From Escherichia phage LorandFenyves_Bas91: DNA of 64,000 bases. A program made the translations under genes and the position numbers. This document shows, piece by piece, positions 1 to 64,000 of this stretch. Location: sequence record PQ850614.1. One strand, written 5' to 3'. Positions within the stretch are counted from its first letter, which is position 1, and every line of letters starts with the position of its first letter. Under the pieces are notes generated by a model. The model saw only the letters and a program-made list of their open reading frames with translations, did no database searches and was not told where the DNA came from.

Positions 1-1542
1 ATGTCATTAGATAAACAAATTTATGAAGCTCTAACTGGTAACAACCTTAGTGTAGAGGAAAAGAAAGCACTATTGAATATGTTGAAAGAGCGTGACCAAT
101 GGAGGAAGTATAATAAGATTTTGTCTTTCAAGGCGTATGACTTCCAAAAGAAATTTTATGCAGCAGGATTGAAGCATCGCTTTAGATTCTTGTGTGCAGC
201 GAACCGTGTTGGTAAATCTTACAGCGAGGCATACGAGTTTGCTTGTCATGTCACAGGTCGCTACCCAACTTGGTGGACAGGATATAAATTTAAAAGACCT
301 ATCTTAGCATGGGCAGTTGGTATTACAGGGGATTCCACAAGGAAAGTATTGCAAAAGGAATTGTTTGGTACACCTATCGGAAAGGATACAAATTTATTGG
401 GGACAGGTGTCATTCCTCGTGATGCTATCGTCATTGACACGATAGAACGAGATGGTAACAAACTTCAAATCGTACAAATCAAACATCAAAACGAAAGAGG
501 AGAGTTTGACGGTTTAAGTACATTAGAATTCCGTTCAACCCAACAGGGTGAACACACATTGATGGGTGCAACAGTTGACTACATTTGGTTAGACGAAGAA
601 GATCCATATGAGTCTATGGCTATATTCGCACAGTGCGTCACACGTACACTCACAACTAAAGGTCTAGTTACAATTACAGCTACACCAGAGAACGGTTTAA
701 CTGAACTGGTAGATAAATTCATGAAAGGTGAAGGGGATGAGAGCACAGGTTCTCTATATTTCCAGAATGCTTCTTGGTGGGATGCTCATGTAGACTTAGG
801 TGGACATATCACTGACCAAGATATAAAAGATATGACTGAAGGTATTCCAGCGTGGCAGTTAGAGATGCGTTCGAAAGGTATGCCATTGTTAGGAAGTGGT
901 TTGATTTATGATGTATCGGATGACACAATTAAATGTGAACCATTCGAAATTCCTGATACGTGGAAACGTGTCTGTGCAATTGATATTGGTATTGATCACC
1001 CAACTGCTGCTGTTTGGACAGCTTATGATGCAAACACGGATACTATCTATGTTTACGACTCATATAAAGAAGGTGGCTTTACTCCAGTGTATCATGCTCC
1101 AGCTATTAATGGTCGTGGTCAGTGGATTCCTGTCATCCTGCCGCACGATGCGGACAATATTGAGAAAGGTAGTGGATCATCTGTTGCTCAATTCTATAAG
1201 AATGCAGGAGTTAACGTGCAGAGTGAGACCTTCTACAACAAAATTGGAATGGATGGTAAAAAGAACTTCTTTGTAGAACCGGGAATCACAGATATCCGAG
1301 AAAGAATGATGAGTGGACGCTTTAAAATCTTTAACACAGCCGCTAACGCTAAGCTATTCGAAGAGAAAGCTAGATATCACCGTAAGGTTGGTAAGATTAT
1401 TAAAGAACATGATGACTTAATGGATGCAATGCGCTATTCAGCGTGCTCTGTTACACATCGTGGTCGCTCTAAACATGACGTTAGCTACGGAAGTGCTTCT
1501 CTGTATGAGGCAAACGTAAGCAGATGGAATCAGAGTTACTAA
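1..1542 (+). CDS. terminase large subunit
   Basis: Walker A-like CAANRVGKS and Walker B-like DYIWLDEE in the N-terminal ATPase part; C-terminal nuclease-type region; sits directly upstream of portal. Window begins at its ATG. Confidence 0.88.
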   Translation: MSLDKQIYEALTGNNLSVEEKKALLNMLKERDQWRKYNKILSFKAYDFQKKFYAAGLKHRFRFLCAANRVGKSYSEAYEFACHVTGRYPTWWTGYKFKRPILAWAVGITGDSTRKVLQKELFGTPIGKDTNLLGTGVIPRDAIVIDTIERDGNKLQIVQIKHQNERGEFDGLSTLEFRSTQQGEHTLMGATVDYIWLDEEDPYESMAIFAQCVTRTLTTKGLVTITATPENGLTELVDKFMKGEGDESTGSLYFQNASWWDAHVDLGGHITDQDIKDMTEGIPAWQLEMRSKGMPLLGSGLIYDVSDDTIKCEPFEIPDTWKRVCAIDIGIDHPTAAVWTAYDANTDTIYVYDSYKEGGFTPVYHAPAINGRGQWIPVILPHDADNIEKGSGSSVAQFYKNAGVNVQSETFYNKIGMDGKKNFFVEPGITDIRERMMSGRFKIFNTAANAKLFEEKARYHRKVGKIIKEHDDLMDAMRYSACSVTHRGRSKHDVSYGSASLYEANVSRWNQSY

Positions 1543-1547
1543 AGTAA

Positions 1548-1577
1548 GGGGGAGGTTTGTCCTCCCTTCTTTTATTT
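1548..1577 (+). terminator. hairpin plus T-tract after terminase gene
   Basis: GGGAGG-TTTGT-CCTCCC stem-loop followed by TTCTTTTATTT. Confidence 0.5.
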
Positions 1578-1603
1578 AAGCTATCAACCGAGGGAGAGAA
1601 TCG

Positions 1604-3847
1604 ATGGCTAAGCAAAAATATAGTGAAGAGGTGTTGGACGAGTTACGTGTTGACCTTCAACGTCGTTTTAATTATGCTCAAGGCTACGTGGACATGGCTG
1701 TTAAGGGCTATGCTCGTGAAGCTTGGGAATATTTCTATGGTAACTTACCTGCACCAGTAACTGCTGGCAGCTCTAGTTGGGTAGATCGTACTGTTTGGGA
1801 ATCTGTTAACGGTACATTGCAAGATATTATTAACGTATTCTGCTCTGGTGATGAAGCAGTTACTTTCGTAGCTGACAACCAACAGGATTCTGATGCTGCT
1901 GATGTAGCAACTAAATTAGTTAACCAAATTCTTCTGCGTGACAATCCGGGATACAATATTATCTCTTCTGCTGCACAAGAATGTCTGGTTACTCGTAACT
2001 CTTTTATCAAGTATTATTGGGATGAACAAACTTCTACTCAAACTGAAGAAGCTGAAGGTGTACCACCGGAAGCATTGGCTGCATATGTTCAGGGATTAGA
2101 AGCTGGTGGACTCAAGAATCTGGAAGTCTTCACTGAAGAAAATGAAGACGGTACAGTCGATGTTAAAGTTACTTACGAACAAACTGTTAAACGTGTGAAA
2201 GTTGAATATGTTCCTTCAGAGCAAATCTTTGTTGATGAACATGCTACCTCTTTTGCAGATGCACAATACTTCTGTCATCGTGTACGTCGTTCTAAAGAAG
2301 ATCTGGTTGCTATGGGCTTCCCTAAAGATGAGATTGAAGCATTCAACGACTGGACAGACACGATGGATACCACTCAATCTACGGTTGCTTGGTCTCGTAC
2401 TGACTGGCGTCAGGATATTGATGCTGATATTGGTACAGATACCGAAGATATCGCTTCTATGGTTTGGGTTTATGAGCACTATATTCGTACTGGTGTTCTA
2501 GATAAGAATAAAGAGTCTAAACTCTATCAGGTTATTCAAGCTGGTGAGCATATCCTTCACACTGAAGAAGTAACTCACATTCCGTTTGTAACCTTCTGTC
2601 CGTATCCGATTCCGGGTTCCTTCTATGGTCAATCGGTCTATGACATTACGAAAGATATTCAAGATTTACGTACCGCGTTAGTTCGTGGTTATATTGATAA
2701 CGTCAACAATGCTAACTATGGTCGATACAAAGCTCTTGTTGGTGCATACGACCGTCGCTCTCTGCTTGATAACCGTCCCGGTGGAGTGGTTGAAATGGAA
2801 CGTCAGGACGCTATTGACCTGTTCCCATACCATAACCTACCTCAAGGTATTGACGGCCTTCTAGGCATGTCTGAGGAGCTTAAAGAGACACGTACCGGTG
2901 TAACCAAACTAGGCATGGGTATCAACCCTGATGTGTTTAAGAATGATAACGCTTATGCAACCGTAGGCTTGATGATGAATGCTGCACAGAACCGCCTCCG
3001 TATGGTATGTCGTAACATTGCTCACAACGGTATGGTTGAACTGATGCGTGGTATTTACAATCTTATCAGAGAAAATGGTGAAGTTCCTATTGAGGTACAA
3101 ACCCCTCGTGGTATGATTCAGGTAAATCCGAAACAATTACCAGCTCGTCACAATCTTCAAGTTGTTGTAGCTATCTCCCCTAATGAGAAAGCAGAACGTG
3201 CACAGAAACTGATTAGCTTGAAACAGCTGATTGCAGCAGATGCACAGTTAGCACCTCTCTTTGGTTTGGAGCAAGACCGTTACATGACTGCACAGATCTT
3301 TGAGTTGATGGGTATTAAAGATACACATAAATACCTTCTGCCTCTGGAACAGTATCAGCCTCCAGAACCTTCTCCGATGGAAATCCTCCAGCTCGAGATG
3401 ACTAAAGCTCAGGTTGAGAACGTACAGGCTTCTTCTCAGAAGATGATTGCTGATGCATTCGACCAACGTGAACGTACTACATTCGAACAGCAGAAAGCTG
3501 CGGATGAATTAAGTCTGCGTCAGGAAGAGTTGCAGTTCAAGCAAGAAAATGCAGCAGATGCAATGACTCTGGAAAACCGTAAAGAAGATAACAATGCTAC
3601 TCTGGAACAAGCTAAGCACAAGTTAGCTCTTATGCAACAGCAGGTCCGTCAGTATGAATCTGTACTGAAAGAATTGCAGATGGTTATGTCTCATCAGGTA
3701 GACCAAGAGAAGATTGTTCAGCAAGCTCGTGTTCAGGACAAAACTTTGGAACTCCAAAAGAAAGAAGCTAATGTAACTAAGAAAGAGCAACAAGCTTCTC
3801 TCAAAGATTCACGGATTCCAGGCAAACGTCTTGGAAGTAAAAAGTAA
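1604..3847 (+). CDS. portal protein
   Basis: 747 aa, immediately after terminase, long coiled-coil acidic C-terminus; RBS GGGAGAG upstream. Confidence 0.75.
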   Translation: MAKQKYSEEVLDELRVDLQRRFNYAQGYVDMAVKGYAREAWEYFYGNLPAPVTAGSSSWVDRTVWESVNGTLQDIINVFCSGDEAVTFVADNQQDSDAADVATKLVNQILLRDNPGYNIISSAAQECLVTRNSFIKYYWDEQTSTQTEEAEGVPPEALAAYVQGLEAGGLKNLEVFTEENEDGTVDVKVTYEQTVKRVKVEYVPSEQIFVDEHATSFADAQYFCHRVRRSKEDLVAMGFPKDEIEAFNDWTDTMDTTQSTVAWSRTDWRQDIDADIGTDTEDIASMVWVYEHYIRTGVLDKNKESKLYQVIQAGEHILHTEEVTHIPFVTFCPYPIPGSFYGQSVYDITKDIQDLRTALVRGYIDNVNNANYGRYKALVGAYDRRSLLDNRPGGVVEMERQDAIDLFPYHNLPQGIDGLLGMSEELKETRTGVTKLGMGINPDVFKNDNAYATVGLMMNAAQNRLRMVCRNIAHNGMVELMRGIYNLIRENGEVPIEVQTPRGMIQVNPKQLPARHNLQVVVAISPNEKAERAQKLISLKQLIAADAQLAPLFGLEQDRYMTAQIFELMGIKDTHKYLLPLEQYQPPEPSPMEILQLEMTKAQVENVQASSQKMIADAFDQRERTTFEQQKAADELSLRQEELQFKQENAADAMTLENRKEDNNATLEQAKHKLALMQQQVRQYESVLKELQMVMSHQVDQEKIVQQARVQDKTLELQKKEANVTKKEQQASLKDSRIPGKRLGSKK

Positions 3848-3856
3848 GGACGTCGA

Positions 3857-4093
3857 ATGAACATTAGGCATCAATTCAATAAAGAGCACGCCGCCGCTTT
3901 GGCGGCTCTCAATCTTAACGGCAGTCTTGACGCAGCATTAGAGGCATTGAAAGAAAGACTCATGACAGAGATAGTTCAAACCGAACCTCATGAGAATAAG
4001 AAACGCGAAGATTGTTATCAAAAGTATAAAATGGTGGGTAGCTTAAAAGAGGTCATAAAAGCTGCTATCAATAGTGCAGGAGATGTTTCATAA
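3857..4093 (+). CDS. hypothetical head-morphogenesis protein
   Basis: 78 aa ORF with AAGGA RBS; stop overlaps next start (TAATG). Confidence 0.45.
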   Translation: MNIRHQFNKEHAAALAALNLNGSLDAALEALKERLMTEIVQTEPHENKKREDCYQKYKMVGSLKEVIKAAINSAGDVS

Positions 4094-5169
4094 TGCCACA
4101 AGATAATTATATTGACCCGAACGATTTTAAATCTTTCCTCCAACTGGATGACCTGAAAGGTTCTTTCAAAGAAGAACTCGGTCGATTAGAATCTGAACAA
4201 GAACCAGAAGTGGACATTGACGATGAGTTCCCGGAAAAAGACGGTGACGATTTCGACTTTGATCCCGACCTTCTCGGTGAAAGCGATGAGCTTAAGTTCG
4301 AAGATGAAGATGGTTGGGAAGATCGTGAAGAGGAAGGCGAAGTCGAAGAAGATGAAGATGAATCCTCTGAAGCAGAAGAACAAGAGGAAGAAGATTCAAG
4401 CGATGCAGAGTATGAAGATGATTCTGCTGACGGTGAAGGTGAAGTCTTTGATGTAGACTACGAAACCGTTATCACCCTTCCTGATGGACGTGAGATGACT
4501 ATTGAAGAACTTTCTAATGGCTATCTTACTGGTGCTGATATGACAGAACGAGAATCAACTCTTCAGCGTCATATGGAAGCATTCGAGGAACGTGTAGTAG
4601 GTTTGAAGGATGTATTAGAACTAGCGTCTTTAGAAGCAGACCGAGTAATTGAAGATTATAACGGTTTTGATTGGGACAAGCTTGCAGTAGAAGATCCTCA
4701 AGCATATGTTGAAAACAAACGTTTCCTAGAGAAGTACACAGCTCGCCGTCAACAGCTTGAACAGGCTCAGGTCCGTATTAAGCAGGAAGCAGCAGCTAAA
4801 GAGCAGGAAGCTTTCCAAGCCAAGAGTATTGAATGTGTTAATATTCTGAAACGTGAGATTCCAAATTGGGATGAAAACTTATATCAAAACTTAATGCAAT
4901 ACGCAATTGACTTAGGTGCTACTGAAGAAGAGGTATTGAAGGAAAACCGTCCGTCTATTTTCCTAGCTCTCCATAAAGCATACCAATTTGATAAAGGTAA
5001 GCAACAGGTGATGGCTAAGATTAAACGTCCCGGTGCTCCACGCAAGGTTGTGAAGTCTGATGCTGCAAAGTCTCGCACTTCCAATAAGCCCGACAACGCT
5101 AAGGTTGCCAAGGCATTCGCAGAGGGTCGCGTTAGTCACGAAGACGCATTCAAATTCCTCGTAGATTAA
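4093..5169 (+). CDS. putative scaffolding protein
   Basis: Strongly acidic D/E-rich N-terminal half, helical coiled-coil C-terminal half; lies between portal and major capsid. Confidence 0.55.
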   Translation: MPQDNYIDPNDFKSFLQLDDLKGSFKEELGRLESEQEPEVDIDDEFPEKDGDDFDFDPDLLGESDELKFEDEDGWEDREEEGEVEEDEDESSEAEEQEEEDSSDAEYEDDSADGEGEVFDVDYETVITLPDGREMTIEELSNGYLTGADMTERESTLQRHMEAFEERVVGLKDVLELASLEADRVIEDYNGFDWDKLAVEDPQAYVENKRFLEKYTARRQQLEQAQVRIKQEAAAKEQEAFQAKSIECVNILKREIPNWDENLYQNLMQYAIDLGATEEEVLKENRPSIFLALHKAYQFDKGKQQVMAKIKRPGAPRKVVKSDAAKSRTSNKPDNAKVAKAFAEGRVSHEDAFKFLVD

Positions 5170-5210
5170 TCGACAAATTAAATTATTAATAGTATAGGAG
5201 CTAACATAAC

Positions 5211-6269
5211 ATGGCTAATCCAACTTTATTTGTATCGTATGACCAGAATGGTAAAAAACTTTCTTTTGCTAACTGGATTTCTGTTCTGTCCCCTCAGGAT
5301 ACCCCGTTCGTATCTATGACCGGTAAAGAGTCTATCAACCAGACTATCTTTAGCTGGCAGACCGATGCACTGGCAAGCGTTGACGGTAATAACGCACACG
5401 TCGAAGGCTCTCGTGCTGAAGACGGCGAAATGAAACCGACTGTTATCAAATCTAACGTTACTCAGATTCTGCGTAAGGTTGTTCGCGTTTCTGATACTGC
5501 TAACACCACCGCTAACTACGGTCGTGGTCGTGAACTGATGTATCAGCTGGAGAAGAAAGGTAAAGAGATCAAGCGTGACCTCGAGAAAATCCTTCTGTCC
5601 GGTCAGGCTCGTACCGATGTTCTGGCTGACCAGTATCTGACTAACTCCGCAGCTGATCCTGCTGTTGCTGGTCTGAATGACACCCATGCAGCTCGTAAGA
5701 CTGGTGCATTCCAGTTCCTGTGTGCTCACGGTGGTCTGGCTGGTGGCGTTGTTGACAAGACCAAGAATGGTCCTGCTGACCCGGATACTGGTGCAGTAAC
5801 TGTTAAAGTTGCACAGAATGCTTCTAACCCGACCACTAACATCGGTTTTGATGAAGCTGATATCTTTGATATGACTCTGCAACTGTACACCGCTGGTTCT
5901 GAAGCAGATATCATCATGATTAACCCGGCTCATGCTAAGATCTTCGCTGGTCTGCAAGAAAATACTCAGGGTTCACGTAAGCGTATCTTTGAGAACACCA
6001 AGCAGTTCATCTACGAAGTTAACAGCATCACTGACCCGCTGGGCCAGAGCTACAAAATCATCGTTAACCGTTGGATGCCTACCGATGCAGTTTACTTCTT
6101 CCGTAGCGCTGACTGGACTCAGATGGTTCTGCGTGCTCCGAAACGTACTGAACTGGCGAAAGATGGTTCTTACGAGAAGTGGATGATTGAAATGGAAGTT
6201 GGTCTGCGTCACCGCAACCCGTATGCTTCCGGCGTTCTGTTCACTGCTGCGGGAAAGGTGGCGGCGTAA
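5211..6269 (+). CDS. major capsid protein
   Basis: 352 aa; position after scaffold; strong terminator downstream; HK97-fold is expected from position, not verified. Confidence 0.75.
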   Translation: MANPTLFVSYDQNGKKLSFANWISVLSPQDTPFVSMTGKESINQTIFSWQTDALASVDGNNAHVEGSRAEDGEMKPTVIKSNVTQILRKVVRVSDTANTTANYGRGRELMYQLEKKGKEIKRDLEKILLSGQARTDVLADQYLTNSAADPAVAGLNDTHAARKTGAFQFLCAHGGLAGGVVDKTKNGPADPDTGAVTVKVAQNASNPTTNIGFDEADIFDMTLQLYTAGSEADIIMINPAHAKIFAGLQENTQGSRKRIFENTKQFIYEVNSITDPLGQSYKIIVNRWMPTDAVYFFRSADWTQMVLRAPKRTELAKDGSYEKWMIEMEVGLRHRNPYASGVLFTAAGKVAA

Positions 6270-6793
6270 CAGTAGACAGTGTGACTGTTAGCCCTGCGTC
6301 TTTAGCTAGTCTAGAGACAGGGGCTACTCGGCAGTTCACTGCAAGCGCGGAGAAAAGTGATGGTTCTACCGAAACAACTGGCTTTACTTGGTCAGTGACA
6401 GGAGGTGGTTCTATCACTCAGTCGGGTTTGTATGCTGCTCCGAGTGCGTCTCAATCCACTGATGTATCCATTACTGCAACTTTAGAAGGTGTTTCTGGAA
6501 CAGCAACCATTTCTGAAATTGTTGCTCCTGCTCCTACTATTGTAGCTAAGGGTCCAATTACGGGTAAAACTGGTGGTTCCTCCACTAATTTCACTACCAT
6601 GTTTACTGTAACTAATTCTGCTGCTGCGGATTACACGTTTGTTGTAACTCCTACAGAAGCTGGTACAGTAAGCGCAGCTGGTGCGTTAACCTTAGATGCT
6701 GCTGCAAGTGGCGAAGTTACTGTTCAAGCAAGTTTGACAGCTGATCCGTCCATCAATGCAACATGCACTTTTACTGGTGTAACACCTGCTTAA
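5211..6793 (+). CDS. major capsid protein with C-terminal Ig-like (BIG2-type) extension made by -1 frameshift
   Basis: The -1 frame is open from 6191 to 6793 and overlaps the capsid 3' end; slippery heptamer G GGA AAG lies 10 nt before the capsid stop; downstream frame encodes a Thr/Ser/Gly-rich Ig-like domain. Confidence 0.5.
6251..6257 (+). other. -1 programmed frameshift slippery heptamer GGGAAAG
   Basis: X XXY YYZ pattern in the capsid reading frame, same heptamer as the lambda G-T shift site; a short possible hairpin ACAGT...ACTGT follows at about 6269-6288. Confidence 0.5.
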
Positions 6794-6800
6794 AACTAGA

Positions 6801-6830
6801 CCCTGCCTTCGGGCGGGGTTTTTTCGTTTT
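6801..6830 (+). terminator. rho-independent terminator after capsid gene
   Basis: CCCTGCC-TTCG-GGCGGGG stem-loop followed by TTTTTTCGTTTT. Confidence 0.8.
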
Positions 6831-6852
6831 AAGACCTATACAAGCAAGTGTG

Positions 6853-6861
6853 TAATGTATA
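6853..6861 (+). promoter_or_regulatory. TAATGTATA element, candidate phage-sigma promoter
   Basis: Exact 9-mer 34 nt upstream of the ATG at 6895, directly after the capsid terminator; same 9-mer recurs at 23765 and twice in the 33.5-33.9 kb intergenic region. Confidence 0.45.
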
Positions 6862-6894
6862 TTCTTTGTCTACATATAACAAGGAGGACAACCT

Positions 6895-7647
6895 ATGGCA
6901 ATGCCAGATGTTCAATACCCCATCAATACCTATGGGTGGCTAAAGAAGGCCGTGGCCCTCTGGGCAGATAGGGACGACGATGAATTTGTTAATCAAATTC
7001 CAAACTTTATTAACTTTGCAGAGAAAGAGATTTATCGTAACTTACGTATCCCCCCTCTGGAAAAAGAAGTGTATTTAGATATTAAAGATGGAGTAGCTTA
7101 TATTCCTCCTGATTACCTAGAAGCTCAATGGATGATGAGAGCCAAAGATGGTACAATCTTCCAAGTAACATCTCCTGAAGAGATTAGCTATCGTAGACAG
7201 CATGGAACAATTAATCCATCTCACTGGAACAACCAACCTGTTAACTTTGCTCGTTTCGGTAGTCGTTTCATTTTCTATCCTAGCATTGAAGCAGATACTC
7301 CGTACTACCCTGATGATGGAAGCCCTTTGATTCCAGCAGAAAACTCAGTGATTCTTAGCTATTATGCAGACCCACCGGAATTCCATGAAGATACAGATAC
7401 TAGTACTATTCTTACTATAGCACCAGAACTTCTTCTGTACTTCACCCTACGTCATGCTTGTCTCTTTGTTCAAGATGATAATGGTGTTCAGAAATGGTCA
7501 GCATTAGGAAAAGCTATCCTTGATGAAATGGTAGAACAGAATAAGAAACAAGAGTACTCAGGTTCACCTATCGCAATTCCGAATAACATGACTCGACTTC
7601 AGAGCAGCCTGCCTGATATTTATGGTATTCGTACTTCTCGTGTATAA
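6895..7647 (+). CDS. hypothetical virion protein (possible adaptor or tail tube)
   Basis: 250 aa ORF with AAGGAGGA RBS, first gene after capsid terminator and promoter-like element. Confidence 0.5.
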   Translation: MAMPDVQYPINTYGWLKKAVALWADRDDDEFVNQIPNFINFAEKEIYRNLRIPPLEKEVYLDIKDGVAYIPPDYLEAQWMMRAKDGTIFQVTSPEEISYRRQHGTINPSHWNNQPVNFARFGSRFIFYPSIEADTPYYPDDGSPLIPAENSVILSYYADPPEFHEDTDTSTILTIAPELLLYFTLRHACLFVQDDNGVQKWSALGKAILDEMVEQNKKQEYSGSPIAIPNNMTRLQSSLPDIYGIRTSRV

Positions 7648-7656
7648 GGAGATAAT

Positions 7657-10299
7657 ATGATCGTTTATAATAACCAAGCACCTGATGCAGTGAATAACGT
7701 TGGGCAGTTTGGTGCTACTGAAGGCTCTATCGGGGCTTATAAGCAAGCAGCAGAATATGCAGCTGACTCCAAATATTGGGCACTGTTAGCAGAATCTAAG
7801 TTTGGTACAATTGATGATTTGATCGCTGAAGTAGAACGTTTATATCAGCAAGGTGTTCTGATGAAGCAGGATATCGAAGATCTTAAGCAGGACTTTAAAG
7901 ATCAAGATGCTCGTCTGATGAGTTTGATTGCTCAAACTAACGCAGCGGTATCAGATGCGAATAATGCTGTAGCTCTAATTAATCAGAAACTTATTGAAGT
8001 CCAGAACCAGCTTGACGTTCTGTTAGGAATGTCCGTTGATGTAACCACACTTCCTCCGGGAACTCCGGCTACTGGTTCTTTTAATCCTAACACTGGTGTA
8101 ATTTCTTTAGGTATCCCAGAAGGCGAACCCGGAAAGGATGGTTCTGTTAAGGATTTAGACACAGCTCCTACTGGTGTTCCAGAGCTAGGTGACTTGGGTT
8201 TCTATGTTGATAAAGATGACAATACCGTCCATAAAACTACTCTAGAGAATATTGCTAACTTAATCCCATCTGTTCGTTCTGTTTCTGTTAATGGGGGACC
8301 AGCTCTTGATGGAGAGGTTGCTCTAACAATCAACAAAGAGACAGTAGGTTTAGGAAATGTTCTGAATGTTGCTCAGTACAGTCGTCAAGAGATTAATGAC
8401 AAATTTGACAAGACTACCAAGACATACCAATCAAAAGCAGAAGCTGATGCTGATGCTCAGTATCGTCAAGTAGGTGAGAAAGTTTTAGTTTGGGAAGCTA
8501 CTAAGTATGAATTCTATACTGTTGCTGCTAACAAAACATTGACTCCAGTTAAAACTGAAGGTAGAATTCTTACCGTTAACTCCCGTTCTCCAGATTCCAG
8601 TGGTAACATTGACATTACCATTCCAACAGGAAACCCTTCTCTGTATCTTGGTGAGATGGTGATGTTCCCTTACGACCCATCTAAGAATATCTCCTACCCA
8701 GGAGTTCTTCCTGCTGATGGTCGTCTGGTATCAAAAGAATCTGCTTCAGATTTAGGCCCATCCCTTGTCAGCGGACAGCTCCCTGTTGTTTCAGAAACTG
8801 AATGGCAATCGGGGGCTAAACAGTACTTCTCTTGGGGCAAGTTAGCAGACGGTATTACCGATGCGGATTCTACTAATTTTATCAACATTCGACTCCCTGA
8901 TTGGACTGGAGGGGAGGCAATAAGAGCACCAGATTCTGATAAAGACTCTCAGTACAATGGGTCTGTACAGGCTCAGAAACCTTATGTTGTTACTGTAAAT
9001 AACCAAGCTCCTGATGAGATTACTGGTAATGTGAACATCTCCAGATCAATTTTAGGTGCTGCTTCTTCTGGAGCAAACTCTGACATTACATCTTTATCTG
9101 GACTCACAACACCGCTATCCATCTCTCAAGGTGGTACTGGAGCTAAAGATGCTGCTGGTGCTCGTTCTAATTTAGGTCTAGGCTCAACAGCTACCCTCAA
9201 CACAATACCTGTAGCCAATGGTGGCACAGGAGCAACTACTGTTGATGTTGCTCGTTCCAATTTATCCATAGACCGAATAGATCAAGCCTCCGGGGAGAGT
9301 AAATTATTATCCCCTAACAAAGAAACCTACCTCTTTGTGGATAACAATGGGTGGGGCTGTTATAGTACCTCAGCTGGAAGGGTTGGTGATGTGGCTCTTT
9401 CTGTTGAAAGAGGCGGTACTGGAGCTAAAAATGCTGCTAGTGCCCGATCTAACTTGGGGTTGGGGAGTGTTTCCACTCTAGATAACGTCCCTATCGCTAG
9501 TGGTGGGACAGGGGCTGGAGATGCTGCTGGTGCAAGGTTTAATCTTGGGTTAGGTAACTCAGCCACGATGAATACCGGAACTAACAGTGATAATGTTCTT
9601 AAGGTTGGTGATTTTGGAATTGGAAGACCTGACGGCGCTCTTGTTTTTGATACTACTTCACAAGACCAACTTCTTGCTGGACTTGACACTTATGGGCTGT
9701 GTGTGTTTAGGAATAACCAACAAATAGCAGCACCTTGGGACATATGGAACTACTCCTCAAACCTTTTCTTTAGGGCGGGTGACACATACAGTATGATAAG
9801 TATTCCGTTTGAGTCTGCTGGTAAGATAAAAGTTTTTGGTGGTGCATCAGGCAGTGGGTGGAAAACCTCAAGGACGGTATATGATACTGTAAATACAACT
9901 GTTGACGTCAATGGCTTTATCAAAGCAGCGTCACCAATAGTTAAGGTATTCCATGACGGAAGTTTTGAAACAAACGAACAATCTGATGGAGTTAGTGTTA
10001 AGAAAATCTCCACCGGGGTTTATTTAATTTCAGGGTGTCTTGGTCTTAATTCTGATGCAGGATGGGGTGGTGTAGATGGAGGTTTTGAAATCCCAATAGA
10101 CCGAAACAAACAACCTAGAGTTTGGCTTGACTATGAGGTTAAAGAGGATGGTTCTCTTTTAATTAAAACTTATCATAGAACCCATTCAACATCCCCAGCT
10201 TTTGCTAGAAACGAGTTGGAAGGTTTTTCTGACGGAGACCCTGTTGACATTCCTAAGGATGCGTTCATTTCGGTTCGTGTTGAAATGCCTTCTAAGTAA
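7657..10299 (+). CDS. tail fibre protein with GGTGA...AR.NLGLG repeats
   Basis: Three or more repeats (SQGGTGAKDAAGARSNLGLGS, ERGGTGAKNAASARSNLGLGS, SGGTGAGDAAGARFNLGLGN) typical of phage tail-fibre repeats. Confidence 0.7.
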   Translation: MIVYNNQAPDAVNNVGQFGATEGSIGAYKQAAEYAADSKYWALLAESKFGTIDDLIAEVERLYQQGVLMKQDIEDLKQDFKDQDARLMSLIAQTNAAVSDANNAVALINQKLIEVQNQLDVLLGMSVDVTTLPPGTPATGSFNPNTGVISLGIPEGEPGKDGSVKDLDTAPTGVPELGDLGFYVDKDDNTVHKTTLENIANLIPSVRSVSVNGGPALDGEVALTINKETVGLGNVLNVAQYSRQEINDKFDKTTKTYQSKAEADADAQYRQVGEKVLVWEATKYEFYTVAANKTLTPVKTEGRILTVNSRSPDSSGNIDITIPTGNPSLYLGEMVMFPYDPSKNISYPGVLPADGRLVSKESASDLGPSLVSGQLPVVSETEWQSGAKQYFSWGKLADGITDADSTNFINIRLPDWTGGEAIRAPDSDKDSQYNGSVQAQKPYVVTVNNQAPDEITGNVNISRSILGAASSGANSDITSLSGLTTPLSISQGGTGAKDAAGARSNLGLGSTATLNTIPVANGGTGATTVDVARSNLSIDRIDQASGESKLLSPNKETYLFVDNNGWGCYSTSAGRVGDVALSVERGGTGAKNAASARSNLGLGSVSTLDNVPIASGGTGAGDAAGARFNLGLGNSATMNTGTNSDNVLKVGDFGIGRPDGALVFDTTSQDQLLAGLDTYGLCVFRNNQQIAAPWDIWNYSSNLFFRAGDTYSMISIPFESAGKIKVFGGASGSGWKTSRTVYDTVNTTVDVNGFIKAASPIVKVFHDGSFETNEQSDGVSVKKISTGVYLISGCLGLNSDAGWGGVDGGFEIPIDRNKQPRVWLDYEVKEDGSLLIKTYHRTHSTSPAFARNELEGFSDGDPVDIPKDAFISVRVEMPSK

Positions 10300-10308
10300 A
10301 TTAACAAT

Positions 10309-10324
10309 GCTCCCTTCGGGGAGC
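10309..10324 (+). terminator. intercistronic hairpin (weak terminator)
   Basis: GCTCCC-TTCG-GGGAGC followed by TTTAAGGAG; the T-tract is short and merges with the next RBS. Confidence 0.4.
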
Positions 10325-10339
10325 TTTAAGGAGATTTAA

Positions 10340-12511
10340 ATGTCTAGAGAATTAATGCCCAAATCTGGCATAATGATGCCTCACGTAGTTGTGACTAGAG
10401 ATGCGGCAGTTGTTGGTGTTTCTACAGTAGACGGTCAGGCAGGAGCTGTGAACCTGACTGATAAGTATTTACAGAAGACCGATGCGGCTGCTACATATCA
10501 GACTAAAACAGAAGGTGCATCTAAGGATTATGTTTTAGATTCAATACAGCCTATCATGGAGGGTGCTTTATTCAAAGCAGACCCTTTTGTAGATAATAAC
10601 ATCCCTTTCCGTTCTGCTGGGGCTAATGGTGTAGAGTCTGTGGATATGATGAAGGTTACTCCTGATAACTCAATCAAGATTGGTAGCTATGCTTCTTCCG
10701 TTCAGGGGGTAGAGATTCACTCTGCTGGTCATCTTCAAGTAGTAGACCAGAATGATTCTGGAGTAGAAACTAAGTATCCAGTTTATTCTAAACGGTATCG
10801 TCCAGAGATTGAGGATTTGCCTTTCGCTGCAATTGGTTCTTATGTCAAAGATTCTAAGGGACGTACTGTTGGGGTTACTCGTACAGGGATTAACTCTGAT
10901 ATCAAACAGCTGACTCAGAAGGTAACGTTTACTCAACCTGTTACTGTAGCAGATGCTGTAGGCGATTATGATGCAGTGACACTGAGGCAACTTCGTAATA
11001 GTGGTGGCGGTTCTGGTGGTCCTACCATGAGTGGTATCTCAAACTTTGGTATCGGTGATTTCCATCTTCGTGACAGTCGTGCTTTCATCCCCGCCTTCGA
11101 GGTTGTGTCGGATGGGCAGCTTTTGAATCGTGCTGACTACCCAGATTTATGGGCTTATGCACAACTGCTATCCCCAATTGAAGACTCTCTTTGGTTGTCT
11201 AATATCTATCAGAGGGGTAGGTATTCTACCGGAAACGGTACAACAACTTTCCGTGTTCCTGACCGAAATGGCATCCAAGAGGGGTCACTGAGAGCTTTAT
11301 ATGGCCGTGGTGATGGTGGTAATTCTGCTGCAAACGGTCAAGTGTTTGATTCTGCTGCACCGAACATCACATATGCGTCCCCTCACACAATGGTAACACT
11401 AGCCTCCGCTCCTGGGCAGGTGGCGACTAACGGGGCAATTCAATCAATCACCTCTACAGACGATGTGGCTCCAGTGGGGGCTGGAGGTAAATACATATCC
11501 ACAAACTTTGACGCATCACGTTCCAGTCCTATTTATGGTCGCTCCACTGAGGAGATTCTGACCCGTAACTTTGTTGGTGTTTGGACTATCCGTGCTCATG
11601 GTGGTTTTGTAGCAGCTAATACTTCTTGGTCTGTTATCAACAGGGACAGCGCAGCTCCGGCTTTAAACACTTCTGTAGTTGGTGGTAAGGTGGAATCTAA
11701 ATACACTAACCCAACCTCCTCTCAATATGCTCGTATGTATATTTCCTCTTCTTGGGGGAGTGTTTGTTCTGCCGTGATTGAAGCACAAGGTACAAGTACT
11801 CACGCTTATAAGTTTTATGAGGATGGCACTGTTGATTTTAGGCAGTCTGGTAAGACAAACCCATTCCGCATGTACACACCAACTGGAATTTGGTCTGGAC
11901 TGACGGATGCGGGGCCAAACAATTTAACCACCGATGGAATGGACAGGGTGGCGATTTCTGGTGGCTCTGACACAGTGGTGCGTGGGTACTCTATTGGAGG
12001 ATCTAAACCTAATGGTTATCCAACCAAGGTTGGGTATCATATGTATTTGCCGGGAAATGACGCCTTCGGTATCGCCTGTACAACTATTGGAGGAGACAAC
12101 GGAAGGTTCTGTCGATATTTTTACGACATAGACGGGCAGATATATGGCTCAACTGATTATGGAAACTTTAGCTATACAAAGAGTGGTGTCTCGGATGAAA
12201 ACCTGAAACATAACATTGTTGATATTGATGCAGAAAGAGCTATTGAAGTAATAAAAGGACTGAAGTTCAAATCCTTTGTTTACAACGATGATGAGAAGAA
12301 TCGATCTCGTCGTGGTATCATTGCACAGCAGGCAGAGACGGTAGAACCTCTGTATGTCAAGACTCGTAAGTATCCCGGAACTGGAAACGGCGATTCTATG
12401 AAAGAGCAGAAAGAGTTAGACACAACTCCTATGCTACTTGACACTATGCAGGTTGTTCAGAATTTGCTGAAGCGTGTAGAAGAGTTAGAAGCTCAACTGG
12501 CTGCTAAGTAA
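10340..12511 (+). CDS. tail fibre or spike with C-terminal intramolecular chaperone (peptidase S74-like) domain
   Basis: C-terminus GVSDENLKHNIVDIDAERAIEVIKGLKFKSFVYNDD...GIIAQQAETVEPLYV matches the self-cleaving chaperone domain of endosialidases and T5-type fibres. Confidence 0.7.
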   Translation: MSRELMPKSGIMMPHVVVTRDAAVVGVSTVDGQAGAVNLTDKYLQKTDAAATYQTKTEGASKDYVLDSIQPIMEGALFKADPFVDNNIPFRSAGANGVESVDMMKVTPDNSIKIGSYASSVQGVEIHSAGHLQVVDQNDSGVETKYPVYSKRYRPEIEDLPFAAIGSYVKDSKGRTVGVTRTGINSDIKQLTQKVTFTQPVTVADAVGDYDAVTLRQLRNSGGGSGGPTMSGISNFGIGDFHLRDSRAFIPAFEVVSDGQLLNRADYPDLWAYAQLLSPIEDSLWLSNIYQRGRYSTGNGTTTFRVPDRNGIQEGSLRALYGRGDGGNSAANGQVFDSAAPNITYASPHTMVTLASAPGQVATNGAIQSITSTDDVAPVGAGGKYISTNFDASRSSPIYGRSTEEILTRNFVGVWTIRAHGGFVAANTSWSVINRDSAAPALNTSVVGGKVESKYTNPTSSQYARMYISSSWGSVCSAVIEAQGTSTHAYKFYEDGTVDFRQSGKTNPFRMYTPTGIWSGLTDAGPNNLTTDGMDRVAISGGSDTVVRGYSIGGSKPNGYPTKVGYHMYLPGNDAFGIACTTIGGDNGRFCRYFYDIDGQIYGSTDYGNFSYTKSGVSDENLKHNIVDIDAERAIEVIKGLKFKSFVYNDDEKNRSRRGIIAQQAETVEPLYVKTRKYPGTGNGDSMKEQKELDTTPMLLDTMQVVQNLLKRVEELEAQLAAK

Positions 12512-12517
12512 AGGATT

Positions 12518-12537
12518 GCCCCTTCGGGGGCTTTTAG
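12518..12537 (+). terminator. hairpin plus T-tract after fibre gene
   Basis: GCCCC-TTCG-GGGGC followed by TTTTAG. Confidence 0.5.
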
Positions 12538-12605
12538 AAGTTAAACTAGTGAATAGGTAATGAAACTAATATATCCCAAGAGGTTAATATATAGGAGACA
12601 CTCAA

Positions 12606-12824
12606 ATGAAAATGATGAAACAAGCTGCATATGGTTTAATCTGTTTAGGTGCAGGTGTTGTGGTGTCAACCGCAGTTCCTGTAAGCGCAGTTCATCCACT
12701 AGTAACTGTCCCTGCTCCAGTAGAGAAGCTTAGCTCTCAATGCAAGCAGAGAACAATTCAAAATAACCTAGTTGTTATTTGTCCTGATGCTGAATCTAAC
12801 GCTCTAAGAAAGATACTACCTTAA
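12606..12824 (+). CDS. small secreted or membrane-anchored protein (lysis-associated?)
   Basis: 72 aa; N-terminal hydrophobic signal-like segment LICLGAGVVVSTAVPVSA; immediately upstream of lysozyme. Confidence 0.45.
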   Translation: MKMMKQAAYGLICLGAGVVVSTAVPVSAVHPLVTVPAPVEKLSSQCKQRTIQNNLVVICPDAESNALRKILP

Positions 12825-12853
12825 TTTAAAGGGACCACAAAAGGAGGTTAGAA

Positions 12854-13345
12854 ATGGATAACGTCGCATTGCCACCTGTACAATTAAACTTAAGCCCAGC
12901 TGGAATGGAATTCATCATGAAGCATGAGGGTATGAGAACAAAGGCTTATAAAGATTCCGCAGGTATCTGGACTATATGTGTAGGGGCTACGCGCGATATG
13001 AATGGTTATCCGGTTAGACAAGGATTAACGTATTCTATAGAGGATTGTCTAGCTCTGCTAGATAGAGACACACAAGACTCTGTTCGTGCTACTCAGAAGA
13101 ACATAAAGGTTCCTTTACTAGTTCATGAGTTTGATGCACTCACTTCTTTCAACTTCAACGTTGGCAGTGGTGCTTTGAGCACATCTAAGTTAAGGAAAGT
13201 AATCAATGGAGATGTTAAGGGAGACGTTTATTCCGAATTTCTTCGTTGGGATAAAATAACGGTCAAGGGAGAGAAGCAGAGAAGTCAGGGTCTTCATAAT
13301 AGAAGAGTTGCAGAAGCTAATCTTTACACCGAAGGTAAATATTAA
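12854..13345 (+). CDS. phage lysozyme (GH24-like endolysin or virion lysozyme)
   Basis: HEGMRTKAYKDSAGIWTICVGAT matches the lambda/T4-type lysozyme catalytic region. Confidence 0.75.
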   Translation: MDNVALPPVQLNLSPAGMEFIMKHEGMRTKAYKDSAGIWTICVGATRDMNGYPVRQGLTYSIEDCLALLDRDTQDSVRATQKNIKVPLLVHEFDALTSFNFNVGSGALSTSKLRKVINGDVKGDVYSEFLRWDKITVKGEKQRSQGLHNRRVAEANLYTEGKY

Positions 13346-13357
13346 TGGAGGTGCCTT

Positions 13358-14161
13358 TTGGCTATCGAAACTAATGCGGTAGTTATTACCGATTTAAACC
13401 CACTCTATCCTAGAGACAGGGATTACATCTACGAGGGGGCGGCTCAAATCCGCCTCATTAAACAAACATTACAGAATACATTCCCCAATGTTACAGAACC
13501 AGTTGATATTGATTCTGACACCTTTAAGATTATGTCAGAGAAGCTCAAGTTTACTGGTGATGCAATGGATGTTGGTGGTCTTATGATCAAGAACGTTACT
13601 CCTGGAACTGGCGACAAGGACGTTGTTACTAAAGGCCAGATGGAAGCGTTCATGAAGAACTGGATGGAGAATAAGCTCTATCGAATTGGTTCTTACTACA
13701 TCACTGAAGAAGATATTAACCCCGGTGATTCTATCTCCTTAGGGTTTGGTTCTTGGGCTAAAGTGACTGGTGTCATTATGGGTACTGGTGTAGTAAACCC
13801 TGATGGTTCTGTCCCTAATGCTCAGAGAGTTGAGTTCCAAGCAGGTGGTACTGGTGGTCGTGTCTTCAACACCATTCGAACAGAGAACGTACCTTTGATG
13901 ACAGTTAATGGCTCCAGCTTCTCCTTATCCAGTAACACCCACAGCCACAATATGGTATTTGGTCGTGGAGATGCTAGTGGTCATAACAGCTCGCCAAACT
14001 GGTATAGCCCGGGTGGTGGTTACAGCCAGAGAACTGATAATGACACACATACTCATACAATCTCTGGTAGTGTAAGTCTTGGTCGTGATGATATCTCTCG
14101 TCAACCTATTAACACTTTGCCACCATTCAGAGCAGCTCACATTTGGAGACGTATTAGCTAA
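13358..14161 (+). CDS. tail fibre or tail collar-like protein
   Basis: 267 aa, Gly/Ser/Thr-rich, sits within the tail gene block. Confidence 0.4.
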   Translation: MAIETNAVVITDLNPLYPRDRDYIYEGAAQIRLIKQTLQNTFPNVTEPVDIDSDTFKIMSEKLKFTGDAMDVGGLMIKNVTPGTGDKDVVTKGQMEAFMKNWMENKLYRIGSYYITEEDINPGDSISLGFGSWAKVTGVIMGTGVVNPDGSVPNAQRVEFQAGGTGGRVFNTIRTENVPLMTVNGSSFSLSSNTHSHNMVFGRGDASGHNSSPNWYSPGGGYSQRTDNDTHTHTISGSVSLGRDDISRQPINTLPPFRAAHIWRRIS

Positions 14162-14170
14162 GGAGGAATT

Positions 14171-17100
14171 ATGGCGCTGTATCCAATAAAGTCGCTAGGT
14201 GCTGTAGGCGTTATCGCTGATCAGGCTCCGACAGACTTAGCTCCTAATGCTTTCACTAATGCTATAAATGCTCGATTTGTTGAGCAGAGAGTATTTAAGA
14301 CGGGGGGCAATGCCCCTCTTTCTTATGTAGACGAAGATAAGGATTTAACCCCTCTGTCTTTCGTTTCTATGCCTTTCGATTATTATAGCGCAGGTAATAG
14401 CTTTCTTGTTGTAGGTACAGATAAGAAGTTATATAAACTGACAGATGAAAGCTTGACTGATATTAGCCGTAAGGTTGCTACAGTCACCAAGAAGGCTTCT
14501 GCCTCAATTAAGATTTATCCAGTTGTTTCTCAGATCGTTCCTAAAGAATCAACTATCTCAATGAACTTCAATCAGACCAAGAATCTAGAGGTTTCTCTTC
14601 TCCCTGCCGATGCTAACAATACTGATCTTATTTGGGAGGTTAGTAATTCATCCTATGGAAGTGTTACGGTAGACCCTAGTGACTCCAAACTTGCTACTCT
14701 AACATCTTTTGAGAAAGAGGGTAATCTTGTAGTAACTATCTCTACTGCCAATGAATCCGTAGTGGCTCAGATTGCTGTTAATATCATCGATGGTGATTCA
14801 GGCATCTTCTTGAGTCAAGATACTGTTACAATTCGTAAAGGAGGGACTACTACTCTCACGGCTGTTACTGGCAAAACCCCTGTAACTTGGTCCAGCAATA
14901 ACGCTTCTATTGTATCTGTAACCCCTAACGCCAACTCTTTAACTGCTGTCATTACAGCGAATGGAGAAGGTAATGTAACAATCACTGCTGATAACGGGAC
15001 TAAGACTGCTTCTTGTGAGATTGTTTCTATCCCTCAGATTGATAGTATCTCTTTAAGCCAGTCAGATGTTACTGTGAGTAGAGGTTCTCAGTATATTTTA
15101 ACTGCCACCCTTTCTCCTGCTAACGCCCCTAATCAAAACATTACTTGGACCTCTTCTAACCCAAATATTGCAACAGTATCAGGGACTAGCACACAAGGGA
15201 CAGTAAATGCTTTACTTGCTGGCTTTACTGAGATTACAGCTACCACTGAAGAAGGTAATAGAGTTGCTGTCTGTACTGTACGTGTAGATTTAGCTGGAAG
15301 GACAATGAGAACAAGTGCTATGGCATTTGCTGCTCCTGTATCAGAGTCGGTAGAAACTCAAGATGAGGAAGTAGTAACTCCTCCTGAAAGTGAGGAAGTT
15401 GTTTATTTTGCTGAGCCTACATCTGGTATAGATACGTCAGGGATGTATGAAGGTAATAACTTCTATGACTACTCTAACGTGAATGATATTGAAGGTTTTG
15501 CAAGAGCTTCTTTACTGGCAACCCCTTTGTCATCTGTAACCTTAGATATTGTCAGCGCTTCTCTTGATGTTGGTGAAGAGATTGTCATTACAGCCACAGC
15601 TTCTCCAGAAGGTGAGTACTCTTATCAGTGGTCTGTTGATAAAACTGGTTATGTTTCTACAACTTCAGTTACTGGTAAATCTATCAAACTGGTTGCTCTT
15701 CGTAAAGGAGATATTAACGTAACATGTACTGTCAGTCAGATGACTCAGAAAGATTACGATGCTTTTGATGACTATCCTTGGTATCACGCTGTTATCTCTA
15801 ACTGTGCAGTTGCTACAACTCACTATGAAACTCCTCAGGTAAAAGAATTCGAATCAGAATACTTTGTAGACCTTCCGGGGTGGGGTGAGCAAACAGTTGT
15901 TGATAATGATGGAAACCCTTCAGTCAAGAAGTTTAACTGGAAATGTGAGAGAGTGAGATCTTTTAACAACCGTCTTTTTGCCCTGAATATGAGAGAGGCT
16001 AATGCTTCTGGTGTTACCACTAACTACCCGCTTCGTCTTCGTTGGTCTAACTTTGCCAATGAGAACAAGGCTCCTACACTGTGGGATGATTTTGCTTACG
16101 ATCGTGTTGTGTCTTCGGACTTAGCTTCTAACATCGTAGGGCAGACTCAGGCTCTAGAGAATGGATATGCTGGTTACATTGATTTAGCTGACTCTAACGG
16201 CAGCTTGATTGATATCCTACCTCTTAAAGATTACTTGTTCGTTTATACAGAGTTTGAAACGTATATAGGTTCTCCGACTAATAACACGTACCAACCTCTA
16301 ATGTTCAAGAAGCTCTTTAATGACTCTGGTATCCTTGCTCCTGAGTGTGTGGTTGAAGTAGAAGGTAGTCACTTCGTAGTTACTCAGAACGATGTAATCT
16401 TACACAATGGTGCAACCAAGAAGTCAATTGCATCTAACCGTGTCAAGAACATGTTGATTAACGAGGTGTGTCTGGTTAACCCTCTAGCAACTCGAGTACA
16501 CTTGCATCAGGATAAGAAAGAAGTTTGGGTTCTGTACGTAGGTCCGGGAGAACCAAAAGAAAGCTTCGCTTGTACTAAAGCTGCTGTATGGAATTATGAG
16601 TTTGATACTTGGTCTTTCCGTACTATTCCATATGCTCAGTGTATCGGTCTTGTTGATCCTCCTGTTTTAGAAAGAGGTCCAATCTGGTCTGACTTCCAAG
16701 AAATCACTTGGGATGACCCATCTATTAAAGAACTTGTTTGGAGAAAGGATGCAACAAACTTCAGACAGAGGGTTACGATAGTAGGTTCGTTCTTGAGGGG
16801 ATTCTATCAGGTGGATGTAGGTGCTCTTGACTATTTCTATGACAGGCTAAACGATGTTGTTATAGAGAAGCCTCTGGAAATGAGGTTGGAGAGGACTGGT
16901 ATAGATTTTGATAATGTGACTAATGAGTGGAATCAGAAGCATATTAACAGGTTCCGGCCTCAGACAACCGGTTCAGGTATTTACATATTTGAAGCTGGTG
17001 GTAGTCAATTCTCAAATGAATATGGACACCCACACACATCGAAGACTTATACAATTGGTGTTGACAGGCATGTCTCGGTGAGACTGAACCATCCATACCT

Positions 17101-17188
17101 TTTCTATAATGTTATAGATAATGATGTTAACAGTAATGCTGCTATCAATGGTTTAACGATAGAGTTTGCTGTTGGCGGGCGGAGATAA
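14171..17188 (+). CDS. large tail protein with tandem Ig-like (BIG2) domains
   Basis: 1005 aa; several roughly 80-aa segments with Ig-like group-2 character (TVTIRKGGTTTLTAVTGKTPVTWSSNNASIVSV and others). Confidence 0.6.
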   Translation: MALYPIKSLGAVGVIADQAPTDLAPNAFTNAINARFVEQRVFKTGGNAPLSYVDEDKDLTPLSFVSMPFDYYSAGNSFLVVGTDKKLYKLTDESLTDISRKVATVTKKASASIKIYPVVSQIVPKESTISMNFNQTKNLEVSLLPADANNTDLIWEVSNSSYGSVTVDPSDSKLATLTSFEKEGNLVVTISTANESVVAQIAVNIIDGDSGIFLSQDTVTIRKGGTTTLTAVTGKTPVTWSSNNASIVSVTPNANSLTAVITANGEGNVTITADNGTKTASCEIVSIPQIDSISLSQSDVTVSRGSQYILTATLSPANAPNQNITWTSSNPNIATVSGTSTQGTVNALLAGFTEITATTEEGNRVAVCTVRVDLAGRTMRTSAMAFAAPVSESVETQDEEVVTPPESEEVVYFAEPTSGIDTSGMYEGNNFYDYSNVNDIEGFARASLLATPLSSVTLDIVSASLDVGEEIVITATASPEGEYSYQWSVDKTGYVSTTSVTGKSIKLVALRKGDINVTCTVSQMTQKDYDAFDDYPWYHAVISNCAVATTHYETPQVKEFESEYFVDLPGWGEQTVVDNDGNPSVKKFNWKCERVRSFNNRLFALNMREANASGVTTNYPLRLRWSNFANENKAPTLWDDFAYDRVVSSDLASNIVGQTQALENGYAGYIDLADSNGSLIDILPLKDYLFVYTEFETYIGSPTNNTYQPLMFKKLFNDSGILAPECVVEVEGSHFVVTQNDVILHNGATKKSIASNRVKNMLINEVCLVNPLATRVHLHQDKKEVWVLYVGPGEPKESFACTKAAVWNYEFDTWSFRTIPYAQCIGLVDPPVLERGPIWSDFQEITWDDPSIKELVWRKDATNFRQRVTIVGSFLRGFYQVDVGALDYFYDRLNDVVIEKPLEMRLERTGIDFDNVTNEWNQKHINRFRPQTTGSGIYIFEAGGSQFSNEYGHPHTSKTYTIGVDRHVSVRLNHPYLFYNVIDNDVNSNAAINGLTIEFAVGGRR

Positions 17189-17193
17189 CAACA

Positions 17194-17220
17194 AGGGGCT
17201 TCGTGCCCCTTTTATTGTTT
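17194..17220 (+). terminator. rho-independent terminator
   Basis: AGGGGC-TTCGT-GCCCCT followed by TTTATTGTTTT; the next RBS GGAGGA follows immediately. Confidence 0.7.
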
Positions 17221-17231
17221 TGGAGGAACTT

Positions 17232-18200
17232 ATGGGTGCAGGTGGTTTTCGTAAGAATACTGGTCGCAACAACACCACACTCCCGTACAACGTTGGGTTT
17301 CTCAATAATGTACAGGACACAGAAACATATAACGTAGCCGTGTATGATGAATTACAAAAAGTTAGCACAGCTACTAACCAAATGTTCCAAGCTATAGATG
17401 AAATTCACGAAGAGATTGATGTTCGTATTAAAGCTCTTAATGCAATGAATCTACAATTTGATGAGCTTGAGAATAGAATTACTACAGAGATAGAAACAGC
17501 TATTGCAGATATCCAAACACAGATGGGGAATCTCTCCACTGAAGATATTTGGGATAATTCTGTTCAACCTCCTGTAAAATTAGAAAGCACTGTATCTGGC
17601 TTTAAAACAAGTATTGAGGGTAACACAACTAAGATTCAAACGGTAGAAGGTATTGTCAATGACCAAGGTCAAGAGATTGCTTTAGTTCAGACAGAGATTC
17701 AAAATATTAATGGAAGCCTATCTCAGTATATGAAGCTCTCTGAGTATGAAGCTACGTGGGGTGTTAACTCTACAGTAAACGGAAGATATGCTGGGGTCAA
17801 GTTAACTAACAACGGAACAAACAGTCAATTCCAAGTAACAGCTAACAAGTTTATTGTTGGTGATGGCAGCTCTGGTAACACACCTTTTGTGTTTGAGGGT
17901 GGTAGGGCTAGAATGGAATTCGCTGACATAAAGAACGTCAATATCACAACAGCTCAGATTGCTAACGCTAGAATCCAATGGGCACAGATCGATAACGTAT
18001 CCATCTCCAATGCTCAGATTCAGAACTTGTCAGCGGATAAGATTACTGCTGGCTCTATGTGGGGTTCTAACTGGAGACTTACTGTTGGTGGGGACTTTGT
18101 TATGGGTGGCACAGGTGGGGCACAATTGTGGATGAATGGTAACAGAATAGACTTCTACGATGGAAGTGGTGCTCTGAGAATCAGGATAGGGAGTTGGTAA
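17232..18200 (+). CDS. tail fibre-like protein with coiled coil
   Basis: Trimmed from track ORF 17166..18200 to the ATG at 17232, which has a GGAGGA RBS and follows the terminator. Confidence 0.5.
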   Translation: MGAGGFRKNTGRNNTTLPYNVGFLNNVQDTETYNVAVYDELQKVSTATNQMFQAIDEIHEEIDVRIKALNAMNLQFDELENRITTEIETAIADIQTQMGNLSTEDIWDNSVQPPVKLESTVSGFKTSIEGNTTKIQTVEGIVNDQGQEIALVQTEIQNINGSLSQYMKLSEYEATWGVNSTVNGRYAGVKLTNNGTNSQFQVTANKFIVGDGSSGNTPFVFEGGRARMEFADIKNVNITTAQIANARIQWAQIDNVSISNAQIQNLSADKITAGSMWGSNWRLTVGGDFVMGGTGGAQLWMNGNRIDFYDGSGALRIRIGSW

Positions 18201-18201
18201 T

Positions 18202-19233
18202 ATGGCATACGGAATATGGACACAACCAGTAGGGCCGGGGCCAGCAACCCCCGCTCCCTTATTTATTGATAGCGGAAGCACTTTCCCTCAGTTCAAGAAT
18301 AGTATAAGAGGGAGTTTTAACTTTAATGGGGCTGGGAGATCTTTCCCTATTAGTGGATGGGATGGCAGTGGTCAGATAGTTATTGTTCCTACCGGTTCTT
18401 TATGCTGGCAATGGGAAGTCCCTCCTAACCTAGTTCCTGATGTTTATTGTGTGAATAATATCTACGTAGAAAACAGTTCCTCTTTTAGAGTTACTCTGAA
18501 TCAGAACCCCGGCAGTAACCCCTTATTTGACTGTGGGTTCAACGTATATCAAATATGGCCTAGAGCGGATAGGAATTACGGAATTACCTTTTCTAACACA
18601 GCAGACTACTTCTCGATATCTGATAGTGGGGTCGTCGGTCAATGTATTTGGGCTTGGCAGGGGACCATAAACAATGCCCTTCAGATACCAAATATCGGTG
18701 GGTTCAATATGACCAATGCTGTTGTGTTTGCTAATTGGTCTGATGGAGGGATAGGACTATCTTATACCTCTGATGACAGGGTTATTCGTGTTTATCAGAA
18801 CAGACCTTACATAAACGGCAACACTAACGAGGGTGGTTCTGTGTTTGCTAGAGTTGCAGTATTCTGCAATGGAGCAGGAGTTCCGGAACATAATGGAGGT
18901 TTGAATATTTATTCTCCGGGTACCACGCAATGTGTCTTCTCTACTAACAGAACACCTTTCACTGTGGATACTTTTATAGGCTCAGGAGGCGGTAACACTG
19001 GAATGGCATACCCTATGATACCTCTTACCTCTGGAATAGGTGCGATAAAAGGCCAAGGCAGTGGATGGAGATATCAGCAAATGAGATCTCACACCATGAG
19101 TGGTTCTACGATAGGAACGGGCTATGGAAGGTATTTATTTCAGTGGGATCAGAATTACGACCTAGGAGCTGATACTGTAGTTAATTTATCAGTTCCTGTA
19201 ATAAATGCAGCTAAGGTTTTTGCTGGACTATAA
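18202..19233 (+). CDS. hypothetical virion or tail protein
   Basis: 343 aa ORF coupled to the previous gene by a 1-nt gap. Confidence 0.45.
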   Translation: MAYGIWTQPVGPGPATPAPLFIDSGSTFPQFKNSIRGSFNFNGAGRSFPISGWDGSGQIVIVPTGSLCWQWEVPPNLVPDVYCVNNIYVENSSSFRVTLNQNPGSNPLFDCGFNVYQIWPRADRNYGITFSNTADYFSISDSGVVGQCIWAWQGTINNALQIPNIGGFNMTNAVVFANWSDGGIGLSYTSDDRVIRVYQNRPYINGNTNEGGSVFARVAVFCNGAGVPEHNGGLNIYSPGTTQCVFSTNRTPFTVDTFIGSGGGNTGMAYPMIPLTSGIGAIKGQGSGWRYQQMRSHTMSGSTIGTGYGRYLFQWDQNYDLGADTVVNLSVPVINAAKVFAGL

Positions 19234-19245
19234 CAAGGAGATATT

Positions 19246-20028
19246 ATGGCAATTAAGATGGGTATTGAAGAACTAGACCCAATGGTTCAACAGGCTTCAA
19301 AGAAGTATGGGATTCCTGCTGCTTTGATTCATGCTGTAATCCAAAGAGAGTCTAGTGGTCGTCCTACAGTAGCCTCTGGAACTGGTCCTGTAGGCTTAAT
19401 GCAGATCAGTAAAGGGTTGGCTAAAGACTACGGTTACAAACTAGAAGACAGACTTGACCCAGCAAAGAATATTGATATGGGTGCTCGTTATATTCGAGAT
19501 AACTTAAAGGCTTTTAATGGTGATGTTAAGAAAGCAATGGTTGGTTATTCAGAAGGTATTGGTGGAGCTAAGCAAATGTTCGCTGGTAAAAAGGGATTTA
19601 CACCTCAAGCCCTTGACTCAATGAACAACAAACACTTTCTTCCTTTCTATGGTGATGCAGCTTCTCAGATTGCTAACCCTATCGGAGCTTTGCAAGCTGT
19701 TCAACCAGTTAACCAATTTAGTCCGGATATTCTTGATAGAGAGAAGGCTTCTCAAGCTCCAACTCAGGCAGAAATTGCTGCTTCTAAGACTGGTGCTTTA
19801 GGTGGTAATCCAGTAGAGTTTTACTCTGATGGGGCACAAGAAGGGGAAGATCAGAAGCCTCAGCAGAACTTTGGTAATGCAGTATTAGGGGTAGCTGCTA
19901 TGCTTGCTGGTAAACCTCCCACCTCTCAAACAGTTCAGAGGGCAAGTGCACCACATGCAGCAGGTTCTCAGTACAGCCCACAAACACAAGCAGTGCTCCG
20001 ACGTCTGGCTAGCATTGGTATAAAGTAA
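19246..20028 (+). CDS. virion-associated lytic transglycosylase (SLT domain)
   Basis: AVIQRESSGRPTVASGTGPVGLMQI matches the family-1 lytic transglycosylase ES...GLMQ motif. Confidence 0.75.
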   Translation: MAIKMGIEELDPMVQQASKKYGIPAALIHAVIQRESSGRPTVASGTGPVGLMQISKGLAKDYGYKLEDRLDPAKNIDMGARYIRDNLKAFNGDVKKAMVGYSEGIGGAKQMFAGKKGFTPQALDSMNNKHFLPFYGDAASQIANPIGALQAVQPVNQFSPDILDREKASQAPTQAEIAASKTGALGGNPVEFYSDGAQEGEDQKPQQNFGNAVLGVAAMLAGKPPTSQTVQRASAPHAAGSQYSPQTQAVLRRLASIGIK

Positions 20029-20047
20029 TAATCTTTAAGGAGGACTT

Positions 20048-21100
20048 ATGTCTTTATTTGGAAAATCAGCTTCTAGCAAAACCACAGTGGCCCCTTCCTC
20101 TCAGGTTGATGCCCTGCTGAAGCAGATTGTTGCTAATGCTCAGAATATGCAGAACAACGATCCGGGATTCATCTCCCAACAGCTGGCTGGGTTTAATGGC
20201 AATCAACAAGGCGCTCTGAACAACTTAGCAGCTTCTACTACTCAGAAGCAATTGGCTGATATGTACACGCCTCGTACACAGCAAGGGTTGGACCAATTAA
20301 ACTCTCTTGCACAGCAGTATCAGAATATTGTCAACGGTGGTGGTCTAACTGCTGATGGTGTTAATAACTTCAGTAAAGGATTGAATAACTCAGCTCTTGC
20401 TCAAGCGACTAGTAAGGCAGCTTCCAATGTATCTCTAGGAAATGGTTCTGATTCAGGCTCTCTCCGTAGAGCTGCTGCTCAAGGTGCTGCTCTGAACAGT
20501 GCTAACACTAACCTAGCTCGTACTATTAGTGGCAAGAATATGGGAATCAGTGCTCTTCAACAAGACCAAAACTTCCAGAGGGGATTGCTTGGTGCTCAGT
20601 CAGGATTGGCTGGACAGAATCTCAACCTTGGTGCTCAAGGTGTTCAGGCAACCCAACAAGCTATCCAGAATCAACTCATGGCTGGTAATCTACAACAGCA
20701 ACAAGCCCAAGCTCAAGCTGATATTAATTGGCAGAATGCTATTGGCTCTCAACAGTATGGGTGGAATCAGCTTAACAACCAACTTAATGTATTAAATAGT
20801 GTAAGCCCAATGGCTGGGTACACGATTAAGAATGCTGCTCCGGGGGTTAATACTGGACAACAGCTCCTAGGTGCTGGTATCACTGGATTAGGTATTGCAG
20901 GGCGTATGGGTGCTTTCTCTCCTAATCAACAGACTCAGAATGCTTGGAGTTCCTATAACAACTCAGGTGGGCAATCTGGAATGGCTGGCCCTATGATTGG
21001 AGGTTCTAATCTTTCTCAACAGAGAGGTCAGTCTAACTGGTTATCCACAGCAGGTAGTAATATCTTAGGTGGTGTTTTAGGGGCATTTGGAGCAAACTAA
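20048..21100 (+). CDS. Q/N/G/A-rich low-complexity internal virion protein
   Basis: 350 aa, extreme Gln/Asn/Gly/Ala/Ser bias. Confidence 0.5.
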   Translation: MSLFGKSASSKTTVAPSSQVDALLKQIVANAQNMQNNDPGFISQQLAGFNGNQQGALNNLAASTTQKQLADMYTPRTQQGLDQLNSLAQQYQNIVNGGGLTADGVNNFSKGLNNSALAQATSKAASNVSLGNGSDSGSLRRAAAQGAALNSANTNLARTISGKNMGISALQQDQNFQRGLLGAQSGLAGQNLNLGAQGVQATQQAIQNQLMAGNLQQQQAQAQADINWQNAIGSQQYGWNQLNNQLNVLNSVSPMAGYTIKNAAPGVNTGQQLLGAGITGLGIAGRMGAFSPNQQTQNAWSSYNNSGGQSGMAGPMIGGSNLSQQRGQSNWLSTAGSNILGGVLGAFGAN

Positions 21101-21112
21101 AGGAGATTTGAT

Positions 21113-22081
21113 ATGGGACTTTTCGGAGGAGGGGGTAGTAAAACTACTTCCCAAATGATTCGCCCTGAATACATTCAACAGTATATTGACCAGCTTAACC
21201 AGCAGATCGGTAATACTAGTTCAGGAGATTATGTTTATCGAGATAATGTAGGGTTTAATAATAATCAGACAGAGGCACTTAATAACCTAGCACAATCTGG
21301 CGCTTTGGGCACGCTCTCACAGCAATATATGGATGCAGCAGGTCAAGGCTTGGGCTATCTAGATAATGCCTATAAAGGCTATCAGAGCCTCTCTGGACAA
21401 GGTGGGATTACTGGAGAACAGATTGGTGCTCTCGCTGGTCAACTGTATGATGATGACGCTGTGCAAGCAGCCATTACAGCTAATAATGAACAGGTTCAAC
21501 AAAACTTGGCACGTAATGCTCTTCCTCAGTTAGCTCAACAGTTTGCTGGTCAACAAGGTTCAGGTGCTCGTATGGCTAAGTCTTTTGCCCAAGGCGATGC
21601 TCTGAATCAGATGCAGGGCCAAGCAACAGATATCACCAATAGTGCCTATAACTCGGCTATTAGCCAAGCTGAAAGCATCCTCTCTGGTAATAGACAGAAT
21701 CAGGCAGCTGCTCTCTCTGGTCTTTCTAATATTGGTTCTAACCTTTCTAACCTAGGTCAGCAGGGTGCTAATTTGTCTCAACAGCAAATAATGAATCAAT
21801 GGAATGCAGGGTTGCAGCAACAACAGCAACAACAGAATGAATATGATAATGCCTACCAGAATGCTCAGAACGCAGCTAATTGGGGATGGCAAGATATCAA
21901 TAACCAACTCGGTGCAGCAGGTGTACTTAACGGTGCTCTCGGACAAACTACAACTACTAAAACATCTGGTGGCAAAGGTGGTTTCCTTGGTGGAGCTATG
22001 AGTGGTGCAGCAGCTGGCTCTTCCTTTGGACCTTGGGGTGCATTAGCTGGGGGTGTAATCGGTGGGTTGGCTAGTACTTAA
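21113..22081 (+). CDS. Q/N/G/A-rich low-complexity internal virion protein (paralogue-like)
   Basis: 322 aa, same compositional bias as the preceding gene, poly-Q stretch. Confidence 0.5.
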   Translation: MGLFGGGGSKTTSQMIRPEYIQQYIDQLNQQIGNTSSGDYVYRDNVGFNNNQTEALNNLAQSGALGTLSQQYMDAAGQGLGYLDNAYKGYQSLSGQGGITGEQIGALAGQLYDDDAVQAAITANNEQVQQNLARNALPQLAQQFAGQQGSGARMAKSFAQGDALNQMQGQATDITNSAYNSAISQAESILSGNRQNQAAALSGLSNIGSNLSNLGQQGANLSQQQIMNQWNAGLQQQQQQQNEYDNAYQNAQNAANWGWQDINNQLGAAGVLNGALGQTTTTKTSGGKGGFLGGAMSGAAAGSSFGPWGALAGGVIGGLAST

Positions 22082-22094
22082 TTAGGAGATAAAT

Positions 22095-23744
22095 ATGCAA
22101 CAGACAACTTACGCTCAGGTCAGAAGTCGTGACCCGAGAAATACTTTCTATGGTGTTAATCCGGGAGCGGCTTCGGCCTCTCCTTATATGGCTAGACCAA
22201 CTCAGACAGCAGATATTTCTATGTATCAACGTCCTGCTGTACCTGCTGGGATTTCCTCTCTTGTAGGTCAAACTTCAGTAGATTATCAGAATATGTTGAA
22301 TCCCGTTCAGAGTAATGGTCTTCCTTCTGATATCCCAAATGATGTACAACCTCAAGCACAACAGGCTGTAACTCTTCCTGAGTTTGAGAATCAAGAAACC
22401 ATGCAAGCTGCTGGACTTTCTCCTTCTTCTATTCCTCCAGAATCAGAACCTCTTCCGGTAACACCTCCTACTAAACCGTTAGAAGCTGGTCCTATGGAGT
22501 TTACTCCTTCTCAGGTGGAACAGGCACAAGGTGTGATTAATACTCTTGCTCAAGGACAAGACGCTGGTGATGGAATGACTGCTGCTACTCGTGCTAAAGA
22601 TCAGGAACGCGTCAACAACGATATCTTGCAAGTTGCGAAAGCTAAAGACCCTTCGGAAGCTTGGAACAAACTACAGAAAGAACCATTCTATCAGAACTCT
22701 AGTTTCTACACAGGTTTGATGGGTGTAGGTCTTTCCATTATGTCAGGTAAGTCTCCTATTGAAGCTTTCCAGATTGGTCAGGGAATGGCTAATCAAGATG
22801 AGACTAAGAAGCAACTGGAAGCTAACCGTGATGCTCTGATTGAACAAGGCTTCTCTCAAGACTCGATCGCAGCTGCTATTGCTAACGGAGACCCATCTCT
22901 ACTGAAGATGAGAGCTGTAGACCCTGCTCAGAAAGAAGCGCTGTATGCTGCTCGTGAAGAACGACAAAATGCTGAATGGGATAGACGTCAACAGATTCAA
23001 GAGCAAACTATGCGTGAGCGTGCTGATGAAACTCGTCGTGCCGCTGAAGAAAGAGCTAACATGAACTTTGAACGTCAGAAAGAGTTGATTGGTTATCGTG
23101 ATAAGGTTAAGGCTGAACGTGCTGAACAAGCTGCTCAGAGTTTTAACTTTAACCCGAAAGAAGTTCGTCTTGCTCAGAATACAGCTGAAGGTACGGTTGC
23201 TAAGCAGTGGGCAGAGAAAGGTGGCCTGTTTAACCAGTCTAACAAAGACTTGGATTTGGCTGACAAGGCTGTTAAGGATAAAGACTATCAGACAGCTCGT
23301 TCTGCTTACATGCAGGCTATCATGAACTCCGCAAGGGCTGAAATCGGTGCTACTCGTTCTCTTACCGAAGAAGACTTGGGGCACTTTGCAGAAGACCCAT
23401 CAATCTTCGTTCGTGTTGGCAACAAGTTTGCACTGAAATCTGGATGGCGTCCTACTGATTCTGCTCTTGCTTATGCTCGTAAGCAAGCTAACGTTGGTCA
23501 CACCTCTGCAATGAAAGGTGTTGCTGATGCTAAGAGAGCTACGATTGAAGCTTACATCGGTTCTGGTATGGATAAGAAGAGAGCTACTGCATTGGTTAAC
23601 CGTGCAATCCCTTCTGGTGGTTTCTATGACCCTCTAGGTGTTTTCTCTGAACAAGCAGAAGAAGCAGTTGGTGGTGCAGCAACCAATCCTAAGCTTAATG
23701 GTGCTTTATCAGCTGTCGAAGACACTAGCTGGTTTACTCAATAA
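22095..23744 (+). CDS. hypothetical internal virion protein
   Basis: 549 aa, Pro/Gln-rich N-terminus, charged helical C-terminus. Confidence 0.5.
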   Translation: MQQTTYAQVRSRDPRNTFYGVNPGAASASPYMARPTQTADISMYQRPAVPAGISSLVGQTSVDYQNMLNPVQSNGLPSDIPNDVQPQAQQAVTLPEFENQETMQAAGLSPSSIPPESEPLPVTPPTKPLEAGPMEFTPSQVEQAQGVINTLAQGQDAGDGMTAATRAKDQERVNNDILQVAKAKDPSEAWNKLQKEPFYQNSSFYTGLMGVGLSIMSGKSPIEAFQIGQGMANQDETKKQLEANRDALIEQGFSQDSIAAAIANGDPSLLKMRAVDPAQKEALYAAREERQNAEWDRRQQIQEQTMRERADETRRAAEERANMNFERQKELIGYRDKVKAERAEQAAQSFNFNPKEVRLAQNTAEGTVAKQWAEKGGLFNQSNKDLDLADKAVKDKDYQTARSAYMQAIMNSARAEIGATRSLTEEDLGHFAEDPSIFVRVGNKFALKSGWRPTDSALAYARKQANVGHTSAMKGVADAKRATIEAYIGSGMDKKRATALVNRAIPSGGFYDPLGVFSEQAEEAVGGAATNPKLNGALSAVEDTSWFTQ

Positions 23745-23764
23745 GACCTAAGTCCTGCCTTCTA

Positions 23765-23773
23765 TAATGTATA
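23765..23773 (+). promoter_or_regulatory. TAATGTATA element, candidate phage-sigma promoter
   Basis: Exact 9-mer 39 nt upstream of the ATG at 23812. Confidence 0.45.
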
Positions 23774-23811
23774 TAGGGGGTAGGACATTTTTATTTATAA
23801 AAGGAGACGTT

Positions 23812-26800
23812 ATGGCTAACATTAAACCGTGGGAAGAAGCTTCCAAAGCTCCTGCGTATCTGAATGCCTCTCCGGAGCAACAAGCTCAAATGAGAGAACA
23901 ATATAAGGCAGCAGGTGGCTCTATTCCTGAGGAACAACCAGTAGCACAACCACAACAAGAAGAACGTGGTGCTATAGGTGAGTTTGCTCAAGGTGTGTCA
24001 AATGCTCTTCAATCTGGTGGTGCAAATATTGCAGCTAGTGCTGCTAAAGGTATTGGTGGTTTAGTTGAGATTGGTGAGAATCTAGCTGGAGCACAAACTA
24101 GTTATGGTAAGCGTATCCAAGAGAACTCTCAGAATCTTCTGAAAGAACGTATGGATAAGATTGAGGATGGGATTGGTAAAACTGTAGGTCAGTATGCTGG
24201 CGTTGCTGGTGATATTGGTATGACTGTTGCTAACCCATTGGCTGCTGCTGCTATCATCGCAGGTCGTGAGACAGGTCGTGCATATGCAGACCAAACCCCT
24301 GAAGAGGGAGAAGATAAGTCTATTCTAGATGCAGCCTTAGTTGGTGGTGCTAACTATGCGGCTCAGAGAATCCTTCCGGGTGCTGTCGGTACAGCTGAGT
24401 CCACACTTGGACGTATTGTTCAGAACGTTGCTAGTAACGCAGTGGCTGGTGCTAAAGGTGGTGCTCTTGTGGGTGCTGCTGAAGCTCAGAATAAGCACGG
24501 AGATGACACAACCTTTGCTAATGTATTAGAAGGTGCTATCGAAGAAGGTGCTATGGGTGCTGCATTCGGTGGTGCAGTTGGTGGGGTTCATGGTTTGATT
24601 AGCCGTCCGGATTCTGCTGTCTTCAAGAATACTCCAGAGTATGCGAAGACTGATATTGCTGCTGATGATGAACTAATTCGTAGTGCTAAGAATATTGATG
24701 AACTGAAAGAAGCTTACTCTAAAGCTGAAACTGCTAACGCTGCTTCTGCTCTTAACCTTCTGGATGAGAATGGATTCCGTATTACAGATGCTGTTGCTGT
24801 AGATTCTCCTGCTGCTCAGCGTATTCTTAATACTGACCAAGCTCGTGCTGAGAAAGCTGCTTCTGTTCAGAAAGAACATTCCAACATTCCGGGCCTTAAT
24901 CCTTTAGCTTCTCCTGCTAAGACTCGTGGTAAAGCATTTGCTGATAATGAGCACAACCAGAAGCAGGCTGTTGCTATGAAGGATGCAATGGCTGACTACA
25001 CCAAAGACAACACGAAAGCTCTTACAGATGTTCTAGATAACCTAGACCGTGAATTAACTTCTCTCCGAGCTTCTGGTGATTTTACTGGTAGTCCGATTGA
25101 TATTAAGAATCGTACACAAGCTGACCGTGATTTCATTGATGCTTACAAGACTTTCTACAATGAAGCAAATCGATTCAAAGCTCGTGATGGTGAAGACTTT
25201 AATAACTTTGTAGAGAAAGCTGCTGAACTACAGAAGATGGCTGATAATGTTTCTCCAGAGATGAAGAAAGCTATTGGTGGGTTGAAGAAACTGAAAGGTA
25301 TGCCTGAAGGTTTTAATCCTATTCAAGATGCTTATACTCTGAACAATACAGCTAAATTCATGAGCAACCAAGATCGTGGTTGGACTTCCTTGACTGATGA
25401 TGGATTCCGTGAAGCTTCTTCACCTAGTCTGGTAATGAACACTCTTGGTGCTGCTAAGTATGCTCTGAATCGCTTCTCTTCTCAGCGTGCTCGTTCTCAA
25501 CGTGTTAAGCAACAAGAATCTAACAGTGAAACTATCCGCTCTCTTGCTCGTGGTGATTTGGAAGTTGCTCGTGCTAAATCTACTGCTGATGAAGCTCGTG
25601 CTAAGATGGAAGAAGAACCAGTTGTTGATGACATTAAATTTAAGACGCAAAATGACGTGGAAACCGAACCGGTTCGGGAGCCTTCTTCTAGTACTGTGAC
25701 GGAAGAAAATCTTCCTTCTTCTACTCCTCAAGAAACCCCTCTCACAGCTCGTGATTTAGTTGCGCAAAGACGCGCTATCCGTCAGGCTGAACAGCGTCGC
25801 GCTGAAGAAGAGGCATTGGCTGCTCAAGAAGCTCCGGTCGAACAAGCTCCACAGGCTGAACCTCTCCCTGCTCGTAATCCTCTAGAGGAGCGTCGTGCAA
25901 TGGAACAGCAACGTGCTCAAGAAGAGGCCGCACAGGCTCCAGAACCAACCGTAGAGGAACCAACAGTCAAAGCTGAGCCATTACCTGCTCGTGCTCCTAA
26001 AGCTCCTAAGGAAGCTGTACAGGACGTTAAACCGGCAAGTGGTGTAGAACGTTTAGCTGCTATGTCTAGTGCTGCTCGTCAGGCTACTAAAGATCGTGCA
26101 GAACGCTTTGCTCGTTCTCTGTACTCTAAGGCTGCTAAAGCTAAAGCTACTGCTGAAAACTTCTTGGCTTATAAAGGCGATCCTAAGGAACTGATGCGTC
26201 GTATTCGTCAGGAAGATAATGCTATCAACACTGAACGTCATGAAGAAATGGCTCGTAACCAGCTGGCCTCTCAGCAAGGTATTGCTACTGCTAAGAACAA
26301 CACTGTACGAACTAATTTTGCTGAATGGGTTAAAGAACGTGGTCTGCCAGAAGACATTGCTACTAAGGCATTACGTGCTGAAGAGAAAGGTTTAGGTGGG
26401 AACGTAACTAACTTGGATAGTCTGAAACGTCGTGCTGAAAGGTTGTATCAGAAGCAGCGTGAGGATGAGTTTGATAGACTGTACCAACAAGCTCTAGAAG
26501 AGAACAAAGCTTTCGATAAGAAAGATGCTCCTAAACTGGTTGATCAGAAGAAAGAGCTTCAGTCTGAGATTGATGCTTTGATTGATTCAGAACCTTTACG
26601 TCCTGCTCAGAAAGATGCTATGCGTAAGCTGATGAATGACTTTGTAGATGGGAAGTTTAAATCTTCAGAGAAGGCTGGTAGGGAAGAGGCTTTGGAAGTT
26701 GGTCAGATGAAGGATATTTGGGATGGGTTTATTAACACCTACAACAGAGAAGTGAATGCCTTCAACAAAGCTAACAAGAACTCTCAGTACGAAGCTGCTG

Positions 26801-28233
26801 CTAAGCACTTACAGGCTCGTGAAGAACGTCTTGCTACCCTCAGGAAAAAGGCTCAGGCTCGTTCAGATGCTAAGGCTGCTGTTGAGAATGAACGTAAAAC
26901 TTTAGAGGCTATTGCAGCTCAGAAGAGTGAGATTGAGAAGATGATGGAAGGTTTACCTAAACCTGTTCGTGAGGCTCAGGAATCTCGTACATTGAAACAG
27001 TTGGCTGCTCACCATGATAAGAACTCTCCAGTTCCTCCAGAGAAGTTCCGTAGTTACATTGAACGTATCCACAACGCCGAGTCAGATTACCTTGATCGTC
27101 AGCGTCGTTTAACTGACGCAGAGGAAGATGCTCGTCAGGCCAAGTGGAACAAGATGTACGAGCAAGCGGAAGAGATGAACCGTAAGTTTGATGTGGACAA
27201 GAGAGTTAAGCGCAGTGAAGAGCTTAAAGCGGCCCAAGAGCGTGAGAATGACCTTATGGCAGTACAACGTCAACGTGATGACATTCATCGCCGCCTGATG
27301 CGTACTATGGAAGATAAGGGCATATCTAGAGAGGATGCTGAAGCATTTGCTGGTTCCTATATGGACAACCGTTATGCACTTCTTGAGAAGCCTATGACTC
27401 CCACTGAACATCAGAATGCTCGTTCTCGTATCGAAGCTGATGTTGAGAAGTTTGCTAAGAAGTACGAATCAATGACTCCTATCGAGAAAGAGATTGTTAA
27501 GGTTACTGGAGATACTGAAGGTAAGCTTGATAACTTGGATGCGGATACTAGGAAGGCTATTGAGGAGGCTCAGAAGGTTGACTCTGATATTAAGAAACTG
27601 CAAGAGGAGGAGTTGGAGATGGAGAAGATTCGTTCTGCTCTGCCTGATGATGAAAGATCTCAAGCAAATTCTGATATCTTGGAAAGCATTAAACAACAGG
27701 AAGAGGTCTTTGCTGATAAAGTAGAGAAAGCTTTCTTGAGTGGGAAGAGCTTGGATGAGTTGGCTAGTGTGGCTGAAGTTTTAGACAGGGTTCATGGTGC
27801 AGATAAGGCTGGTAACAACCGTCGCTTTGTACGTGCATTGCAGACTGCTGCTGAAAACAAGAAGAAGTATGGTGATAATCCAGTAGCTTGGTTTAGTGCT
27901 GATGATTACTCTGCCATTGCTAAACTTGGTGCTTCTTCCGCAGGTGGTAACAAATCCAGAGCACTGGAGAAGATCTTTGGTTCTACAGCTGAACAGGCTA
28001 AGAGTAAGTTGCTTGGTAGGGATGATGTAGCGAAGATGAGACGTGTAATTGAAGAGAACCCTGATATTAAGATTCCTTCTTACAAGACAACGAATCGTAC
28101 TGAGTACTTGCAGTTCTTGGAGAAGTTTAATGACGAAGGGAAGCCTAAGATTAAACGTGGCTCATTGTCAGAGAAGCTTGAACGCAGTAAGCGTCAATCG
28201 AGACTCCGTGTAAGAGTTCGACCTAAGGAGTGA
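23812..28233 (+). CDS. very large charged coiled-coil virion protein (putative ejection or internal protein)
   Basis: Trimmed to the ATG at 23812 with AAGGAG RBS; about 1473 aa, Glu/Lys/Ala/Arg-rich with short internal repeats (AEPLPAR occurs twice). Confidence 0.55.
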   Translation: MANIKPWEEASKAPAYLNASPEQQAQMREQYKAAGGSIPEEQPVAQPQQEERGAIGEFAQGVSNALQSGGANIAASAAKGIGGLVEIGENLAGAQTSYGKRIQENSQNLLKERMDKIEDGIGKTVGQYAGVAGDIGMTVANPLAAAAIIAGRETGRAYADQTPEEGEDKSILDAALVGGANYAAQRILPGAVGTAESTLGRIVQNVASNAVAGAKGGALVGAAEAQNKHGDDTTFANVLEGAIEEGAMGAAFGGAVGGVHGLISRPDSAVFKNTPEYAKTDIAADDELIRSAKNIDELKEAYSKAETANAASALNLLDENGFRITDAVAVDSPAAQRILNTDQARAEKAASVQKEHSNIPGLNPLASPAKTRGKAFADNEHNQKQAVAMKDAMADYTKDNTKALTDVLDNLDRELTSLRASGDFTGSPIDIKNRTQADRDFIDAYKTFYNEANRFKARDGEDFNNFVEKAAELQKMADNVSPEMKKAIGGLKKLKGMPEGFNPIQDAYTLNNTAKFMSNQDRGWTSLTDDGFREASSPSLVMNTLGAAKYALNRFSSQRARSQRVKQQESNSETIRSLARGDLEVARAKSTADEARAKMEEEPVVDDIKFKTQNDVETEPVREPSSSTVTEENLPSSTPQETPLTARDLVAQRRAIRQAEQRRAEEEALAAQEAPVEQAPQAEPLPARNPLEERRAMEQQRAQEEAAQAPEPTVEEPTVKAEPLPARAPKAPKEAVQDVKPASGVERLAAMSSAARQATKDRAERFARSLYSKAAKAKATAENFLAYKGDPKELMRRIRQEDNAINTERHEEMARNQLASQQGIATAKNNTVRTNFAEWVKERGLPEDIATKALRAEEKGLGGNVTNLDSLKRRAERLYQKQREDEFDRLYQQALEENKAFDKKDAPKLVDQKKELQSEIDALIDSEPLRPAQKDAMRKLMNDFVDGKFKSSEKAGREEALEVGQMKDIWDGFINTYNREVNAFNKANKNSQYEAAAKHLQAREERLATLRKKAQARSDAKAAVENERKTLEAIAAQKSEIEKMMEGLPKPVREAQESRTLKQLAAHHDKNSPVPPEKFRSYIERIHNAESDYLDRQRRLTDAEEDARQAKWNKMYEQAEEMNRKFDVDKRVKRSEELKAAQERENDLMAVQRQRDDIHRRLMRTMEDKGISREDAEAFAGSYMDNRYALLEKPMTPTEHQNARSRIEADVEKFAKKYESMTPIEKEIVKVTGDTEGKLDNLDADTRKAIEEAQKVDSDIKKLQEEELEMEKIRSALPDDERSQANSDILESIKQQEEVFADKVEKAFLSGKSLDELASVAEVLDRVHGADKAGNNRRFVRALQTAAENKKKYGDNPVAWFSADDYSAIAKLGASSAGGNKSRALEKIFGSTAEQAKSKLLGRDDVAKMRRVIEENPDIKIPSYKTTNRTEYLQFLEKFNDEGKPKIKRGSLSEKLERSKRQSRLRVRVRPKE

Positions 28234-28235
28234 TA

Positions 28236-28277
28236 AAAGAAAAGCCCCAACCGAAAGGAAGGGGCTTTATTTGTTTC
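28236..28277. terminator. bidirectional terminator between convergent gene blocks
   Basis: AGCCCC...GGGGCT stem with an A-tract on the left and TTATTTGTTT on the right; the rightward block ends at 28233 and the leftward block ends just downstream. Confidence 0.6.
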
Positions 28278-28422
28278 TAAGTTTTAAAAACCATCAAATT
28301 CGTCATACATCCCAATTCTCTTCAGAAGTCTGGATGTTCATCTTTAAAGCATCCTGAGATACCCCCATAGAACCAATCTGATTTACTTCCAAGGATAACA
28401 ACTTCTTCATTCATATACCCTC

Positions 28423-28584
28423 CTAGATTGTGTTTATAAAATTAGTAAGTTTCTCTTCACTTTCATCAAAAGCTTTTCCAGCTGCTTCCATCTCCCAAGT
28501 ATCGGCATTGTCAATAAAGCTCTGAGCTTCTAATAGGTCGTGGATTAAGTCGAAGAGTTTATTTTTATCTGCTTGTGTGATCAT
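28423..28584 (-). CDS. small hypothetical protein (53 aa)
   Basis: Not in the ORF track (under 60 aa); AGGAA RBS 6 nt upstream of ATG; starts 9 nt after the stop of the upstream gene. Confidence 0.35.
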   Translation of the reverse strand: MITQADKNKLFDLIHDLLEAQSFIDNADTWEMEAAGKAFDESEEKLTNFINTI

Positions 28585-28592
28585 GTCAGTTC

Positions 28593-28820
28593 CTAGATTA
28601 AATCGTAATACTGAATAATGTCAGAGAGTTTGAACTCTCGAATCTCATCTTTCTCTACATCTATCGCTGTCATAATCCAACAAGGTTTACCACCATTATG
28701 AAAACGGGAGCTAGCAACGGAGGTTCGGAGTGGAATAACGGACCGGTCAGCAACCTCGCCTCTCCAATTGCGATAGCGAAAGCGAAGCACTTGTTGCGTA
28801 GATTTTTGATCATCACTCAT
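28593..28820 (-). CDS. hypothetical protein
   Basis: Trimmed from 28593..28955 to the internal ATG (MSDDQK...) at 28820, which overlaps the upstream stop and has an AAGGAA RBS. Confidence 0.4.
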   Translation of the reverse strand: MSDDQKSTQQVLRFRYRNWRGEVADRSVIPLRTSVASSRFHNGGKPCWIMTAIDVEKDEIREFKLSDIIQYYDLI

Positions 28821-29214
28821 TTCCTTTTTTGAATTGTTTTCTTGCATCATTCTCTTCTTTTGTTTTAATCTTATGACAAGGGTCTTTACACAGAACCTGA
28901 AAACCTTCTTTCTCACACAGAGCACGAGAGATGATTTCATCCCAAGTTGCTTCATGATCTAAGGGAACTATAGGCTCTATGTGGTCAATAGCCATATCCT
29001 TTACAGGGTGGTCAGAACCACACATGGCACACTTAAAGTGCATTGCCAGTCTGCCTGTCTTTGGATTAATCTTCTGCTCTGTCTTGGCGTCTGCTAGTGC
29101 ATCGAACATGGGCTTCCACTTTCTAGTCAGAGAACGAATCCCTGACTTGATGAAAGAGTTGTAACGAGCTTCAGTCCACATTCCACTACAGCGAGTCTTC
29201 TCAGACTTCGCCAT
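28813..29214 (-). CDS. HNH endonuclease
   Basis: KCAMCGSDHPVKDMAIDHIEPI matches the HNH C..C/H-H metal-binding motif. Confidence 0.65.
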   Translation of the reverse strand: MAKSEKTRCSGMWTEARYNSFIKSGIRSLTRKWKPMFDALADAKTEQKINPKTGRLAMHFKCAMCGSDHPVKDMAIDHIEPIVPLDHEATWDEIISRALCEKEGFQVLCKDPCHKIKTKEENDARKQFKKGNE

Positions 29215-29380
29215 AATCAGCTTCTTCCCAAACTCGTTTGTTTACACGATGGCTTACTTTACCCTCACGAGGAATACGACCAGTCCGCTGATCAAACAGT
29301 TGATGTTTAATCTTTTGGTCTTTACGAGATTCACGATTGGAGGAGTTTTCATCATATGAACGATAATCAAATTTACCCAT
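29201..29380 (-). CDS. small basic hypothetical protein (59 aa)
   Basis: Not in the ORF track; ATG with AAGGA RBS; stop overlaps the HNH start. Confidence 0.35.
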   Translation of the reverse strand: MGKFDYRSYDENSSNRESRKDQKIKHQLFDQRTGRIPREGKVSHRVNKRVWEEADYGEV

Positions 29381-29393
29381 TATAATATCCTTA

Positions 29394-30212
29394 TTACCAA
29401 GATTTATCTAACCATGTCCAGTCGAACAGGTCTTCCGGAGTCTGACCAACAAAGAGAAGCCGAGCATTCTCGAGCATCTTCTCTTCATCTTCAGTATCGA
29501 ACTTCTTATAATATTCCATTCGTACTATATGATACATGGTCCACTTATCTGTAACACCAGCCAACAGTTTAGCTGCTGCTTTCTTCCCTATTCCTTGACG
29601 TCGAAGCTGGAGCTTACCACCCCACATAACTTCTTTACGTTCTCCGCATCCGGGGATATTATCTGTACCGTCTCCAACCAGCATCTGATAGAAGAAATTT
29701 TGCCATGAAACTAAATCAGACACGTAGTGAGGGGGAACCTCTTTCTGTCTTTCTCCACAAGCCCAACGATAATGCCATCCGGGAGTTATCAACAAATCTT
29801 TGTCTCTAGTACAGATGATAGTGTTCTTATCTCTGCGTTGCCTTTCAGCTAGTGCATCATCAGCCTCTCTCCCAAATACGTCTATGTATTCATATTTACC
29901 TTTAATGTAATCACCAACGTTTTGCCAGTGAAAAGGTCTTTCTCCGGGAGGTCTATTTGCTTTGTAGTCTTGCTGCTTAGCAACATCAAAACGGAAGTTA
30001 CCACCTTCGCTGAAGTAGAACACAACCTTACTACAACCTGAGCGAGCTATGATTGTATCAATCTTGTACTGAAGTCGTTCAATCATGAAATTGTAGTCAA
30101 CTGGAACACGTCCTGTGTCAAGGAAGGGATGCTCCTGAGTAAGAGCACCCACTTCATATCGAAGAACGTCAGCATCCACTATAGCTACTTCAGGGAGCTT
30201 AACGTCTTCCAT
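29394..30212 (-). CDS. 5'-3' exonuclease / flap endonuclease
   Basis: GREADD, TRDKDLL and GDGTDNIPG motifs of the Pol I 5'-nuclease / FEN family. Confidence 0.85.
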   Translation of the reverse strand: MEDVKLPEVAIVDADVLRYEVGALTQEHPFLDTGRVPVDYNFMIERLQYKIDTIIARSGCSKVVFYFSEGGNFRFDVAKQQDYKANRPPGERPFHWQNVGDYIKGKYEYIDVFGREADDALAERQRRDKNTIICTRDKDLLITPGWHYRWACGERQKEVPPHYVSDLVSWQNFFYQMLVGDGTDNIPGCGERKEVMWGGKLQLRRQGIGKKAAAKLLAGVTDKWTMYHIVRMEYYKKFDTEDEEKMLENARLLFVGQTPEDLFDWTWLDKSW

Positions 30213-30213
30213 A

Positions 30214-30740
30214 TTATTCTCCTAACAGCTTACGGATTTCATTACGGAAGTTATCATACTCTTCAGGGTATTCAAACCCACATTCGAGAAGAGCGTAGTG
30301 AACAACCTTCAACAAATCCTGAGCCTTATTCTTATCCTTGTGTCGATAAGCATATTTGATCATGTTGGTTTGTTGGAAGTTCAACTGAGGGTTTGCATGG
30401 TAAAACTCAACAGGTTGAATGATTTTAGATTCAGGGTTATAATGTGCACCACCAACCATAGTGTCTAAAGCTGGACTCCTTTTGCTGGTTTGTTCAGTTG
30501 TAGCTTTAAAGCTGACTACAGGAACAGAGGAATAAATTGGATACGCTTCACCTACTGGTGGTTTTACTATCAATCTTTTCATTGCAAATCGAATTTCTGT
30601 ATCAGCGGAACATGAAGAGATTTCTTCAACAGATTTACGATAACTGTCAATAACTGCACGTAGCATAGAGACTGTCTTAGTCTTCTCTTTTAATTTCTCT
30701 GTTAGTACAATAACTTCTGCTTTTTTGGATTCAAACTCGT

Positions 30741-30750
<10 letters not shown>
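30214..30750 (-). CDS. hypothetical protein with DUF3310-like C-terminal domain
   Basis: C-terminal HYNP...NMIKYAYRHKDKNKAQDLLKVVHYALLE resembles a conserved phage domain of unknown function. Confidence 0.45.
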
Positions 30751-32236
<1,486 letters not shown>

Positions 32237-32237
<1 letters not shown>

Positions 32238-32497
32238 TATTTTATTCCACGTTCTTTCAGAGCTTCTAACAATCCATTGTGATTGGCAGCACATTCTGTG
32301 TACTGGTCCTGATACCACTCCAACGTAGTGGCTAGTGCTTTTCCTTGAGCACTTTCTAAAAGAGGTAGGTCAACCCTACATTCAGCTTTTAGGTTTGTTG
32401 GTAAGGGCATTGATTGCCTGCTGTTGTCGCTCATTGAACAAGCTGACAAACTCATCGCTAGCGCAGACATTATAAAAAACTGGTTTAGTTTTCTCAT
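32237..32497 (-). CDS. o-spanin (Rz1-like outer-membrane lipoprotein)
   Basis: Start at internal ATG of track ORF 32237..32596; signal peptide with lipobox LSAC; embedded in the +1 frame of the i-spanin gene. Confidence 0.6.
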
Positions 32498-32732
32498 AAT
32501 GCATCTCTTTATAAATAGTTTCCGTGTTCTTCTTCCAGTTAGATAAACCGGTAAGAACCCTCTGAGCAACTTCATCAGCTGCCCTACTTCTTTCAATCTC
32601 TAACTCTTGCTGGTGCTTCTCTTTGTCCAGATTACTGCTGTCTGTTTGGTACTCGTTAAACTTCATACCACCAAAGAATACAAGAGCTGAGAAAACGATA
32701 AACCCTAAGTTATCACTTAATGTGTTTTGCAT
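32382..32732 (-). CDS. i-spanin (Rz-like)
   Basis: Start at MQNTLSD with GGAGA RBS; N-terminal transmembrane segment LGFIVFSALVFFGG then periplasmic coiled coil; o-spanin gene overlaps its 3' half. Confidence 0.6.
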   Translation of the reverse strand: MQNTLSDNLGFIVFSALVFFGGMKFNEYQTDSSNLDKEKHQQELEIERSRAADEVAQRVLTGLSNWKKNTETIYKEMHYEKTKPVFYNVCASDEFVSLFNERQQQAINALTNKPKS

Positions 32733-32744
32733 GTTGTCTCCAAC

Positions 32745-32768
32745 GAAAAAAGCCACCCGGAGGTGGCT
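32745..32768 (-). terminator. hairpin plus U-tract after SSB gene, immediately before spanin RBS
   Basis: On the minus strand AGCCACC-TCCG-GGTGGCT followed by TTTTTTCG. Confidence 0.5.
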
Positions 32769-32789
32769 AAGCTATAACAAGGAGAGTTA

Positions 32790-33536
32790 TTAGAACGGGC
32801 TAGAGTCGTCATCTTCATAAGTAGAAGCTGGTTCTTTGTCAATCGTAGGGATTGAAGGAGTAGCTTCTTTCTGCTCTGTTTCAGAAGCACGAGTAATTTC
32901 ACGACCAGCCAGAGGCATGTTCTTAGCGTCATTAGCTTGAGTAAGCAGGTTGCGCTGGAACGGGAACATCAGTTGATAGGATGCTACGTTCTCATCGGTT
33001 TCAGCATACGGTTCGAAAAATACCAGAGGGCTACGAGCTTCACCAACTGCTGCACGATATTTGGTTGGGATTGGAGAAATGGTTTTGATGGAGTTTTTAA
33101 CTTCACCAGCTTTGTTAGTGTAAGAGTTAACCAGAATGTTAACAGGCTGACCTAACAGCACATCCTTGAACCAAGACAGATCACCTTTCAGTGCTTGAAT
33201 ACTTGGGTCAATCATCTTGCAAAGATCAAGAATACCAGAGTTCTTAGCTCGTGGGTTTACATCATAACTCTTGAACTGGCAAGCCGGACGTGGTTCTAAT
33301 GCCTTACCATCGGAATCTTTACCAGTAGCATCAACACCAATCAGCTCGAAAGCCAAATCCATACGGAAAGCCGGATTCTTAGGAGTTACTGCTTTGGTCT
33401 TCGGGTCAATCCAAGGGTCACGATTGTGAACACCCAAACCTACTACACGAACGATACGTGCTTCGTATTCACCATCAGGGATTACATCGTAGTTGGATTT
33501 ACGGGAAGCAGTTGCGATAGTTGGAATCATAGACAT
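32790..33536 (-). CDS. single-stranded DNA-binding protein
   Basis: Acidic C-terminal tail ending YEDDDSSPF, compare E. coli SSB DDDIPF; position in the replication module. Confidence 0.65.
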   Translation of the reverse strand: MSMIPTIATASRKSNYDVIPDGEYEARIVRVVGLGVHNRDPWIDPKTKAVTPKNPAFRMDLAFELIGVDATGKDSDGKALEPRPACQFKSYDVNPRAKNSGILDLCKMIDPSIQALKGDLSWFKDVLLGQPVNILVNSYTNKAGEVKNSIKTISPIPTKYRAAVGEARSPLVFFEPYAETDENVASYQLMFPFQRNLLTQANDAKNMPLAGREITRASETEQKEATPSIPTIDKEPASTYEDDDSSPF

Positions 33537-33595
33537 ATTTTAATTTCCTTATTTAATTTGAAAGATTGTTGCTCTCTTTGAGCGGTTATGTATAG

Positions 33596-33604
33596 TATAC
33601 ATTA
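33596..33604 (-). promoter_or_regulatory. TAATGTATA element on minus strand, candidate promoter for SSB and spanin operon
   Basis: Plus strand reads TATACATTA; lies about 60 nt upstream of the SSB start in a 416-bp AT-rich intergenic region. Confidence 0.4.
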
Positions 33605-33667
33605 CGCTTATACCGATAAGAGTACTATATAATATAAGTATCTTTGGTAGTAGATATAACACACTAG

Positions 33668-33676
33668 TAATGTATA
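33668..33676 (+). promoter_or_regulatory. TAATGTATA element on plus strand in the intergenic hub
   Basis: Exact 9-mer pointing rightward, antisense to the leftward genes; function unclear. Confidence 0.3.
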
Positions 33677-33952
33677 TATTGTATAGCTGATAAAGTTATT
33701 GCAGGCTTGTATATTGGGCAATTCACAGAATCCCTTGCAAGTACCGAAGGGCAGGAGCCACCTGCGAGATAAAAATAGAGAATTAAGGAATCCTTGATTT
33801 AGGTTGTAGGGACTCCTAGGGACTTTGATTCTCTATTTAAAAGAATATTAATTACTTATTACCTAAATAATTAACTAACTTACTTAAACCAAATTCAAGA
33901 ATAATAGATAAAAAGATTATTCCTAAGAAAGCTAAAAAGTAAAGGATATAAG

Positions 33953-34135
33953 TTACCATTCAAGTAAACCTTTAAAGTTAGTTTGTTCTACTATCCTCTG
34001 ATAATGAAGATTAGAATCAGCTTGTTTCTTTAACATCTCATTATATTGATCTCTGATAGAGTCTTTATAAACTACAGGTTCTTTAAATACTGAGATCTTC
34101 TTTTTCTCAGAGTTCAGAGGTATATTTTCTTTCAT
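33953..34135 (-). CDS. hypothetical protein
   Basis: 60 aa ORF at the start of the leftward block after the intergenic hub. Confidence 0.35.
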   Translation of the reverse strand: MKENIPLNSEKKKISVFKEPVVYKDSIRDQYNEMLKKQADSNLHYQRIVEQTNFKGLLEW

Positions 34136-34589
34136 ATTCCACTCTATTTTTAGTTGCTTCTTCTAAAGTATCAAAAGACCCTAAGTACTTAGTTCTACCC
34201 TTAATTGAGATGTTTGATATGTATTTACCCTTTCTGTTTAGATAAACACCTTTTACACCAGAGGTGTTATTAATGTTCAACCCTTTATTCCAAGAGTTTA
34301 CTTCATTATTAACTTCCCTTAGATTAGAGATAGAGTCATTTGAAGGGTTTCTATCAATATGGTCTATCTGATCTTCAGGTAAATAACCCTTAGCAGAGTA
34401 CCAAATCACATGATACCTGTACACTTGATGGCCTTTAATCCTTATCAGGCATCTTCCGTCTTTTCTGATAGACCCTACTTCCATTCCTTTCCTACATTTT
34501 GTCCCGTTATGAACCTTCCAGAAAACTTTCCCAGAAGATAAATCACAATCAAAATATTTGTCAAGGAGTTCCTCTATCATATCAAACAT
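34107..34589 (-). CDS. HNH homing endonuclease with AP2-type DNA-binding domain
   Basis: HNH core QIDHIDRNPSNDSISNLREV plus C-terminal GVKGVYLNRKGKYISNISIKGRTKYLGSFDTLEEA (AP2-like). Confidence 0.7.
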   Translation of the reverse strand: MFDMIEELLDKYFDCDLSSGKVFWKVHNGTKCRKGMEVGSIRKDGRCLIRIKGHQVYRYHVIWYSAKGYLPEDQIDHIDRNPSNDSISNLREVNNEVNSWNKGLNINNTSGVKGVYLNRKGKYISNISIKGRTKYLGSFDTLEEATKNRVEYERKYTSEL

Positions 34590-34792
34590 CCATCACAGGT
34601 AAGATCTCCGAGAAGGGACAGTGATAACAAACGAGACTGCTCATCGCTATACAGTTGATCAATCTCTTCTTTAAGTTTTGCCAACTCAATGAAATTGATA
34701 AGTTGACCATGTTCAAGACAGTCTGTTTTTAGTATAAATAAAACTTCAGCGTCTGTTGAATCTTCACTTGAATATTTATCAATGTATTCCAT
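34577..34792 (-). CDS. hypothetical protein
   Basis: 71 aa acidic ORF. Confidence 0.4.
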   Translation of the reverse strand: MEYIDKYSSEDSTDAEVLFILKTDCLEHGQLINFIELAKLKEEIDQLYSDEQSRLLSLSLLGDLTCDGCLI

Positions 34793-34794
34793 TT

Positions 34795-35016
34795 TTATGC
34801 CACATCTCCTTGTTTGTTGTTAATAACATCCAGTGCTGTATACGCTTTACCTGTTCCTAAGTATTCTAGAACTGGAGGACTCTTCTTTTCTTCAGCGACT
34901 ACATAAGGTGTGATCTTCCCTTTCAGTACAGCCTGAGATGCTTTAGCACTGTCTTCAGATATGTGAATAGTAGTAAGCCCTTTCTTTCCAATTCTATAAG
35001 TGTGAACCCAAATCAT
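34795..35016 (-). CDS. hypothetical protein
   Basis: 73 aa ORF; 2-nt gap to the upstream gene. Confidence 0.4.
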   Translation of the reverse strand: MIWVHTYRIGKKGLTTIHISEDSAKASQAVLKGKITPYVVAEEKKSPPVLEYLGTGKAYTALDVINNKQGDVA

Positions 35017-35180
35017 ACTTCTTCCTTATATTCCCAATTTCTTTCATAATACCCAGAGTTGTAGTTTAGGGCGCACCTCTCGGCCTCTTCTATGTCGTCA
35101 GTGTTTAGGATATTTACCCATCCTCCAACTTCATCAAAACCTTCTTCTACTTCGTTAACCCATACACTATACTTTTTCAT
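35013..35180 (-). CDS. hypothetical protein
   Basis: Trimmed from 35013..35213 to the ATG (MKKYSVW...) with GGGGAAG RBS that overlaps the upstream stop (ATGA). Confidence 0.4.
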   Translation of the reverse strand: MKKYSVWVNEVEEGFDEVGGWVNILNTDDIEEAERCALNYNSGYYERNWEYKEEV

Positions 35181-35353
35181 CGAGAAGTTCTTCCCCAATC
35201 TTTTACATAGCATCGACCGTTAACCCACTTTGTCTCTGACTTAAATTCTTGAGACAATCTCACTTCACAGTCTTCTCTACTGGCATCTCCTCCGATATCA
35301 ATCAGATACAGGAATAGAGCTATACCTAAAGCCCAAAGAATTATCTTCTTCAT
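35177..35353 (-). CDS. small membrane-anchored protein (58 aa)
   Basis: Not in the ORF track; N-terminal hydrophobic segment IILWALGIALFLYLI; start overlaps the upstream stop. Confidence 0.4.
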   Translation of the reverse strand: MKKIILWALGIALFLYLIDIGGDASREDCEVRLSQEFKSETKWVNGRCYVKDWGRTSR

Positions 35354-35742
35354 CGAATCACCAAAGGCTCTTCAGAGTACACAGGAGCGGCTATTTCTAC
35401 AGGAGGTGCTGCCCTAAGGTCATTAAGTCTTACGCCCTTCAGCATACCGTCTAGGTGGTCCTTTTTGGGGATTCCAACAGGGAAGTCGTCAATCCAGATA
35501 TCTACAAAGAAACCTAGCTGTCGGCATACCTCATCCTTCTGGACACCATTACAAAAGATGATAGGAATCTGCAAACACTCTGCATCAATCTTGATGTCAT
35601 GATTATCGTACCCATTAGGCTCTGCAAAGCGATAAGTTACAAAGCGTACATCATAGCCCTTTTCTTGCATTAATGCCACCACAGAGCGCCACAGCTTTTT
35701 ATCTGAGGTGTAAGTGTCATCGTAATCTAAACCAATATTCAT
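35350..35742 (-). CDS. HAD-superfamily phosphatase-like protein
   Basis: N-terminal DxDxT motif (LDYDDT); real start probably the ATG at 35742 with AAAGGA RBS rather than the TTG at 35760. Confidence 0.5.
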   Translation of the reverse strand: MNIGLDYDDTYTSDKKLWRSVVALMQEKGYDVRFVTYRFAEPNGYDNHDIKIDAECLQIPIIFCNGVQKDEVCRQLGFFVDIWIDDFPVGIPKKDHLDGMLKGVRLNDLRAAPPVEIAAPVYSEEPLVIR

Positions 35743-35761
35743 GTCAAATCCTTTAGACAAG

Positions 35762-35790
35762 AAAAGCCGCCCGAAGGCAGCTTCTTATTT
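35762..35790 (-). terminator. hairpin plus U-tract immediately upstream of HAD gene RBS
   Basis: Minus strand AAGCTGCC-TTCG-GGCGGCTT followed by TTCTTG. Confidence 0.5.
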
Positions 35791-35965
35791 AACTGTTCAC
35801 TTTAGCTTCAAGTGTTTCGTTTTCAATACTCAAGTCAATCACTACACCAGTAAGCTCAACGACTGCTTGGCGAAGGGCATCTTTACCCATAGAGTGTACT
35901 TGAGATAAGAAGAAAGCTTTACCTTCTTCAGTGGATAGGGTTTCTTTTAATTCAGAAGCAGTCAT
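35789..35965 (-). CDS. small hypothetical protein (58 aa)
   Basis: Not in the ORF track; ATG with AAGGAA RBS at 6-nt spacing; stop abuts the terminator. Confidence 0.4.
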   Translation of the reverse strand: MTASELKETLSTEEGKAFFLSQVHSMGKDALRQAVVELTGVVIDLSIENETLEAKVNS

Positions 35966-35974
35966 TGATATTCC

Positions 35975-36169
35975 TTATGTTATGTTATAAATTCGCATGA
36001 TTGTACCACCATTGGCTTCAATAGCAGCAACCATTTGGTTTCGTTCTTCATCCGTGTAAACTAACACACTTCTAAACTCACCTGTTGCATCAGTATAAAG
36101 GATGTTATATTTCGGAGGTGGCTTACGGTAAATACCTTCCATCACTCTTTCTCCTCTCGCTCTTTCCAC
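35975..36169 (-). CDS. hypothetical protein
   Basis: 64 aa ORF. Confidence 0.35.
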   Translation of the reverse strand: MERARGERVMEGIYRKPPPKYNILYTDATGEFRSVLVYTDEERNQMVAAIEANGGTIMRIYNIT

Positions 36170-36325
36170 AGTTCGGCTAGCTCTAGATAGAACTCAGCCT
36201 CATCAGGACGACCTTGTTCATTACAGATGGCGCTCTGACGATAACACCAATCCGATGGCATCTCTTCCACTTCAATCTCCTTGTTACGAACCAATCAATA
36301 AGAATAGTTCATTCGTCTTATTTAT

Positions 36326-36520
36326 TCACTCTACCAATGCAGGTACTTCTATCCTTTTAACTGTGAATGTCTTGTTTGGAAACTTTCGAACTAGCTCTGC
36401 TGCTTTGGTTATTGCTAAGTTCTCTGTCTCAAAGATACACAGTTGACCATTTAATGCTACGAGAGTGGAGCCACCGCTGAAGACGGCCCAAGATTCATAA
36501 TAACCACGAACACTCATCAC
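36326..36520 (-). CDS. hypothetical protein
   Basis: 64 aa ORF; 4-nt overlap with the upstream gene. Confidence 0.4.
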   Translation of the reverse strand: MMSVRGYYESWAVFSGGSTLVALNGQLCIFETENLAITKAAELVRKFPNKTFTVKRIEVPALVE

Positions 36521-36885
36521 TCAACCTCGATACTATATAGAGTTTTCAGTGTATCTTTAATCCAAGCCCGTCGTTTTGGATTCTTATGATGTGCCCCGTT
36601 TTCCCTATCTCTAAAATACTGATCACATCCGAATGGGTATGTTGGGTCCAAAAACTTTTCTTGATTAAACATATTCTTCATGTCGTCAATATCTAAATGC
36701 TTTGTGAAATAGTAATACCTCTTATAACAGCGAAAGTTGAAGCATAATCCGTGATCTTCACTAAACCATTTTGGATAAATTCCAGTCTTAGTTATTTCAT
36801 AATATTGGAGGAGGAAATCCTCCATCCCCCTCTCTTTAGCTAAACATCTCAATGTTCTGTAGATGATATTGGTTTCTTTCATCAC
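36517..36885 (-). CDS. hypothetical protein
   Basis: 122 aa ORF immediately downstream of the polymerase gene. Confidence 0.45.
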   Translation of the reverse strand: MMKETNIIYRTLRCLAKERGMEDFLLQYYEITKTGIYPKWFSEDHGLCFNFRCYKRYYYFTKHLDIDDMKNMFNQEKFLDPTYPFGCDQYFRDRENGAHHKNPKRRAWIKDTLKTLYSIEVE

Positions 36886-36890
36886 TCACC

Positions 36891-38735
36891 TTAGTGTGTA
36901 TGCATCCAGTTAAGTCCAATCTGACAATCAGATGCCAGAGGACATTCCATATTCAGATACTCGCCAGCTTTCTTAACACAAAGCTCGGTGTGCTCTTTGA
37001 GTTTCTGTACATCATTACGGTTTACTGAGAATTGACCTTCATCGTGCATATCAATTACCTTAGCACAACGAACCTTATCTTTCTCAATCCACTTGTTAAG
37101 GAACATCATAGCATATTTCATAACAACAGCACCAGCACATTGCAGGAGTGTGTTAAGGGCTTTATGAACCATAACCTTACCAGTGGCATCCCGTCTCATT
37201 GTAATCTTACGACCATCAACTCCAATCAAGTATCCTTGAGCAGCTTTCTCTGTCATACGATCAATGAGGATTGCAATACATGGATTCTCTGCCAAGAAAC
37301 GTGCTCGCATCACTGAACCTTCGTCAGCCCCACCACCTACAATTGAACCAAGCTTAGCGTCGCCAGCACCATAGTTAAATGCATAGATAAACGTCTTAGC
37401 GTTGTCACGAGTAGGAAGACCAGCAAGTTTCTGGTTGTGGGAGTGGATATCACCTTCAAGGAGAATATCACGATACATAATAGCAGAAGCTAAACCACGT
37501 TCTGCCAGAGCTTTCTTAGCTGGGTTGTTCTCTTCGATTGCCTCAGCAAGCATATCCCTACACTCTTTAATGAGGTAGTGAGCGAGCATACGAAGTTCAA
37601 GTCCAGAACCATCATACCCTAAGAATACTTCTTTACCAGCGGGTATGTAATATTTGTAAGCGCCTACAGGTTTGTCTTTCTTCCCCGGCTTACCTTTCTC
37701 GTAAATTACGTTAGTACCTTTTCGTATATAACAACCATCAGGAACAACGTTAGTAATAACGAAAGGACGAGAGTGATCACTGTCTGAGTTATAGTCAGAC
37801 TCAAACAAACTGCGACACTCGTGACCAAACAGACCACGGGAGGGAATATTAACCACGATACGATGTTTGAATCGAAAAGTCGGCGTAGCGCAGCTGTTAG
37901 CTTCTGCCGAAAGTTTACCATCTTCGCGTTCCTTTGCTATGAGTCCACTGATAAGACCTAGCCTGTGAGCCGCTACAACGCGTCTCTTAAGCAAACTTCC
38001 GACACTCCCTAGCTCACCCCCTAACCCTTCTTCAAGAGTCTCCTCGAGGTTTGTAGGAGCTGTAGGCCACTTGTTTGATGTGGCTAGTGCTTTCTTAATC
38101 TCATCAAACGTTACAGGATTACGGCGATTAGGGTTCAACCCCAAACCAAATACGTAAGCCTTCATGTAATTCTTAGTCTTAAACCTGAAATGCTTTTCTA
38201 AGAACTTCTTAATATCAGCGTCAACCATCTCGGCTGTCTGCTTCTGCTTAGCATTGCCTCGCATCCAAGCAGTATACCATGCTTGGTATGTTCCATACTT
38301 TCTCATATCTTTCTTAATTTCGAAAGTATTCCAAGGCTTCTTAGATACGTTAAACTCTGGAGGAAGAAAGCCCTCATCCATAAGAGCTTCTTTAACTCGT
38401 GCATCTTTCGATGGGTCAAAGTCTACGTATTCGACACAGGTGAAAGCTCCACCAATATCTTCTCTCTTCAGCCCAACCCTATCACAATAGGCTTGAGGCC
38501 ACTTCTGTAAAGCTCCAGACTTCTTAAATGGCTTCATGTAAGTAGAGCCATCTAATCTCATCTTAGGTAAGAGAGGAATCAACTCTCTGTCAATATTAAC
38601 AATAATCTCTTTAAGGAGGTGAACATACCACCGAGCATTTCTTCGGTTGAAACTCACTCCGTGCTTTGCTTGCTTAGAGATTATATCAGCGACAGTCATC
38701 TCTGTCAAAAATGGAAGAGCGTCCGGGTTGCTCAC
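36891..38735 (-). CDS. family A DNA polymerase, polymerase domain only
   Basis: Motif A YDGSGLELRMLAHY, motif B RDNAKTFIYAFNYGAG, motif C IDMHDEG; no 3'-5' exonuclease motifs in this ORF. Confidence 0.85.
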   Translation of the reverse strand: MSNPDALPFLTEMTVADIISKQAKHGVSFNRRNARWYVHLLKEIIVNIDRELIPLLPKMRLDGSTYMKPFKKSGALQKWPQAYCDRVGLKREDIGGAFTCVEYVDFDPSKDARVKEALMDEGFLPPEFNVSKKPWNTFEIKKDMRKYGTYQAWYTAWMRGNAKQKQTAEMVDADIKKFLEKHFRFKTKNYMKAYVFGLGLNPNRRNPVTFDEIKKALATSNKWPTAPTNLEETLEEGLGGELGSVGSLLKRRVVAAHRLGLISGLIAKEREDGKLSAEANSCATPTFRFKHRIVVNIPSRGLFGHECRSLFESDYNSDSDHSRPFVITNVVPDGCYIRKGTNVIYEKGKPGKKDKPVGAYKYYIPAGKEVFLGYDGSGLELRMLAHYLIKECRDMLAEAIEENNPAKKALAERGLASAIMYRDILLEGDIHSHNQKLAGLPTRDNAKTFIYAFNYGAGDAKLGSIVGGGADEGSVMRARFLAENPCIAILIDRMTEKAAQGYLIGVDGRKITMRRDATGKVMVHKALNTLLQCAGAVVMKYAMMFLNKWIEKDKVRCAKVIDMHDEGQFSVNRNDVQKLKEHTELCVKKAGEYLNMECPLASDCQIGLNWMHTH

Positions 38736-38751
38736 TTTATACTCCTTTAAA

Positions 38752-39174
38752 TTATTGGTAAAGTAAATCTGTAAATGCTTGGTTATCTTCTACTACATTC
38801 AACATGGTAGCTTCATCACTATAAGCCCTAACCGTCCCGTTGACAACTGTCCAAGGAGGAGGTGGAGGTGGTGTATGGTTAGCCCTAGCTTCACGAGGTT
38901 GCTCTCGTACTAAATGAGCCACAACCCTTTGGTTAGCGACTTCTTCTCTTTCTCTAATAGCTCTCTGGATATAGGCCAGCTTCATGCCCCAAGCTTCTTC
39001 AAACTCTTGAGGATGCTTATCACTGATAACCACATACTGACGTTCAGAAATACCAGAGCGAATCTCTGATAATAATTCATGGAACAAATCTAGTTCGTGC
39101 TCAGTGAGATTCATTTCAATATCATCCCACTTTAGAACTAGGAAACGGTTTTGGTGTCTAGCTGGTAATGGCAT
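38752..39174 (-). CDS. hypothetical protein
   Basis: 140 aa ORF upstream of and coupled to the polymerase gene; poly-Pro stretch. Confidence 0.45.
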   Translation of the reverse strand: MPLPARHQNRFLVLKWDDIEMNLTEHELDLFHELLSEIRSGISERQYVVISDKHPQEFEEAWGMKLAYIQRAIREREEVANQRVVAHLVREQPREARANHTPPPPPPWTVVNGTVRAYSDEATMLNVVEDNQAFTDLLYQ

Positions 39175-39177
39175 AAC

Positions 39178-39462
39178 TCAACCTCTTGGGAATGGCATCA
39201 AAAATTCCACAGCAGATTTAATTTCACTATTGATTCTTGAATCACGATAAGAGATAAACTTACCTTTGCTATCACGTAACATCACATGAGTTCTGGCTGT
39301 TTTGTGAGGGAGTAGTGTGACACTAGTTGGGATAGTATCAATCCCTACAGCGTATTTGTCAATAGTCTTACTTTCAGCCAACAGATAAGACCAAGTACGC
39401 GGTTTCTTCTCCGGGCGGTTGGGGTATGTGTCTCGAATCTGTACCATAGCTAACTTATTCAT
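39178..39462 (-). CDS. hypothetical protein, tandem paralogue A
   Basis: C-terminal half PHKTARTHVMLRDSKGKFISYRDS...FLMPFPRG is closely similar to the adjacent gene. Confidence 0.5.
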   Translation of the reverse strand: MNKLAMVQIRDTYPNRPEKKPRTWSYLLAESKTIDKYAVGIDTIPTSVTLLPHKTARTHVMLRDSKGKFISYRDSRINSEIKSAVEFLMPFPRG

Positions 39463-39463
39463 A

Positions 39464-39718
39464 TTAAACTCCTTTAGGGAATGGAATGAGATTTTCTACT
39501 GCAACACGGAAAGATTTTTCTACGTTCTTATTCTTATAAGAGATAAATTTTCCATCAGCTCCGCGAAGGAGTACGTTAGTGCGAGCTGTTTTTGGGTTAA
39601 TCTCAATCATCCGTTCGATGATCTTGTTTGATTTGTTGTGGTGGTTAGTGAAAGTCCACTTAACAACCTTGCCATCTCTGGTTACATCAAAAATATTTAC
39701 GATTTTTACAATAGACAT
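39464..39718 (-). CDS. hypothetical protein, tandem paralogue B
   Basis: C-terminal half NPKTARTNVLLRGADGKFISYKNK...NLIPFPKG is closely similar to the adjacent gene. Confidence 0.5.
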   Translation of the reverse strand: MSIVKIVNIFDVTRDGKVVKWTFTNHHNKSNKIIERMIEINPKTARTNVLLRGADGKFISYKNKNVEKSFRVAVENLIPFPKGV

Positions 39719-39786
39719 ACTTATTACCTAGGAAGTTTAGTTTGGTTTATATAAAAGAAAAGGCCACCCATTTGGGTAGCCTTATA

Positions 39787-40104
39787 TTACGATGAGCTTA
39801 AAGCTCCTTTGCGTGCTCCAGCTGCTTTTCCAGCTCGATCACCACTTTTGCCGCCGTTTGAACGGTTTGAGCTGACTGATTCAACACGTAAGTTGCTTGA
39901 CGCATTAGAGCCTCCAGACTTGACAGCTCGTTTGTGTCCAACGTCTTTACCTCTGACAGCAGCTTTTCCATCGCGCTTTTCAACGATGCGACGTGCACGG
40001 TGGCGCTGAGCATCTCCGCTCTTGCTCCCAACGCCTGTCTCACCACGGGCAATTGCGGTACGTCTTTCTTGTGCATAATCTCTCTTTCCTACATGGTCTG
40101 CCAT
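39787..40104 (-). CDS. basic low-complexity protein, possibly KGG-repeat stress-protein-like
   Basis: Strong AAGGAG RBS; G-rich first codon positions support this frame over the overlapping 39798..40076 ORF; N-terminus MADHVGKRDYAQERR resembles YciG/YmdF-type proteins (low certainty). Confidence 0.45.
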   Translation of the reverse strand: MADHVGKRDYAQERRTAIARGETGVGSKSGDAQRHRARRIVEKRDGKAAVRGKDVGHKRAVKSGGSNASSNLRVESVSSNRSNGGKSGDRAGKAAGARKGALSSS

Positions 40105-40160
40105 TTAGAACTCCTTAATATATCAGTGTACACTAAGGAGTATACATTATAAGTTACTGT

Positions 40161-40898
40161 TTAAGCTTTCTTTTCCATTGCTTTAACAATCGCCTTACAG
40201 AAACCAGAACGAACAATATCATCCGATTCACCGTCTACAATCTCAGCAAACTCATACAGATCATGTTCATCAATAAAGTTGGTAGCCCAAGTAAGACCAC
40301 TCTCACGACCACGCATATCATGCTGGTTAGTATCACCCATGCAGAACAGCTGAGAGGTTTCTCCCAATCGAGTCATGATTGAGAAGGCTTCATCTTTAGT
40401 GGTGTTCTGGAACTCATCAACAATAACAATAGCATCATTGAAAGAACGACCACGGAGATATTCCAGAGGTACGAACTCAATGTTGCTATTACCAAGTTGG
40501 CATTCATAGAACCCCTTACCATATCGCTGAGTGATAACATCAATGATAGGCATCAGGTATGGTTCAAACTTCTCACGCATTCCTCCCGGAAGTAACCCAA
40601 GAGAGTTGCCCATGCCAACCGAAGGGCGACTCAGAATGATCTTCTGAATCTTACCACTCTTCAGTGCATCAATAACCGTGGAAGTGATTACAAAGGTCTT
40701 ACCACAGCCCGCAGGAGCGTCTGTGAACACAACTTGTTTAGTCTTAATAGCATTGAGTAGCTCAGACTGAAACTGGTTCTGAGGGACTACAGGCTTTGCT
40801 AAAAGCACCTCTTCATACTCTCGCTTACCTTTACGAGTAACAAGTGCTTCCCGACGAAGGTCTTTCCGTGATTCTTTCCGTGATTGACGACGACTCAT
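40161..40898 (-). CDS. phoH: PhoH-like ATPase
   Basis: Walker A GCGKT and conserved PhoH core FVPLEYLRGRSFNDAIVIVDEFQN. Confidence 0.85.
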   Translation of the reverse strand: MSRRQSRKESRKDLRREALVTRKGKREYEEVLLAKPVVPQNQFQSELLNAIKTKQVVFTDAPAGCGKTFVITSTVIDALKSGKIQKIILSRPSVGMGNSLGLLPGGMREKFEPYLMPIIDVITQRYGKGFYECQLGNSNIEFVPLEYLRGRSFNDAIVIVDEFQNTTKDEAFSIMTRLGETSQLFCMGDTNQHDMRGRESGLTWATNFIDEHDLYEFAEIVDGESDDIVRSGFCKAIVKAMEKKA

Positions 40899-41080
40899 TT
40901 ACGCTCTCCAATTTCTTCGTAATGACACTCAGTAGTTAAGCAGTCTTTACAGATTGCTGTATAAACCCTGACGTTAGTAAATCGTTTATTCTTCCCTTTG
41001 GTTGGAGAGCCTTTGGCAAGCTCTCTGATAACCTTGTTACTTAAATGAAGGTTTGTTCCTTCACATCTAGAGCACTTCAT
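40895..41080 (-). CDS. small zinc-ribbon protein
   Basis: 61 aa with CxxC...CxxC (CSRC, CKDC); overlaps both neighbours. Confidence 0.45.
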   Translation of the reverse strand: MKCSRCEGTNLHLSNKVIRELAKGSPTKGKNKRFTNVRVYTAICKDCLTTECHYEEIGERK

Positions 41081-41396
41081 GGTTCATATCTTTATGAATC
41101 CTGTAAACAGCTGTCGCCATACAAGCAACAGCCTCATTATGTGGGAGGTGCATTCCTGTAGAACCATCCCAATCTTTGAACTCAGCGTCAAAGACTCCGG
41201 TAGGCTCTGGATACAGAGCTTGCAGCTCCACTAGATCATTAGCAACTTGTTGCCATTTATCATCAGACCAGATAGGGTCATCCAACCAGTAATACAAATA
41301 GGAATGGATGATCAATTGCCTTCTATACCGATTGATTACTTCAGCTGGACTTATCTCACTTCCATTTGAAGTCCTAAATGTATTACCGTCGATCAT
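41067..41396 (-). CDS. small protein resembling NAD-dependent DNA ligase N-terminal domain Ia
   Basis: INRYRRQLIIHSYLYYWLDDPIWSDDKWQQVANDLVELQALYPEP parallels the LigA N-terminal pattern L..LR..L..H.YLY..D.P.I.D.EYD.L..EL..LE..PE. Confidence 0.4.
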   Translation of the reverse strand: MIDGNTFRTSNGSEISPAEVINRYRRQLIIHSYLYYWLDDPIWSDDKWQQVANDLVELQALYPEPTGVFDAEFKDWDGSTGMHLPHNEAVACMATAVYRIHKDMNHEVL

Positions 41397-50502: not shown

Positions 50503-51705
50503 TTAGTAGTTTACAACAGTGCCGTCATTCAAGGTAAGGCTATTAATCTGCAACACACGACCAAGCTGACGATCACTAATTGGTGCGTTCCAGCCAGATC
50601 GGTAGAAGTTACGACCGCAGAAGAAAACGATTACATTACTTGCTACAGTTGAACCGTTTTCAGGGTGCTTGATGTTAGCGATGTAATAACCACGACGCAG
50701 ATTACGACGGGTGATCGGGGTGATCTCTAACCCTTGTTCTTCAACTTGCATTGTTTCAGGAACAGGTTCCGATGATTCTTCAACAACCGGCTCAGAGCTT
50801 TCCGCTGATAGTGCGAAATTCTCATCATCTGCTGATTCAGCAAACTCTTCCACTTCTTCAATAGGCAGTTCGTAAGCAACGCGGTAGTCAGGATCAACAC
50901 CAGAGAAACTCTTAACAAACTCAACGATGTTGTGAGTGTAAGTTTCCAGAGTTGTTCCAGTCAGGCCCGGAGCTGTATTAACTTCCAGAACCCAAGCGTT
51001 AGTACCTTTGCTAATCAGGTCAACAGCACCGAAGTTCAAACCCAGAGCAGATACAGCTTTGTGAGCTTGAATCAGAACCTGATCAGGCGGCGCATCTTGG
51101 AAGTTTGAAGAATAAACCCAACCAGTATGATGGTTTCGAACGTCTTCACGATAGGAAGGATCTTCACGATAACCATTACGGCGAATCTTTTTCTGAACAT
51201 AGGTGATAACACCTTCAAACACATGAACACGCCATTCACGACGTGGGCCTAGAATGCCACGGGTATAGAGAGGGGCGGGAGCTACACCTTCACCCTGAAG
51301 ACGAACAGTGATACCTTCTCCAGAATGACCATTCAGAATAGCACGTTCATAAACAACACTATCCAGAGTCCACTCTGAAGCCTGAGCAGCACTGTCTGTG
51401 TATTCTACAGTATGTACCCCAGCAGCTTCCAAAGTTTGAAATGCTGTCATTTTGTTAGCGGCTCGGTTCAAGGCAACCACAGAGTTCAATACAGTTGCAC
51501 CGCCAAAGAAAGCATCATTATATCGACGGTTTCCATAGTTGACAACAATATCACCAACTCGAGAACGATAACGAGAGCCTTCTGATACCAGAGACATTAC
51601 GTTAGCATTTAAGCGAAGTTCCTGAATCTTAGTGTTAATTGCAGAAGTAAGTTCACGAACTGAATCAGAAGGGCCATAAGGAAGAACACGGATACGAGTA
51701 GTCAT
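50503..51705 (-). CDS. ATP-grasp superfamily ligase (RimK-like) with acidic C-terminal extension
   Basis: REWRVHVFEGVITYVQKK and GAVDLISKGTNAWVLEVNTAPGL match the ATP-grasp core including the terminal E.N..PG motif. Confidence 0.7.
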   Translation of the reverse strand: MTTRIRVLPYGPSDSVRELTSAINTKIQELRLNANVMSLVSEGSRYRSRVGDIVVNYGNRRYNDAFFGGATVLNSVVALNRAANKMTAFQTLEAAGVHTVEYTDSAAQASEWTLDSVVYERAILNGHSGEGITVRLQGEGVAPAPLYTRGILGPRREWRVHVFEGVITYVQKKIRRNGYREDPSYREDVRNHHTGWVYSSNFQDAPPDQVLIQAHKAVSALGLNFGAVDLISKGTNAWVLEVNTAPGLTGTTLETYTHNIVEFVKSFSGVDPDYRVAYELPIEEVEEFAESADDENFALSAESSEPVVEESSEPVPETMQVEEQGLEITPITRRNLRRGYYIANIKHPENGSTVASNVIVFFCGRNFYRSGWNAPISDRQLGRVLQINSLTLNDGTVVNY

Positions 51706-51707
51706 TG

Positions 51708-51932
51708 TTAGATACCTTTAAGTTTAAGAATTTCGTTACGAGTTTTTTGAATCTGAGCTTCAATTTCGAAGTAGTCATTGAACGCATCGTTCTCTACTTC
51801 ATCGGATGGTGCATCAATCAGACCGAAAGCGAACGGATACAGCTTTCGCTGCTCCGTTACTAGTTCGATATGAACTCCTATGTAATACTGTAGGAGAGTA
51901 ATCTTCGGTTTCTTAGGAACCAGATTTGACAT
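51708..51932 (-). CDS. hypothetical protein
   Basis: 74 aa ORF between the ATP-grasp and amidotransferase genes. Confidence 0.4.
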   Translation of the reverse strand: MSNLVPKKPKITLLQYYIGVHIELVTEQRKLYPFAFGLIDAPSDEVENDAFNDYFEIEAQIQKTRNEILKLKGI

Positions 51933-52146
51933 GAGGTTCTACCTTAATGCCTTTGATTTTTACATAATCAGCAAGTACGTTGTTGATCACCGTTGGGAAA
52001 GGAACCTCAACCTGTGTTTCAAGTACTTGACCAATACCAGCTTGCATCCACTTTTGGATTGCACGAAGGTTATCACATCCTGTGCTCGTCATCGGGATAC
52101 GTCGAGTAGTTACAACGTTATCCAGCATCATCTTACGAATTTCCAT
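51913..52146 (-). CDS. hypothetical protein
   Basis: 77 aa ORF coupled to neighbours. Confidence 0.4.
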   Translation of the reverse strand: MEIRKMMLDNVVTTRRIPMTSTGCDNLRAIQKWMQAGIGQVLETQVEVPFPTVINNVLADYVKIKGIKVEPHVKSGS

Positions 52147-52148
52147 AC

Positions 52149-54179
52149 TTAACCTCTATTCAATGAACATTTAGGGGAATTACAATAAACTTGATTCATA
52201 GAACCAAGCGTACAACTTTCAGCATCGCGCCACGGAATCTGCTTAAAACACTCTGAGCAGTATCCGAGGGTTGACCACATGGCTTTGGTGAAGTCAGTGC
52301 TTCGGTTTCCGTCGAAGCTGACAACAGTTTTGCGGAGAGCTGTTCGTGATTCAGGAAACACACCTGCTTTCTCAGCAGGTTCCTCCTTTTTTGGCTTAGT
52401 TGAGATTGCAAAAATACTGTTGCTACGTTTCTCAACATAAGCATCAACAACATCCTCCAGAGTGATGCCTGTCTGTTTCGCTGAGGAAGGTAATACAGTC
52501 ATACGACCAATCATTTCTTCAGTTACACGTAAAGCAAATTCAGGACGACGGGCGTTTGTTGTATCTGTTGCTTTAATCCATACATAACCATCTTTGATCG
52601 TAGCATTAGATACTTTCTTCTTTACTTCTACAGCGCAGACTTTACAGATATCTTCTCCACGAAGACGACTAAGCTCATCATCGAACTCATTCTCTGTTTT
52701 AACTTCACCACAGATTTCACAAACACCAATAGGAGTCTCCTCCTCTTCTTCCTCTTTAGGTTTAGTCAAACCTTCCAGACATTCAGGATGCCAGTAGCAC
52801 TGATATGCGAAGACTGCTTTAGGTGCATCCTTCCAGTCAATGTGCTTGTCACAACCACCACAATCACCATGAGAGTGTGCTTCCCAGAATTTACGAGTGA
52901 TAGTAACGCCATTCTTGTTGACGAAACTATCATTCATATCAAAAGGGATATCATCATCGAAGTCAGCAGTAGTTGACTCAGGCTCCTTTTTCTCCAGAGA
53001 CGGGTCAACAAAACGACCTGCTGTGATCACTAAACGAACCATAGCATTAACTTCGGAGATGCAGGATACTGTCCCACGGTAAACAATTTTAGGGTCTTTC
53101 AGTGCGTCCTGATAAGCCTTAATGTCTACGTTATGAACATCACCTTCGATGTATTCTTGAGATTTCTCATCGTAGATATAGCCAATCATCTTACCACGAG
53201 AAGGAACAGCACCAGCAGTCGCATAAGGAACAAACTCATGTGGTGTGATTTCCACAGTCATATCGCGGCGGATATCAATGTTTCGATCGCTTGCGATTTT
53301 GTTTTGACTTACCACTGCGTTTCTTCGACGAACGTCTGCCGCTGTCACACCCGGCTTCGTGTCGTAAGGATTGCTTGTATTGCTTTTTGAGGAACTTTGA
53401 TAGTTGCTTTGGCTGTAGTTGTTCGAGTAATAACTGCCCCAACGATTGGCTACCGTAAAAACCGGAAGCTCGTGGGCGACCTCTTCAACCAGAGTCATGC
53501 TGTTGTTTGACATATCAAAGATATATTCTGTACCAACTTTACATTCAAAATGCTCGTCAATACGGTTCTTATGGGACTTAGAACGCTTCAGAATCCACAT
53601 CAACATATCTTCTTCAGAAGCACCAAACCAATCTCTGTTACAACGTGCGAGATGGAAAGGACGCTCTTCGTTACGAATGATATGAAGGCGGTTATCAGAA
53701 GCATCATGCCAGATTAAGGTGAAAGCACCATCCAGCTTTTGAATAGTCTCTGCTGCACCAATAGTGTTAATAGAGTGGCAGATGTTCTCACTGTCTACCT
53801 CGAAGTTTTTGCTGTCAGGTAACAGATCTTGGTCCATCAAGGTTCCATTATGAACCAGAGTGATGTTACCATGTTGGAAAGGATGGGCGTTCTTGGCGTT
53901 AACTGCACCTTTCGTTGCATGACGACTGTGACCAACAATCCATGAAGGTGCTACAGTGTAAGCTGTTTCACCAGTGGTGTGCTTCTTGTACTCATCTTGT
54001 AGGATGAATGCGAAAGAAGGAAGAGCTTCTTTATAAGTGAAGACTTCCTTAGTACTTTTACGCTGACCAAAGATACCGGAGGAATGTTGTCCTCGGAATA
54101 CTCCAGCATAAAAGAGTTGGTTAAATACGTCTAAATCAGTGCTTGACAGATTACCGCCAGCTAATACGATGCCACAAAT
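52149..54179 (-). CDS. class-II (Ntn) glutamine amidotransferase domain protein with three C-terminal Cys4 zinc ribbons; apparent AUU start
   Basis: Track ORF 52149..53840 extends in frame upstream to ...CGIVLAGG...RGQHSSGI...GHSRHATKG...HPF...LVHNGTL, a PurF/GlmS-type Ntn domain. The only codon before the catalytic Cys is ATT, preceded by AAA and TAG; AGGTGG lies 8 nt upstream of ATT. C-terminal motifs CGGCDKH...CYWHPEC, CEICGE...CKVC, CSEC...CNSPKC. Confidence 0.6.
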   Translation of the reverse strand: MCGIVLAGGNLSSTDLDVFNQLFYAGVFRGQHSSGIFGQRKSTKEVFTYKEALPSFAFILQDEYKKHTTGETAYTVAPSWIVGHSRHATKGAVNAKNAHPFQHGNITLVHNGTLMDQDLLPDSKNFEVDSENICHSINTIGAAETIQKLDGAFTLIWHDASDNRLHIIRNEERPFHLARCNRDWFGASEEDMLMWILKRSKSHKNRIDEHFECKVGTEYIFDMSNNSMTLVEEVAHELPVFTVANRWGSYYSNNYSQSNYQSSSKSNTSNPYDTKPGVTAADVRRRNAVVSQNKIASDRNIDIRRDMTVEITPHEFVPYATAGAVPSRGKMIGYIYDEKSQEYIEGDVHNVDIKAYQDALKDPKIVYRGTVSCISEVNAMVRLVITAGRFVDPSLEKKEPESTTADFDDDIPFDMNDSFVNKNGVTITRKFWEAHSHGDCGGCDKHIDWKDAPKAVFAYQCYWHPECLEGLTKPKEEEEEETPIGVCEICGEVKTENEFDDELSRLRGEDICKVCAVEVKKKVSNATIKDGYVWIKATDTTNARRPEFALRVTEEMIGRMTVLPSSAKQTGITLEDVVDAYVEKRSNSIFAISTKPKKEEPAEKAGVFPESRTALRKTVVSFDGNRSTDFTKAMWSTLGYCSECFKQIPWRDAESCTLGSMNQVYCNSPKCSLNRG

Positions 54180-54182
54180 TTT

Positions 54183-54212
54183 CTAATCCACCTGAAGGGT
54201 AAACCCTTTCAT
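54183..54212 (-). other. 9-codon upstream mini-ORF in frame with the amidotransferase, ending in TAG
   Basis: ATG AAA GGG TTT ACC CTT CAG GTG GAT TAG, then AAA ATT TGT; own AAGG Shine-Dalgarno 8 nt upstream. Confidence 0.35.
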
Positions 54213-54258
54213 CTAATTAACCTTTAAATTGTGCCCCTTTATCAGAGGCACCCATTGA

Positions 54259-55362
54259 TTACAGCGCTTGCTCTAACTGATTTTCCAGATGGTCTGGAAT
54301 GTACCCTGTGATATTGCTATCACTGTGACCAGACTCACGTAGTAAGTCAAAAATAGCACGAATACGTTGTTCTGGAGCGTGTCTTACTTGAGATAGGTCT
54401 GCTGTACGAAGCATAACCAAAATCTCTTGATACAAGTTGTTAGCGTTCCCTCGAACATATCCAAGGAATCCATAGAAGTCTGACATAAGACGTAAGTCAA
54501 CAAGAACCTCTCCGTTGGAGTTGGTTCGACGTAAACGAATACGACCAGACTGTTCTACTTCATGAGAACGGCAATACAAAACATCACGGGCCATACAATA
54601 CCCTGAATGCAAATCAGATTCATCCAGATTGTAATCCAGAGGAAGGTAAGGAAGCATTGGGGCAAATCGTACAGTATTTAAGTGCTCAATAAACTGATCA
54701 TTGCTCATATCTGCGTTATCTAAAGCCAGCTTCTTCAACATCAAGAAGCGGTTAACCAGATTGAGAAGTTGACCACGTTTCCACTTAGGCTCACTGATAC
54801 GGAACTCAATTGAACCGTATTGGGCAAGTGGCAGAAGGTTCAGAGATGTATATTTATCCCATGAACGAACCAGACGGTTGAAGAATTCTTCACCATCGTA
54901 GTTAAATGCGTCAGAGGCATTCATTACCTGTGCTTGTACCACTGCAAACGCAGGGCAGAAATTGCTACGGTAACGATGGTAGCCTGAACACTTGAACAGC
55001 ATCTTTTCATAGAAGGTCCAAGCAAGGATGGTCTTCTTGAGGATATTACTATCAGCATCCCTCATATCCATATGAACGTGAGTAGAGCAACGCCAAGTCC
55101 CCTCGGCGTGCGATTCAGCTACTGCTTCACTCAGGTTGTTGATAGCGTCTAACAACTCCTGTCCGTTGTAAGGTCGTGAACATACCATTTCACAACCGTT
55201 ACGCAGGGAACCATCCTCTGTGCAATCCCACATATCTGCTTCGATATGTTCAGAACCTTCGAGTTCAAGCTCAATACCGACACCGCACTGAAGTGCAATT
55301 GAACTATGCGCCTCAGTTAAACGACCTTCTCGATATCCAAAAGTTTGCGCTACAGTTGTCAT
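54259..55362 (-). CDS. glutamine-synthetase-like amidoligase (Amidoligase_2 / GCS2-like)
   Basis: GVGIELELEGSEH, EDGSLRNGCEMV and STHVHMDM match the G.E.E...EDGS...E...HvH pattern of COOH-NH2 ligases. Confidence 0.55.
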   Translation of the reverse strand: MTTVAQTFGYREGRLTEAHSSIALQCGVGIELELEGSEHIEADMWDCTEDGSLRNGCEMVCSRPYNGQELLDAINNLSEAVAESHAEGTWRCSTHVHMDMRDADSNILKKTILAWTFYEKMLFKCSGYHRYRSNFCPAFAVVQAQVMNASDAFNYDGEEFFNRLVRSWDKYTSLNLLPLAQYGSIEFRISEPKWKRGQLLNLVNRFLMLKKLALDNADMSNDQFIEHLNTVRFAPMLPYLPLDYNLDESDLHSGYCMARDVLYCRSHEVEQSGRIRLRRTNSNGEVLVDLRLMSDFYGFLGYVRGNANNLYQEILVMLRTADLSQVRHAPEQRIRAIFDLLRESGHSDSNITGYIPDHLENQLEQAL

Positions 55363-55976
55363 AACGAATCCACCAACGTAATATTATAATTGCTAAGGTT
55401 TTCAGAAATGTGATGAAAGTGTTCCAGAAGTCGCATCGGTTGCTGACCGTAAGAGTCACGAGGTGCTTCCAGATCTACTTGTCCTACCAGTGCACCTTTA
55501 TAATGCACTTTACCATCTGTAGGATTGATGTAAATATAACGAGTAACCAATCCATCAAATTCAGGATTGAACAGACTGTAAACCATTTCACCAGAGATCG
55601 AACGACCAATCCCCGGAGCGTTTCGAATCTTGTTACCCATCAAACCCTTCGCTCTCTGACGAACAGGATTGATATGAGTCCAGCTTACAGTGTTACCGTT
55701 ATGGAACAGATAACCAACATCAGGTGATTCAAGAATCAAGGTTGGGTCGAACACTGGAATATTCATCGTAGTGTTTCGGAGATTCCCATGCTCGTTCTTG
55801 TACCACTGCTCTACAACAAAATACAGAGCCTGTTCTGCTTCATGCGAGAAGTCATCGCTGCGGAAGTTACCGCTCTGCTCAACACCAATCACAAAACACG
55901 GAAGGTTGATATTGCCTGCTCGTTTAGCAATCCATGTACCATTATAGTAATGAGAAAAATCAGCTACTAAGCTCAC
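55359..55976 (-). CDS. hypothetical protein in the amidoligase cluster (possible peptidase or amidotransferase-like partner)
   Basis: 205 aa; translationally coupled between the two amidoligase-like genes; no confident motif. Confidence 0.45.
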   Translation of the reverse strand: MSLVADFSHYYNGTWIAKRAGNINLPCFVIGVEQSGNFRSDDFSHEAEQALYFVVEQWYKNEHGNLRNTTMNIPVFDPTLILESPDVGYLFHNGNTVSWTHINPVRQRAKGLMGNKIRNAPGIGRSISGEMVYSLFNPEFDGLVTRYIYINPTDGKVHYKGALVGQVDLEAPRDSYGQQPMRLLEHFHHISENLSNYNITLVDSL

Positions 55977-55985
55977 GATAACCTC

Positions 55986-56792
55986 TTATGCTACCTGAAG
56001 GAGTTTGATCTGCTGGTCAGCTTCTTTAACGTTGTTCCCGTTAATGATTTCATGAAGCTTCTCAATCGGAAGGCGAGAGTGCAATGCCATCAGAGTGGAC
56101 ATATCACACTGCTGAACAACCTTGTCAACCTGATCGTAAACAAACTTACGGTTTTCACGATCACTAATCCAGAAGTTAGACAGAGAACGGTATTCAATAC
56201 CATAGTCTTTATAACGGATTGCAGATGCTTTACCGTAGAGTTCTTTACGGCGAGTATCTTTGTCCATAATTACTGCTGGGAGAGACAGGAAGTAGTCACA
56301 CAGCACACCCAGCATCATCTGAGTTTGCAGAGTGATATCCAAAGCACCAACTACGCCAAGATGTACGTGACCACCGGCAGTACGAAGTCCCTTATTCTGA
56401 GAAGTCGGGGATGGGTTTTTCTGACCAGTGAAGGCGTTGAAATCAGGAGTGCACCCGAAGATGAACGCTGATTCATTAAAGGTCTTCATCTCTTCTTCAG
56501 TGAAGATGTGAGAGCTAACACCCGGAGCTGTTTCCATGTCCAGTTTGTTCAGGACATTATTGGTGAGATCAATACCACGTTGCATGTTATCGTTAAACGC
56601 TTCAAAACCGCTCTGTGGGTCAATATCAAACTCAGCCAGTACGTTGTCCTCTTGGAGACGAACATCCTTAGCCAGAGCGATCTTATCGTCCTTAGAGCAG
56701 CCTAATAAACCGGCTACAGAAGTGATGATACCATTGCTAGTACGAACAAACATTTCAGGGTCAGAGCCGATAAGGAATTTGCGCTTAGTCAT
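55986..56792 (-). CDS. second glutamine-synthetase-like amidoligase paralogue
   Basis: LIGSDPEMF, LAEFDIDP and RTAGGHVHLGV show the same E-rich early motifs and HVH motif. Confidence 0.45.
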   Translation of the reverse strand: MTKRKFLIGSDPEMFVRTSNGIITSVAGLLGCSKDDKIALAKDVRLQEDNVLAEFDIDPQSGFEAFNDNMQRGIDLTNNVLNKLDMETAPGVSSHIFTEEEMKTFNESAFIFGCTPDFNAFTGQKNPSPTSQNKGLRTAGGHVHLGVVGALDITLQTQMMLGVLCDYFLSLPAVIMDKDTRRKELYGKASAIRYKDYGIEYRSLSNFWISDRENRKFVYDQVDKVVQQCDMSTLMALHSRLPIEKLHEIINGNNVKEADQQIKLLQVA

Positions 56793-57756
56793 TATAATAC
56801 TCCACTAGTTCAGAAAAGAGAGATGAGATTGTGTTACCAACTTCTTCAAGAGTAAGACCGGAATCTGCTCCAGTTCTTTGAATCAGTCGGGCTGTAAAGT
56901 TTTGTACTGTAATGTTTCCCAACTTGTCGTCTATTGCTTCACGTTTGTGACCATAACAGTTGGACCAGAGTCTTAACCACTCTGACATTGTTTCATACTC
57001 GTCCGGGTCTTGATCTTTAGCACGAGCAAATCTTCGTAAGGCATCTTGGTTATGGTTACGAACATAACCATTCTCGTTGTCGCCAACACCGAAGGGGTTT
57101 TGAACCCATACTTGCTTCGTGTATTCATCAGAGTCTACAACCAAAGGAAGGAATGCTGCTGCTGACATATTGTTGTTAATAACAATAGAGGTGCTCTCGC
57201 TACTCCCATTGGCTCTTCCTCGTTGAGACCATCCACCGAAGAAGTCACGACCCAACCCAGCTAACACTAGAGCGATGCCGATGCGTTTACGCTTCAGCCA
57301 CTCTTCCCTGTCTTCAATTCCTTCTGCTAGGAAATCCATTCCACGATATTGCCCTTCCAGAATACTACGAAAGAGCATAAGTCCTGTGAAGATCTGATCT
57401 GCTGGATGCTCACGAAGGTTGACAGCAACACTATTCGCTGAAGTGATCGTAAATACGTCACGATAGCAAGACATGGAGTTCATAATGTCTGCTGTTTCAA
57501 CCAAGTTCTTTTCAATATCAGATGCAACATGACCGTGAAAAGAGTGAGTCCAGTAATTCAACATCTCCAGTTGCAAGTTGATATCACGGTTGAAGCGACG
57601 ATAACGCCCTTCTTCCGAGATAACTTCACCATTAATGTCATTTACACACTGGCCTTGCATGTAGTTGTGGATACCGAAGCACCCACGACCTAAGAACTTC
57701 TGTTCCCCTAAATCCTGTTGAAGATTAAGAGGTACGATCGTTGTGGAGATTGACAT
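56785..57756 (-). CDS. hypothetical protein in the amidoligase cluster
   Basis: 323 aa, overlaps the upstream gene by 8 nt. Confidence 0.45.
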   Translation of the reverse strand: MSISTTIVPLNLQQDLGEQKFLGRGCFGIHNYMQGQCVNDINGEVISEEGRYRRFNRDINLQLEMLNYWTHSFHGHVASDIEKNLVETADIMNSMSCYRDVFTITSANSVAVNLREHPADQIFTGLMLFRSILEGQYRGMDFLAEGIEDREEWLKRKRIGIALVLAGLGRDFFGGWSQRGRANGSSESTSIVINNNMSAAAFLPLVVDSDEYTKQVWVQNPFGVGDNENGYVRNHNQDALRRFARAKDQDPDEYETMSEWLRLWSNCYGHKREAIDDKLGNITVQNFTARLIQRTGADSGLTLEEVGNTISSLFSELVEYYND

Positions 57757-57766
57757 AACTAACCTT

Positions 57767-58963
57767 TTATTTTCCTAAAAATAATCCGCTCATAATACCA
57801 TCCCACTCAGAGGACGGAATCACTGAATACTCCGAACTTTGGTCCAGAGTTCCGCTACTGAATCGCTGAACAATATTATAAATATTGAACATATCTTTAG
57901 TCTCAGCGCGATAAGCGTAGACTAATCTGTCAGCTGTTCTTTCATCTTTAGATACCCGACGAGCAAAGGTAACCAGAAGGTTGTCACCTTTGAGTATTTC
58001 TGACTCATCTTTTACTAGATCAGGGTGCATAACCGGCAAGAACATTGAGTTGTTCACTCGTAACTCTGCTGTTTCATCATTCTCATAATGAATCCATTTA
58101 AAATCTTCATCACGAAAGTGACCGCATCCATCTCTGTATGACTGTTGACGCCAAGGCACTTGAAATGCTTCAGCGTATTTATCAGCCATGCCAACCGTAA
58201 ATAGTGACGCTGGGAAAATACAAGCATCCCAATCGTTACCAACCAGAGTTGCTTTCTTTTCGCTCAAGAGGTTAGTGTAAGTGCTAACCATTCGTGAGTA
58301 AACATAAGCCTGAAGGATTGTCCAGCCTTCAACCAACCATTTATGGAGGAAGGTTTCAACTTGACTCTCTTCATCTTCACAATAGAAGGTTCGGTCTAAC
58401 ATCAAATAGAACAGACAACGATCAGCAGGGATATTCTCAGTTGCTACCCCCATAAAACCTTTATCGTGCCAGCGTAAACAGGAGGGACGATCTTTGTCCA
58501 CAAATGCTTCCATAGCTTCCAGTACAGCACGAGGTGTGGTTCGGTGTTCAGGGTTTTTGTCGTTCCAACGTTCGATGTTATTTTTAGGAGGTGTGTCTTC
58601 ATCTTCATATGAACACCAACTCAAAGCTTCAGCTACGTGCTTTTCATCACGCCAACGTCTAAAGCCTAACATCTTCATATGAGTTCCAGAGTTCCAGATA
58701 TGCTTAATACTGCTCATATCCATCTCTCGACTTAATAAGAACTCTTCCCCATCAGCACTACGAACGTTAGCATCTTCATGCCACACTCGAACGTGCATGT
58801 TCCATCCATGAGTTGCCTCATACATGTTAGGGTCGAAGTAGTCATCATCTTCGTCGTCTTCATCAACGCCACCATTATAGTTGCGAAGCTGAAGGAACCC
58901 ATAACAAGGAGGGTTGACCGTTAAAACATTACCTTCAGTATCTTCTAATGTTACTGGAAACAT
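57767..58963 (-). CDS. hypothetical protein in the amidoligase cluster
   Basis: 398 aa, acidic N-terminal stretch, several Cys and His residues. Confidence 0.45.
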   Translation of the reverse strand: MFPVTLEDTEGNVLTVNPPCYGFLQLRNYNGGVDEDDEDDDYFDPNMYEATHGWNMHVRVWHEDANVRSADGEEFLLSREMDMSSIKHIWNSGTHMKMLGFRRWRDEKHVAEALSWCSYEDEDTPPKNNIERWNDKNPEHRTTPRAVLEAMEAFVDKDRPSCLRWHDKGFMGVATENIPADRCLFYLMLDRTFYCEDEESQVETFLHKWLVEGWTILQAYVYSRMVSTYTNLLSEKKATLVGNDWDACIFPASLFTVGMADKYAEAFQVPWRQQSYRDGCGHFRDEDFKWIHYENDETAELRVNNSMFLPVMHPDLVKDESEILKGDNLLVTFARRVSKDERTADRLVYAYRAETKDMFNIYNIVQRFSSGTLDQSSEYSVIPSSEWDGIMSGLFLGK

Positions 58964-58974
58964 TATACCAACCT

Positions 58975-59337
58975 CTATTGGTTTTTAATCAACTCAATCG
59001 ACTTACGGATATAAAGAATATCTCGGAAGTTTCGATAGTTGTTCATAAATTGGTGCTTCTGGAAAGTAGCTTCTTCCAGCGCTTTCTTTGCTTCTGCGTA
59101 GCTTTTACGGGCAAGATGTACAACCCGTTCTGGTAACATGTTTGCATGACGGATGACATACTTGTGAGCTTTCATGTTGCTTTGCTCACGAGCAATCTTA
59201 CCTTTAGCAACTTTGATACCATTTGCAATCCAAGCAAGTTCTTGCTCAAGCTCATCGTTGGACATTCCACCGAGGTTTGATGCAACCTTGTTCAGAGTTT
59301 CAATATTAACGTTGCCCTTGATGGGACGTGTATTCAT
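58975..59337 (-). CDS. hypothetical protein
   Basis: 120 aa helical ORF. Confidence 0.45.
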   Translation of the reverse strand: MNTRPIKGNVNIETLNKVASNLGGMSNDELEQELAWIANGIKVAKGKIAREQSNMKAHKYVIRHANMLPERVVHLARKSYAEAKKALEEATFQKHQFMNNYRNFRDILYIRKSIELIKNQ

Positions 59338-59339
59338 AC

Positions 59340-59492
59340 TTACTCCTGTTGTTTACACTCGTCAATAACCCACTGATAAGTGGATTGCCCAGAAAAGAAA
59401 CACTGAATAAATCCAGATGTTCTCTGCGTTACCAGTGCTAGTGCACAAATCACTATCGCTGCTGCTAGCAGTTTTAAATCTAATTTAGACAT
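59340..59492 (-). CDS. small membrane protein (50 aa)
   Basis: Not in the ORF track; MSKLDLKLLAAAIVICALALVTQ...; GAGAGGG RBS-like sequence; stop abuts the next start. Confidence 0.4.
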   Translation of the reverse strand: MSKLDLKLLAAAIVICALALVTQRTSGFIQCFFSGQSTYQWVIDECKQQE

Positions 59493-59511
59493 ATTCCCTC
59501 TCGTTGAATTT

Positions 59512-59536
59512 AAAAAAGGACTCTCCGAAAAGAGTC
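59512..59536 (-). terminator. hairpin plus U-tract immediately upstream of a gene start
   Basis: Minus strand GACTCT-TTTCGG-AGAGTC followed by CTTTTTT. Confidence 0.55.
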
Positions 59537-59718
59537 AAGCTTTAAATACAAAAAGATATTACCCAATATCTGTGGATAACCTGCTCTTAAAATATCTATC
59601 CGACGGATGTTCGAGGGATGTTCCTCTCCCTAGCATCGGCCCCATACGGGAAATATATTAAGATTAGGTTAGTTGAGTCAGAATAACTCATATAGCCCTC
59701 CGAAGAAGGCTATAGATG

Positions 59719-60186
59719 TTACTCTATCTTAACTGAAGGACAATACTTCTCTTTCTTGCTGCGATACATAACAACAATCCAGTTTGAATCACGACGCTCT
59801 TTCTTACGTCGTTTCTTTTCAGCACGAGTTTCATATGTGCTAGTTCGGTGGTCACGGTATATTCCACGAAGTTCATAAAATGCCCAACCACCACCAAACA
59901 CTACACCAGCCAAAGCAGCCAAAGATGAGGCACCAAGAGCAGGGGCAGCGAACCATGTCCACCAGTCAAAGGTTGACACGTCGTTGTGCCCGAGGAGTGT
60001 CCCACCTACTCCAGTAAGTGCCGCACATATAACAGATAAGAATCCAGACAGTATAACAAAACGCAAAACTGTTCGCCAGAAGTATTCACAAAAGTTAGTC
60101 ATGTTGTCCCAATAGGAATCAGAGAGACTTGACGTAGCTTTGTTGAATCTGTGCAACCATCCGTTCTTATTAACCTTAATCATCAT
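59719..60186 (-). CDS. membrane protein
   Basis: Two or three hydrophobic helices and a basic C-terminal tail. Confidence 0.5.
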   Translation of the reverse strand: MMIKVNKNGWLHRFNKATSSLSDSYWDNMTNFCEYFWRTVLRFVILSGFLSVICAALTGVGGTLLGHNDVSTFDWWTWFAAPALGASSLAALAGVVFGGGWAFYELRGIYRDHRTSTYETRAEKKRRKKERRDSNWIVVMYRSKKEKYCPSVKIE

Positions 60187-60416
60187 TCGCCTTTCTTAGC
60201 ACGATCTTTGGCAGTTTTACCGGTGCGAATGCGATGGGAAACGTTAACCAGAGTGCCACCATCAACTACGGTAACGCTCTTGTTTTTAGCCAGATCGAAC
60301 ACAGTTTTCTCCGTGCCACCCAAGCGAATTTGCTTAGGCTCACTGAAGGTTTGGGTTGATTTGGATTGGAACTGGAACGGTTGACGGATTGCATCAATTG
60401 CACTTACTTTAGACAT
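60183..60416 (-). CDS. hypothetical protein
   Basis: 77 aa ORF with AAGGAA RBS. Confidence 0.45.
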   Translation of the reverse strand: MSKVSAIDAIRQPFQFQSKSTQTFSEPKQIRLGGTEKTVFDLAKNKSVTVVDGGTLVNVSHRIRTGKTAKDRAKKGE

Positions 60417-60430
60417 AGGGGAAATTCCTT

Positions 60431-60466
60431 AAAAAGTCATGGCTGCGTAGAGGGAATTCCCTACGC
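60431..60466 (-). terminator. hairpin plus U-tract immediately upstream of a gene RBS
   Basis: Minus strand GCGTAGGG-AATT-CCCTCTACGC (about 8 bp stem with one bulge) followed by CTTTTT. Confidence 0.45.
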
Positions 60467-60635
60467 AAATTGGGCCGCCCACAGAGAGGCGTCATAGTAC
60501 TAAAAGGAGGAGAGAAGAGGGCTTATTTAGCTACCTTTTTCTGTCCGTTTACGAACCAGATAATTGAACCGTCAGGCTGTCGTTGACCGAAGCCTTTCTG
60601 GTTAATCATATCGTCATAAGAATATGCTTTACGTC

Positions 60636-60896
60636 TCATTTGTTTTCCTGTGGAGTTAAGATAATTTCAGCTTTACTAAACTTCTCACCAACAACCATAT
60701 CACCAGAGATGACACGCAGTTCTCCAGTGCCTAAGTTAACAGCTCCAGCAGGTTGACAGCCCCTGCTCTTAGCTGTAAGCATATAAATCTTTTGATCCTT
60801 ACATTCTTGGAGTGTGAATACGTCAGCCATGCTTAGGTCTTTAACATGGAGGATTATTTCCTCCTTGCTTTTAACTTTAATGTGAATAGTGCTCAT
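60636..60896 (-). CDS. hypothetical early protein
   Basis: 86 aa ORF. Confidence 0.45.
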   Translation of the reverse strand: MSTIHIKVKSKEEIILHVKDLSMADVFTLQECKDQKIYMLTAKSRGCQPAGAVNLGTGELRVISGDMVVGEKFSKAEIILTPQENK

Positions 60897-60898
60897 GA

Positions 60899-61144
60899 TT
60901 ACTCCTGAACCACTGACATACGAATCACTTCAACTGGGGCATCACTTTTCATAACACCTAATACACCAGTAAGAAGATTAACTGTCGTAATCCAACCATC
61001 TTCTACAGAGATTTTGTTGGACACATTATTGACACGGATGTAATACTGAGGGGATGCCGTTCCTCTCTGAACTACGAAAGGGTTTCCGGGAATAATTGTA
61101 GCCAGTGAAACCGTGTTATCTTTAATCTTTGGGATGATCTTCAT
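60899..61144 (-). CDS. hypothetical early protein
   Basis: 81 aa ORF. Confidence 0.45.
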   Translation of the reverse strand: MKIIPKIKDNTVSLATIIPGNPFVVQRGTASPQYYIRVNNVSNKISVEDGWITTVNLLTGVLGVMKSDAPVEVIRMSVVQE

Positions 61145-61395
61145 TTAGAGTCCTTAATAACGTTAGCTTCAACCTTAACAGGAATAACAGAGATACCCTC
61201 TACCGGAGCACTTAGGAATCCATCTTCTAGATTGACACACACAACTCGATCTCGTGCAACTTCTACCCAATCAGTGCATTCCGCAGTACAAACCATATGC
61301 ACTACACCGTCTTCTTTCAATCTAAAGGTATCACCCTTCTTCAGAGTGCGGAGCTTTGCCGTCTTGATGGTTTTGTTCAACTCGTTAACTTTCAT
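61141..61395 (-). CDS. hypothetical early protein
   Basis: 84 aa ORF. Confidence 0.45.
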   Translation of the reverse strand: MKVNELNKTIKTAKLRTLKKGDTFRLKEDGVVHMVCTAECTDWVEVARDRVVCVNLEDGFLSAPVEGISVIPVKVEANVIKDSK

Positions 61396-61403
61396 ATTGA
61401 TTC

Positions 61404-61715
61404 CTATTTAAGTTTGAGGCTAATATTAAGGTGCATACATGCCCTGTTCTGTACAGCAGCATAACTTCTACCGAGCATGTCAGCCATTCTCTGAATAGAC
61501 ATGAACCCAGCATTACGGATAAGGAACTGGTCTTCTTCTTCAGACCACTTAACTCGGATTGAAGCTCTTGATATTCCGAACTTAGTGCAAGCTGTGTTAA
61601 CAGCATTCTCCGTTACATTCATAATCTGAGCAACTTCTTGAACCGAGTACTCTTTGATCAATCTCCGAAGATTTTCAATCTGCATCGGAGTCCATATAGT
61701 TCTTCGTGCTTTCAT
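61404..61715 (-). CDS. tandem helix-turn-helix DNA-binding protein (putative transcription regulator)
   Basis: Trimmed to the internal ATG (MKARRTIW) with GGAGGA RBS; two related repeats W(T/S)..E...L......S..E.A..M..T..AV. Confidence 0.5.
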   Translation of the reverse strand: MKARRTIWTPMQIENLRRLIKEYSVQEVAQIMNVTENAVNTACTKFGISRASIRVKWSEEEDQFLIRNAGFMSIQRMADMLGRSYAAVQNRACMHLNISLKLK

Positions 61716-62005
61716 ACATCCTCCAATTAAACATTTATATAAGACTTGCTTAGATAAAGATTCAATAAAATAGGGGGAGGGGACGAATCCTCCCATATCC
61801 TATTAATTAAGTTTGCATGTAAGATCTAACAATCGGTTGCCTTTGTAGGAATAGGTGTAAAGCCAATCCAGCACTAAACTCCCGCCCCCTTAGTGGGCTG
61901 GGTTATTAAAGGGTAACGCCCTTATGGGCTAGTTACATGAATGTTAGTTTGATAGGAGATCTGAAGTCCTATCTCAAAGGACTCTCGTAAGAATCCTTCA
62001 CGATA

Positions 62006-62137
62006 TTACTTATTCATTTTTCGTCGGCTATCTCTCCAAGCCAACCAAGTGTAGGTTTTCAACTCTTCTAAACTTTCTGGAGTGAATAGGTATTCTTTGA
62101 AGGTGTCACTAAACCACTCTAAAAATTCTTCAGTCAT
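62006..62137 (-). CDS. small hypothetical protein (43 aa)
   Basis: Not in the ORF track; weak RBS. Confidence 0.25.
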   Translation of the reverse strand: MTEEFLEWFSDTFKEYLFTPESLEELKTYTWLAWRDSRRKMNK

Positions 62138-62146
62138 AATAACATC

Positions 62147-62392
62147 TCATTTCTTAGGTAGAATAATATCCCACAGCCATGCCCACAAAATAAGTGATAT
62201 AAAAATCACAGCAATGATGGGCCATAGAAAAACTATAATTGCTATCTTTGATAAGTTTGGTTCGTTATCCCACCCTCTGAACTCGATACTGCCCTTTACA
62301 TCAAGATATCTTACCAGAGCTGAAACTATCACAATACCTATCAGGTAAACAATCAAGACACTAACAGGACTGATCACAAGGTTGATCTCCAC
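62147..62392 (-). CDS. small membrane protein
   Basis: Two hydrophobic helices; start codon uncertain. Confidence 0.45.
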   Translation of the reverse strand: MEINLVISPVSVLIVYLIGIVIVSALVRYLDVKGSIEFRGWDNEPNLSKIAIIVFLWPIIAVIFISLILWAWLWDIILPKK

Positions 62393-62534
62393 ATGTTTTA
62401 CAAATCACTGGTGAATAACTACAGGCAGGATATACTGACACACCATCAAACGTTTCACACCTACAATCAGGGCACTCACCATTGGATTCCATGTCATCAT
62501 CATCATACACTTCTCCACCACCATAACAGCTCAT
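62361..62534 (-). CDS. small Cys-rich acidic protein (57 aa)
   Basis: Not in the ORF track; GGAG RBS 5 nt upstream of ATG; CPDCRC...CKTCGDQPCDQSC. Confidence 0.4.
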   Translation of the reverse strand: MSCYGGGEVYDDDDMESNGECPDCRCETFDGVSVYPACSYSPVICKTCGDQPCDQSC

Positions 62535-62543
62535 ATGAACTCC

Positions 62544-62765
62544 TTAGTAAACTAAACCTATAGCCTTTGCATCAGGCTGAGGGACTACTTTTGCACTAGG
62601 GCGATAGCCATCCACTGAGCCATTCCAAAGATTGACACAGGTGATATACCCATCGTTCAAGTAGTCTGTTTTAATCCAGAAGTGTTTATCATGACCAAAA
62701 ATACTTCCGTTTGGCAGAGTGGACAGCTCAACGGTTTTAAGCGACTGCTTAGAGTCTAGTTTCAT
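62544..62765 (-). CDS. hypothetical early protein
   Basis: 73 aa ORF. Confidence 0.45.
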   Translation of the reverse strand: MKLDSKQSLKTVELSTLPNGSIFGHDKHFWIKTDYLNDGYITCVNLWNGSVDGYRPSAKVVPQPDAKAIGLVY

Positions 62766-62772
62766 AATAACC

Positions 62773-63021
62773 TCAATTATCGTAGCATGTATTCCAATAC
62801 ATGTAGTTAACGTACGTTCTCGGTTTGATTCCGTACATGATGAAGTGAGTCTTCTTAATCCTTTCCTTCAGCGTGTAATAAAGGCCATCACTGAAGTTAC
62901 CAATCTTTACTTGGAAGCGTAAGGAGCGAGCATCCATTCGAAGCATAGAGATTAGCTGTACCCTACTACCTCCAGCCATCTCTTCAAGAAGCTTCTTTGT
63001 ATTCCAATAATGAGCTGTCAT
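62773..63021 (-). CDS. hypothetical early protein
   Basis: 82 aa ORF. Confidence 0.45.
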   Translation of the reverse strand: MTAHYWNTKKLLEEMAGGSRVQLISMLRMDARSLRFQVKIGNFSDGLYYTLKERIKKTHFIMYGIKPRTYVNYMYWNTCYDN

Positions 63022-63022
63022 A

Positions 63023-63304
63023 TTACCACTCCTTACCGGTTGTTGTTACAGAACCACCACACCACTGCGCATCGGATAAGGTTTTAGTCTCCTCATCTAC
63101 TGCTGCACCATTCAGGCATGAGATACCACTGTAACGCATATCAATTTCACCAGAAGGAACCTTCTCGCCCTTATGCCAGCGAGAAACACAAACACCTTCC
63201 ACTGCTACTGCACACCATCCATCAGGACGGCTCTGTACGCAGCCTGTAAGGGCCACACAGACAAGGAAGATACAGATTAAGGATATTACACCACCCCAAC
63301 TCAT
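63023..63304 (-). CDS. small lipoprotein (possible superinfection-exclusion or receptor-masking protein)
   Basis: Signal peptide with lipobox LTGC; AGGAGG RBS; 93 aa Cys-rich mature part. Confidence 0.55.
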   Translation of the reverse strand: MSWGGVISLICIFLVCVALTGCVQSRPDGWCAVAVEGVCVSRWHKGEKVPSGEIDMRYSGISCLNGAAVDEETKTLSDAQWCGGSVTTTGKEW

Positions 63305-63449
63305 AACTACCTCCTATTTGATTTGGTGGACTATCTGGAATCGAACCAGAAGCTCACTAAGAAAGTAATTCCCACTGTTATAAAAGCACTTGCCTCAACA
63401 GGGATACACTAACTCTGGTGCCGTACCCATACTAGCCCTTGTTTAAAAT

Positions 63450-63525
63450 TGGTCGGGACGGAAGGATTCGAACCCTCGTAAGGCGAGTTAGAAGCTCGCT
63501 GCCTGTTCCACTAGACTACGCCCCG
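63450..63525 (-). tRNA. tRNA-Arg (anticodon UCU), CCA encoded
   Basis: Hand-folded cloverleaf: acceptor CGGGGCG/CGTCCCG, D-arm GTCT-AGTGGAAC-AGGC, anticodon arm GCGAG-CTTCTAA-CTCGC, variable CTTAC, T-arm GAGGG-TTCGAAT-CCTTC, discriminator A, CCA. Confidence 0.8.
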
Positions 63526-63938
63526 ATAGATTTGAAACCGTTATACTTACCTGCACATGATCTGTTACAAAAAGAATTTGCATATTTAACATTTCGCTTT
63601 TCTTTTTCAAAAGATCTTCCACAATAAGAGCAAACAACTGAAATCATTGTTCTTCCAGTAGTTGCTTCTAATGTTGACTTCTTTCTGTGATTTTCTATGG
63701 AAAGTATCTGAAGATTAGATATGTCATCATTAGTTTTATTTCTGTCAATATGATCAACCTCCTCGTCTTCAGTTAGGTACCTGCCTATGTGACAAGACAT
63801 TAAATATCTTGCGTAAGAAATGGTTGTCCTCTCCGTGTCGGTATTATACAAATCAACACGCTTCCTACCATCTCTGCTTGTTCTTAAGTAGCCCAATCGC
63901 CAGTCATTAACGAAGGGGTATTCTAACTCTATCTTCAA
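63516..63938 (-). CDS. HNH homing endonuclease
   Basis: EVDHIDRNKTNDDISNLQIL HNH core plus C-terminal Cys-rich zinc-binding region; its last codons overlap the tRNA 5' end. Confidence 0.65.
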   Translation of the reverse strand: MKIELEYPFVNDWRLGYLRTSRDGRKRVDLYNTDTERTTISYARYLMSCHIGRYLTEDEEVDHIDRNKTNDDISNLQILSIENHRKKSTLEATTGRTMISVVCSYCGRSFEKEKRNVKYANSFCNRSCAGKYNGFKSIGA

Positions 63939-64000
63939 AACCCCTCCATTGAGCTAAGGGTGCTGAGTTTGTTTAACTAAAGATACGCAAGGCCACATCG

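Follow-up and report, generated by a model that had tools for sequence, protein, structure and literature searches.

Evidence for a programmed −1 frameshift that appends tandem Ig-like domains to the major capsid protein of a Kuravirus coliphage

INTRODUCTION

How does a phage translate a reading frame that overlaps the end of its major capsid protein gene, encodes Ig-like domains, and has no conserved start codon of its own? The question is raised by positions 5211 to 6793 of a 64,000-nucleotide stretch of DNA from Escherichia phage LorandFenyves_Bas91 (record PQ850614.1). This whole stretch was analyzed and is referred to here as the window. The original prediction for the locus was a −1 frameshift that fuses the Ig-like region to the capsid protein. 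That proposal is supported by the conservation of the slip site, the lack of a conserved start, in-frame fusions in relatives, and the published literature. We consider it highly probable that programmed −1 ribosomal frameshifting at the heptamer G GGA AAG (6251–6257) gives rise to capsid-Ig fusions as minor capsid subunits.

Capsid frameshifting that adds Ig-like domains is already known in the Kuravirus group, and what we describe is nothing new in kind. Later papers trace the frameshift back to the phiEco32 publication of 2008 (PMC4281155, PMC7881722, PMC9965538). Slippage on GGGAAAG "as in phage phiEco32" was reported for SU10 (PMC4281155), and the same frameshift was described for YF01 and "other group phages" (PMC9965538). 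None of the GenBank records that we inspected joins the Ig ORF to the capsid gene. In most records of these phages, the closest matches among them, the ORF stands alone and is named "Ig domain containing protein" or "hypothetical protein."

RESULTS

The capsid gene and its locus

The phage of the window is a Kuravirus (phiEco32-like) coliphage. Its major capsid protein gene (5211..6269; this and all features below are on the + strand) is read in the zero frame from an ATG start and encodes 352 amino acids (38.6 kDa) of the HK97-fold SU10_MCP family. The ORF list and the translation both end the gene at 6269, in agreement with the original prediction. Pfam SU10_MCP (PF17236) matches residues 12 to 344 with 258.7 bits against a cut-off of 24.1 (E = 1e-76), and a phmmer search shows near-identity along the whole protein with the solved structure of the SU10 major head protein (7z45, chain 7z45_A; E = 7.5e-237). 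Capsid identity by tblastn is 99.7% to SU10 and 100% to ES17. In a nucleotide search, 72 records covered at least 80% of 5211–6793. The best 40 records share 96 to 99% nucleotide identity with this region, and nearly all are Escherichia or Shigella Kuraviruses. With the same capsid, the same Ig ORF, and the same synteny, this is the orthologous Kuravirus locus.

An in-register slippery heptamer before the capsid stop

The capsid gene ends with the zero-frame codons GCG GGA AAG GTG GCG GCG TAA. The heptamer G GGA AAG (6251..6257) lies in the X XXY YYZ register of canonical bacterial −1 frameshift sites, as checked by script, and 9 nt separate it from the TAA (6267–6269); its predicted location just before the capsid stop is thereby confirmed. 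It is the single in-register heptamer of the capsid gene. Its GGA is the sole GGA among 26 glycine codons of that gene, and the GCG at the slip site is one of just 4 among 38 alanine codons. The bare motif GGGAAAG is not enriched in the whole window (5 copies observed versus 6.8 expected; not significant). We also looked on both strands, in ORFs 100 codons or longer, for in-register X XXY YYZ heptamers (n = 57). Only the capsid site had a −1 frame running at least 50 codons beyond the zero-frame stop, with 174 codons. At this site, the −1 frame has no stop over the heptamer and runs on as a long ORF past the zero-frame stop.

The −1 frame encodes two Ig-like domains

The −1 frame has a stop at 6188–6190 and is then open from 6191 to a TAA at 6791–6793, and here the translation reproduces the original prediction. 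The extension proper (6257..6793; 178 codons plus TAA) would be read only after a slip. The predicted fusion joins capsid residues 1 to 349 to 178 further residues, making 527 amino acids and 55.5 kDa (short form: 352 amino acids, 38.6 kDa). The long form had been expected to be about 18 kDa larger; the computed difference is 16.9 kDa. Across the junction, the predicted sequence is ...FTAAGK-GGGVTVDSVTVSP.... Chymotryptic or Glu-C digestion is predicted to give a junction-spanning peptide, ...TAAGKGGGVTVD, and trypsin a peptide, GGGVTVDSVTVSPASLASLETGATR; the codons for the first 8 residues of this tryptic peptide precede the GTG at 6281.

Pfam Big_2 (PF02368) matches the extension in two stretches with a score barely above the cut-off (24.3 versus 22.8 bits). 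The AlphaFold model is all-beta, with two beta-sandwiches and a pLDDT of 96.5. Domain 1 (Big_2; 6269..6520) spans approximately extension residues 5 to 88, with the Pfam match at residues 6 to 83, and domain 2 (6530..6790), the second beta-sandwich in the model, spans approximately residues 92 to 178. Among PDB structures, the model matches Leptospira LigA best, at its tandem Big_2 domains (E = 5e-11); LigA, intimin, invasin, and a Big_2-CBM56 protein match the model over both domains. PHROG 13745 and 33551, both "Ig domain containing protein," also match the extension. The score above cut-off and the beta-sandwich fold together assign it to Big_2. The original prediction was therefore right about the Ig-like character of the extension and wrong about a single domain: the model points with high confidence to two tandem Big_2-type Ig-like domains. 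A PDB sequence search with the extension returned no match; thus, no solved structure shows the long isoform.

Codon usage differs between the two parts of the predicted fusion. GC3 is 0.47 in the capsid gene versus 0.26 in the extension, and leucine is encoded by 19 CTG and 1 TTA/TTG codons in the former versus 0 CTG and 6 TTA/TTG codons in the latter. This contrast fits an extension that is a rarely translated, separately acquired module.

The slip site is retained in distant relatives

A slip site at the same position is retained in relatives down to 42% capsid identity, including some in which the heptamer itself differs. GGGAAAG is present in all Kuravirus loci fetched (L001–L008, L022, L023) and in Privateerviruses (L015, L016), the latter at 57% capsid identity. 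The Kuravirus AidaStucki keeps GGGAAAG despite a different 3′ flank. In PJNS034 (42% capsid identity), C CCA AAA replaces it. Lahexavirus-like contigs (L009–L011) have G GTA AAG together with a GC hairpin, and L012 and L024 have GGTAAAG with no notable hairpin. In each relative with a slip site, a −1 ORF of 90 to 180 codons comes next and encodes Big_2 or I-set domains. The Ig domains are modular across relatives, with one to three or more copies. Salmonella phage SE131 and Aeromonas phage BUCT695 each have a second capsid paralog (SU10_MCP) with an in-frame Big_2 domain.

A separate start codon is not conserved

The principal alternative is that a gene of its own encodes the Ig-like protein ("gp12"), which would be made by weak independent initiation at GTG 6281 or by re-initiation after the capsid TAA and would serve as a free decoration or accessory protein. 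This GTG, codon 9 of the extension, is in frame and lies 12 nt after the capsid TAA, a stop-to-start distance that permits coupling. Most GenBank records have a separate 170-aa CDS here, and the authors of the SU10 cryo-EM study took gp10 to be a possible low-affinity minor capsid protein. Against this, the 20 nt preceding 6281 contain no Shine-Dalgarno sequence, and the equivalent codon is GTA in L006 and L007 and ATA in L005, with the amino acid sequence kept. In other lineages, the first possible start is 17 to 61 codons inside the domain (the first in-frame start of Privateervirus is codon 61), and gene callers disagree from one homologue to another, with five or more different internal starts chosen. 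The downstream ORF thus has neither a conserved start codon nor a conserved ribosome-binding site. Furthermore, the predicted first beta-strand of the Ig domain (extension residues 6 to 12) begins upstream of GTG 6281, where conserved residues also lie, and the −1 frame from the heptamer to 6281 has no stop in any intact relative. The existence of relatives with in-frame capsid-Big_2 fusions also argues against a free protein. On balance, we regard separate initiation as improbable.

AAGGTGG at 6255–6261 was considered as a Shine-Dalgarno sequence for GTG 6281 and rejected; its spacing is 19 nt, and the sequence is unconserved, with AAGGCGG, AAGGCAG, and AAGTTGG as counterparts in relatives.

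The −1 ORF is open in the fetched relatives other than SU10

Less credible still is that the extension is a decaying remnant, left when a former in-frame capsid-Ig fusion was broken by a frameshift mutation, and is not meaningfully expressed. The observations that favor such decay come from SU10. Its record has one extra base approximately 30 nt after the heptamer (around record position 8420), absent from the window, which closes the −1 frame. The SU10 cryo-EM study has no density for the Ig-like protein, and, as the YF01 authors report, that study also gave no extended-isoform band by SDS-PAGE (PMC9965538). The extension would thus be dispensable in at least one laboratory stock. The missing density and band also count against the frameshift itself, but they concern a phage whose recorded −1 frame is closed. 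The SU10 mass spectrometry table adds little in favor of the frameshift: by our own arithmetic, residue coverage of "gp9+10" is close to that of gp9 alone (PMC4281155). Against decay, every other relative fetched has an unbroken −1 ORF, and these relatives come from several phage groups and span 42 to 99% capsid identity. The high-confidence Ig models and the modular domain number do not suit a remnant, nor does a heptamer that is retained where the adjacent sequence changes and that uses a codon (GGA) otherwise avoided in the capsid gene. We therefore think decay very unlikely.

Transcriptional slippage (RNA polymerase stuttering) would make the same protein product, and sequence alone gives no formal separation from a ribosomal slip, but it is scarcely believable here: the homopolymer runs at this site are only G3 and A3, far below the length of A or T run (about 7 or more) that supports polymerase slippage, and the motif is a textbook X XXY YYZ tandem-tRNA slip site, identical to that of lambda G-T.

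RNA structure around the slip site and termination downstream

A candidate stimulatory hairpin (6263..6293) begins 5 nt after the heptamer and has 10 bp with one bulge (−10.8 kcal/mol). It is more stable than most shuffled sequences (z = −2.46; 4 of 200 shuffles fold as well) and, compared with 32-nt windows of the local background, ranks among the top 1.2%. Shorter segments give z scores of −2.3 to −2.5, and the signal varies with the segment chosen for folding. L005, L006, and L022 retain the inner stem of 7 bp. Comparable hairpins occur in L015 and L009–L011, L005 has a weaker one, and L012 has none. An alignment fold recovered three pairs with double changes among six closely related sequences, which is too little divergence to serve as proof. 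The hairpin may help the slip.

Two other structures were considered as stimulators and rejected. A 90-nt fold starting from the heptamer was no better than shuffles (z = −0.73), and its main stem starts approximately 24 nt after the heptamer, too distant to affect a slipping ribosome. In the SU10 proposal (CTGCTGC-GGGAAAG-GCGGCGG; PMC4281155), the heptamer forms part of the loop of a stem-loop, which would be melted by a ribosome on the site. An Rfam scan of the whole window found one tRNA and no known frameshift element.

A scan placed an intrinsic terminator at 6798..6831, with a 10-bp stem (6 GC pairs), a TTCG loop, and a T-run, and the same scan found no terminator-like hairpin on the + strand from the capsid stop to 6793. 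The original prediction had put a strong terminator after the extension and not after the capsid stop, and this arrangement is what we find. The SU10 GenBank record has a terminator annotated at the same place.

DISCUSSION

A model for the minor capsid form

We propose that most ribosomes would read GGA AAG GTG GCG GCG TAA and terminate there, with the 352-aa major capsid protein as product. At the slip site, three codons before the capsid stop, a minority would slip back by one base, with the P-site tRNA-Gly moving from GGA to GGG and the A-site tRNA-Lys from AAG to AAA. The slipped ribosomes would then read 178 further codons in the −1 frame to 6793, and the product would be a 527-aa capsid subunit that ends in a tandem pair of Big_2-type Ig-like domains. 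The modest hairpin 5 nt downstream (6263–6293) may aid the slip. The long form would be a minor subunit co-assembled in the prolate head, with its Ig-like domains on the surface, where they would probably provide weak adhesion to carbohydrate-rich surfaces.

Such a subunit could matter in practice. Kuraviruses are candidate therapy phages, and mucus binding has been described for ES17, whose capsid protein is 100% identical to that of the window. If a few of the 715 capsid copies bore Ig domains, adherence to mucus or to cell surfaces could be affected. Slippage of 3.5 to 10%, extrapolated to 715 subunits, would correspond to 25 to 70 long copies. The frameshift site would also offer a natural low-copy display position, like the 10B proteins of T7 and K1F that are used for display.

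A broader reading, which we offer tentatively and with some doubt, is that the C-terminal recoding junction of SU10-type capsids is an old "socket," common to many lineages, in which surface modules are exchanged. Across lineages, the position is kept and the heptamers differ (G GGA AAG, C CCA AAA, G GTA AAG), and most of the sampled lineages have a short hairpin, of lineage-specific sequence, 3′ of the heptamer. The attached Ig families also differ (Big_2 or I-set, in one to several copies), and in some lineages a second copy of the capsid gene, fused in frame, has taken the place of recoding. Were the socket reading true, the hairpin at 6263–6293 would be the real stimulator, and not the SU10 stem-loop that encloses the slip site.

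Comparison with known systems

The closest systems are phiEco32 gp11/gp12 and SU10 gp9/gp10, whose locus is 98.4 to 98.7% identical in DNA to that of the window. The gene order is as here (portal, small ORF, scaffold, capsid, Ig ORF, terminator), and GGGAAAG occupies the same position. Heptamer, stop spacing, and the 178-codon extension all match between the window and phiEco32 (L003). The sizes reported for SU10 (38.5 and 55.4 kDa; PMC4281155), themselves predictions, are close to those predicted for the window (38.6 and 55.5 kDa). SU10 differs in the extra base that closes its −1 frame, whereas the frame of the window is intact, as in phiEco32.

Privateer and other Privateerviruses resemble the window in having GGGAAAG at the capsid C-terminus followed by a −1 extension of approximately 169 amino acids. 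They are unlike it in capsid identity (57%) and in a heptamer that directly abuts the TAA. The Privateer extension consists of I-set plus Big_2, whereas that of the window consists of two Big_2-like domains. For Privateer, the gel showed two capsid bands, and mass spectrometry detected the minor form (PMC7881722).

The original prediction drew an analogy with T7 10A/10B. The analogy holds for the mechanism only, and no relationship between the capsid proteins was detected: SU10_MCP is the sole Pfam match of the capsid protein, and T7 gp10 was absent from a PDB sequence search that found only SU10 and one other podophage capsid. As in the window, T7 and T3 10A/10B and K1F 10b have a −1 shift near the capsid 3′ end and a C-terminally extended minor subunit. 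The T7 slip site is G GUU UUC, and the 10B extension is shorter. According to the works cited in PMC7881722 and PMC9965538, the extended subunit of T7, T3, and K1F is displayed on the head surface.

Lambda G/GT fuses tail chaperones and yields an assembly factor, whereas the window would fuse a capsid protein to Ig domains. The lambda site uses the identical heptamer, G GGA AAG. Its −1 slip is of low efficiency, about 3.5% as cited in PMC9965538.

Big_2 and I-set domains are likewise appended to virion proteins in T4 and RB49 Hoc, T5 pb6, and the C-terminus of lambda gpV, and PDB matches of the extension model include the T5 pb6 Ig domain and RB49 Hoc. Fraser and colleagues reportedly noted in 2006 that phage Ig-like domains are often added through frameshifts. 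Weak surface adhesion has been proposed for these domains (PMC9965538, citing Fraser). Hoc decorates the capsid as a protein of its own that binds to it; in the window, by contrast, the Ig domains would be a covalent part of the subunit. Last, SE131 gp027/gp028 and BUCT695 gp122/gp121 belong to the same SU10_MCP family and carry Big_2 at the same C-terminal attachment point, but they do so with two genes and no recoding. In those phages, the ratio of plain to decorated subunits would follow gene expression, and not slip efficiency.

Slip site and genomic setting

The capsid ORF (5211-6269; 352 aa, 38.6 kDa) ends in the zero-frame codons GCG GGA AAG GTG GCG GCG TAA. The slippery heptamer GGGAAAG (6251-6257) therefore fits the X XXY YYZ register and is separated from the capsid stop by 9 nt. 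In the -1 frame, a stop at 6188-6190 is followed by open sequence up to a TAA at 6791-6793. A terminator-like hairpin with a T-run lies downstream of this extension (6798-6831), and no such hairpin was found after the capsid stop. On rechecking, the coordinates in the original prediction were all right, and the terminator does follow the extension rather than the capsid stop, as had been claimed.

Bare GGGAAAG is not rare in the window (5 copies observed, 6.8 expected). Among ORFs of at least 100 codons on both strands, we counted 57 in-register X XXY YYZ heptamers, and only the capsid one has a -1 frame running at least 50 codons beyond the zero-frame stop; here it runs for 174 codons. Codon choice at the heptamer points in the same direction as the uniqueness of this configuration. 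GGT or GGC encodes 25 of the 26 capsid glycines, the single GGA being the heptamer's own, and GCG serves for 4 of 38 alanines, one of which supplies the heptamer's first G. An ORF of 243 codons antisense to the capsid gene (5226-5957, minus strand) is most likely a by-product of that gene's strong codon bias rather than a real gene.

The region 5211-6793 is 96 to 99% identical to the best-matching 40 phage records; almost all of these are Kuraviruses of Escherichia or Shigella (for example CHD5UKE1, 99.2%; SU10, 98.7%; phiEco32, 98.4%). ES17 has an identical capsid protein (100%), and SU10, whose capsid structure is solved, has one that is 99.7% identical. The gene order (terminase, 747-aa portal, small ORF, 358-aa scaffold, 352-aa capsid, Ig ORF, terminator, tail genes) is the same in the phiEco32 and SU10 records. 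In Escherichia phage MLP3, the Ig ORF's terminator and the following structural gene are separated by an inserted HNH homing endonuclease gene (5182-5694 of locus L023), which has no counterpart at the equivalent place here (6832-6894). ARAGORN and Rfam searches of the window yielded a single RNA gene, a tRNA-Arg (anticodon TCT; 63450-63525, minus strand).

Two Ig-like domains in the extension

Slippage at the heptamer would give a product reading ...FTAAGK-GGGVTVDSVTVSP..., with 527 aa and 55.5 kDa. The sizes listed for SU10, 38.5 and 55.4 kDa, match those of our short and long forms (PMC4281155). The computed gain is 16.9 kDa, slightly below the roughly 18 kDa originally estimated.

The 178-residue extension narrowly passes the Pfam Big_2 cut-off (24.3 versus 22.8 bits) and matches PHROG families annotated as 'Ig domain containing protein'. 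An AlphaFold model, built from an alignment of 19 database homologues, has two tandem beta-sandwich domains (pLDDT 96.5). Among solved structures, it best matches the tandem Big_2 domains of Leptospira LigA (E 5e-11); Ig-like domains of intimin, invasin and S-layer proteins come next, and the T5 pb6 Ig domain, RB49 Hoc and the SU10 Ig-like nozzle domains are also among the hits. The model and these matches therefore indicate two Ig-like domains, not the single one first proposed. A PDB sequence search returned no solved structure containing the extension. Homologues of the extension are modular: in one, an extra Big_2 is inserted amid the pair, and in several a third domain is appended at the C-terminus. 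In Kuravirus-like phages, long isoforms reaching 892-894 aa have been reported (PMC9965538).

At the junction, codon usage shifts abruptly: GC3 drops from 0.47 in the capsid to 0.26 in the extension. The capsid is dominated by CTG, ACT/ACC and GGT, and the extension makes frequent use of TTA, ACA, AGT and GTA; for leucine, CTG and TTA/TTG are used 19 times and once in the capsid, and 0 and 6 times in the extension. Such a shift fits a separately acquired, rarely translated module, and points to a different origin or to low translation.

Separate gene or frameshift product

The Ig ORF could instead be a gene in its own right, as its annotated start (GTG 6281) implies. The 20 nt preceding that codon contain no Shine-Dalgarno sequence. 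In close relatives it is GTA (L006, L007) or ATA (L005), with the protein sequence kept. Gene callers have picked at least five different internal starts for public homologues, many at 'MSDGST', residue 33 of the extension and within the first Ig domain. Furthermore, residues 6-12 form the model's first beta-strand, which starts ahead of the GTG at codon 9.

More distant relatives provide the strongest evidence on this choice. In Privateerviruses (57% capsid identity), G GGA AAG abuts the TAA, and the earliest possible start in the 169-codon -1 ORF is codon 61. Escherichia phage PJNS034 (42% identity) has C CCA AAA (4385-4391 of L020), a stop 3 nt on and a 132-codon -1 ORF. In Lahexavirus-like contigs and LAh_9 the motif is the non-canonical G GTA AAG (4412-4418 in L009-L012 and L024), with -1 ORFs of 90-171 codons. 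Different slip motifs occupy one capsid C-terminal position. The domains that follow also differ: I-set plus Big_2 in Privateerviruses, I-set-like in PJNS034, two Big_2 in the Lahexavirus-like contigs and I-set in LAh_9. Position and recoding are therefore conserved, and heptamer and cargo vary. In AidaStucki_Bas93, bases just 3' of the heptamer are altered (GGGAAAGTTGGATCC...), with the heptamer and both frames retained.

Other relatives have tandem capsid paralogs, with Big_2 fused in frame to the downstream copy and no frameshift site. Salmonella phage SE131 (L018 2485-3423 and 3501-5261) and Aeromonas phage BUCT695 (L019 3501-4472 and 4549-5781) each have two adjacent copies, the second combining an SU10_MCP domain with Big_2 (586 and 410 aa, respectively). 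These fusions show that covalent attachment at the capsid C-terminus is the proper arrangement for the Ig domains. Locus L013 also has two copies, and a 125-kb IMG/VR contig (L014) has four consecutive ones (3-449, 913-1818, 2300-3310 and 3501-4415). One paralog on that contig ends with a dnaX-type A AAA AAG (4421-4427) and a stop 3 nt on; its -1 frame adds just 42 codons.

Tandem tRNA slippage on G GGA AAG, yielding a minor capsid subunit, is very probably the mechanism, and the frameshift interpretation first put forward is supported.

RNA structure 3' of the heptamer

A 90-nt fold starting at the heptamer is unremarkable (z -0.73). Folding of 6258-6320, the segment earlier suggested for structure prediction, gave z -2.34. 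Within it, a candidate hairpin (6263-6293; -10.8 kcal/mol, z -2.46) begins 5 nt 3' of the heptamer; among the 32-nt windows of the surrounding 6 kb it ranks within the top 1.2%. Unrelated sequences form hairpins at the same spacing in Privateervirus (top 1.9%) and in L009-L011 (top 0.8-2.9%), the latter being a GC-rich tetraloop hairpin 6 nt past G GTA AAG. Local fold comparison found none at that spacing in L012 and a weaker one in L005. Kuraviruses diverge too little for their alignment fold to provide covariation proof; a stimulatory role for the hairpin is plausible but unproven. In the stem-loop put forward for SU10 (PMC4281155), the slip site lies inside the structure, which by inference would be unwound with the ribosome on that site.

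Copy number, function and known systems

Cited frameshift efficiencies are ~3.5% in lambda and ~10% in T7 and T3 (PMC9965538), and the SU10 head has 715 capsid copies (PMC9509320). By extrapolation, 3.5-10% slippage would place some 25-70 long subunits in each head. Comparison with Ig-like domains of other phages (Fraser et al., as cited in PMC9965538) and with T7/K1F 10B display leads us to infer that the domains may be surface-displayed and adhesive.

SU10 cryo-EM showed no density for the Ig-like protein (PMC9509320). The YF01 authors point out that SDS-PAGE in that work lacked an extended-isoform band, and that the SU10 -1 frame has a premature stop (PMC9965538). Our alignment traces this stop to one extra base in SU10 record KM044272 (near 8420), ~30 nt past the heptamer, which closes the -1 frame (CACTGTCTACTG at about 2570-2577 of L021 against CAGTGT-GACTG at 6281-6287 here). 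The base is absent from our phage and phiEco32 and, if real, would explain the missing density. SU10 mass spectrometry covered 78.1% of the 352 aa of gp9 (23 peptides) and 50.29% of the 527 aa of 'gp9+10' (22 peptides; PMC4281155 Table 2), by our arithmetic ~265-275 residues each. This similar coverage gives no clear extension-specific evidence, so the 'gp9+10' entry alone does not show peptides of the Ig extension.

The feature is already known for Kuravirus and relatives. For SU10, slippage at GGGAAAG has been described as in phiEco32 (PMC4281155). Privateer has the same signal, two capsid bands and a detected minor form, and its authors name phiEco32 and SU10 as phages in which the frameshifted product has been seen (PMC7881722). 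Two isoforms, with heptamer, -1 frame and Ig-like cargo, are described for 'YF01 and other group phages' (PMC9965538). Across the relatives, the comparative pattern combines one attachment point with several heptamers and several Ig families, plus a capsid gene duplication in some lineages: a tidy addition to a known feature rather than a surprise.

Follow-up and report, generated by a model that had tools for sequence, protein, structure and literature searches.

Intercistronic hairpins in described systems

Intrinsic terminators of Escherichia coli and its phages consist of a GC-rich stem, a loop of 4–5 nt and a U-tract directly 3′ of the stem, all on the transcribed strand. In bacteriophage T4, C(UUCG)G hairpins reportedly occur between the cistrons of the mRNA, as described by Tuerk et al. 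in 1988, and these hairpins are often viewed as stability or processing elements. The intercistronic RNase III sites of T7 (R0.3, R1.1 and others) are interrupted hairpins of about 20 bp or more that lack U-tracts, and E. coli RNase III requires roughly two turns of helix. With a stop codon close by, the lambda tR2 terminator loses almost all activity, and termination peaks once more than 30 bp separate the two (Li et al. 2016; PMC4824070).

The window analysed here, a stretch of 64,000 nucleotides from Escherichia phage LorandFenyves_Bas91 (PQ850614.1), comes from a phiEco32-like podophage (Kuravirus) with 96–98% identity to published genomes. Its intercistronic hairpins have the build of intrinsic terminators, but most lie within operons at 2–9 nt past a stop codon, and are hence expected to be leaky, and in two (sites 10309 and 60466) no proper U-tract adjoins the stem. 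With the T4 hairpins they share extra-stable UNCG-type tetraloops and an intercistronic place on the mRNA strand of a compact genome, whereas the phage lineage is another one and most of the hairpins carry a U-tract that gives them the look of full terminators. As with the T7 sites, they are intercistronic hairpins of a podophage with long polycistronic transcripts; unlike those sites, they have short perfect stems, tetraloops and U-tracts. The short spacing after the stop codon is that of the tR2 study, which concerned one terminator in a reporter and from which we infer to the phage sites.

Hairpins between genes of the window

The first-pass annotation had named six GC-rich hairpins with a U-tract, each followed by a Shine-Dalgarno sequence (SD) and a start codon with no room for a new promoter. 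All six are in the sequence, exactly or within a few bases of where it had placed them:

10309-10324 (element 10309-10327), plus strand, between the tail-fibre genes gp14 and gp15: hairpin GCUCCC-uucg-GGGAGC, then UUU; SD from 10328, directly after the UUU; ATG at 10340, 15 nt past the stem.
17193-17211 (element 17193-17221), plus strand, between gp19 and gp20: hairpin AAGGGGC-uucgu-GCCCCUU, then UUAUUGUUUU; stop codon 4 nt upstream; SD at 17222; ATG at 17232, 20 nt past the stem.
32768-32751 (element 32746-32768), minus strand, between gp40 and gp39 (i-spanin): hairpin AGCCACC-uccg-GGUGGCU, then U5; stop codon 21 nt upstream; SD GGAG at 32741-32738; ATG at 32732, 18 nt past the stem.
35785-35762 (element 35758-35785; site 35784), minus strand, between a 58-aa gene and gp47: hairpin AGAAGCUGCC-uucg-GGCGGCUUUU, then CUUG; stop codon 2–3 nt upstream; ATG at 35742, about 19 nt past the stem.
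59536-59519 (element 59512-59536), minus strand, before gp90: hairpin GACUCUU-uucg-GAGAGUC, then C and U6; ATG of gp90 at 59492, 26 nt past the stem.
60468-60443 (element 60431-60468; site 60466), minus strand, upstream of gp93: perfect 10-bp stem UUGCGUAGGG-aauucc-CUCUACGCAG; U5 run starting 7 nt past the stem; ATG of gp93 at 60416, 26 nt past the stem.

An SD and a start codon do follow each of the six, the start codon lying 15–26 nt past the stem, and the lack of room for a promoter also holds: neither the gp36-type motif TAATGTATA nor a sigma70-like promoter was found between these hairpins and the next start codons. The description as a hairpin with a U-tract is apt for the canonical sites 17193, 32768, 35784 and 59536, and less so for the other two. 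With only UUU, 10309 would be a weak terminator at best; at 60466 the distance of the U-run from the stem means that the hairpin is not a canonical terminator, and this atypical structure is probably no terminator. Probably, both terminate very weakly or have a mainly structural or stabilising role.

The earlier list was also incomplete, with eight further sites of the same class in the window:

1548-1568 (element 1548-1577), plus strand, between the terminase and portal genes: hairpin with U-tract.
6798-6821 (element 6798-6830), plus strand, after gp12: C(UUCG)G hairpin with U-tract; the late promoter P13 comes next (motif 6853-6861).
12518-12531 (element 12518-12535), plus strand, after gp15: short hairpin GCCCC-uucg-GGGGC, then UUUU.
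23752-23786 (element 23752-23795), plus strand, after gp25: 15-bp hairpin with U-tract; its apical part holds the motif of late promoter P26 (23765-23773).
28241-28268, both strands, between the convergent late (plus) and middle (minus) gene clusters: bidirectional hairpin.
39783-39760 (element 39752-39783), minus strand, directly after gp58: hairpin with U-tract; middle promoter P58 has just this one gene downstream.
43334-43306 (element 43298-43334), minus strand, behind gp67, where the P68-gp68-gp67 unit ends: hairpin whose U-tract is weak.
61794-61775, minus strand: hairpin of the same class.

All fourteen have the GC-rich stem and small loop of an intrinsic terminator (by definition about 5–14 bp and 3–8 nt) on the transcribed strand, with free energies from −7.1 to −21.3 kcal/mol. 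A U-tract of at least 4–5 U in 8 nt, starting within 0–2 nt of the stem, is present at 17193, 32768, 35784, 59536, 1548, 6798, 23752 and 39783 and absent at 10309 and 60466. At eight of the nine sites that follow a gene, the stem begins 2–9 nt after the stop codon.

Strong intergenic hairpins without any U-tract also occur, at 50059-50034 (−16.5 kcal/mol) and 54251-54231, and some intercistronic hairpins of this genome therefore clearly serve another purpose, for example stability.

Enrichment and loop sequence

A strict scan (stem of at least 5 bp, ΔG of −7.5 kcal/mol or lower, at least 5 T in the 8 nt right after the stem) returned 15 matches in the window, 8 on the plus and 7 on the minus strand, against 1.6 ± 1.2 and 1.5 ± 1.1, or about 3 together, in dinucleotide shuffles. 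Seven of the 15 are intergenic and on the sense strand, in a window with less than 5% intergenic DNA. A second set of hairpin scans gave 27, 23 and 21 matches where 13.5, 14.6 and 14.4 were expected. The loops are also distinctive: sense intergenic sequence (2,907 nt) has 7 copies of CTTCGG and sense coding sequence (about 61 kb) has 15, an enrichment of about 10-fold (odds ratio 9.8, p = 4e-5), and antisense intergenic sequence has none. C(UUCG)G or close variants are found at 6798, 10309, 12518, 17193, 32768, 35784, 59536 and 59714, giving UNCG-type tetraloops at at least eight sites, with the loop variants UCCG at 32768 and UUCGU at 17193.

Conservation in related phages

In relatives at 46–72% protein identity, a sense-strand hairpin with a U-tract lies 1–17 nt after the stop codon and 16–30 nt before the start codon, and on this comparison the architecture is clade-wide. 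Structure is conserved over sequence. After gp40, three distant relatives carry three unrelated stems, each followed by a U-tract and then an SD, and the latter two persist even where the downstream gene differs; the position of 32768 is kept with unrelated stems in relatives at 67–70% amino-acid identity. In locus L026 the 43334 hairpin has given way to an unrelated one, whose U-tract is good. phiEco32 has the same hairpin-SD junction as 35784, but with a different small gene downstream. Compensatory changes are found in the four stem variants of 6798, in 17193 (GGGGC to GGGAGC, yielding GGGAGC/GCUCCC), in 59536 (U-G to G-C or C-G) and in two pairs of 10309 (GCCCUC/GAGGGC), where the U-run is always just 3 nt. 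The 60466 hairpin is missing in Bas87-type relatives, which have another gene upstream.

Stems that combine G-U pairs with compensatory change point to selection at the RNA level. The U-tract is kept at 39783 and 6798 even though the next SD is 41–73 nt away, so that it is more than a translational enhancer, and the relatives argue that it is selected for itself. Close relatives differ little, so that part of the conservation of the hairpins is shared ancestry.

Several orthologous sites are publicly annotated as (predicted) terminators in Kuravirus Paul (NC_070992), SU10, SU7 and Moazamivirus 7-11. In Paul, this applies to 32768, 17193, 6798 and the convergent site 28241 (on both strands), the terminator lying right ahead of an annotated RBS. 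Table S2 of SU10 lists 1548, 6798 and 28241, and the 59536 homologue is a terminator in Salmonella phage 7-11 and in SU7.

Promoters and read-through

The phage is transcribed wholly by the host RNA polymerase, with sigma70 early and then with the phage sigma factor gp36 and gp79. Known middle and late promoters are limited to P6, P13, P26, P40, P58 and P68, and gp36 promoters are known only upstream of genes 6, 13, 26, 40, 58 and 68 (PMC4331800; PMC4281155); P26, within the 23752 hairpin, is one of those identified in the literature (PMC4281155; PMC4331800; PMC12276001). The exact motif TAATGTATA is located upstream of genes 13, 26, 40 and 58, a version with one mismatch, AAATGTATA, precedes gene 68 (44274-44266), and gene 6 is outside the window. 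Downstream of each phage-sigma promoter in the window come one or two genes and then a hairpin of the class, an arrangement whose probability by chance is roughly estimated at 0.0006–0.002:

P13, gp13 and gp14, hairpin 10309.
P26, gp26, hairpin 28241.
P68, gp68 and gp67, hairpin 43334.
P58, gp58, hairpin 39783.
P40, gp40, hairpin 32768.

With so few known promoters, the genes past the hairpins must be reached by read-through, and they include the essential genes for the tail fibre gp15, holin, endolysin, gp20 to gp25, DNA polymerase and spanins. E. coli RNA polymerase carrying gp36, together with gp79, halts at rrnB T1 in vitro (PMC12276001), and the phage's polymerase is therefore terminator-sensitive. 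The searchable literature yielded no transcript 3′-end or read-through data for the Kuravirus group.

A conserved structured RNA at 59.5–59.7 kb

The 59536 hairpin is the 3′ terminal hairpin of a larger element, identified from two alignments, alifold and pair counts:

59510-59716, minus strand: conserved structured non-coding element of about 200 nt.

At its 5′ end is a UUCG hairpin (59714-59691). Three covarying hairpins then lie within a long-range helix (59671-59658 with 59590-59577), and the terminator comes next, with an A/U-rich stretch ahead of its hairpin and U6. In the pair counts, 98.9% of cells are paired and 11 pairs are changed on both sides, against 4.1 ± 1.6 in shuffles; the folding z-score is −3.7. 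Full-length copies are present in 103 phage records from two phage families. Sequence comparison found no conserved promoter of its own for the element. Searched with the Rfam 15 covariance models, the window has a single match, a tRNA at 63453-63525, and positions 59510-59716 have none, the best E-values (0.13 and 4.3) falling far below the gathering scores. In its length, covarying structure and hairpin-U6 end this element alone resembles terminator-ended small or cis-acting RNAs such as HK022 put; it differs from them in matching no Rfam family by sequence or by model.

Function of the hairpins

The hairpins are likely leaky intrinsic terminators that double as 3′-end stabilisers and have been pushed up to the following RBS as the genome became compact, a reading based on sequence features and their comparison. 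The first-pass annotation had offered leaky terminators that grade expression along operons as one of several possibilities, and this is the best supported: canonical shapes lie on the transcribed strand, U-tracts outlive exchanges of the stem, and read-through is needed. It had also proposed RNA stability sites, which are compatible with termination, since a terminator hairpin also stabilises the 3′ end and the two roles are not exclusive; a function as 3′-exonuclease barrier probably adds to termination. That the hairpins are mainly stability or processing elements instead of terminators, acting as barriers to 3′ exonucleases once an endonuclease has cut or stabilising the next cistron from its 5′ side, is unlikely. 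The UNCG-type tetraloops and the sense-strand excess of CTTCGG would suit such a role, the UUCG tetraloop having first been found in T4 mRNA (PMC4371310), as would the conservation of 10309, never beyond UUU, and the hairpins without U-tracts at 50059-50034, 54251-54231 and 60468-60443; an exonuclease barrier needs no U-tract, however, and here the U-tract persists through stem swaps and without a nearby SD. Processing as in T7-type phages, in which RNase III would release stable monocistronic pieces from the polycistronic RNA, is favoured only by the location between cistrons and by the phage setting. Stems of 6–11 contiguous bp with loops of 4–5 nt and no internal loop, the longest hairpin reaching 15 bp (23752-23786), do not have the structure of a T7-type site of about 20 bp with an internal loop, and the adjacent U-tracts would be left without a role, making this reading highly improbable.

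The proposal of regulated attenuators, with read-through switched by a phage factor or a cis-acting RNA, is decidedly improbable. Essential genes must be expressed through the terminators, and many of these lie downstream of the conserved structured RNA in the same direction of transcription, so that the roughly 200-nt RNA could, speculatively, act as an antiterminator in the manner of HK022 put. However, the late plus-strand operons have terminators but lack the element, transcription from the middle promoters P68, P58 and P40 begins past it, it resembles no Rfam family, known antitermination RNAs included, and the polymerase with gp36 and gp79 still halts at rrnB T1 (PMC12276001). Minimum-free-energy folds of the hairpins with their downstream sequence contain only the terminator stem, with the SD free and no mutually exclusive antiterminator pairing; attenuation is a possibility at 59536 through the structured domain upstream. 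Signals at the DNA level, such as palindromes for protein binding, recombination or replication, or chance by-products of composition, are equally as improbable as RNase III sites. The apex of 60466 is a perfect DNA palindrome (GGGAATTCCC) and a perfect DnaA box lies within the 59.5-kb element, but the T-run lies 3′ on the coding strand in every case, CTTCGG is found 7 times in sense and 0 times in antisense, the G-U pairs of the stems are valid in RNA only, and the shuffles exclude chance.

For leaky termination, the minimal intercistronic spacer would be ordered as stop codon, 2–9 nt, GC-rich stem with UNCG-type tetraloop, U-tract, SD and start codon. A fraction of polymerases would terminate at each hairpin, leaving a 3′ hairpin that shields the upstream message from 3′ exonucleases, and the others would read through and supply downstream genes with a smaller dose of transcript. 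Because the stems begin so close to the stop codon, the ribosome ending the upstream gene would cover the 5′ arm and block the hairpin when translation keeps pace, making termination leaky; a spacing this short may even leave the elements with hardly any termination in vivo. That polymerases do stop at these sites, how efficiently they do so and how this is coupled to translation is what we infer from these features. The abutment on the RBS is an outcome of genome compaction and no special RBS-linked device, since hairpins of the same class also lie 41–73 nt from a start codon (39783 and 6798). The hairpins are of an ordinary terminator type, conserved in relatives and partly annotated already; the exception is the 59536 element, a covariation-supported RNA of about 200 nt, closed by a terminator, that appears to be undescribed.

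Genome Identity and Transcription Programme

By sequence comparison, the window derives from a phiEco32-like podophage of C3 morphotype (Kuravirus, Gordonclarkvirinae), with 96-98.7% identity to phiEco32, SU10, CHD5UKE1 and others across 10-25 kb. Its genes form two blocks of opposite orientation:

1-28233, + strand, structural and late genes
28423-64000, - strand, early and middle genes

Three reports on phiEco32 (PMC4281155, PMC4331800, PMC12276001) describe a phage without its own RNA polymerase, in which early genes are read by host RNA polymerase (RNAP) with sigma70, and middle and late genes by host RNAP with the ECF-like phage sigma factor gp36, aided by the phage factor gp79. The gp36 promoter is given there as tAATGTAtA, one compact element lying 6-8 nt 5′ of the start site, and such promoters sit upstream of genes 6, 13, 26, 40, 58 and 68 (here P6 to P68, numbered by downstream gene). 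In vitro, rrnB T1 halts RNAP-gp36 acting with gp79 (PMC12276001); phage-directed transcription is therefore terminator-sensitive. A tRNA gene at 63453-63525 (-; Rfam 52.9 bits), within a 211-nt intergenic gap, corresponds to the tRNA-Arg annotated in phiEco32.

Hairpins at Gene Junctions

The first-pass annotation described six GC-rich hairpins, each with a U-tract, placed directly before ribosome-binding sites. All six are present in the sequence and are named here by their starts; the U-tract holds for four, which have canonical terminator shapes, whereas 10309 and 60466 are atypical:

17193-17211, + strand, canonical terminator shape
32768-32751, - strand, canonical terminator shape
35785-35762, - strand, canonical terminator shape (35784 hairpin)
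59536-59519, - strand, canonical terminator shape
10309-10324, + strand, 6-bp C(UUCG)G hairpin with just UUU between it and a Shine-Dalgarno (SD)
60468-60443, - strand, perfect 10-bp stem with a U5 run beginning 7 nt downstream (60466 hairpin)

At every site the start codon lies 15-26 nt past the stem, and a scan of the six spacers between hairpin and following SD or start codon detected no TAATGTATA-like or sigma70-like site, in keeping with the earlier suggestion that these junctions leave no room for a promoter. Sequestration of the SD by the hairpins was rejected, as the SDs are unpaired in the predicted folds.

Hairpins of this kind exceed chance expectation. A strict scan of the window returned 8 (+) and 7 (-) hairpin-plus-T-tract sites, compared with 1.6±1.2 and 1.5±1.1 in dinucleotide shuffles, with seven sites both sense-strand and intergenic; looser scans were likewise enriched. 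The genome is tightly packed, and such a hairpin occupies almost every intergenic gap of 40-70 nt; the class includes sites at 1548, 6798, 12518, 23752, 28241, 39783, 43334 and 61794 that the first-pass annotation had missed. Sense intergenic DNA carries the motif CTTCGG at about 10 times its density in sense coding DNA (7 in 2.9 kb versus 15 in 61 kb; p = 4e-5), and the antisense intergenic DNA of the window has no copy.

The hairpins are an ordinary feature, already annotated in relatives and found by standard terminator predictors. In the curated record of the Kuravirus relative Paul, the counterparts of 17193 and 32768 are each marked 'terminator' with a 'ribosome_binding_site' immediately after, and the counterpart of 6798 is annotated too, as is the convergent site. 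Table S2 of SU10 lists counterparts for 1548, for 6798 and for the convergent site, the records of 7-11 (Moazamivirus) and SU7 annotate the 59536 homologue, and the phiEco32 record carries no regulatory features. A literature search on Kuravirus transcriptomes, terminators and small RNAs returned nothing experimental, including no 3′-end mapping for the group.

Two further sites were observed. At 28284-28324, a 41-nt stretch has 95% identity to sequence in more than 120 T4-like phages of Klebsiella/Raoultella (Jiaodavirus, for example Mineola 32522-32562), in which its counterpart overlaps the 5′ end of an a-gt.2-like gene; it was rejected as the convergent terminator, which is 28241-28268, the match lying within a small gene or gene start. 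The 290-nt non-coding gap at 61716-62005 (-), 77-97% conserved in relatives, has a strong predicted fold (-87.8 kcal/mol for 308 nt) and contains the hairpin GGGAGG-auucgucc-CCUCCC (61794-61775, -), followed by CCUAUUUUAU; the AT-rich stretch between this hairpin and gene 100 might hold a promoter.

Conservation of the Hairpins in Relatives

In relatives taken from IMG/VR and GenBank phage records, a hairpin is kept at each junction and its sequence drift is compensatory. The 10309 stem changes from GCUCCC/GGGAGC to GCCCUC/GAGGGC, the 17193 stem from GGGGC to GGGAGC and the 23752 stem from GCC..GGGGG to AUC..GGAGG, and 6798 has four stem variants. At the gp40 3′ junction, the stems of three relatives (67-70% protein identity) are all unrelated, and each is followed by a U-tract and then an SD and start codon despite a different downstream gene. 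In one relative, the 43334 junction is occupied by an unrelated hairpin whose U-tract is better. In phiEco32 (homologue of 35742-35760), an extra small gene with its own SD lies between the 35784-type hairpin and gp47, indicating that the junction is reused whatever gene comes next. Distant relatives, including the 7-11 group, retain a sense hairpin and U-tract 1-17 nt past a stop codon, with the next start codon 16-30 nt further on.

The 35785-35762 (-) hairpin and one at a different junction, in the related locus L020 (10211-10243), resemble each other, both being of the form (A)AGCUGCC-uucg-GGYGGCUUUUCUUG; with the NJ01 counterpart of the 6798 terminator, the 35784 hairpin shares 91% identity across 33 nt. 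Such likeness between junctions could mean that the sites converged on an optimal UUCG terminator or that one was copied to another.

Function of the Hairpins

The first-pass annotation offered leaky terminators or attenuators, or RNA processing or stability sites as in T7-type phages. The U-tract survives replacement of the stem and is also kept at two sites with a more distant SD (73 nt from 6798, 41 nt from 39783); both observations favour termination over a role as exonuclease barrier alone. Since few middle and late promoters are known, read-through must reach gp15 (tail fibre), the holin, the endolysin and gp20-25, as well as the DNA polymerase region and the spanins (gp39/gp38, per the Paul annotation), and the terminators must therefore be leaky. 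The leaky-terminator part of the proposal is supported, whereas RNase III processing of the T7 type was rejected on stem length and shape (6-11 perfect bp, tetraloops). Palindromes acting at the DNA level are at odds with the strand asymmetry and the G-U pairs. The data also fit a stability role for the hairpins generally, likely the main one for those without a U-tract, namely 10309, 60466, 50059-50034 and 54251-54231. The latter two (both -) are strong intergenic sense hairpins of -16.5 and -12.5 kcal/mol, and are candidates for pure stability or processing elements. The closeness of the hairpins to ribosome-binding sites is best explained by compaction.

Throughout the window, every phage-sigma promoter is followed by a hairpin after one or two genes (rough chance 0.0006-0.002):

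P13, gp13/14, hairpin 10309
P26, gp26, hairpin 28241
P68, gp68/67, hairpin 43334
P58, gp58, hairpin 39783
P40, gp40, hairpin 32768

This regularity is consistent with a staircase of expression. The upstream stop codon lies 2-9 nt from the stem at eight of nine sites. In a lambda tR2 reporter, repression was nearly full at short stop-to-terminator distances and the maximum was reached only beyond 30 bp, an effect ascribed to ribosome-RNAP coupling (PMC4824070). Taken with the spacing seen here, that study suggests that read-through may be tuned by translation of the upstream gene.

Two hairpins overlap promoters themselves. The 15-bp terminator-like hairpin at 23752-23786 (+), the stem of which covaries in relatives, carries the P26 motif (23765-23773) in its apex, and the start site predicted from the literature motif-to-start distance (about 23780-23782) falls inside the 3′ arm; therefore only transcripts from upstream could form this terminator, and P26 transcripts could not. 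At gene 58, the SD UAAGGAGU pairs with the sequence immediately 3′ of the P58 motif, ACUCCUUA (40141-40134, -), in a 13-bp hairpin (40141-40110, -; -14.2 kcal/mol). Read-through RNAs would mask the gene 58 SD, and P58 RNAs, with a start at about 40134-40132 predicted from the same distance, would lack the anti-SD arm; the hairpin could thus be a promoter-dependent translational switch. In the 315-nt gap 5′ of gene 40, the P40 motif (33604-33596, -) lies in the inverted repeat TTATGTATA-T-TATACATTA (33586-33604), and an exact TAATGTATA on the opposite strand (33668-33676, +, within 33668-33685) would point antisense to the middle genes.

A Conserved Structured Element Between gp92 and gp90

The 59536 hairpin closes a 226-nt gap between gp92 and gp90 in the early region. 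There is about an even chance that it is not an operon attenuator but the terminator of an undescribed, conserved structured RNA of about 200 nt (59510-59716, -), representing a new phage RNA family. The gap has 68-73% nucleotide identity to the Salmonella phages 7-11, SE131 and pSal-SNUABM-01 (Grimontviridae), whereas proteins of the two phage families are only about 45-60% identical, and the gene 3′ of the element is gp90 in the Gordonclarkvirinae phage but an endolysin in the Grimontviridae phages. The element is full-length in all 103 matching phage records, mostly unannotated, and ranges across C3-morphotype podophages of the Gordonclarkvirinae (Kuravirus, Suseptimavirus, Nieuwekanaalvirus) and Grimontviridae (Moazamivirus).

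Two alignments of the element, with 8 and 12 sequences, yield a consistent fold that runs 5′ to 3′ from a UUCG hairpin, through a long-range helix (UAACCU..UCUUAA with UUAAGA..AGGUUA) around three covarying hairpins, to the terminator. In one of them (A1), 98.9% of cells are paired, and 11 pairs are changed on both sides versus 4.1±1.6 in shuffles (0/500) and 0-2 in slid controls, most double changes falling on one deep divergence, that separating the two phage groups, and so representing few independent events. The folding z is -3.7.

An Rfam search gave no match, and alignment with relatives revealed no conserved ORF in the element; a 32-codon ATG frame in the gap is broken in 7-11 by a stop codon and a 7-nt insertion. 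A promoter of its own is unlikely, the match CTGACT-18-TATATT being conserved in neither 7-11 nor Bas87. Pattern scans of viral, metagenome and genome collections for divergent homologues recovered the same phage groups, apart from two loci: the core match in L071 is unrelated and probably due to chance, and L083 is a mis-binned Kuravirus contig. Protein-anchored scans with gp88 and gp92 recovered close relatives only.

A DNA-level role for the element, as a DnaA box or origin, is conceivable. The DnaA box TTATCCACA has three exact copies in the window versus 0.49 expected, one of them within the element:

9336-9344, - strand, exact DnaA box
21041-21049, + strand, exact DnaA box
59571-59579, - strand, exact DnaA box

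The last is invariant in all relatives. Its 5′ portion forms one side of the conserved long-range helix, so RNA constraint accounts for this copy of the box. Judged from sequence, the element is a candidate new phage RNA, a putative small RNA or cis-regulator: it would be either a stable small RNA freed from the early transcript or a cis-acting signal to polymerase or downstream genes.

Significance

In themselves the hairpins are of small weight, since a compact phage genome transcribed by the host polymerase is expected to be punctuated in this way. The analysis contributes a concrete, testable map of how gene dosage could be set in a phiEco32-type phage. Its wider value lies mainly in the regular promoter-gene-hairpin modules and the conserved structured RNA. 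The latter is more valuable than the hairpins and, if real, would constitute a new RNA family in a model system for phage transcription, in which gp36/gp79 transcription is under active structural study.

Follow-up and report, generated by a model that had tools for sequence, protein, structure and literature searches.

The 416-nt gap at 33537-33952 probably (we put it at about 0.6) contains a divergent pair of promoters for the phage sigma factor gp36: the published P40 on the minus strand and, on the plus strand, a P68-like promoter that would drive a stand-alone non-coding RNA of ~156 nt, whose long 3' hairpin, HP4, would act as a terminator on the minus strand. This reading builds on observed features, namely the motifs, their conservation, the non-coding nature of the RNA block, and partial covariation in its fold. 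The window, meaning the whole 64-kb stretch of DNA that was analyzed, is 98–99% identical to CHD5UKE1 and phiEco32, and by this comparison the source phage is a phiEco32-like Kuravirus. phiEco32 is a model for phage takeover of the host RNA polymerase via gp36 and the dual inhibitor-activator gp79, and the published map of its transcription shows six gp36 promoters, each ahead of genes. The features discussed below are collected in Table 1.

Table 1. Features of the gap and its flanks, with positions in the 64-kb window
Feature	Position	Strand	Basis or remark
gp40 homologue, 248 aa, putative SSB	32790..33536	minus	ORF; first gene of the P40 transcription unit
gp40 mRNA 5' UTR	33537..33589	minus	small GCUC/GAGC hairpin and AAGGAA Shine-Dalgarno
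GTATAGTATACATTAC	33590-33605		motif listed in the sequence-only reading
Promoter P40	33596-33604	minus	exact TAATGTATA, the published gp36-dependent middle promoter element
TAATGTATA, both copies	33596-33604; 33668-33676	minus; plus	exact match
Variable spacer between divergent promoters	33606..33643		low conservation
AGTACTATATAATATAAGTA	33621-33640		motif listed in the sequence-only reading
Upstream (-35 region) element TTGGTAGTAGATAT	33644..33657	plus	14 nt spanning -39 to -26
-10-like element TAATGTATA	33668..33676	plus	exact consensus match; T at -12, G at -11
Candidate ~156-nt non-coding RNA	33683..33838	plus	5' end from promoter geometry, 3' end from conservation limit
HP1, 5' hairpin from predicted +1	33683..33699	plus	compensatory changes
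Swappable middle module, type 1 here	33704..33741	plus	alignment of relatives
TTGTATATTGGG	33707-33718		motif listed in the sequence-only reading
HP3, GCAGG-AG(C/A)CA-CCUGC	33751..33765	plus	invariant stem, sole variable base in loop
HP4, long 3' hairpin, 11-bp base	33773..33838	plus	inverted repeat and predicted folds
AAGGAATCCTT	33785-33795		short palindrome
TAGGGACT, two copies	33807 and 33817		AGGGACT repeat
AT-rich segment	33839..33960		19.7% GC; most AT-rich DNA of the window
gp41, 35-aa hydrophobic ORF	33852-33959	minus	phi32_41, PHROG 24970, E = 2.7e-24

The GC content of the gap, 29.8% compared with 42.5% window-wide, falls within the bottom 0.34% of 416-nt windows and bears out an earlier, sequence-only reading that had described it as AT-rich. 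The same reading had called it the largest non-coding stretch of the window. This holds when ORFs of at least 40 aa are counted, but with ORFs of at least 60 aa the gap comes second (416 vs 418 bp), and the rival stretch at 53841-54258 is coding, with an amidotransferase-like gene that has no canonical start codon. Because 33852-33959 is a conserved annotated 35-aa ORF, the strictly non-coding gap is 33537-33851, or 315 bp.

When we re-located the motifs of the sequence-only reading in the window, every one was present where it had been placed, including promoter-like motifs in divergent orientation, which proved to be the published gp36 element on both strands. TAATGTATA occurs five times in 64 kb against 0.56 expected, a count that none of 100 shuffles reached. 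The two copies in the gap lie 64 bp apart and form a perfect 10-nt inverted repeat, and the four copies other than the plus-strand one correspond in position to P13, P26, P40, and P58. The TATA-rich near-repeats are also there, but they form no repeat family and are rather pieces of the RNA, of the variable spacer, and of both promoters. As for the AGGGACT repeat and the AAGGAATCCTT palindrome, they belong to the 3' hairpin of the RNA block and are not independent protein sites. A sigma-70 scan returned TAGATA-18-TATATT, overlapping the plus-strand promoter, and sigma-70 sites are not enriched, since six were found versus 7.3 expected.

The minus-strand copy of TAATGTATA is an instance of the published promoter element of gp36, with the consensus tAATGTAtA. 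P40 is listed in the phiEco32 gp36 promoter table, and the SU10 middle promoter "between CDS37 and CDS38" has an identical sequence (PMC4281155 Table S2; PMC8948821 supplement). Element and flanks agree in both sequence and position ahead of the gp40 homologue, with no difference found, and judged by this match the minus-strand promoter is P40 and already known. It stands upstream of a gene, as gp36 promoters do, and its transcription start was predicted from the published geometry, with AATGTA centered at -11.5. The gap had been described as the head of an SSB and spanin operon. It does head the downstream operon, with P40 as the minus-strand motif, but the SSB label of gp40 was not confirmed by Pfam, PDB, or PHROG. 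The gp40 homologue, 99% identical to phi32_40, had no match in Pfam or PDB, its PHROG is one of unknown function, and its single-sequence AlphaFold model was unusable (pLDDT 37). The ssDNA-binding label comes from one GenBank annotation and from an acidic C-terminal tail ending in F. In the 5' UTR of the gp40 mRNA, the Shine-Dalgarno at 33545-33550 lies 8 nt ahead of the gp40 AUG, and the stretch AAGATTGTTGCTCTCTTTGAGCGG is almost invariant among 19 phages, with one position differing in two of them. Conservation is low in the spacer between the divergent promoters, with just 3 invariant positions among the 30 of bin 33607-33636, and in the alignment the EcK-vB-like phages have an insertion of ~120 bp there.

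The plus-strand promoter closely resembles P68. Its upstream element has a single other exact copy in the window, which is that of P68 (44285-44298, minus strand), and the spacing to the -10-like element is identical in the two promoters. Both have TTGGTAGTAGATAT at -39 to -26, a 10-nt gap to (T/A)AATGTATA, an A at +1, and a short hairpin directly after it; the predicted plus-strand start is A33683. In the cryo-EM structure of the gp36-gp79 open complex on P68, gp36 contacts T-12, G-11, G-37, and A-34 (PMC12276001). The plus-strand promoter has all four of these bases, and P40 has T-12, G-11, and A-34, with A at -37 where P68 has G. The two P68-type promoters differ in that P68 reads with the gene flow, ahead of a protein-coding middle gene, and is a verified gp79-activated middle promoter, whereas the candidate in the gap reads against it with no ORF downstream. 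The gap had been suggested to combine middle and late promoters; this did not hold, as the upstream element on the plus strand is that of the middle promoter P68 and not the TAAGACCTA element common to the window's two late promoters.

Across 19 phages belonging to three genera, the elements of the plus-strand promoter are conserved and the spacer is variable. In the upstream element, positions 33645-33652 and 33654-33655 are invariant in all 19, and 33653 differs in one. TAATGTATATA at the -10-like element is likewise invariant (19/19), and the 12 nt between the invariant stretches are variable. One metagenomic variant (L029) has A instead of G at -11. From these patterns we infer that the promoter is active. 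It is directed against all neighboring genes, with no conserved ORF downstream on its strand, and so does not lie upstream of a middle or late gene as the published gp36 promoters do. It is absent from the published gp36 list (P6, P13, P26, P40, P58, P68); Pavlova 2012 itself might mention it.

Although the sequence-only reading was right about the divergent promoter-like motifs, it had missed the conserved, structured 156-nt block downstream of the plus-strand one. The block was found in 98 of 98 related GenBank records, and the alignment holds to ~33841 and diverges beyond. Nowhere in gp40 plus the gap is conservation higher than in the bins covering 33757-33816, with 26–28 of 30 positions invariant versus 13–25 in gp40, and 33745-33772 forms an invariant stretch. 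The family is narrow and its members closely related, and the conservation of the block could partly reflect recent recombination. By prediction, the second gp36 promoter should make a conserved, folded non-coding RNA of ~156 nt from this block, with the ends and the stability of the RNA likewise presumed. The plus-strand fold has an energy of -45.8 kcal/mol (z = -2.66), compared with z = -1.48 for the minus strand. Against Rfam 15, the block had no match at gathering thresholds, and permissive ones brought up nothing but noise (E of at least 3), the one real Rfam match in the window being a tRNA elsewhere; ARAGORN found no tRNA or tmRNA within the region.

The block is not protein-coding, because indels of 1–3 nt shift its frames and a module is swapped among close relatives. 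A small protein encoded in the gap, either by a 32-aa TTG ORF at 33699-33797 on the plus strand or by 37-aa minus-strand ORFs, is barely credible. ORFs of 32–37 aa do exist and the phage 4E8 record annotates a CDS over the stretch, but such an annotation inside the block appears in only 1 of the 18 relatives' records examined, and it is probably spurious. The indels among close relatives affect every frame, type 2 phages have the whole segment replaced by unrelated sequence, and the TTG has no Shine-Dalgarno ahead of it. Small-ORF coding in the gap was rejected on the indel evidence.

Evidence for the fold is strongest in HP1, the 5' hairpin. Two of its pairs are changed on both sides (UA/GC; CG/UA/AU), and one pair alternates GC with GU, in 8 of 20 sequences. 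Cells with changes on both sides number seven, compared with 0.8 in shuffles, and none of 500 shuffles reached seven. The covariation score was above all 500 shuffles, and the given register scored above all slid registers, while the count of pairs with a both-side change was matched or exceeded in 42 of the 500. Twelve G·U cells are compatible with the plus strand only, as the minus strand would have C·A mismatches in their place. The remaining 24 pairs are invariant or changed on one side only, and apart from a few single events covariation is seen only in HP1; the core, being invariant, is neutral on its own fold. In the MN05, ECBP2, and EcK-vB-like phages, an unrelated and longer type 2 module takes the place of the middle module, and its hairpins retain pairing through changes from U-A to C-G (ECBP2) and from A to G, giving U·G (L021). 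HP3 competes with a long-range UUGCAGG/CCUGCGA stem, with no covariation to favor either, and at least two folds compete in the middle domain. HP4 contains AAGG-AAU-CCUU (33785-33795) and both TAGGGACT copies (33807-33824), which lose a G together in 7 of 20 sequences. Plus-strand pairing of HP4 is consistent with an AAU/AAAU indel in the loop and with A-to-G substitutions that yield G·U in four sequences.

Read on the minus strand, HP4 comes 13 nt past the gp41 stop codon and leads into AUUUUUAU, with 6 U in 8 nt; the fold has an energy of -18.2 kcal/mol (z = -2.3). We consider it most likely that HP4 on this strand ends the upstream middle operon just before P40, a terminator function suggested by position and sequence. 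The base of its stem is AU-rich (2 G-C pairs in 11) and its "loop" is a 38-nt invariant folded insert, and it was not picked up by a standard intrinsic-terminator scan. Read on the plus strand, HP4 is followed by AUUUAAAA; because this has only 3 U in 8 nt, the plus-strand 3' end is not a canonical terminator. Like intrinsic and bidirectional terminators, HP4 is a hairpin between convergent units, and on the minus strand an A-run precedes it and a U-run follows. It differs from intrinsic terminators, which have a G+C-rich stem and a loop of 3–8 nt, in its AU-rich stem, 38-nt loop, and poor plus-strand U-run.

The placement of HP4 and its minus-strand U-run would also suit a reading in which the gap holds DNA-level elements only, with HP4 simply terminating the upstream operon and a plus-strand promoter that is a duplicated or incidental copy of P68. 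The short transcript would then be functionless, at most insulating P40 or interfering with read-through. The invariant core shows no covariation, and the searches that were run returned no target, homologue, or Rfam family, which also fits. We nonetheless regard this as unlikely. A terminator needs neither an invariant 38-nt interior nor an invariant 33745-33772, HP1 lies outside any terminator and has compensatory changes and plus-strand-only G·U pairs, and both promoter elements are invariant across three genera amid drifting neighboring sequence.

Past the RNA block, the AT-rich segment is exchanged for ~45 nt of other AT-rich sequence in at least 8 of 18 relatives examined. Both gp41 and gp42 are absent from Paul, XT18, ECBP2, Bas86, Bas88, TH43, NC-B, and E20-1, and they are not annotated in Bas92; the promoter and the RNA block are intact in all of these. 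This pattern bears on a possible cis-antisense regulator, in which the plus-strand transcript would extend antisense to gp41 and gp42 for control of a type I toxin-antitoxin kind or by convergent transcription. gp41 is small, hydrophobic, and immediately downstream in antisense, and read-through is plausible given that plus-strand HP4 has no good U-tract. The promoter and block persist in phages without these genes (at least eight examined), however, and the conserved block does not overlap gp41, which makes such a regulator very improbable. In type I toxin-antitoxin systems, the toxin gene is always paired with an overlapping antisense RNA, whereas here the RNA block is kept without gp41 and there is no overlap.

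The replication origin of phiEco32-like phages has, to our knowledge, not been mapped, and a more ambitious but doubtful reading is that the gap holds a transcription-primed origin. RNA from the plus-strand gp36 promoter, as a persistent hybrid or after processing, would prime the leading strand at the AT-rich DNA, and the 156-nt fold would position this primer or R-loop RNA. The promoter runs counter to all genes with no ORF of its own to express, the window's AT-richest DNA lies right past the RNA (GC minimum from 33824), relatives with a replaced segment have an AT-rich substitute, and the site is within a cluster of replication genes (putative SSB, exonuclease, DNA polymerase). On the other hand, the region has no iteron array, only two 8-nt direct copies inside a hairpin where the iteron type needs at least three, and there is no GC-skew inflection at 33.6 kb, a low-power test in a phage; the skew flips only at ~28 kb, where gene orientation flips. 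The AT-rich DNA is 156 nt from the start site rather than directly past the promoter, and downstream DNA is conserved in composition only, not in sequence. Conservation ends exactly with the hairpin, as expected of an RNA whose function stops there. Models for transcript-primed initiation are T4 oriF/oriG (a middle promoter with an unwinding element), the T7 primary origin (promoters with an AT-rich region), and ColE1 RNA II. The gap is like them in having a phage-specific promoter without a gene, AT-rich DNA, and a replication module, and unlike them in the conserved 156-nt folded RNA between promoter and AT-rich DNA and in the lack of a skew signal. If true, an origin RNA would directly link the onset of replication in phiEco32-like phages with the switch from early to middle transcription. 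Similarly novel would be an RNA whose invariant core binds and redirects a conserved host factor.

BLAST of the promoter and RNA against 5,426 complete E. coli genomes found nothing with an E value up to 1. When the RNA core was used for exact-pattern scanning, IMG/VR gave the same five near-identical Kuravirus contigs with two different core patterns, metagenomes gave six more Kuravirus contigs and unrelated GC-rich chance matches, and GTDB bacterial genomes gave no match. In more distant relatives with a gp40 homologue at 40–45% identity (7-11, GAP52, Privateer, LAh_8), the gap upstream of it is ~0–100 bp, and a covariance model built from 20 sequences had no match in these four loci or the first 50 kb of 7-11; it found no paralogue of the RNA in the window either. 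Complementarity of at least 9 nt between the RNA and the window's sense transcripts was at or below chance (55 matches vs 70 ± 12 shuffled; maximum 11 nt), and neither this nor the E. coli genome BLAST pointed to a target or partner. A role as a CsrA sponge was rejected, as GGA occurs four times in 163 nt versus ~2.6 expected, an estimate from base composition, and is not consistently unpaired.

Under the preferred reading, with two gp36 promoters and a stand-alone RNA, host RNA polymerase carrying gp36 would use both divergent promoters. P40 would start the mRNA for gp40 and the genes after it, and the plus-strand promoter, aided by the activator gp79, would fire at about A33683 and send transcription counter to every neighboring gene. 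The product would consist of a protective 5' hairpin, the variable middle module, the invariant core, and the long 3' hairpin. In the other direction, HP4 with its U-run would stop the upstream middle operon, and P40 would then restart transcription. The RNA is presumed to be stable and to work by way of its invariant core, which would engage a conserved partner: a protein, or else a nucleic acid of host or phage.

Were the RNA made, a seventh promoter, of P68 type, would add a non-coding output of the gp36/gp79 switch to the phiEco32 map, and the candidate would be the first regulatory or priming RNA proposed in this phage subfamily. Its members have repeatedly been isolated as therapeutic coliphages, and the RNA block is blank in their annotation except for the 4E8 CDS. 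Were it not made, the region would be P40 and a terminator, which is ordinary.

Phage-encoded small RNAs are short, structured non-coding transcripts with their own promoter in a phage intergenic region. The candidate RNA differs from them in having no Rfam family, no canonical U-tailed terminator, and no above-chance seed complementarity to phage transcripts, and also in coming from a strictly lytic phage with a predicted dependence on a phage sigma factor. It resembles the class in its short, structured, non-coding form and in its own predicted promoter.

The gap at 33537-33952 lies, in phiEco32 terms, between phi32_40 and phi32_41. A 1.6-kb query around it matched 98 phage records, the closest (98-99% identity) being Escherichia phages vB_EcoP-CHD5UKE1 and phiEco32 and Shigella phage ShigP1, and on the strength of this identity we assign the window to a phiEco32-like Kuravirus, subfamily Gordonclarkvirinae. 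Genes are on the plus strand (late genes) left of ~28 kb and on the minus strand to the right, all neighbours of the gap included. Every motif listed by the sequence-only reading was found at its position, and the AT-richness it reported is marked, with 29.8% GC compared to 42.5% for the whole window (lowest 0.34% among 416-nt windows). The gap is the largest non-coding stretch, as had been claimed, when ORFs of at least 40 aa are counted, but comes second by 2 bp when only ORFs of at least 60 aa are. The rival stretch, 53841-54258, codes for the N-terminal portion of an amidotransferase-like protein whose gene lacks a canonical start codon. In translation it has an N-terminus of the class-II amidotransferase or Ntn type (…K-I-CGIVLAGG…, HNGTL further on), in a frame that lies immediately behind a stop codon and offers none of the starts ATG, GTG and TTG; the gene may begin at ATT or be disrupted. 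The non-coding gap itself is limited to 33537-33851, because the conserved annotated 35-aa ORF phi32_41 occupies the remainder. On the far side, the alignments of all 98 records, phiEco32 too, end by window ~34118 (query position 1119). Because none continues beyond this point, the HNH endonuclease gene found there (HNH_3 domain above the Pfam cutoff, a weak AP2 match below it) appears to be a homing-endonuclease insertion specific to LorandFenyves_Bas91.

Features of the gap and other elements observed in the window
Feature	Coordinates	Strand	Description
P40	33596-33604	minus	middle promoter; start predicted at about 33589
gp40 mRNA leader	53 nt	minus	small GCUC/GAGC hairpin; AAGGAA ribosome-binding site 8 nt ahead of AUG
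Upstream element TTGGTAGTAGATAT	33644-33657	plus	24 nt upstream of the TAATGTATA copy
Fifth exact TAATGTATA copy	33668-33676	plus	-10-like element of the predicted plus-strand promoter
HP1	33683-33699	plus	hairpin beginning at predicted +1
HP3	33751-33765	plus	hairpin
gp41 (phi32_41)	33852-33959	minus	35-aa hydrophobic peptide, PHROG 24970
HNH endonuclease gene	34107-34589	minus	free-standing, between gp42 and gp43 homologues
Late gp36 promoters P13, P26	6814-6822, 23726-23734	plus	both with TAAGACCTA at -39 to -31
Apparently ORF-free, yet coding stretch	53841-54258	minus	418 bp
Further ORF-free stretches	28234-28592, 59369-59718, 61797-62081		285-359 bp
tRNA-Arg(UCU)	63450-63525	minus	sole Rfam/ARAGORN match in the window

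With host core RNA polymerase, the phiEco32 sigma factor gp36 uses a single promoter consensus, tAATGTAtA; transcripts begin 6-8 nt past it, and gp79 acts as a stimulator (PMC8948821, PMC12276001, PMC4281155). Six gp36 promoters have been published: P6, P13, P26, P40, P58, and P68 (PMC8948821; P68 also PMC12276001). The 64 kb contain five exact copies of TAATGTATA, against 0.56 expected, and no shuffle gave five. Four of them match the positions of published P13, P26, P40, and P58, while the fifth lies on the plus strand within the gap. The divergent promoter-like motifs of the sequence-only reading are borne out, the minus copy being published P40 and the plus copy carrying a P68-type upstream element. 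A middle promoter of SU10 is listed as 'aagcgtaatgtatactatacataaccgctcaaagagagcaa, between CDS37 and CDS38' (PMC4281155), and because positions 33567-33607 of the window carry exactly its reverse complement, we identify the minus-strand copy as P40; this half of the divergent pair is already published. Its predicted start follows the published geometry, in which AATGTA is centred at -11.5 (PMC12276001). The gp40 leader is nearly invariant across 19 phages, with one position different in two.

The predicted plus-strand promoter is absent from the six gp36 promoters listed in PMC8948821 and PMC12276001, and it is annotated in none of the 18 fetched records of relatives. Its TTGGTAGTAGATAT 14-mer recurs exactly just once more in the window, at 44285-44298 (minus), in the P68 upstream region, and the spacing to the -10-like element is 10 nt in both promoters. 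In the P68 cryo-EM open complex, base reading by gp36 is split between its N-terminal domain, for T-12 and G-11, and its C-terminal domain, for G-37 and A-34; mutation of these bases compromised or abolished transcription (PMC12276001). All four are found at the exact positions in the plus-strand promoter, with A at +1 (33683). Across 19 phages from Kuravirus, Suseptimavirus, and Nieuwekanaalvirus, TGGTAGTA.AT (33645-33655) is invariant except at 33653, which is different in one, and TAATGTATATA (33668-33678) is invariant in 19 of 19, with the 12 nt separating them and the spacer on the P40 side freely variable. Fixed elements on either side of a drifting spacer are what a functioning promoter classically leaves in an alignment. 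One metagenomic contig carries G to A at -11. Both the sequence and its conservation lend good support to a P68-type gp36 promoter not described before, and it is very probably active. The proposed pairing of a middle with a late promoter is not borne out, since the plus-strand upstream element is of P68 (middle) type and not the TAAGACCTA common to both late promoters in the window. TAAGACCTA is missing from the four middle-type promoters, A is at -34 in all six, and TAAGACCTA may be a class-specific upstream element.

No conserved plus-strand ORF was found downstream of this promoter. The sequence that follows, 33683-33838, is a conserved block with sharp boundaries. The gap was matched in 98 of 98 records carrying gp40 at ≥80% identity, and every match extends at least to query position 305 (~33841), beyond which genomes diverge, with gp41/gp42 in some and the phosphoesterase gene directly in others. 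Found in some phiEco32-like phages and missing in others, gp41 always adjoins the block where present. Invariant positions per 30-nt bin number 26-28 across 33757-33816, compared to 13-25 in adjoining gp40. A protein-coding role for the block is excluded, because relatives show 1-3-nt indels within it and because 33704-33741 is replaced wholesale by an unrelated longer segment (type 2) in MN05, ECBP2, and EcK-vB-like phages. The type 2 middle module is accompanied by a ~120-bp insertion separating the divergent promoters in a set of phages and metagenomic contigs (EcK-vB, L013, 884-1050; L021, L029, L031, L033, L037, and L038). In the relative 4E8 (GenBank OQ689734; L003, 817-1011), an annotated 64-aa minus-strand CDS spans the spacer and the plus-strand promoter as well as the block up to HP3, its first two-thirds; it is probably a spurious gene call, because relatives carry frame-shifting indels there. 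Across 33683-33741, a 5' hairpin of MN05 type is joined to the type 1 module in ev_rybdy3 (L009) and to type 2 in MN05 itself (L004), and the modules of the predicted RNA have therefore recombined independently.

The plus strand folds at -45.8 kcal/mol (z = -2.66), and the minus strand folds more weakly (z = -1.48). Pairing was evaluated in 20 distinct sequences, with registers slid 1-3 columns and 500 shuffles for comparison. Overall, 97.4% of cells pair, against 36-52% in the slid registers, and seven cells carry a two-sided change, where the shuffles gave 0.8 and none reached seven. HP1 pairing is kept as UA becomes GC at one pair, CG becomes UA or AU at another, and GC and GU alternate at a third. 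One-sided changes all give plus-strand G·U (8 in HP1, 1 in AAGG/CCUU, and 3 in UAGG/CCUA), positions that would be C·A mismatches if the minus strand were folded. In the type 2 module there is one compensatory change from U-A to C-G, together with one U·G, and the AAGG-AAU-CCUU loop takes an AAU/AAAU indel and two substitutions. HP3 and the 11-bp HP4 base are invariant and neutral as to fold; HP3 also competes with a long-range UUGCAGG/CCUGCGA stem, giving two alternative folds. The AGGGACT direct repeat and AAGGAATCCTT palindrome singled out earlier are present, both within HP4. At 33807-33824, both TAGGGACT copies are without one G in 7 of the 20 distinct sequences (GAGGACT…TAGGACT), so that the repeats are spaced at 9 instead of 10 nt, and none of the folds tested explains this concerted loss. 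A functional, discrete ~156-nt RNA made from the plus-strand promoter is moderately supported by these patterns, at a probability of roughly 0.6-0.7.

In the proposed mechanism, the P68-type gp36 promoter would drive this conserved non-coding RNA, and its 3' hairpin would double as a minus-strand terminator. On that strand HP4 starts 13 nt past the gp41 stop, or ~45 nt past the phosphoesterase stop in gp41-less phages, and is followed by AUUUUUAU; we infer that it would end the upstream middle operon, with P40 restarting transcription downstream. A standard terminator scan did not call HP4, because its 'loop' is 38 nt and its stem AU-rich. After HP4 the plus strand continues with AUUUAAAA (in some phages AUUAAAAU), and the RNA 3' end is therefore not a canonical terminator. 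Beyond the block the sequence is G-poor (10 G in 122 nt) and unstructured, which would suit Rho-dependent termination in this stretch and then trimming back to HP4.

Rfam held no family match for the block, complete E. coli and GTDB genomes gave none, and IMG/VR and metagenome searches returned only near-identical Kuravirus contigs. Complementarity of the RNA to phage transcripts was at or below chance. The distant relatives 7-11, GAP52, Privateer, and LAh_8 carry gp40 at 40-45% identity with 0-100 bp upstream of the gene, and a covariance model search of these loci found no homologue. Among the phages examined, the promoter-RNA element turned up in the phiEco32 subgroup alone, which for 7-11 and GAP52 fits their reported lack of TAATGTATA promoters and gp79 (PMC8948821).

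The main rival reading, a replication origin, draws on the most AT-rich DNA of the whole window, which begins directly after the RNA block, yet the region has no iteron array and the GC-skew inflection is only at ~28 kb, where gene orientation flips. We consider an origin unlikely and prefer a promoter that drives a non-coding RNA. The arrangement seen here, a promoter without a gene to serve beside AT-rich DNA within the replication module, is nonetheless reminiscent of T4 oriF/oriG and of the T7 primary origin.

Follow-up and report, generated by a model that had tools for sequence, protein, structure and literature searches.

Two small open reading frames (ORFs), separated by a single nucleotide and similar in their C-terminal regions, lie close to the DNA polymerase gene of Escherichia phage LorandFenyves_Bas91 (GenBank PQ850614.1), a Kuravirus, that is, a phiEco32-like podophage of E. 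coli. In a first-pass annotation of the window, the 64 kb stretch of this genome that is analysed here, they were picked out as tandem duplicates belonging to a rapidly evolving accessory family. Kuraviruses are phage-therapy candidates, and most of their middle genes are without an assigned function. Here, we ask what the two ORFs are, how old their duplication is, which parts of them evolve rapidly, and what their products might do.

Two adjacent paralogues

The two ORFs are located where they had been placed, 1 nt apart and on the minus strand, which the first-pass annotation had left unstated. The upstream paralogue, 84 aa (39464..39718), is of the phiEco32 gp57/SU10_054 type, as judged by a full-length match to PHROG 6814 (E 3.1e-36), an AlphaFold2 model and its orthologues. 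The downstream paralogue, 94 aa (39178..39462), is of the phiEco32 gp56/SU10_053 type, as judged by its match to PHROG 6814 (E 5.1e-36), an AlphaFold2 model and omega values. The pair is homologous and positionally equivalent to phiEco32 gp57/gp56 and to SU10_054/SU10_053, and does not differ from them in any way that would place it outside PHROG 6814. The 1.5 kb around the pair is 99.7% identical to the corresponding part of Escherichia phage vB_EcoP-CHD5UKE1, and 90–97% identical to that of many other kuraviruses.

When the two proteins were compared using BLASTP, residues 43–83 of the 84-aa protein matched residues 54–94 of the 94-aa protein with 22/41 identities and 76% positives (E = 1e-15), consistent with their description as tandem paralogues with a similar C-terminal region. 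The N-termini are divergent, as had also been reported, but they are not unrelated. Residues 1–84 of the shorter protein align with positions 1–86 of the 86-position PHROG 6814 profile and residues 1–94 of the longer one with positions 1–85. As both match the profile end to end, homology spans their full length and extends beyond the C-terminal 45 residues. In a multiple alignment, an N-terminal strand (M..V..V.I.D) is also common to both copies, and the extra length of the 94-aa copy is accounted for by insertions within its N-terminal half.

There is no third copy of the family within the 64 kb window. The only other adjacent paralogues are encoded at 20048–21100 and 21113–22081 (both plus strand) in the structural region, and this is presumably the first of the two local duplications that the first-pass annotation had counted. 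Their products share 31% identity over 275 aa (E 2e-10) and, via alignment to the SU10 genome, they correspond in position to SU10_021 and SU10_022 ('putative DNA injection protein').

A conserved C-terminal module and its predicted fold

In an alignment of 33 diverse family members, the block TARTNVxLRDxxGKFISY...LxPFP is near-invariant. In the upstream copy this C-terminal module is TARTNVLLRGADGKFISYKNKNVEKSFRVAVENLIPFPKGV (39467..39589, minus strand), which is predicted to form a beta3–beta4 hairpin, helix alpha2 and a PFP tail and is delimited by the alignment and by omega. In the downstream copy, it is TARTHVMLRDSKGKFISYRDSRINSEIKSAVEFLMPFPRG (39181..39300, minus strand; BLASTP and alignment). 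The invariant or near-invariant columns are T44, A45, R46, T47, V49, G56, F58, S60, L77, P79, F80 and P81, and the helix A[V/M]xxL that follows the hairpin and the PFP near the C-terminus are also invariant or nearly so. Columns outside the block average approximately 34% identity. The first-pass annotation had staked its reading on conservation of the shared block in homologues and, as no other part of the family is as well conserved as this block, the reading survives this check. The hairpin residues R46, R/K52, K/R57, Y/F61 and K/R62 are retained even by acidic members of the family. Charge itself is not conserved; pI ranges from 4.6 to 10.8 and net charge from -6 to +10. The two copies in the source phage are both strongly basic (pI 10.1–10.3).

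Where dS was large enough, omega was about 0.02–0.3 for the C-blocks and for the entire downstream copy, which indicates purifying selection. For the C-block of the upstream copy, omega was 0.02–0.23 and mostly ≤0.13, though dS reached 1.3. For the downstream copy, which is conserved along its full length, omega was about 0.1–0.3 in both halves in the more divergent pairs.

The same topology, beta-beta-alpha-beta-beta-alpha, was predicted for both paralogues by AlphaFold2, with lower confidence in the C-terminal tail. The model of the 84-aa protein has a mean pLDDT of 76.5 and a pTM of 0.62, and that of the 94-aa protein a mean pLDDT of 83.5 and a pTM of 0.73. A two-layer alpha+beta fold is predicted with confidence, apart from the low-confidence tail. 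When the fold was tested for an internal hairpin–helix duplication, the two hairpins aligned in register at an E value of 0.07, and a fold made up of the same unit twice is not supported.

These observations also bear on whether the ORFs are genes at all. Their small size, and nothing else, would fit non-coding ORFs that resemble one another by chance or because of a repeat at the DNA level. However, the proteins match at E 1e-15 though the third positions of the underlying DNA are randomised, omega is far below 1, the Shine-Dalgarno sequences are good, the fold predictions are confident and the ORFs are conserved in distant relatives. This explanation is refuted, with a residual probability that is negligible, and both ORFs are identified by their sequence properties as real genes.

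Distribution and annotation of the family

PHROG 6814 is a family without a recorded function, and the gp57/gp56 genes are not named in any searchable paper. Word-indexed searches returned only close relatives, many of them on contigs of approximately 70–80 kb. When 1.84 billion representative proteins were searched exhaustively with an HMMER profile, 27 clusters of small proteins (79–103 aa) were returned. The search also returned four long proteins with beta-propeller-like, kinesin and Ig-like repeats, which share only a short recurring motif and were discarded as spurious. Searches of Pfam, NCBIfam, PADLOC and the PDB with single sequences gave no significant match, nor did the 33-sequence alignment when every member was scanned against Pfam and a profile was run against the PDB.

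The family is found in 98 annotated phage records, all of them from Escherichia or Shigella phages, and each of the 98 contains at least one member. The number of records with the PolA of the source phage at ≥80% identity is also 98, though here the counts, and not the individual records, were compared. We regard it as secure that this is a core family of the phage subfamily. The label 'accessory' is thus doubtful for the family as a whole, given the equal numbers of family and PolA records, and it is the second copy alone that varies or can be dispensed with.

In the GenBank entries for CHD5UKE1, EC.W2-6, DE5, ES17 and others, the 84-aa gene is labelled 'autotransporter adhesin'. This label is unsupported. 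Autotransporter barrels and adhesin repeats are hundreds of residues long, the protein is 84 aa, and it matches nothing in Pfam or NCBIfam at E ≤ 1 save for one insignificant NCBIfam match (E 0.14). Our result corrects a mis-annotation that is spreading, and the family motif is now defined for use in later searches.

An old duplication with a variable second copy

The C-blocks of the two copies share 53% identity at the DNA level and 32% at third codon positions, from which we conclude that the duplication is old and that there has been no recent gene conversion. Gene conversion between the copies was rejected on the basis of the third positions. The term 'local duplication', which suggests a recent event, is not supported as it stands; pairs of upstream and downstream type, again with a 1 nt gap, are also present in distant metagenomic relatives and in Suseptimavirus. 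A neighbour-joining tree parted the upstream-type from the downstream-type sequences across Kuravirus, Suseptimavirus and a metagenomic relative, though a tree of about 85 residues is not robust.

Related genomes, in which the first-pass annotation had proposed that copy number be compared, contain one or two copies, and it is only the second copy that is variable or dispensable. Annotation and alignment agree that Bas92 has the upstream type only, and sequence searches found one matching place each in Bas94, Bas89 and EP335. A gp56-type second copy, at ≥60% identity, is present in 66/98 records, and the remaining records have an SU7_53-type second copy, a KBNP1711-type second copy or none. 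In a distant relative with two copies (L016, 147–419), it is the upstream copy that departs from the motif, with LAKT in place of TART and DFP in place of PFP. The downstream copy of this relative mostly keeps the motif (TCRT in place of TART, PFP kept), which is the reverse of the situation in Bas92, where only the upstream type remains.

A hypervariable cassette in the upstream copy

The rapid evolution that had been attributed to the family as a whole is confined to codons ~12–43 of the upstream copy, and does not extend to the C-blocks or to any part of the downstream copy. This segment (39590..39685, minus strand), a hypervariable cassette of approximately 90 nt or 30 residues, is predicted to form strand beta2 and helix alpha1. 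It is sharply bounded, as seen in 30 nt bins, allele classes and dS. Across 39680–39597, the bins have 37–60% nucleotide identity to phages with other alleles, and the flanking bins have 70–100%. Among 37 sequences (36 cluster representatives and the source-phage copy), we counted at least 10 cassette classes, which have mutual identities of 6–56% and are all joined to C-blocks that are 83–100% identical. Divergent cassettes flanked by sequence this similar imply allele swapping.

When compared with the complete SU10 genome, the window is 97.4% identical across 96% of its length. In the upstream gene, however, dS between the source phage and SU10 is 1.05 in the N-terminal half and 0.07 in the C-terminal half. 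The cassette is one of about five divergence islands of the substitution type in the 64 kb when compared with SU10, and the authors of the SU10 study noted that CDS54 is the least conserved of the shared middle genes, with 66% to phiEco32. Between the source-phage copy and most other alleles, dN in the N-terminal half is 0.39–0.56, and omega is mostly 0.15–0.8 and reaches 1.3, with just two pairs above 1. In P0032-type proteins, an N-terminal half of Suseptimavirus type is joined to a C-terminal half of Kuravirus type. No comparable cassette is found in the downstream copy.

Two possible origins of the cassette were considered and rejected. A diversity-generating retroelement target or a silent-cassette donor would involve a second copy of the cassette, which is absent throughout the 64 kb window. 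Moreover, the alleles differ through indels and at all four bases, and no reverse transcriptase is annotated in the inspected kuravirus regions or in the SU10 genome. Co-conversion alongside a homing endonuclease gene does not account for the cassette either, as approximately 100 nt of conserved sequence, made up of a hairpin, the ribosome-binding site and the first 12 codons (87–97% identical), intervenes between the insertion point at ~39785–39792 and the cassette. EC.W2-6, which has the homing HNH gene, and the source phage, which does not, carry the same cassette allele.

In eight genomes, no covariation was seen between cassette alleles and either the downstream copy or the linker of the 140-aa protein encoded next to it. 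As they do not co-segregate with alleles of neighbouring genes, covariation points to no partner. We consider it secure, from the sequence comparisons, that the upstream copy contains a bounded, recombining hypervariable cassette, which is new. The tandem paralogues of this orphan family are genuine and in themselves fairly ordinary; it is the presence of such a cassette in a core gene of a replication operon that is the notable aspect of the locus.

Gene order and expression signals

The pair does not lie just upstream of the polymerase operon, as had been thought, but inside a co-directional string on the minus strand, in the order HNH-like gene, family pair, 140-aa gene, PolA gene. The HNH-like gene (39787..40104, minus strand; 105 aa, PHROG 4590) is the first gene of the unit. 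The 140-aa gene (38752..39174, minus strand; PHROG 11427) is directly downstream of the pair and separates it from the last of the four-gene string (36891..38735, minus strand). This encodes PolA, a family A DNA polymerase consisting of the polymerase domain only (Pfam DNA_pol_A, 2.5e-23). The first two were identified as ORFs with PHROG matches.

At the junction of the 84-aa and 94-aa genes (39455..39480, minus strand; ...CCATTCCCTAAAGGAGTTTAA-T-ATG, read from the sequence), the K-G-V codons after the PFP of the upstream copy double as the Shine-Dalgarno sequence of the 94-aa gene, AAGGAG, and TAA, 1 nt and the ATG come next. At the next junction (39170–39190; AGAGGTTGA-GTT-ATG), the 94-aa and 140-aa genes are 3 nt apart, and the R-G codons after the PFP of the 94-aa gene supply the ribosome-binding site for the 140-aa gene. 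We infer that the three small genes are translationally coupled.

An intrinsic-terminator-like hairpin (39750..39783, minus strand), recognised by its fold, its conservation and the annotation of phage SU7, is located approximately 30 nt upstream of the start of the 84-aa gene. It has a 10 bp GC-rich stem followed by a U-tract (UUUUCUUUU) and a folding energy of -17.5 kcal/mol (z -4.6). The mean identity of the hairpin region among kuraviruses is 92–96%, and in SU7 it is an annotated terminator.

Between PhoH and the HNH-like gene, TAATGTATA (40141..40149, minus strand) is an exact match to the middle/late promoter element of the phage sigma factor gp36, for which a consensus has been published (PMC8948821). 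In the SU10 study, a middle promoter is assigned to the equivalent position, between CDS 56 and 57 (PMC4281155). Hence, TAATGTATA at 40141–40149 is likely to be the promoter of the unit that holds the pair, and by this criterion the pair are middle-class genes in a leftward middle-gene cluster. There are five exact copies of TAATGTATA in the 64 kb, at 6853, 23765 and 33668 on the plus strand and at 33596 and 40141 on the minus strand, and those at 33596 and 33668 are divergent and 70 nt apart. For phiEco32, six gp36 promoters (three middle and three late) have been published. A perfect sigma-70 promoter sequence (TTGACA, 17 nt, TATAAT, with a TG) is also present at 38680–38708 (minus strand), on the coding strand within codons ~9–19 of PolA, and may be either an internal promoter or a side effect of the conservation of the FLTEMTVADII peptide.

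Neighbouring genes and synteny in distant relatives

An HNH-like gene precedes the family in every relative examined, and in several of them other ORFs lie in between. The HNH-like motif in the 105-aa PHROG 4590 protein is DVGHKRAVKSGGSNASSNLRVESVSSNRS, and distant homologues have DVDHIKPVKSGGSNESSNLRVRS. Even 7-11-like phages keep the PHROG 4590 gene, and its place is always upstream of PolA. A 92-aa ORF in an alternative frame (39798–40076) overlaps the 105-aa gene and is open in distant relatives too. On the other side of the pair, the 140-aa protein consists of a conserved N-terminal domain, an invariant C-terminal tip, EDNQAFTDLLYQ, and, between the two, a variable linker rich in proline; the tip, EDNQAFTDL(L/I)YQ, is retained even in Suseptimavirus.

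Insertion hot spots flank the pair at ~39785–39792 and ~39172–39186 (loci L002, L003 and L004). Between the HNH-like gene and the terminator-like hairpin, EC.W2-6 has an HNH homing endonuclease gene and SU10 a 97-aa ORF (SU10_055). In phiEco32, EC.W2-6 and Bas90, the 94-aa and 140-aa genes are separated by a 52-aa ORF (phi32_55), and an insert of equal size is present in the same place in NJ01.

The string of HNH-like gene, family member or members, PHROG 11427-like gene and PolA gene recurs in most of the distant relatives, in which family members are approximately 30–40% identical. Viral contigs of 82 and 90 kb contain a single family copy each, and in the former other genes replace the PHROG 11427-like gene. 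A 48 kb contig has one copy, which is acidic, and a short contig has two, which are likewise 1 nt apart. In a 48 kb metagenomic relative (L015, 6873–9354), a 175-aa ORF for an HNH-type endonuclease splits PolA into two frames. Overall, the pair can be identified as ancient paralogues of an orphan family with a predicted alpha+beta fold, at least one copy of which is found in the replication string of every relative examined.

Possible functions of the pair

As the four-gene string is conserved across the subfamily and in metagenomic relatives, the pair probably has a part in replication or in protecting it. We tentatively favour a reading, possible rather than probable, in which the pair forms a small binding adaptor that combines an invariant docking module with a swappable specificity face. 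The products would be small cytoplasmic binding proteins, kept at a fixed ratio through translational coupling, and a homo- or heterodimer would be the probable working form. The hairpin TARTNVxLRDxxGKFISY, with its Arg, Asn, Arg, Lys and Tyr residues, helix alpha2 and the flexible LxPFP tail would make up the module that docks on an invariant partner, for which the candidates are, on the phage side, a replication component of the same operon and, on the host side, a conserved protein or nucleic acid. The beta2–alpha1 face of the upstream copy would be the exchangeable specificity surface; the shuffling of many old alleles among near-identical phages suggests that this surface engages a polymorphic host factor. 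Several observations do not sit easily with an adaptor. The range of net charge offers it no positive support, the conservation of the hairpin residues may have purely structural reasons, and the cassette, with omega above 1 in only two pairs, could be a structurally tolerant segment whose alleles, moreover, do not travel with those of neighbouring genes. In addition, 7-11-like phages have a homologous PolA (46%), and in the syntenic gene just a 21-residue resemblance to the motif. As their PolA is found without the family proper, the family is not an obligatory PolA subunit.

The fixed place of the pair in a replication operon and its middle-class timing would equally suit a replication accessory that binds nucleic acid, with one face of the sheet on single-stranded DNA, a primer–template or the mRNA of the operon. 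Such a protein might be an SSB-like or polymerase-loading factor, or a translational regulator, for a PolA that has no exonuclease and whose gene is the second one downstream. Apparently every phage with this PolA subtype has the family, the inspected regions of kuravirus genomes contain no annotated SSB, both source-phage copies are strongly basic, and R46, R/K52, K/R57, Y/F61 and K/R62 are kept even by acidic members. Proteins of the ferredoxin-like sandwich class often bind RNA via the sheet, and the topology of the AlphaFold2 models may be read as a permuted version of this sandwich. We nevertheless find this explanation rather doubtful. As charge is not conserved in the family, with members spanning -6 to +10, a simple nucleic-acid-binding role is weakened. 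A housekeeping DNA-binding protein would not be expected to have a hypervariable cassette or old balanced alleles, and 7-11-like phages have a related PolA without the family as such. Alternatively, the proteins would be stand-alone inhibitors of host proteins, involved in counter-defence or takeover like the small proteins encoded around T7 gene 5, with two copies directed at two target variants and the proximity to PolA incidental. The exchange of hypervariable cassette alleles between 97%-identical genomes, a second slot that holds one of three paralogue types or nothing, the narrow taxonomic range (27 clusters in 1.84 billion proteins) and a neighbourhood that is a hot spot for the insertion of small ORFs and HNH homing endonucleases all fit. 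However, the presence of at least one copy in all 98 records is unlike typical anti-defence genes, expression is of the middle rather than the early class, and the very strong purifying selection on the C-block across lineages argues for an invariant partner. There was also no match to PADLOC or to the available named anti-defence families, and as the family is not uniformly acidic it does not consist of DNA mimics. On balance, inhibition of a host target is fairly improbable.

A further account is that the proteins are a conserved scaffold on which the cassette is a tolerant surface segment, diversified by drift and phage mosaicism, and that the second copy is redundant. Cassette omega values mostly below 1 agree with this, the disordered linker of the 140-aa protein is a similar island of divergence, and four phages, Bas92 and the three identified by searches, have one copy. 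Drift is insufficient to explain a leap in synonymous divergence from 0.07 to 1.05 inside one gene of two 97%-identical phages, or the persistence of at least 10 deeply diverged alleles, both of which need long-term allele maintenance. Most genomes also retain both paralogue lineages under purifying selection. We consider this account unlikely.

Returning to the adaptor, a more specific version would make the upstream paralogue an arms-race determinant. Its hairpin/PFP module would hold it to a conserved host protein or to the replication machinery of the phage. Recombination in the conserved flanks would exchange the cassette between phages, so that the protein could match or escape host factors that are polymorphic, for example defence sensors that monitor phage replication, and the downstream paralogue would serve as the constant half of a heterodimer. 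This version is speculative, and the least likely of the roles discussed here. The cassette is a compact, testable candidate for a determinant of host interaction outside the tail fibres, and if this is confirmed, it would point to a host factor with which kuraviruses have to deal while their DNA is being replicated.

Comparison with known systems

Outside PHROG 6814, the nearest resemblance at the same locus is to PHROG 23896, an 89-aa protein of 7-11-like Salmonella phages (Grimontviridae) that is likewise encoded between the PHROG 4590 HNH-like gene and PolA. The end of this protein, FRTNVSVRDxKTGRFVKW, aligns with the family hairpin over 21 columns (hhalign probability 72–75%, E about 3e-5). 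It is otherwise unrelated, lacking helix alpha2 and the PFP tail, and a match of this length is not enough to establish homology. In the neighbouring 140-aa protein, the arrangement of a domain, a disordered linker and a docking tip is like that of SSB-type replication proteins. The pair itself does not have the five-stranded barrel of OB-fold SSBs. AbrB/MazE-type swapped-hairpin DNA binders, which share the hairpin–helix–hairpin order, were rejected because neither a structural match to their barrel nor an internal hairpin repeat was found. Acidic DNA-mimic inhibitors of the p56/Gp2 type were rejected because pI varies from 4.6 to 10.8 in the family and exceeds 10 in both source-phage copies. 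Also among the closest known systems are small phage inhibitors of host enzymes, such as phi29 p56, T4 Dmd and T7 Gp2, and the alpha+beta sandwiches of ferredoxin-like or RRM type.

Follow-up and report, generated by a model that had tools for sequence, protein, structure and literature searches.

A conserved, cysteine-free HNH-like gene of Escherichia coli podophages and its possible link to the nick motif of LUZ24-like phages

Fixed nicks have been known in the DNA of phage T5 for about 50 years and in that of LUZ24-like phages since 2012. Which enzyme introduces these nicks, and what purpose they serve, is an old question. In LUZ24-like Pseudomonas phages, localized single-strand nicks occur on one strand at 5'-TACT/RTGMC-3', a site also written as GTACTRTGAC or WACTRTGAC (PMC3517423, PMC3634792, PMC4482731, PMC11780129), and the LUZ24-like phages with such interruptions include tf, P1-14Or01, Ab22, and Rembedalsseter. 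In the literature searched, the nickase of these phages is not named, and the motif is reported in Pseudomonas phages only; likewise, the searchable literature holds no report of nicks in a Kuravirus, with experimentally determined nicks being described in Pseudomonas phages only.

Nicking is a frequent activity of small HNH proteins (PMC3592412, PMC3765158), and several small phage-type HNH nucleases nick one strand. The small phage HNH nucleases (PF01844/PF13392), such as the Geobacter Gme HNH nicking endonuclease (4H9D), N.phiGamma of phage Gamma, and I-HmuI, carry a (D)H...GG.N..NL......N motif that is also present in the protein considered here, the product of ORF A, with which they share in addition a predicted strand-strand-helix core, a length of about 100 aa, and phage origin. 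Unlike these nucleases, the ORF A protein is cysteine-free, scores below the Pfam gathering thresholds, and has Gly before its catalytic-type His, and its family is set off further by a unique N-terminal RGETGxGSKSGD...RHRARR module and a Gly/Lys tail. The closest relatives are the members of phrog_4590, including SU10 gp056, phiEco32 phi32_58 (gp58), 7-11 AEK81983, GAP52_054, Vp_R1 gp012, and TL gp25, the last of which is labelled "HNH endonuclease signature". ORF A matches this profile over nearly its whole length (E=7.7e-41), with its residues 4-101 aligned to positions 2-99 of the 100 in the profile. The members are 59-100% identical to it, have the same length, and lie in the same genomic neighbourhood, with the sole difference being a D56G substitution common to the Gordonclarkvirinae of E. 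coli. The SU10 gene, CDS56, was among the few middle genes found in all five of the C3-morphotype phages then sequenced (PMC4281155).

The window, that is, the whole 64,000-nucleotide stretch of DNA that was analysed, represents about 64 of the roughly 77 kb of the genome and matches the Kuravirus (phiEco32/SU10-like) podophages of E. coli at 92-99% identity. The gene order on the minus strand is phoH, ORF A, two small paralogous ORFs plus one further small ORF, and the family-A DNA polymerase gene (Table 1), and a CDS is annotated at the position of ORF A in every related record. The spacer between phoH and ORF A contains an exact match to the promoter motif of the gp36 sigma factor. According to the SU10 paper, this motif, tAATGTATAtA, sits 6-8 nt upstream of the start points of the gp36-sigma-dependent middle/late promoters of phiEco32, and in SU10 a promoter of this type has been placed between CDS56 and CDS57 (PMC4281155), where SU10 gp056 is the homolog of ORF A; use of TAATGTATA as a promoter is presumed here by analogy. 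At the places equivalent to the Shine-Dalgarno sequence and to the terminator-like hairpin, a ribosome-binding site is annotated in phages Paul and SU7 and a terminator in SU7, respectively. With a promoter motif, a strong ribosome-binding site, and a terminator of its own, ORF A looks like a self-contained middle transcription unit.

Table 1. Positions of the ORF A locus, of the predicted parts of its product, and of the nick-motif copies in the window.
Feature	Position	Strand	Remarks
ORF A, 105-aa mini-HNH CDS	39787..40104	-	ATG start; phrog_4590 E=7.7e-41, dN/dS 0.11-0.19, 261 phage records
ORF B, shadow ORF, 92 aa	39798..40076	-	ATG; +1 frame of ORF A; judged not a gene
Shine-Dalgarno AAGGAG	40111..40116	-	6 nt upstream of ORF A ATG; read from sequence
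TAATGTATA, match to phiEco32/SU10 gp36-sigma middle/late promoter motif	40141..40149	-	Exact match, in the 56-nt phoH/ORF A spacer
Intrinsic-terminator-like hairpin and T tract	39750..39783	-	10 bp stem with 6 GC pairs; 4 nt past stop; terminator scan
phoH	40161-40898	-	Precedes ORF A in minus-strand gene order
Family-A DNA polymerase	36891-38735	-	Beyond the small ORFs after ORF A
N-terminal basic module, codons 8-39, RDYxQERxTAIARGETGVGSKSGDAxRHRARR	39988..40083	-	15/25 invariant alignment columns
HNH (beta-beta-alpha-metal) core, codons 52-84, KDVGHKRAVKSGGSNASSNLRVESVSSNRSNGG	39853..39951	-	
Gly56	39937-39939	-	In place of usual Asp
His57	39934-39936	-	Catalytic-type residue
Asn71	39892-39894	-	Catalytic-type residue
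Asn80	39865-39867	-	Catalytic-type residue
Motif copy 1, TAGTACTGTGACG	25689..25701 (10-mer 25692-25701)	+	Coding strand, inside the gene for a 1488-aa virion protein
Motif copy 2, TAGTACTATGACG	60490..60502 (10-mer 60490-60499)	-	Intergenic, on the strand of the local genes

The first-pass annotation had described two same-strand ORFs with almost full overlap and had preferred the Gly/Lys/Arg/Ser-rich one, ORF A, as the coding frame on the basis of codon-position G bias and an AAGGAG ribosome-binding site. Both ORFs were confirmed on the minus strand with their coordinates, the AAGGAG does lie 6 nt before the ATG of ORF A, and the fraction of G at codon position 1 is 0.46 in ORF A versus 0.37 in ORF B, with a mean of 0.34 over 58 proxy genes. 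The choice of frame was upheld by dN/dS and by conservation across phages. Among 19 E. coli-phage sequences from three genera, the variable columns were distributed over ORF A codon positions 1, 2, and 3 as 27, 14, and 56, so that 56 of 103 third positions were variable, with a pS of 0.27 in frame A and a pN/pS of 1.6 in frame B. Against more diverged sequences, the dN/dS was 0.11-0.19 (about 0.13) for frame A and 1.4-2.6 (about 1.6) for frame B. Furthermore, tblastn detected ORF A in 261 phage records, with hosts including Pseudomonas, Aeromonas, Vibrio, Proteus, Salmonella, Cronobacter, and cyanobacteria, versus 98 records for ORF B, all from close E. coli/Shigella phages, and the identity of ORF B was found to decay much faster (in EP335, 85% for A and 66% for B). 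The GC3 of ORF B, 0.645, exceeds the average over genes (0.368) by about 6 sd. These differences in dN/dS, conservation, and GC3 identify A as the gene and B as a frame lacking protein-level selection.

That both frames are translated, with the helical-looking ORF B being a genuine overlapping gene, is considered very improbable. In its favour, ORF B is open with an ATG in 19/19 E. coli-phage sequences, the +1 frame is open for at least 80 codons in many distant relatives, and a weak purine-rich stretch precedes the ATG of ORF B. Against it stands, besides the high apparent dN/dS and the genome-atypical GC3, the free variation of ORF A third positions, which are the second positions of B; purifying selection on frame B was looked for as reduced synonymous change in A, and none was seen. 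In relatives retaining ORF A at 55-75% identity (E <= 1e-30), among them phages of Pseudomonas, Vibrio, Salmonella, and Cronobacter, the +1 translation showed no detectable similarity to B. The openness of the frame has a compositional explanation. A +1 stop requires a codon ending in TA or TG, that is, a Leu, Ile, Val, or Met codon, and ORF B stays open because ORF A is almost devoid of such codons: its hydrophobic content is the lowest of the 58 ORFs (12% versus a mean of 27%), and its relative shadow frame is the longest. An equally long open +1 frame arose in 8.6% of synonymous resamplings with window codon usage and in 23% of permutations of the codons of ORF A itself, and the chance of an equally long shadow frame is accordingly quoted as P = 0.09-0.23. 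Moreover, the ATG of ORF B arises from a conserved Tyr-Ala pair (TAT GCA) in ORF A. Many distant relatives with a higher GC content also have the +1 frame open, whereas it is closed in AT-rich relatives, a dependence on GC that points to composition rather than to a second gene. A mild oddity in favour of ORF B is that, in the E. coli-phage clade, the at-risk Val/Ile codons have T or C as their last base throughout, never A or G; this pattern carries little weight, since only three independent synonymous changes are available there. Judged by these comparisons, ORF B is a compositional artefact, an apparently untranslated shadow frame. Among the peptides predicted from the two frames, TAIARGETGVGSK belongs to frame A and SAMEKLLSEVK to frame B.

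Two further suggestions, that the N-terminus of the protein resembles the KGG-repeat stress proteins YciG and YmdF and that an elevated GC content would fit acquisition from a host, were also followed up. The raised GC is real: ORF A has a GC content of 0.516 versus 0.425 for the window, a value attained by only 0.7% of 318-nt windows, and is the most GC-rich of the 58 ORFs of at least 90 aa in the window. However, host acquisition of the gene is unsupported. The GC1/GC2/GC3 values of ORF A are 0.62/0.59/0.34, with GC3 being phage-typical and below the gene mean of 0.37 (rank 42/58); the extra GC is thus carried by codon positions 1 and 2, and the excess therefore reflects amino-acid composition (Gly, Ala, Arg). 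A blastn search of 5,426 complete E. coli genomes found no DNA similar to ORF A, and the gene is part of the syntenic core of a phage supergroup.

The KGG assignment was likewise contradicted, both by HMM search and by profile comparison. YciG and YmdF are, as is the ORF A protein, small, hydrophilic, and Gly/Lys-rich, and over the first 40 residues there is a likeness, which is real yet at chance level: BLASTP of ORF A against YciG gave 15.4 bits with 14/43 identities (single-pair E = 0.08), and the YciG-like stretch is the N-terminus MADHVGK, which is not conserved in the mini-HNH family. With membership defined by at least one 22-residue repeat scoring above 20.4 bits, the Pfam scan gave no PF10685 (KGG) match for ORF A (E <= 10) or for any of 31 family members (E <= 1), whereas E. 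coli YciG, the positive control, scored 64.8 bits against the KGG HMM (E = 8e-18). When the family alignment was compared with YciG plus YmdF by hhalign, the probability was 1.2%, and the 10 columns that aligned lay in the wrong region. ORF A also differs from YciG/YmdF in its lack of KGG repeats, in having another conserved core, and in being phage-borne rather than chromosomal. The KGG identity was rejected on the Pfam, BLASTP, and hhalign results, and with the phage-typical GC3 and the E. coli genome search also speaking against capture, the chance that ORF A is a general-stress protein of this type taken from an enterobacterial host, to which its Gly-, Lys-, and Ser-rich composition and N-terminus lend a superficial appeal, is practically negligible.

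The family alignment instead divides the very basic ORF A protein into three parts, namely an N-terminal basic module, an HNH core, and a Gly/Lys tail. An exhaustive profile search yielded 316 representatives (50% identity, E <= 0.001), nearly all of 60-130 aa. The consensus of the core is VDHKKxxKxGGSNxxSNLRVxSxSxN, with His57, Asn71, and Asn80 invariant in 31/31 aligned sequences. The AF2 model is of moderate confidence (pLDDT 70; core about 80) and predicts strand 53-57, strand 72-76, and helix 77-84, which would place the catalytic-type His57 at the end of the first strand, Asn71 just before the second strand, and Asn80 within the helix; HNH nucleases characteristically have a catalytic His ending strand 1, a central structural Asn, and a distal metal-binding Asn or His on the helix. 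Structure matches in BFVD are small phage "HNHc domain" proteins with a probability of 1.0. In the Pfam comparison, 24 of the 31 members match PF01844 and nine match PF13392, all below the curated cut-offs (21.4 and 24.8 bits, respectively); the ORF A protein itself gave no HNH match in the Pfam scan, its relatives scoring a sub-threshold 16-22 bits. The family profile also matches a protein bearing four bona fide HNH_3 domains. By sequence, neither the single protein nor the family profile matched a solved structure in the PDB, and the ORF A protein had no match in NCBIfam. ORF A and 203 of 210 family proteins in all are cysteine-free, and the family therefore lacks a [CxxC]2 zinc site. Taken together, the ORF A protein is best described as a cysteine-free mini-HNH variant belonging to a known family.

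One expected feature is absent. HNH nucleases carry an acidic residue directly before the catalytic His, and this "DH" metal ligand is exemplified by Cas9 D839, I-HmuI D74, and T4 endo VII D40. Position 56 is Gly in 19/19 E. coli Gordonclarkvirinae (DVGH), and of 212 family proteins, 162 have Asp there, 23 have Gly, and 27 have another residue. The ORF A enzyme could be inactive, because the metal-binding Asp is Gly throughout the E. coli-phage clade. An Asp or Glu lies three residues upstream of the His in 20 of the 23 "GH" proteins versus 94 of the 162 "DH" proteins, counts that are not phylogenetically independent, which hints that this residue may act as a substitute metal ligand in the GH variants. 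The N-terminal module, absent from the Zobellviridae relatives CW02 and VP41s3, is presumably a DNA-contact or specificity module.

The genomic context of the family is strongly conserved. In Kuravirus, in GAP52 and 7-11, and in two metagenomic contigs, the family-A DNA polymerase gene is preceded by the ORF A homolog at a distance of one to four small genes. The homolog comes straight after phoH in Vp_R1, as it does in the window, whereas in Pseudomonas phage TL its immediate predecessor is the gene for the polymerase 3'-5' exonuclease. These homologs are always found in the replication/nucleotide-metabolism module, never beside terminase or portal genes; in the window, terL starts at about position 52, and ORF A, at 39.8 kb, is about 38 kb away. 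Every close E. coli/Shigella-phage relative found has the gene at this locus, and synteny extends to distant genera. This constant location away from the terminase and the non-sporadic occurrence argue against a packaging HNH protein and against a homing endonuclease. Indeed, a role as a terminase-associated HNH protein of the HK97 gp74 type or as a free-standing homing endonuclease appears improbable. Small phage HNH proteins often have such roles (PMC3592412, PMC5304195), and HNH homing endonucleases do insert right beside the ORF A homolog in some Kuraviruses. However, a [CxxC]2 zinc site, which terminase-associated HNH proteins typically have and which is also seen in Gmet_0936 (PMC3765158), is missing from the ORF A protein, and the presence of the gene in all relatives under strong purifying selection is unlike the sporadic distribution of the endo VII-like family.

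The core common to TL, 7-11, GAP52, Vp_R1, and the window comprises an amidoligase cluster, primase-helicase, polymerase parts, 5'-3' exonuclease, a few structural proteins, portal, terminase, and the mini-HNH. Among these core proteins the last-named is the best conserved, with 58-62% identity versus 21-53% for the other core genes.

Strand-biased k-mers were then ranked in complete genomes carrying the full-length mini-HNH. In TL, the positive control, the top strand-biased k-mer was GTACTATGA, with a 7:0 distribution by strand (expected 0.15). The corresponding top k-mers were ACTACTGTGA in Salmonella phage 7-11 (13:1; expected 0.10), CTACGGTGAC, one base off and also given as TACGGTGAC, in Cronobacter phage GAP52 (8:1; expected 0.05), and GTACTGTGA in Vibrio phage Vp_R1 (17:0; expected 0.48). 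The nine copies in GAP52 are in mixed reading frames, with one being intergenic, and the motif is therefore a DNA signal rather than a peptide. In 8-kb loci around the gene from 43 viral contigs, TACTRTGACG was found in 23 copies in 15 loci, with 21 of the 23 on the strand of the gene; about one copy is expected from the total length of the loci. TACTRTGAC was present as a strand-biased motif in all of the complete genomes with a full-length mini-HNH that were checked.

The Kuraviruses have two or three motif copies, versus 9-17 in the relatives. In the window, TACTRTGMC occurs twice versus 1.9 expected, and no 9-mer stood out; the extended form TACTRTGACG occurs twice versus 0.11 expected, a count reached by none of 100 shuffles. 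The two window copies have the 13-mer TAGTACTRTGACG in common. EP335 has three motif copies, two of which are at positions homologous to those of the window: copy 1 is kept at the homologous place within a 74%-identical, gapped stretch, and the site homologous to copy 2 is TACTGTGACG, with a change at the degenerate R and diverged flanks. The idea that Kuravirus lost the nick motif along with Asp56 was dropped in light of the significance of the 10-mer and its conservation in EP335. The top strand-biased k-mers of the window, GCTCGTTCT and TCAGAAGCA, were also discarded as signals, being Ala-Arg-Ser-type coding strings with flanks that are not conserved. In the Zobellviridae phages VP41s3 and CW02, whose proteins lack the N-terminal module, the motif was not found, a result that neither supports nor refutes a link to nicking.

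The genomes examined with a full-length mini-HNH, including the window with its two copies, thus have both the motif and the strand bias of the nicked LUZ24-like phages; the connection between gene and nick is correlative. Other candidate nickases were compared. Vp_R1 and the window both have the motif but lack an endonuclease I-like gene. An endonuclease VII-like gene is likewise missing from the window; it is a member of a promiscuous homing-endonuclease family with 1,938 phage records, and its position differs from genome to genome. With these two excluded, no dedicated nuclease-fold gene other than the mini-HNH accompanies the motif. The terminase and the 5'-3' exonuclease (flap exonuclease) are also core nucleases, and either could be responsible for the nicks.

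In the explanation regarded as probable here, ORF A is a real Kuravirus middle-class gene for a basic mini-HNH protein whose most likely activity is to bind phage DNA and to cut a single strand. More tentatively, with the doubt somewhat outweighing the belief, the favoured specific role is that the mini-HNH may be a site-specific nickase that makes single-strand interruptions at 5'-TACT/RTGAC-3', the evidence tying it to the motif being correlative. In the window, TAGTACTGTGACG would then be a possible target. A less favoured and rather unlikely alternative is that the protein, though derived from an HNH nuclease, has ceased to cut and assists replication, recombination, or packaging as a small basic DNA-binding factor. 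It might then retain recognition of TACTRTGAC, with nicking left to another enzyme such as the terminase. Consistent with such a factor, Gly replaces the metal-binding Asp in the whole E. coli-phage clade while purifying selection persists, GH variants recur across the family, conservation is highest in the non-catalytic N-terminal module, and the terminase and flap exonuclease share the common core. However, His57, Asn71, and Asn80 are invariant even in the Gly56 clade, which is hard to explain without catalysis, and the enrichment of Asp/Glu at -3 in the GH variants hints at a compensated metal site. The Gly56 change may nevertheless weaken catalysis.

Strand cutting by the protein would most likely follow the usual HNH chemistry, with His57 acting as general base and with Asn80 and an acidic residue coordinating a divalent metal. 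This acidic residue would probably be Asp54 in the E. coli-phage clade, which is proposed because position 56 is Gly. If the mini-HNH is the nickase, the conserved N-terminal module would read the 9-10 bp site. The nicking system would then be ancestral to the phiEco32/7-11/GAP52/Vp_R1/LUZ24 podovirus supergroup rather than a peculiarity of the Pseudomonas LUZ24-like phages, with the Kuraviruses keeping a reduced set of three sites and a rewired metal site in which Asp54 replaces Asp56. The three predicted sites are those at window positions 25692 (+) and 60499 (-) and a third one, of the EP335 type, that falls outside the window.

As first described, the finding was an ordinary one, namely a phage gene annotated as hypothetical whose shadow ORF comes from composition. 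The present analysis corrects its mis-assignment to the KGG family and to a host source, and it removes what might have been taken for an overlapping gene. The LUZ24-type nick motif and its strand bias are common to phages of Salmonella, Cronobacter, Vibrio, and E. coli, and one tiny, unusually conserved HNH-like gene is the sole dedicated nuclease-fold gene that all of the motif-bearing phages compared have in common. The link to the nick motif raises the otherwise modest interest of the gene because it makes an old question directly testable, and if the link is true, the product would be a very small nicking enzyme of 100 residues with a 9-10 bp site. As a separate observation, the extreme conservation of the mini-HNH parallels the near-invariance of the nick site.

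The nick-site motif known from LUZ24-like Pseudomonas phages, TAGTACTRTGACG, recurs in Kuravirus-like genomes as two to three conserved copies per genome, each lying on the same strand as the local genes. In the window, a short inverted repeat, TTCTTC...GAAGAA, brackets site 1, the plus-strand copy. The searchable literature yielded no account of nicks in phiEco32-like phages.

The motif also shows a strong strand bias in phages of other hosts, namely 13:1 in Salmonella phage 7-11 (L065 and L066) and 17:0 in Vibrio phage Vp_R1 (L067–L069), with a one-base variant, TACGGTGAC, biased 8:1 in Cronobacter phage GAP52 (L063 and L064); the searchable literature holds no mention of the motif outside Pseudomonas phages. 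Many strand-biased copies, up to 14:0, of CCTTGNGG and GGACCTTG were found in the distant Vibrio phage VP41s3 (L070), a bias that probably stems from a structural gene on the minus strand that encodes collagen-like Gly-X-Y repeats, and these copies are unrelated to the nick motif.

Both spacers flanking the gene for the HNH-like protein (mini-HNH) are insertion hot spots in relatives (L001, L003, L048, L049, and L054). In some relatives the interval between phoH and this gene is occupied by an HNH homing endonuclease or by a pair of additional small ORFs (about 367 bp); in others, a 495-bp HNH endonuclease gene directly follows the mini-HNH gene. In the window, the gene is followed immediately downstream by two small ORFs that are tandem paralogs, with a common C-terminal block, KTARTxVxLRxxxGKFISY...AVExLxPFPxG (54% identity over 41 aa, E = 1e-15). 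One of them is labeled "autotransporter adhesin" in some GenBank records, a label that looks spurious.

The gp36-sigma promoter motif of phiEco32/SU10, TAATGTATA, occurs in the window in five exact copies, and those at 33596 and 33668 stand back to back, 72 nt apart, an arrangement that, judged from sequence, would fit a divergent promoter region.

Coordinates of the features described
Feature	Record	Position	Strand	Basis
TAGTACTRTGACG, site 1	window	25689-25701	+	
TAGTACTRTGACG, site 2	window	60490-60502	-	
TAGTACTRTGACG	L072	28241		
TAGTACTRTGACG	L073	23765		
TAGTACTRTGACG	L073	31244		
TAATGTATA	window	6853	+	exact match
TAATGTATA	window	23765	+	exact match
TAATGTATA	window	33596	-	exact match
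TAATGTATA	window	33668	+	exact match
TAATGTATA	window	40141	-	exact match
Small ORF	window	39178-39462	-	
Small ORF	window	39464-39718	-	
Spacer beside mini-HNH gene	window	40105-40160		
Spacer beside mini-HNH gene	window	39719-39786		
GC-rich segment	window	5456-6515		318-nt GC
GC-rich segment	window	24196-24513		318-nt GC
GC-rich segment	window	25618-26156		318-nt GC
Endonuclease VII-like fragment	L069 (Vp_R1)	about 20073-20222 (Vp_R1 record 100073-100222)		tblastn

Only three other segments of the window equal or exceed the mini-HNH gene in 318-nt GC, peaking at 0.547 near 25724, and all lie in structural genes. Finally, an unannotated endonuclease VII-like fragment of ~50 aa was detected between gp131 and gp132 of Vp_R1 (E = 2e-10), and may represent a missed small gene or the remnant of a homing endonuclease.
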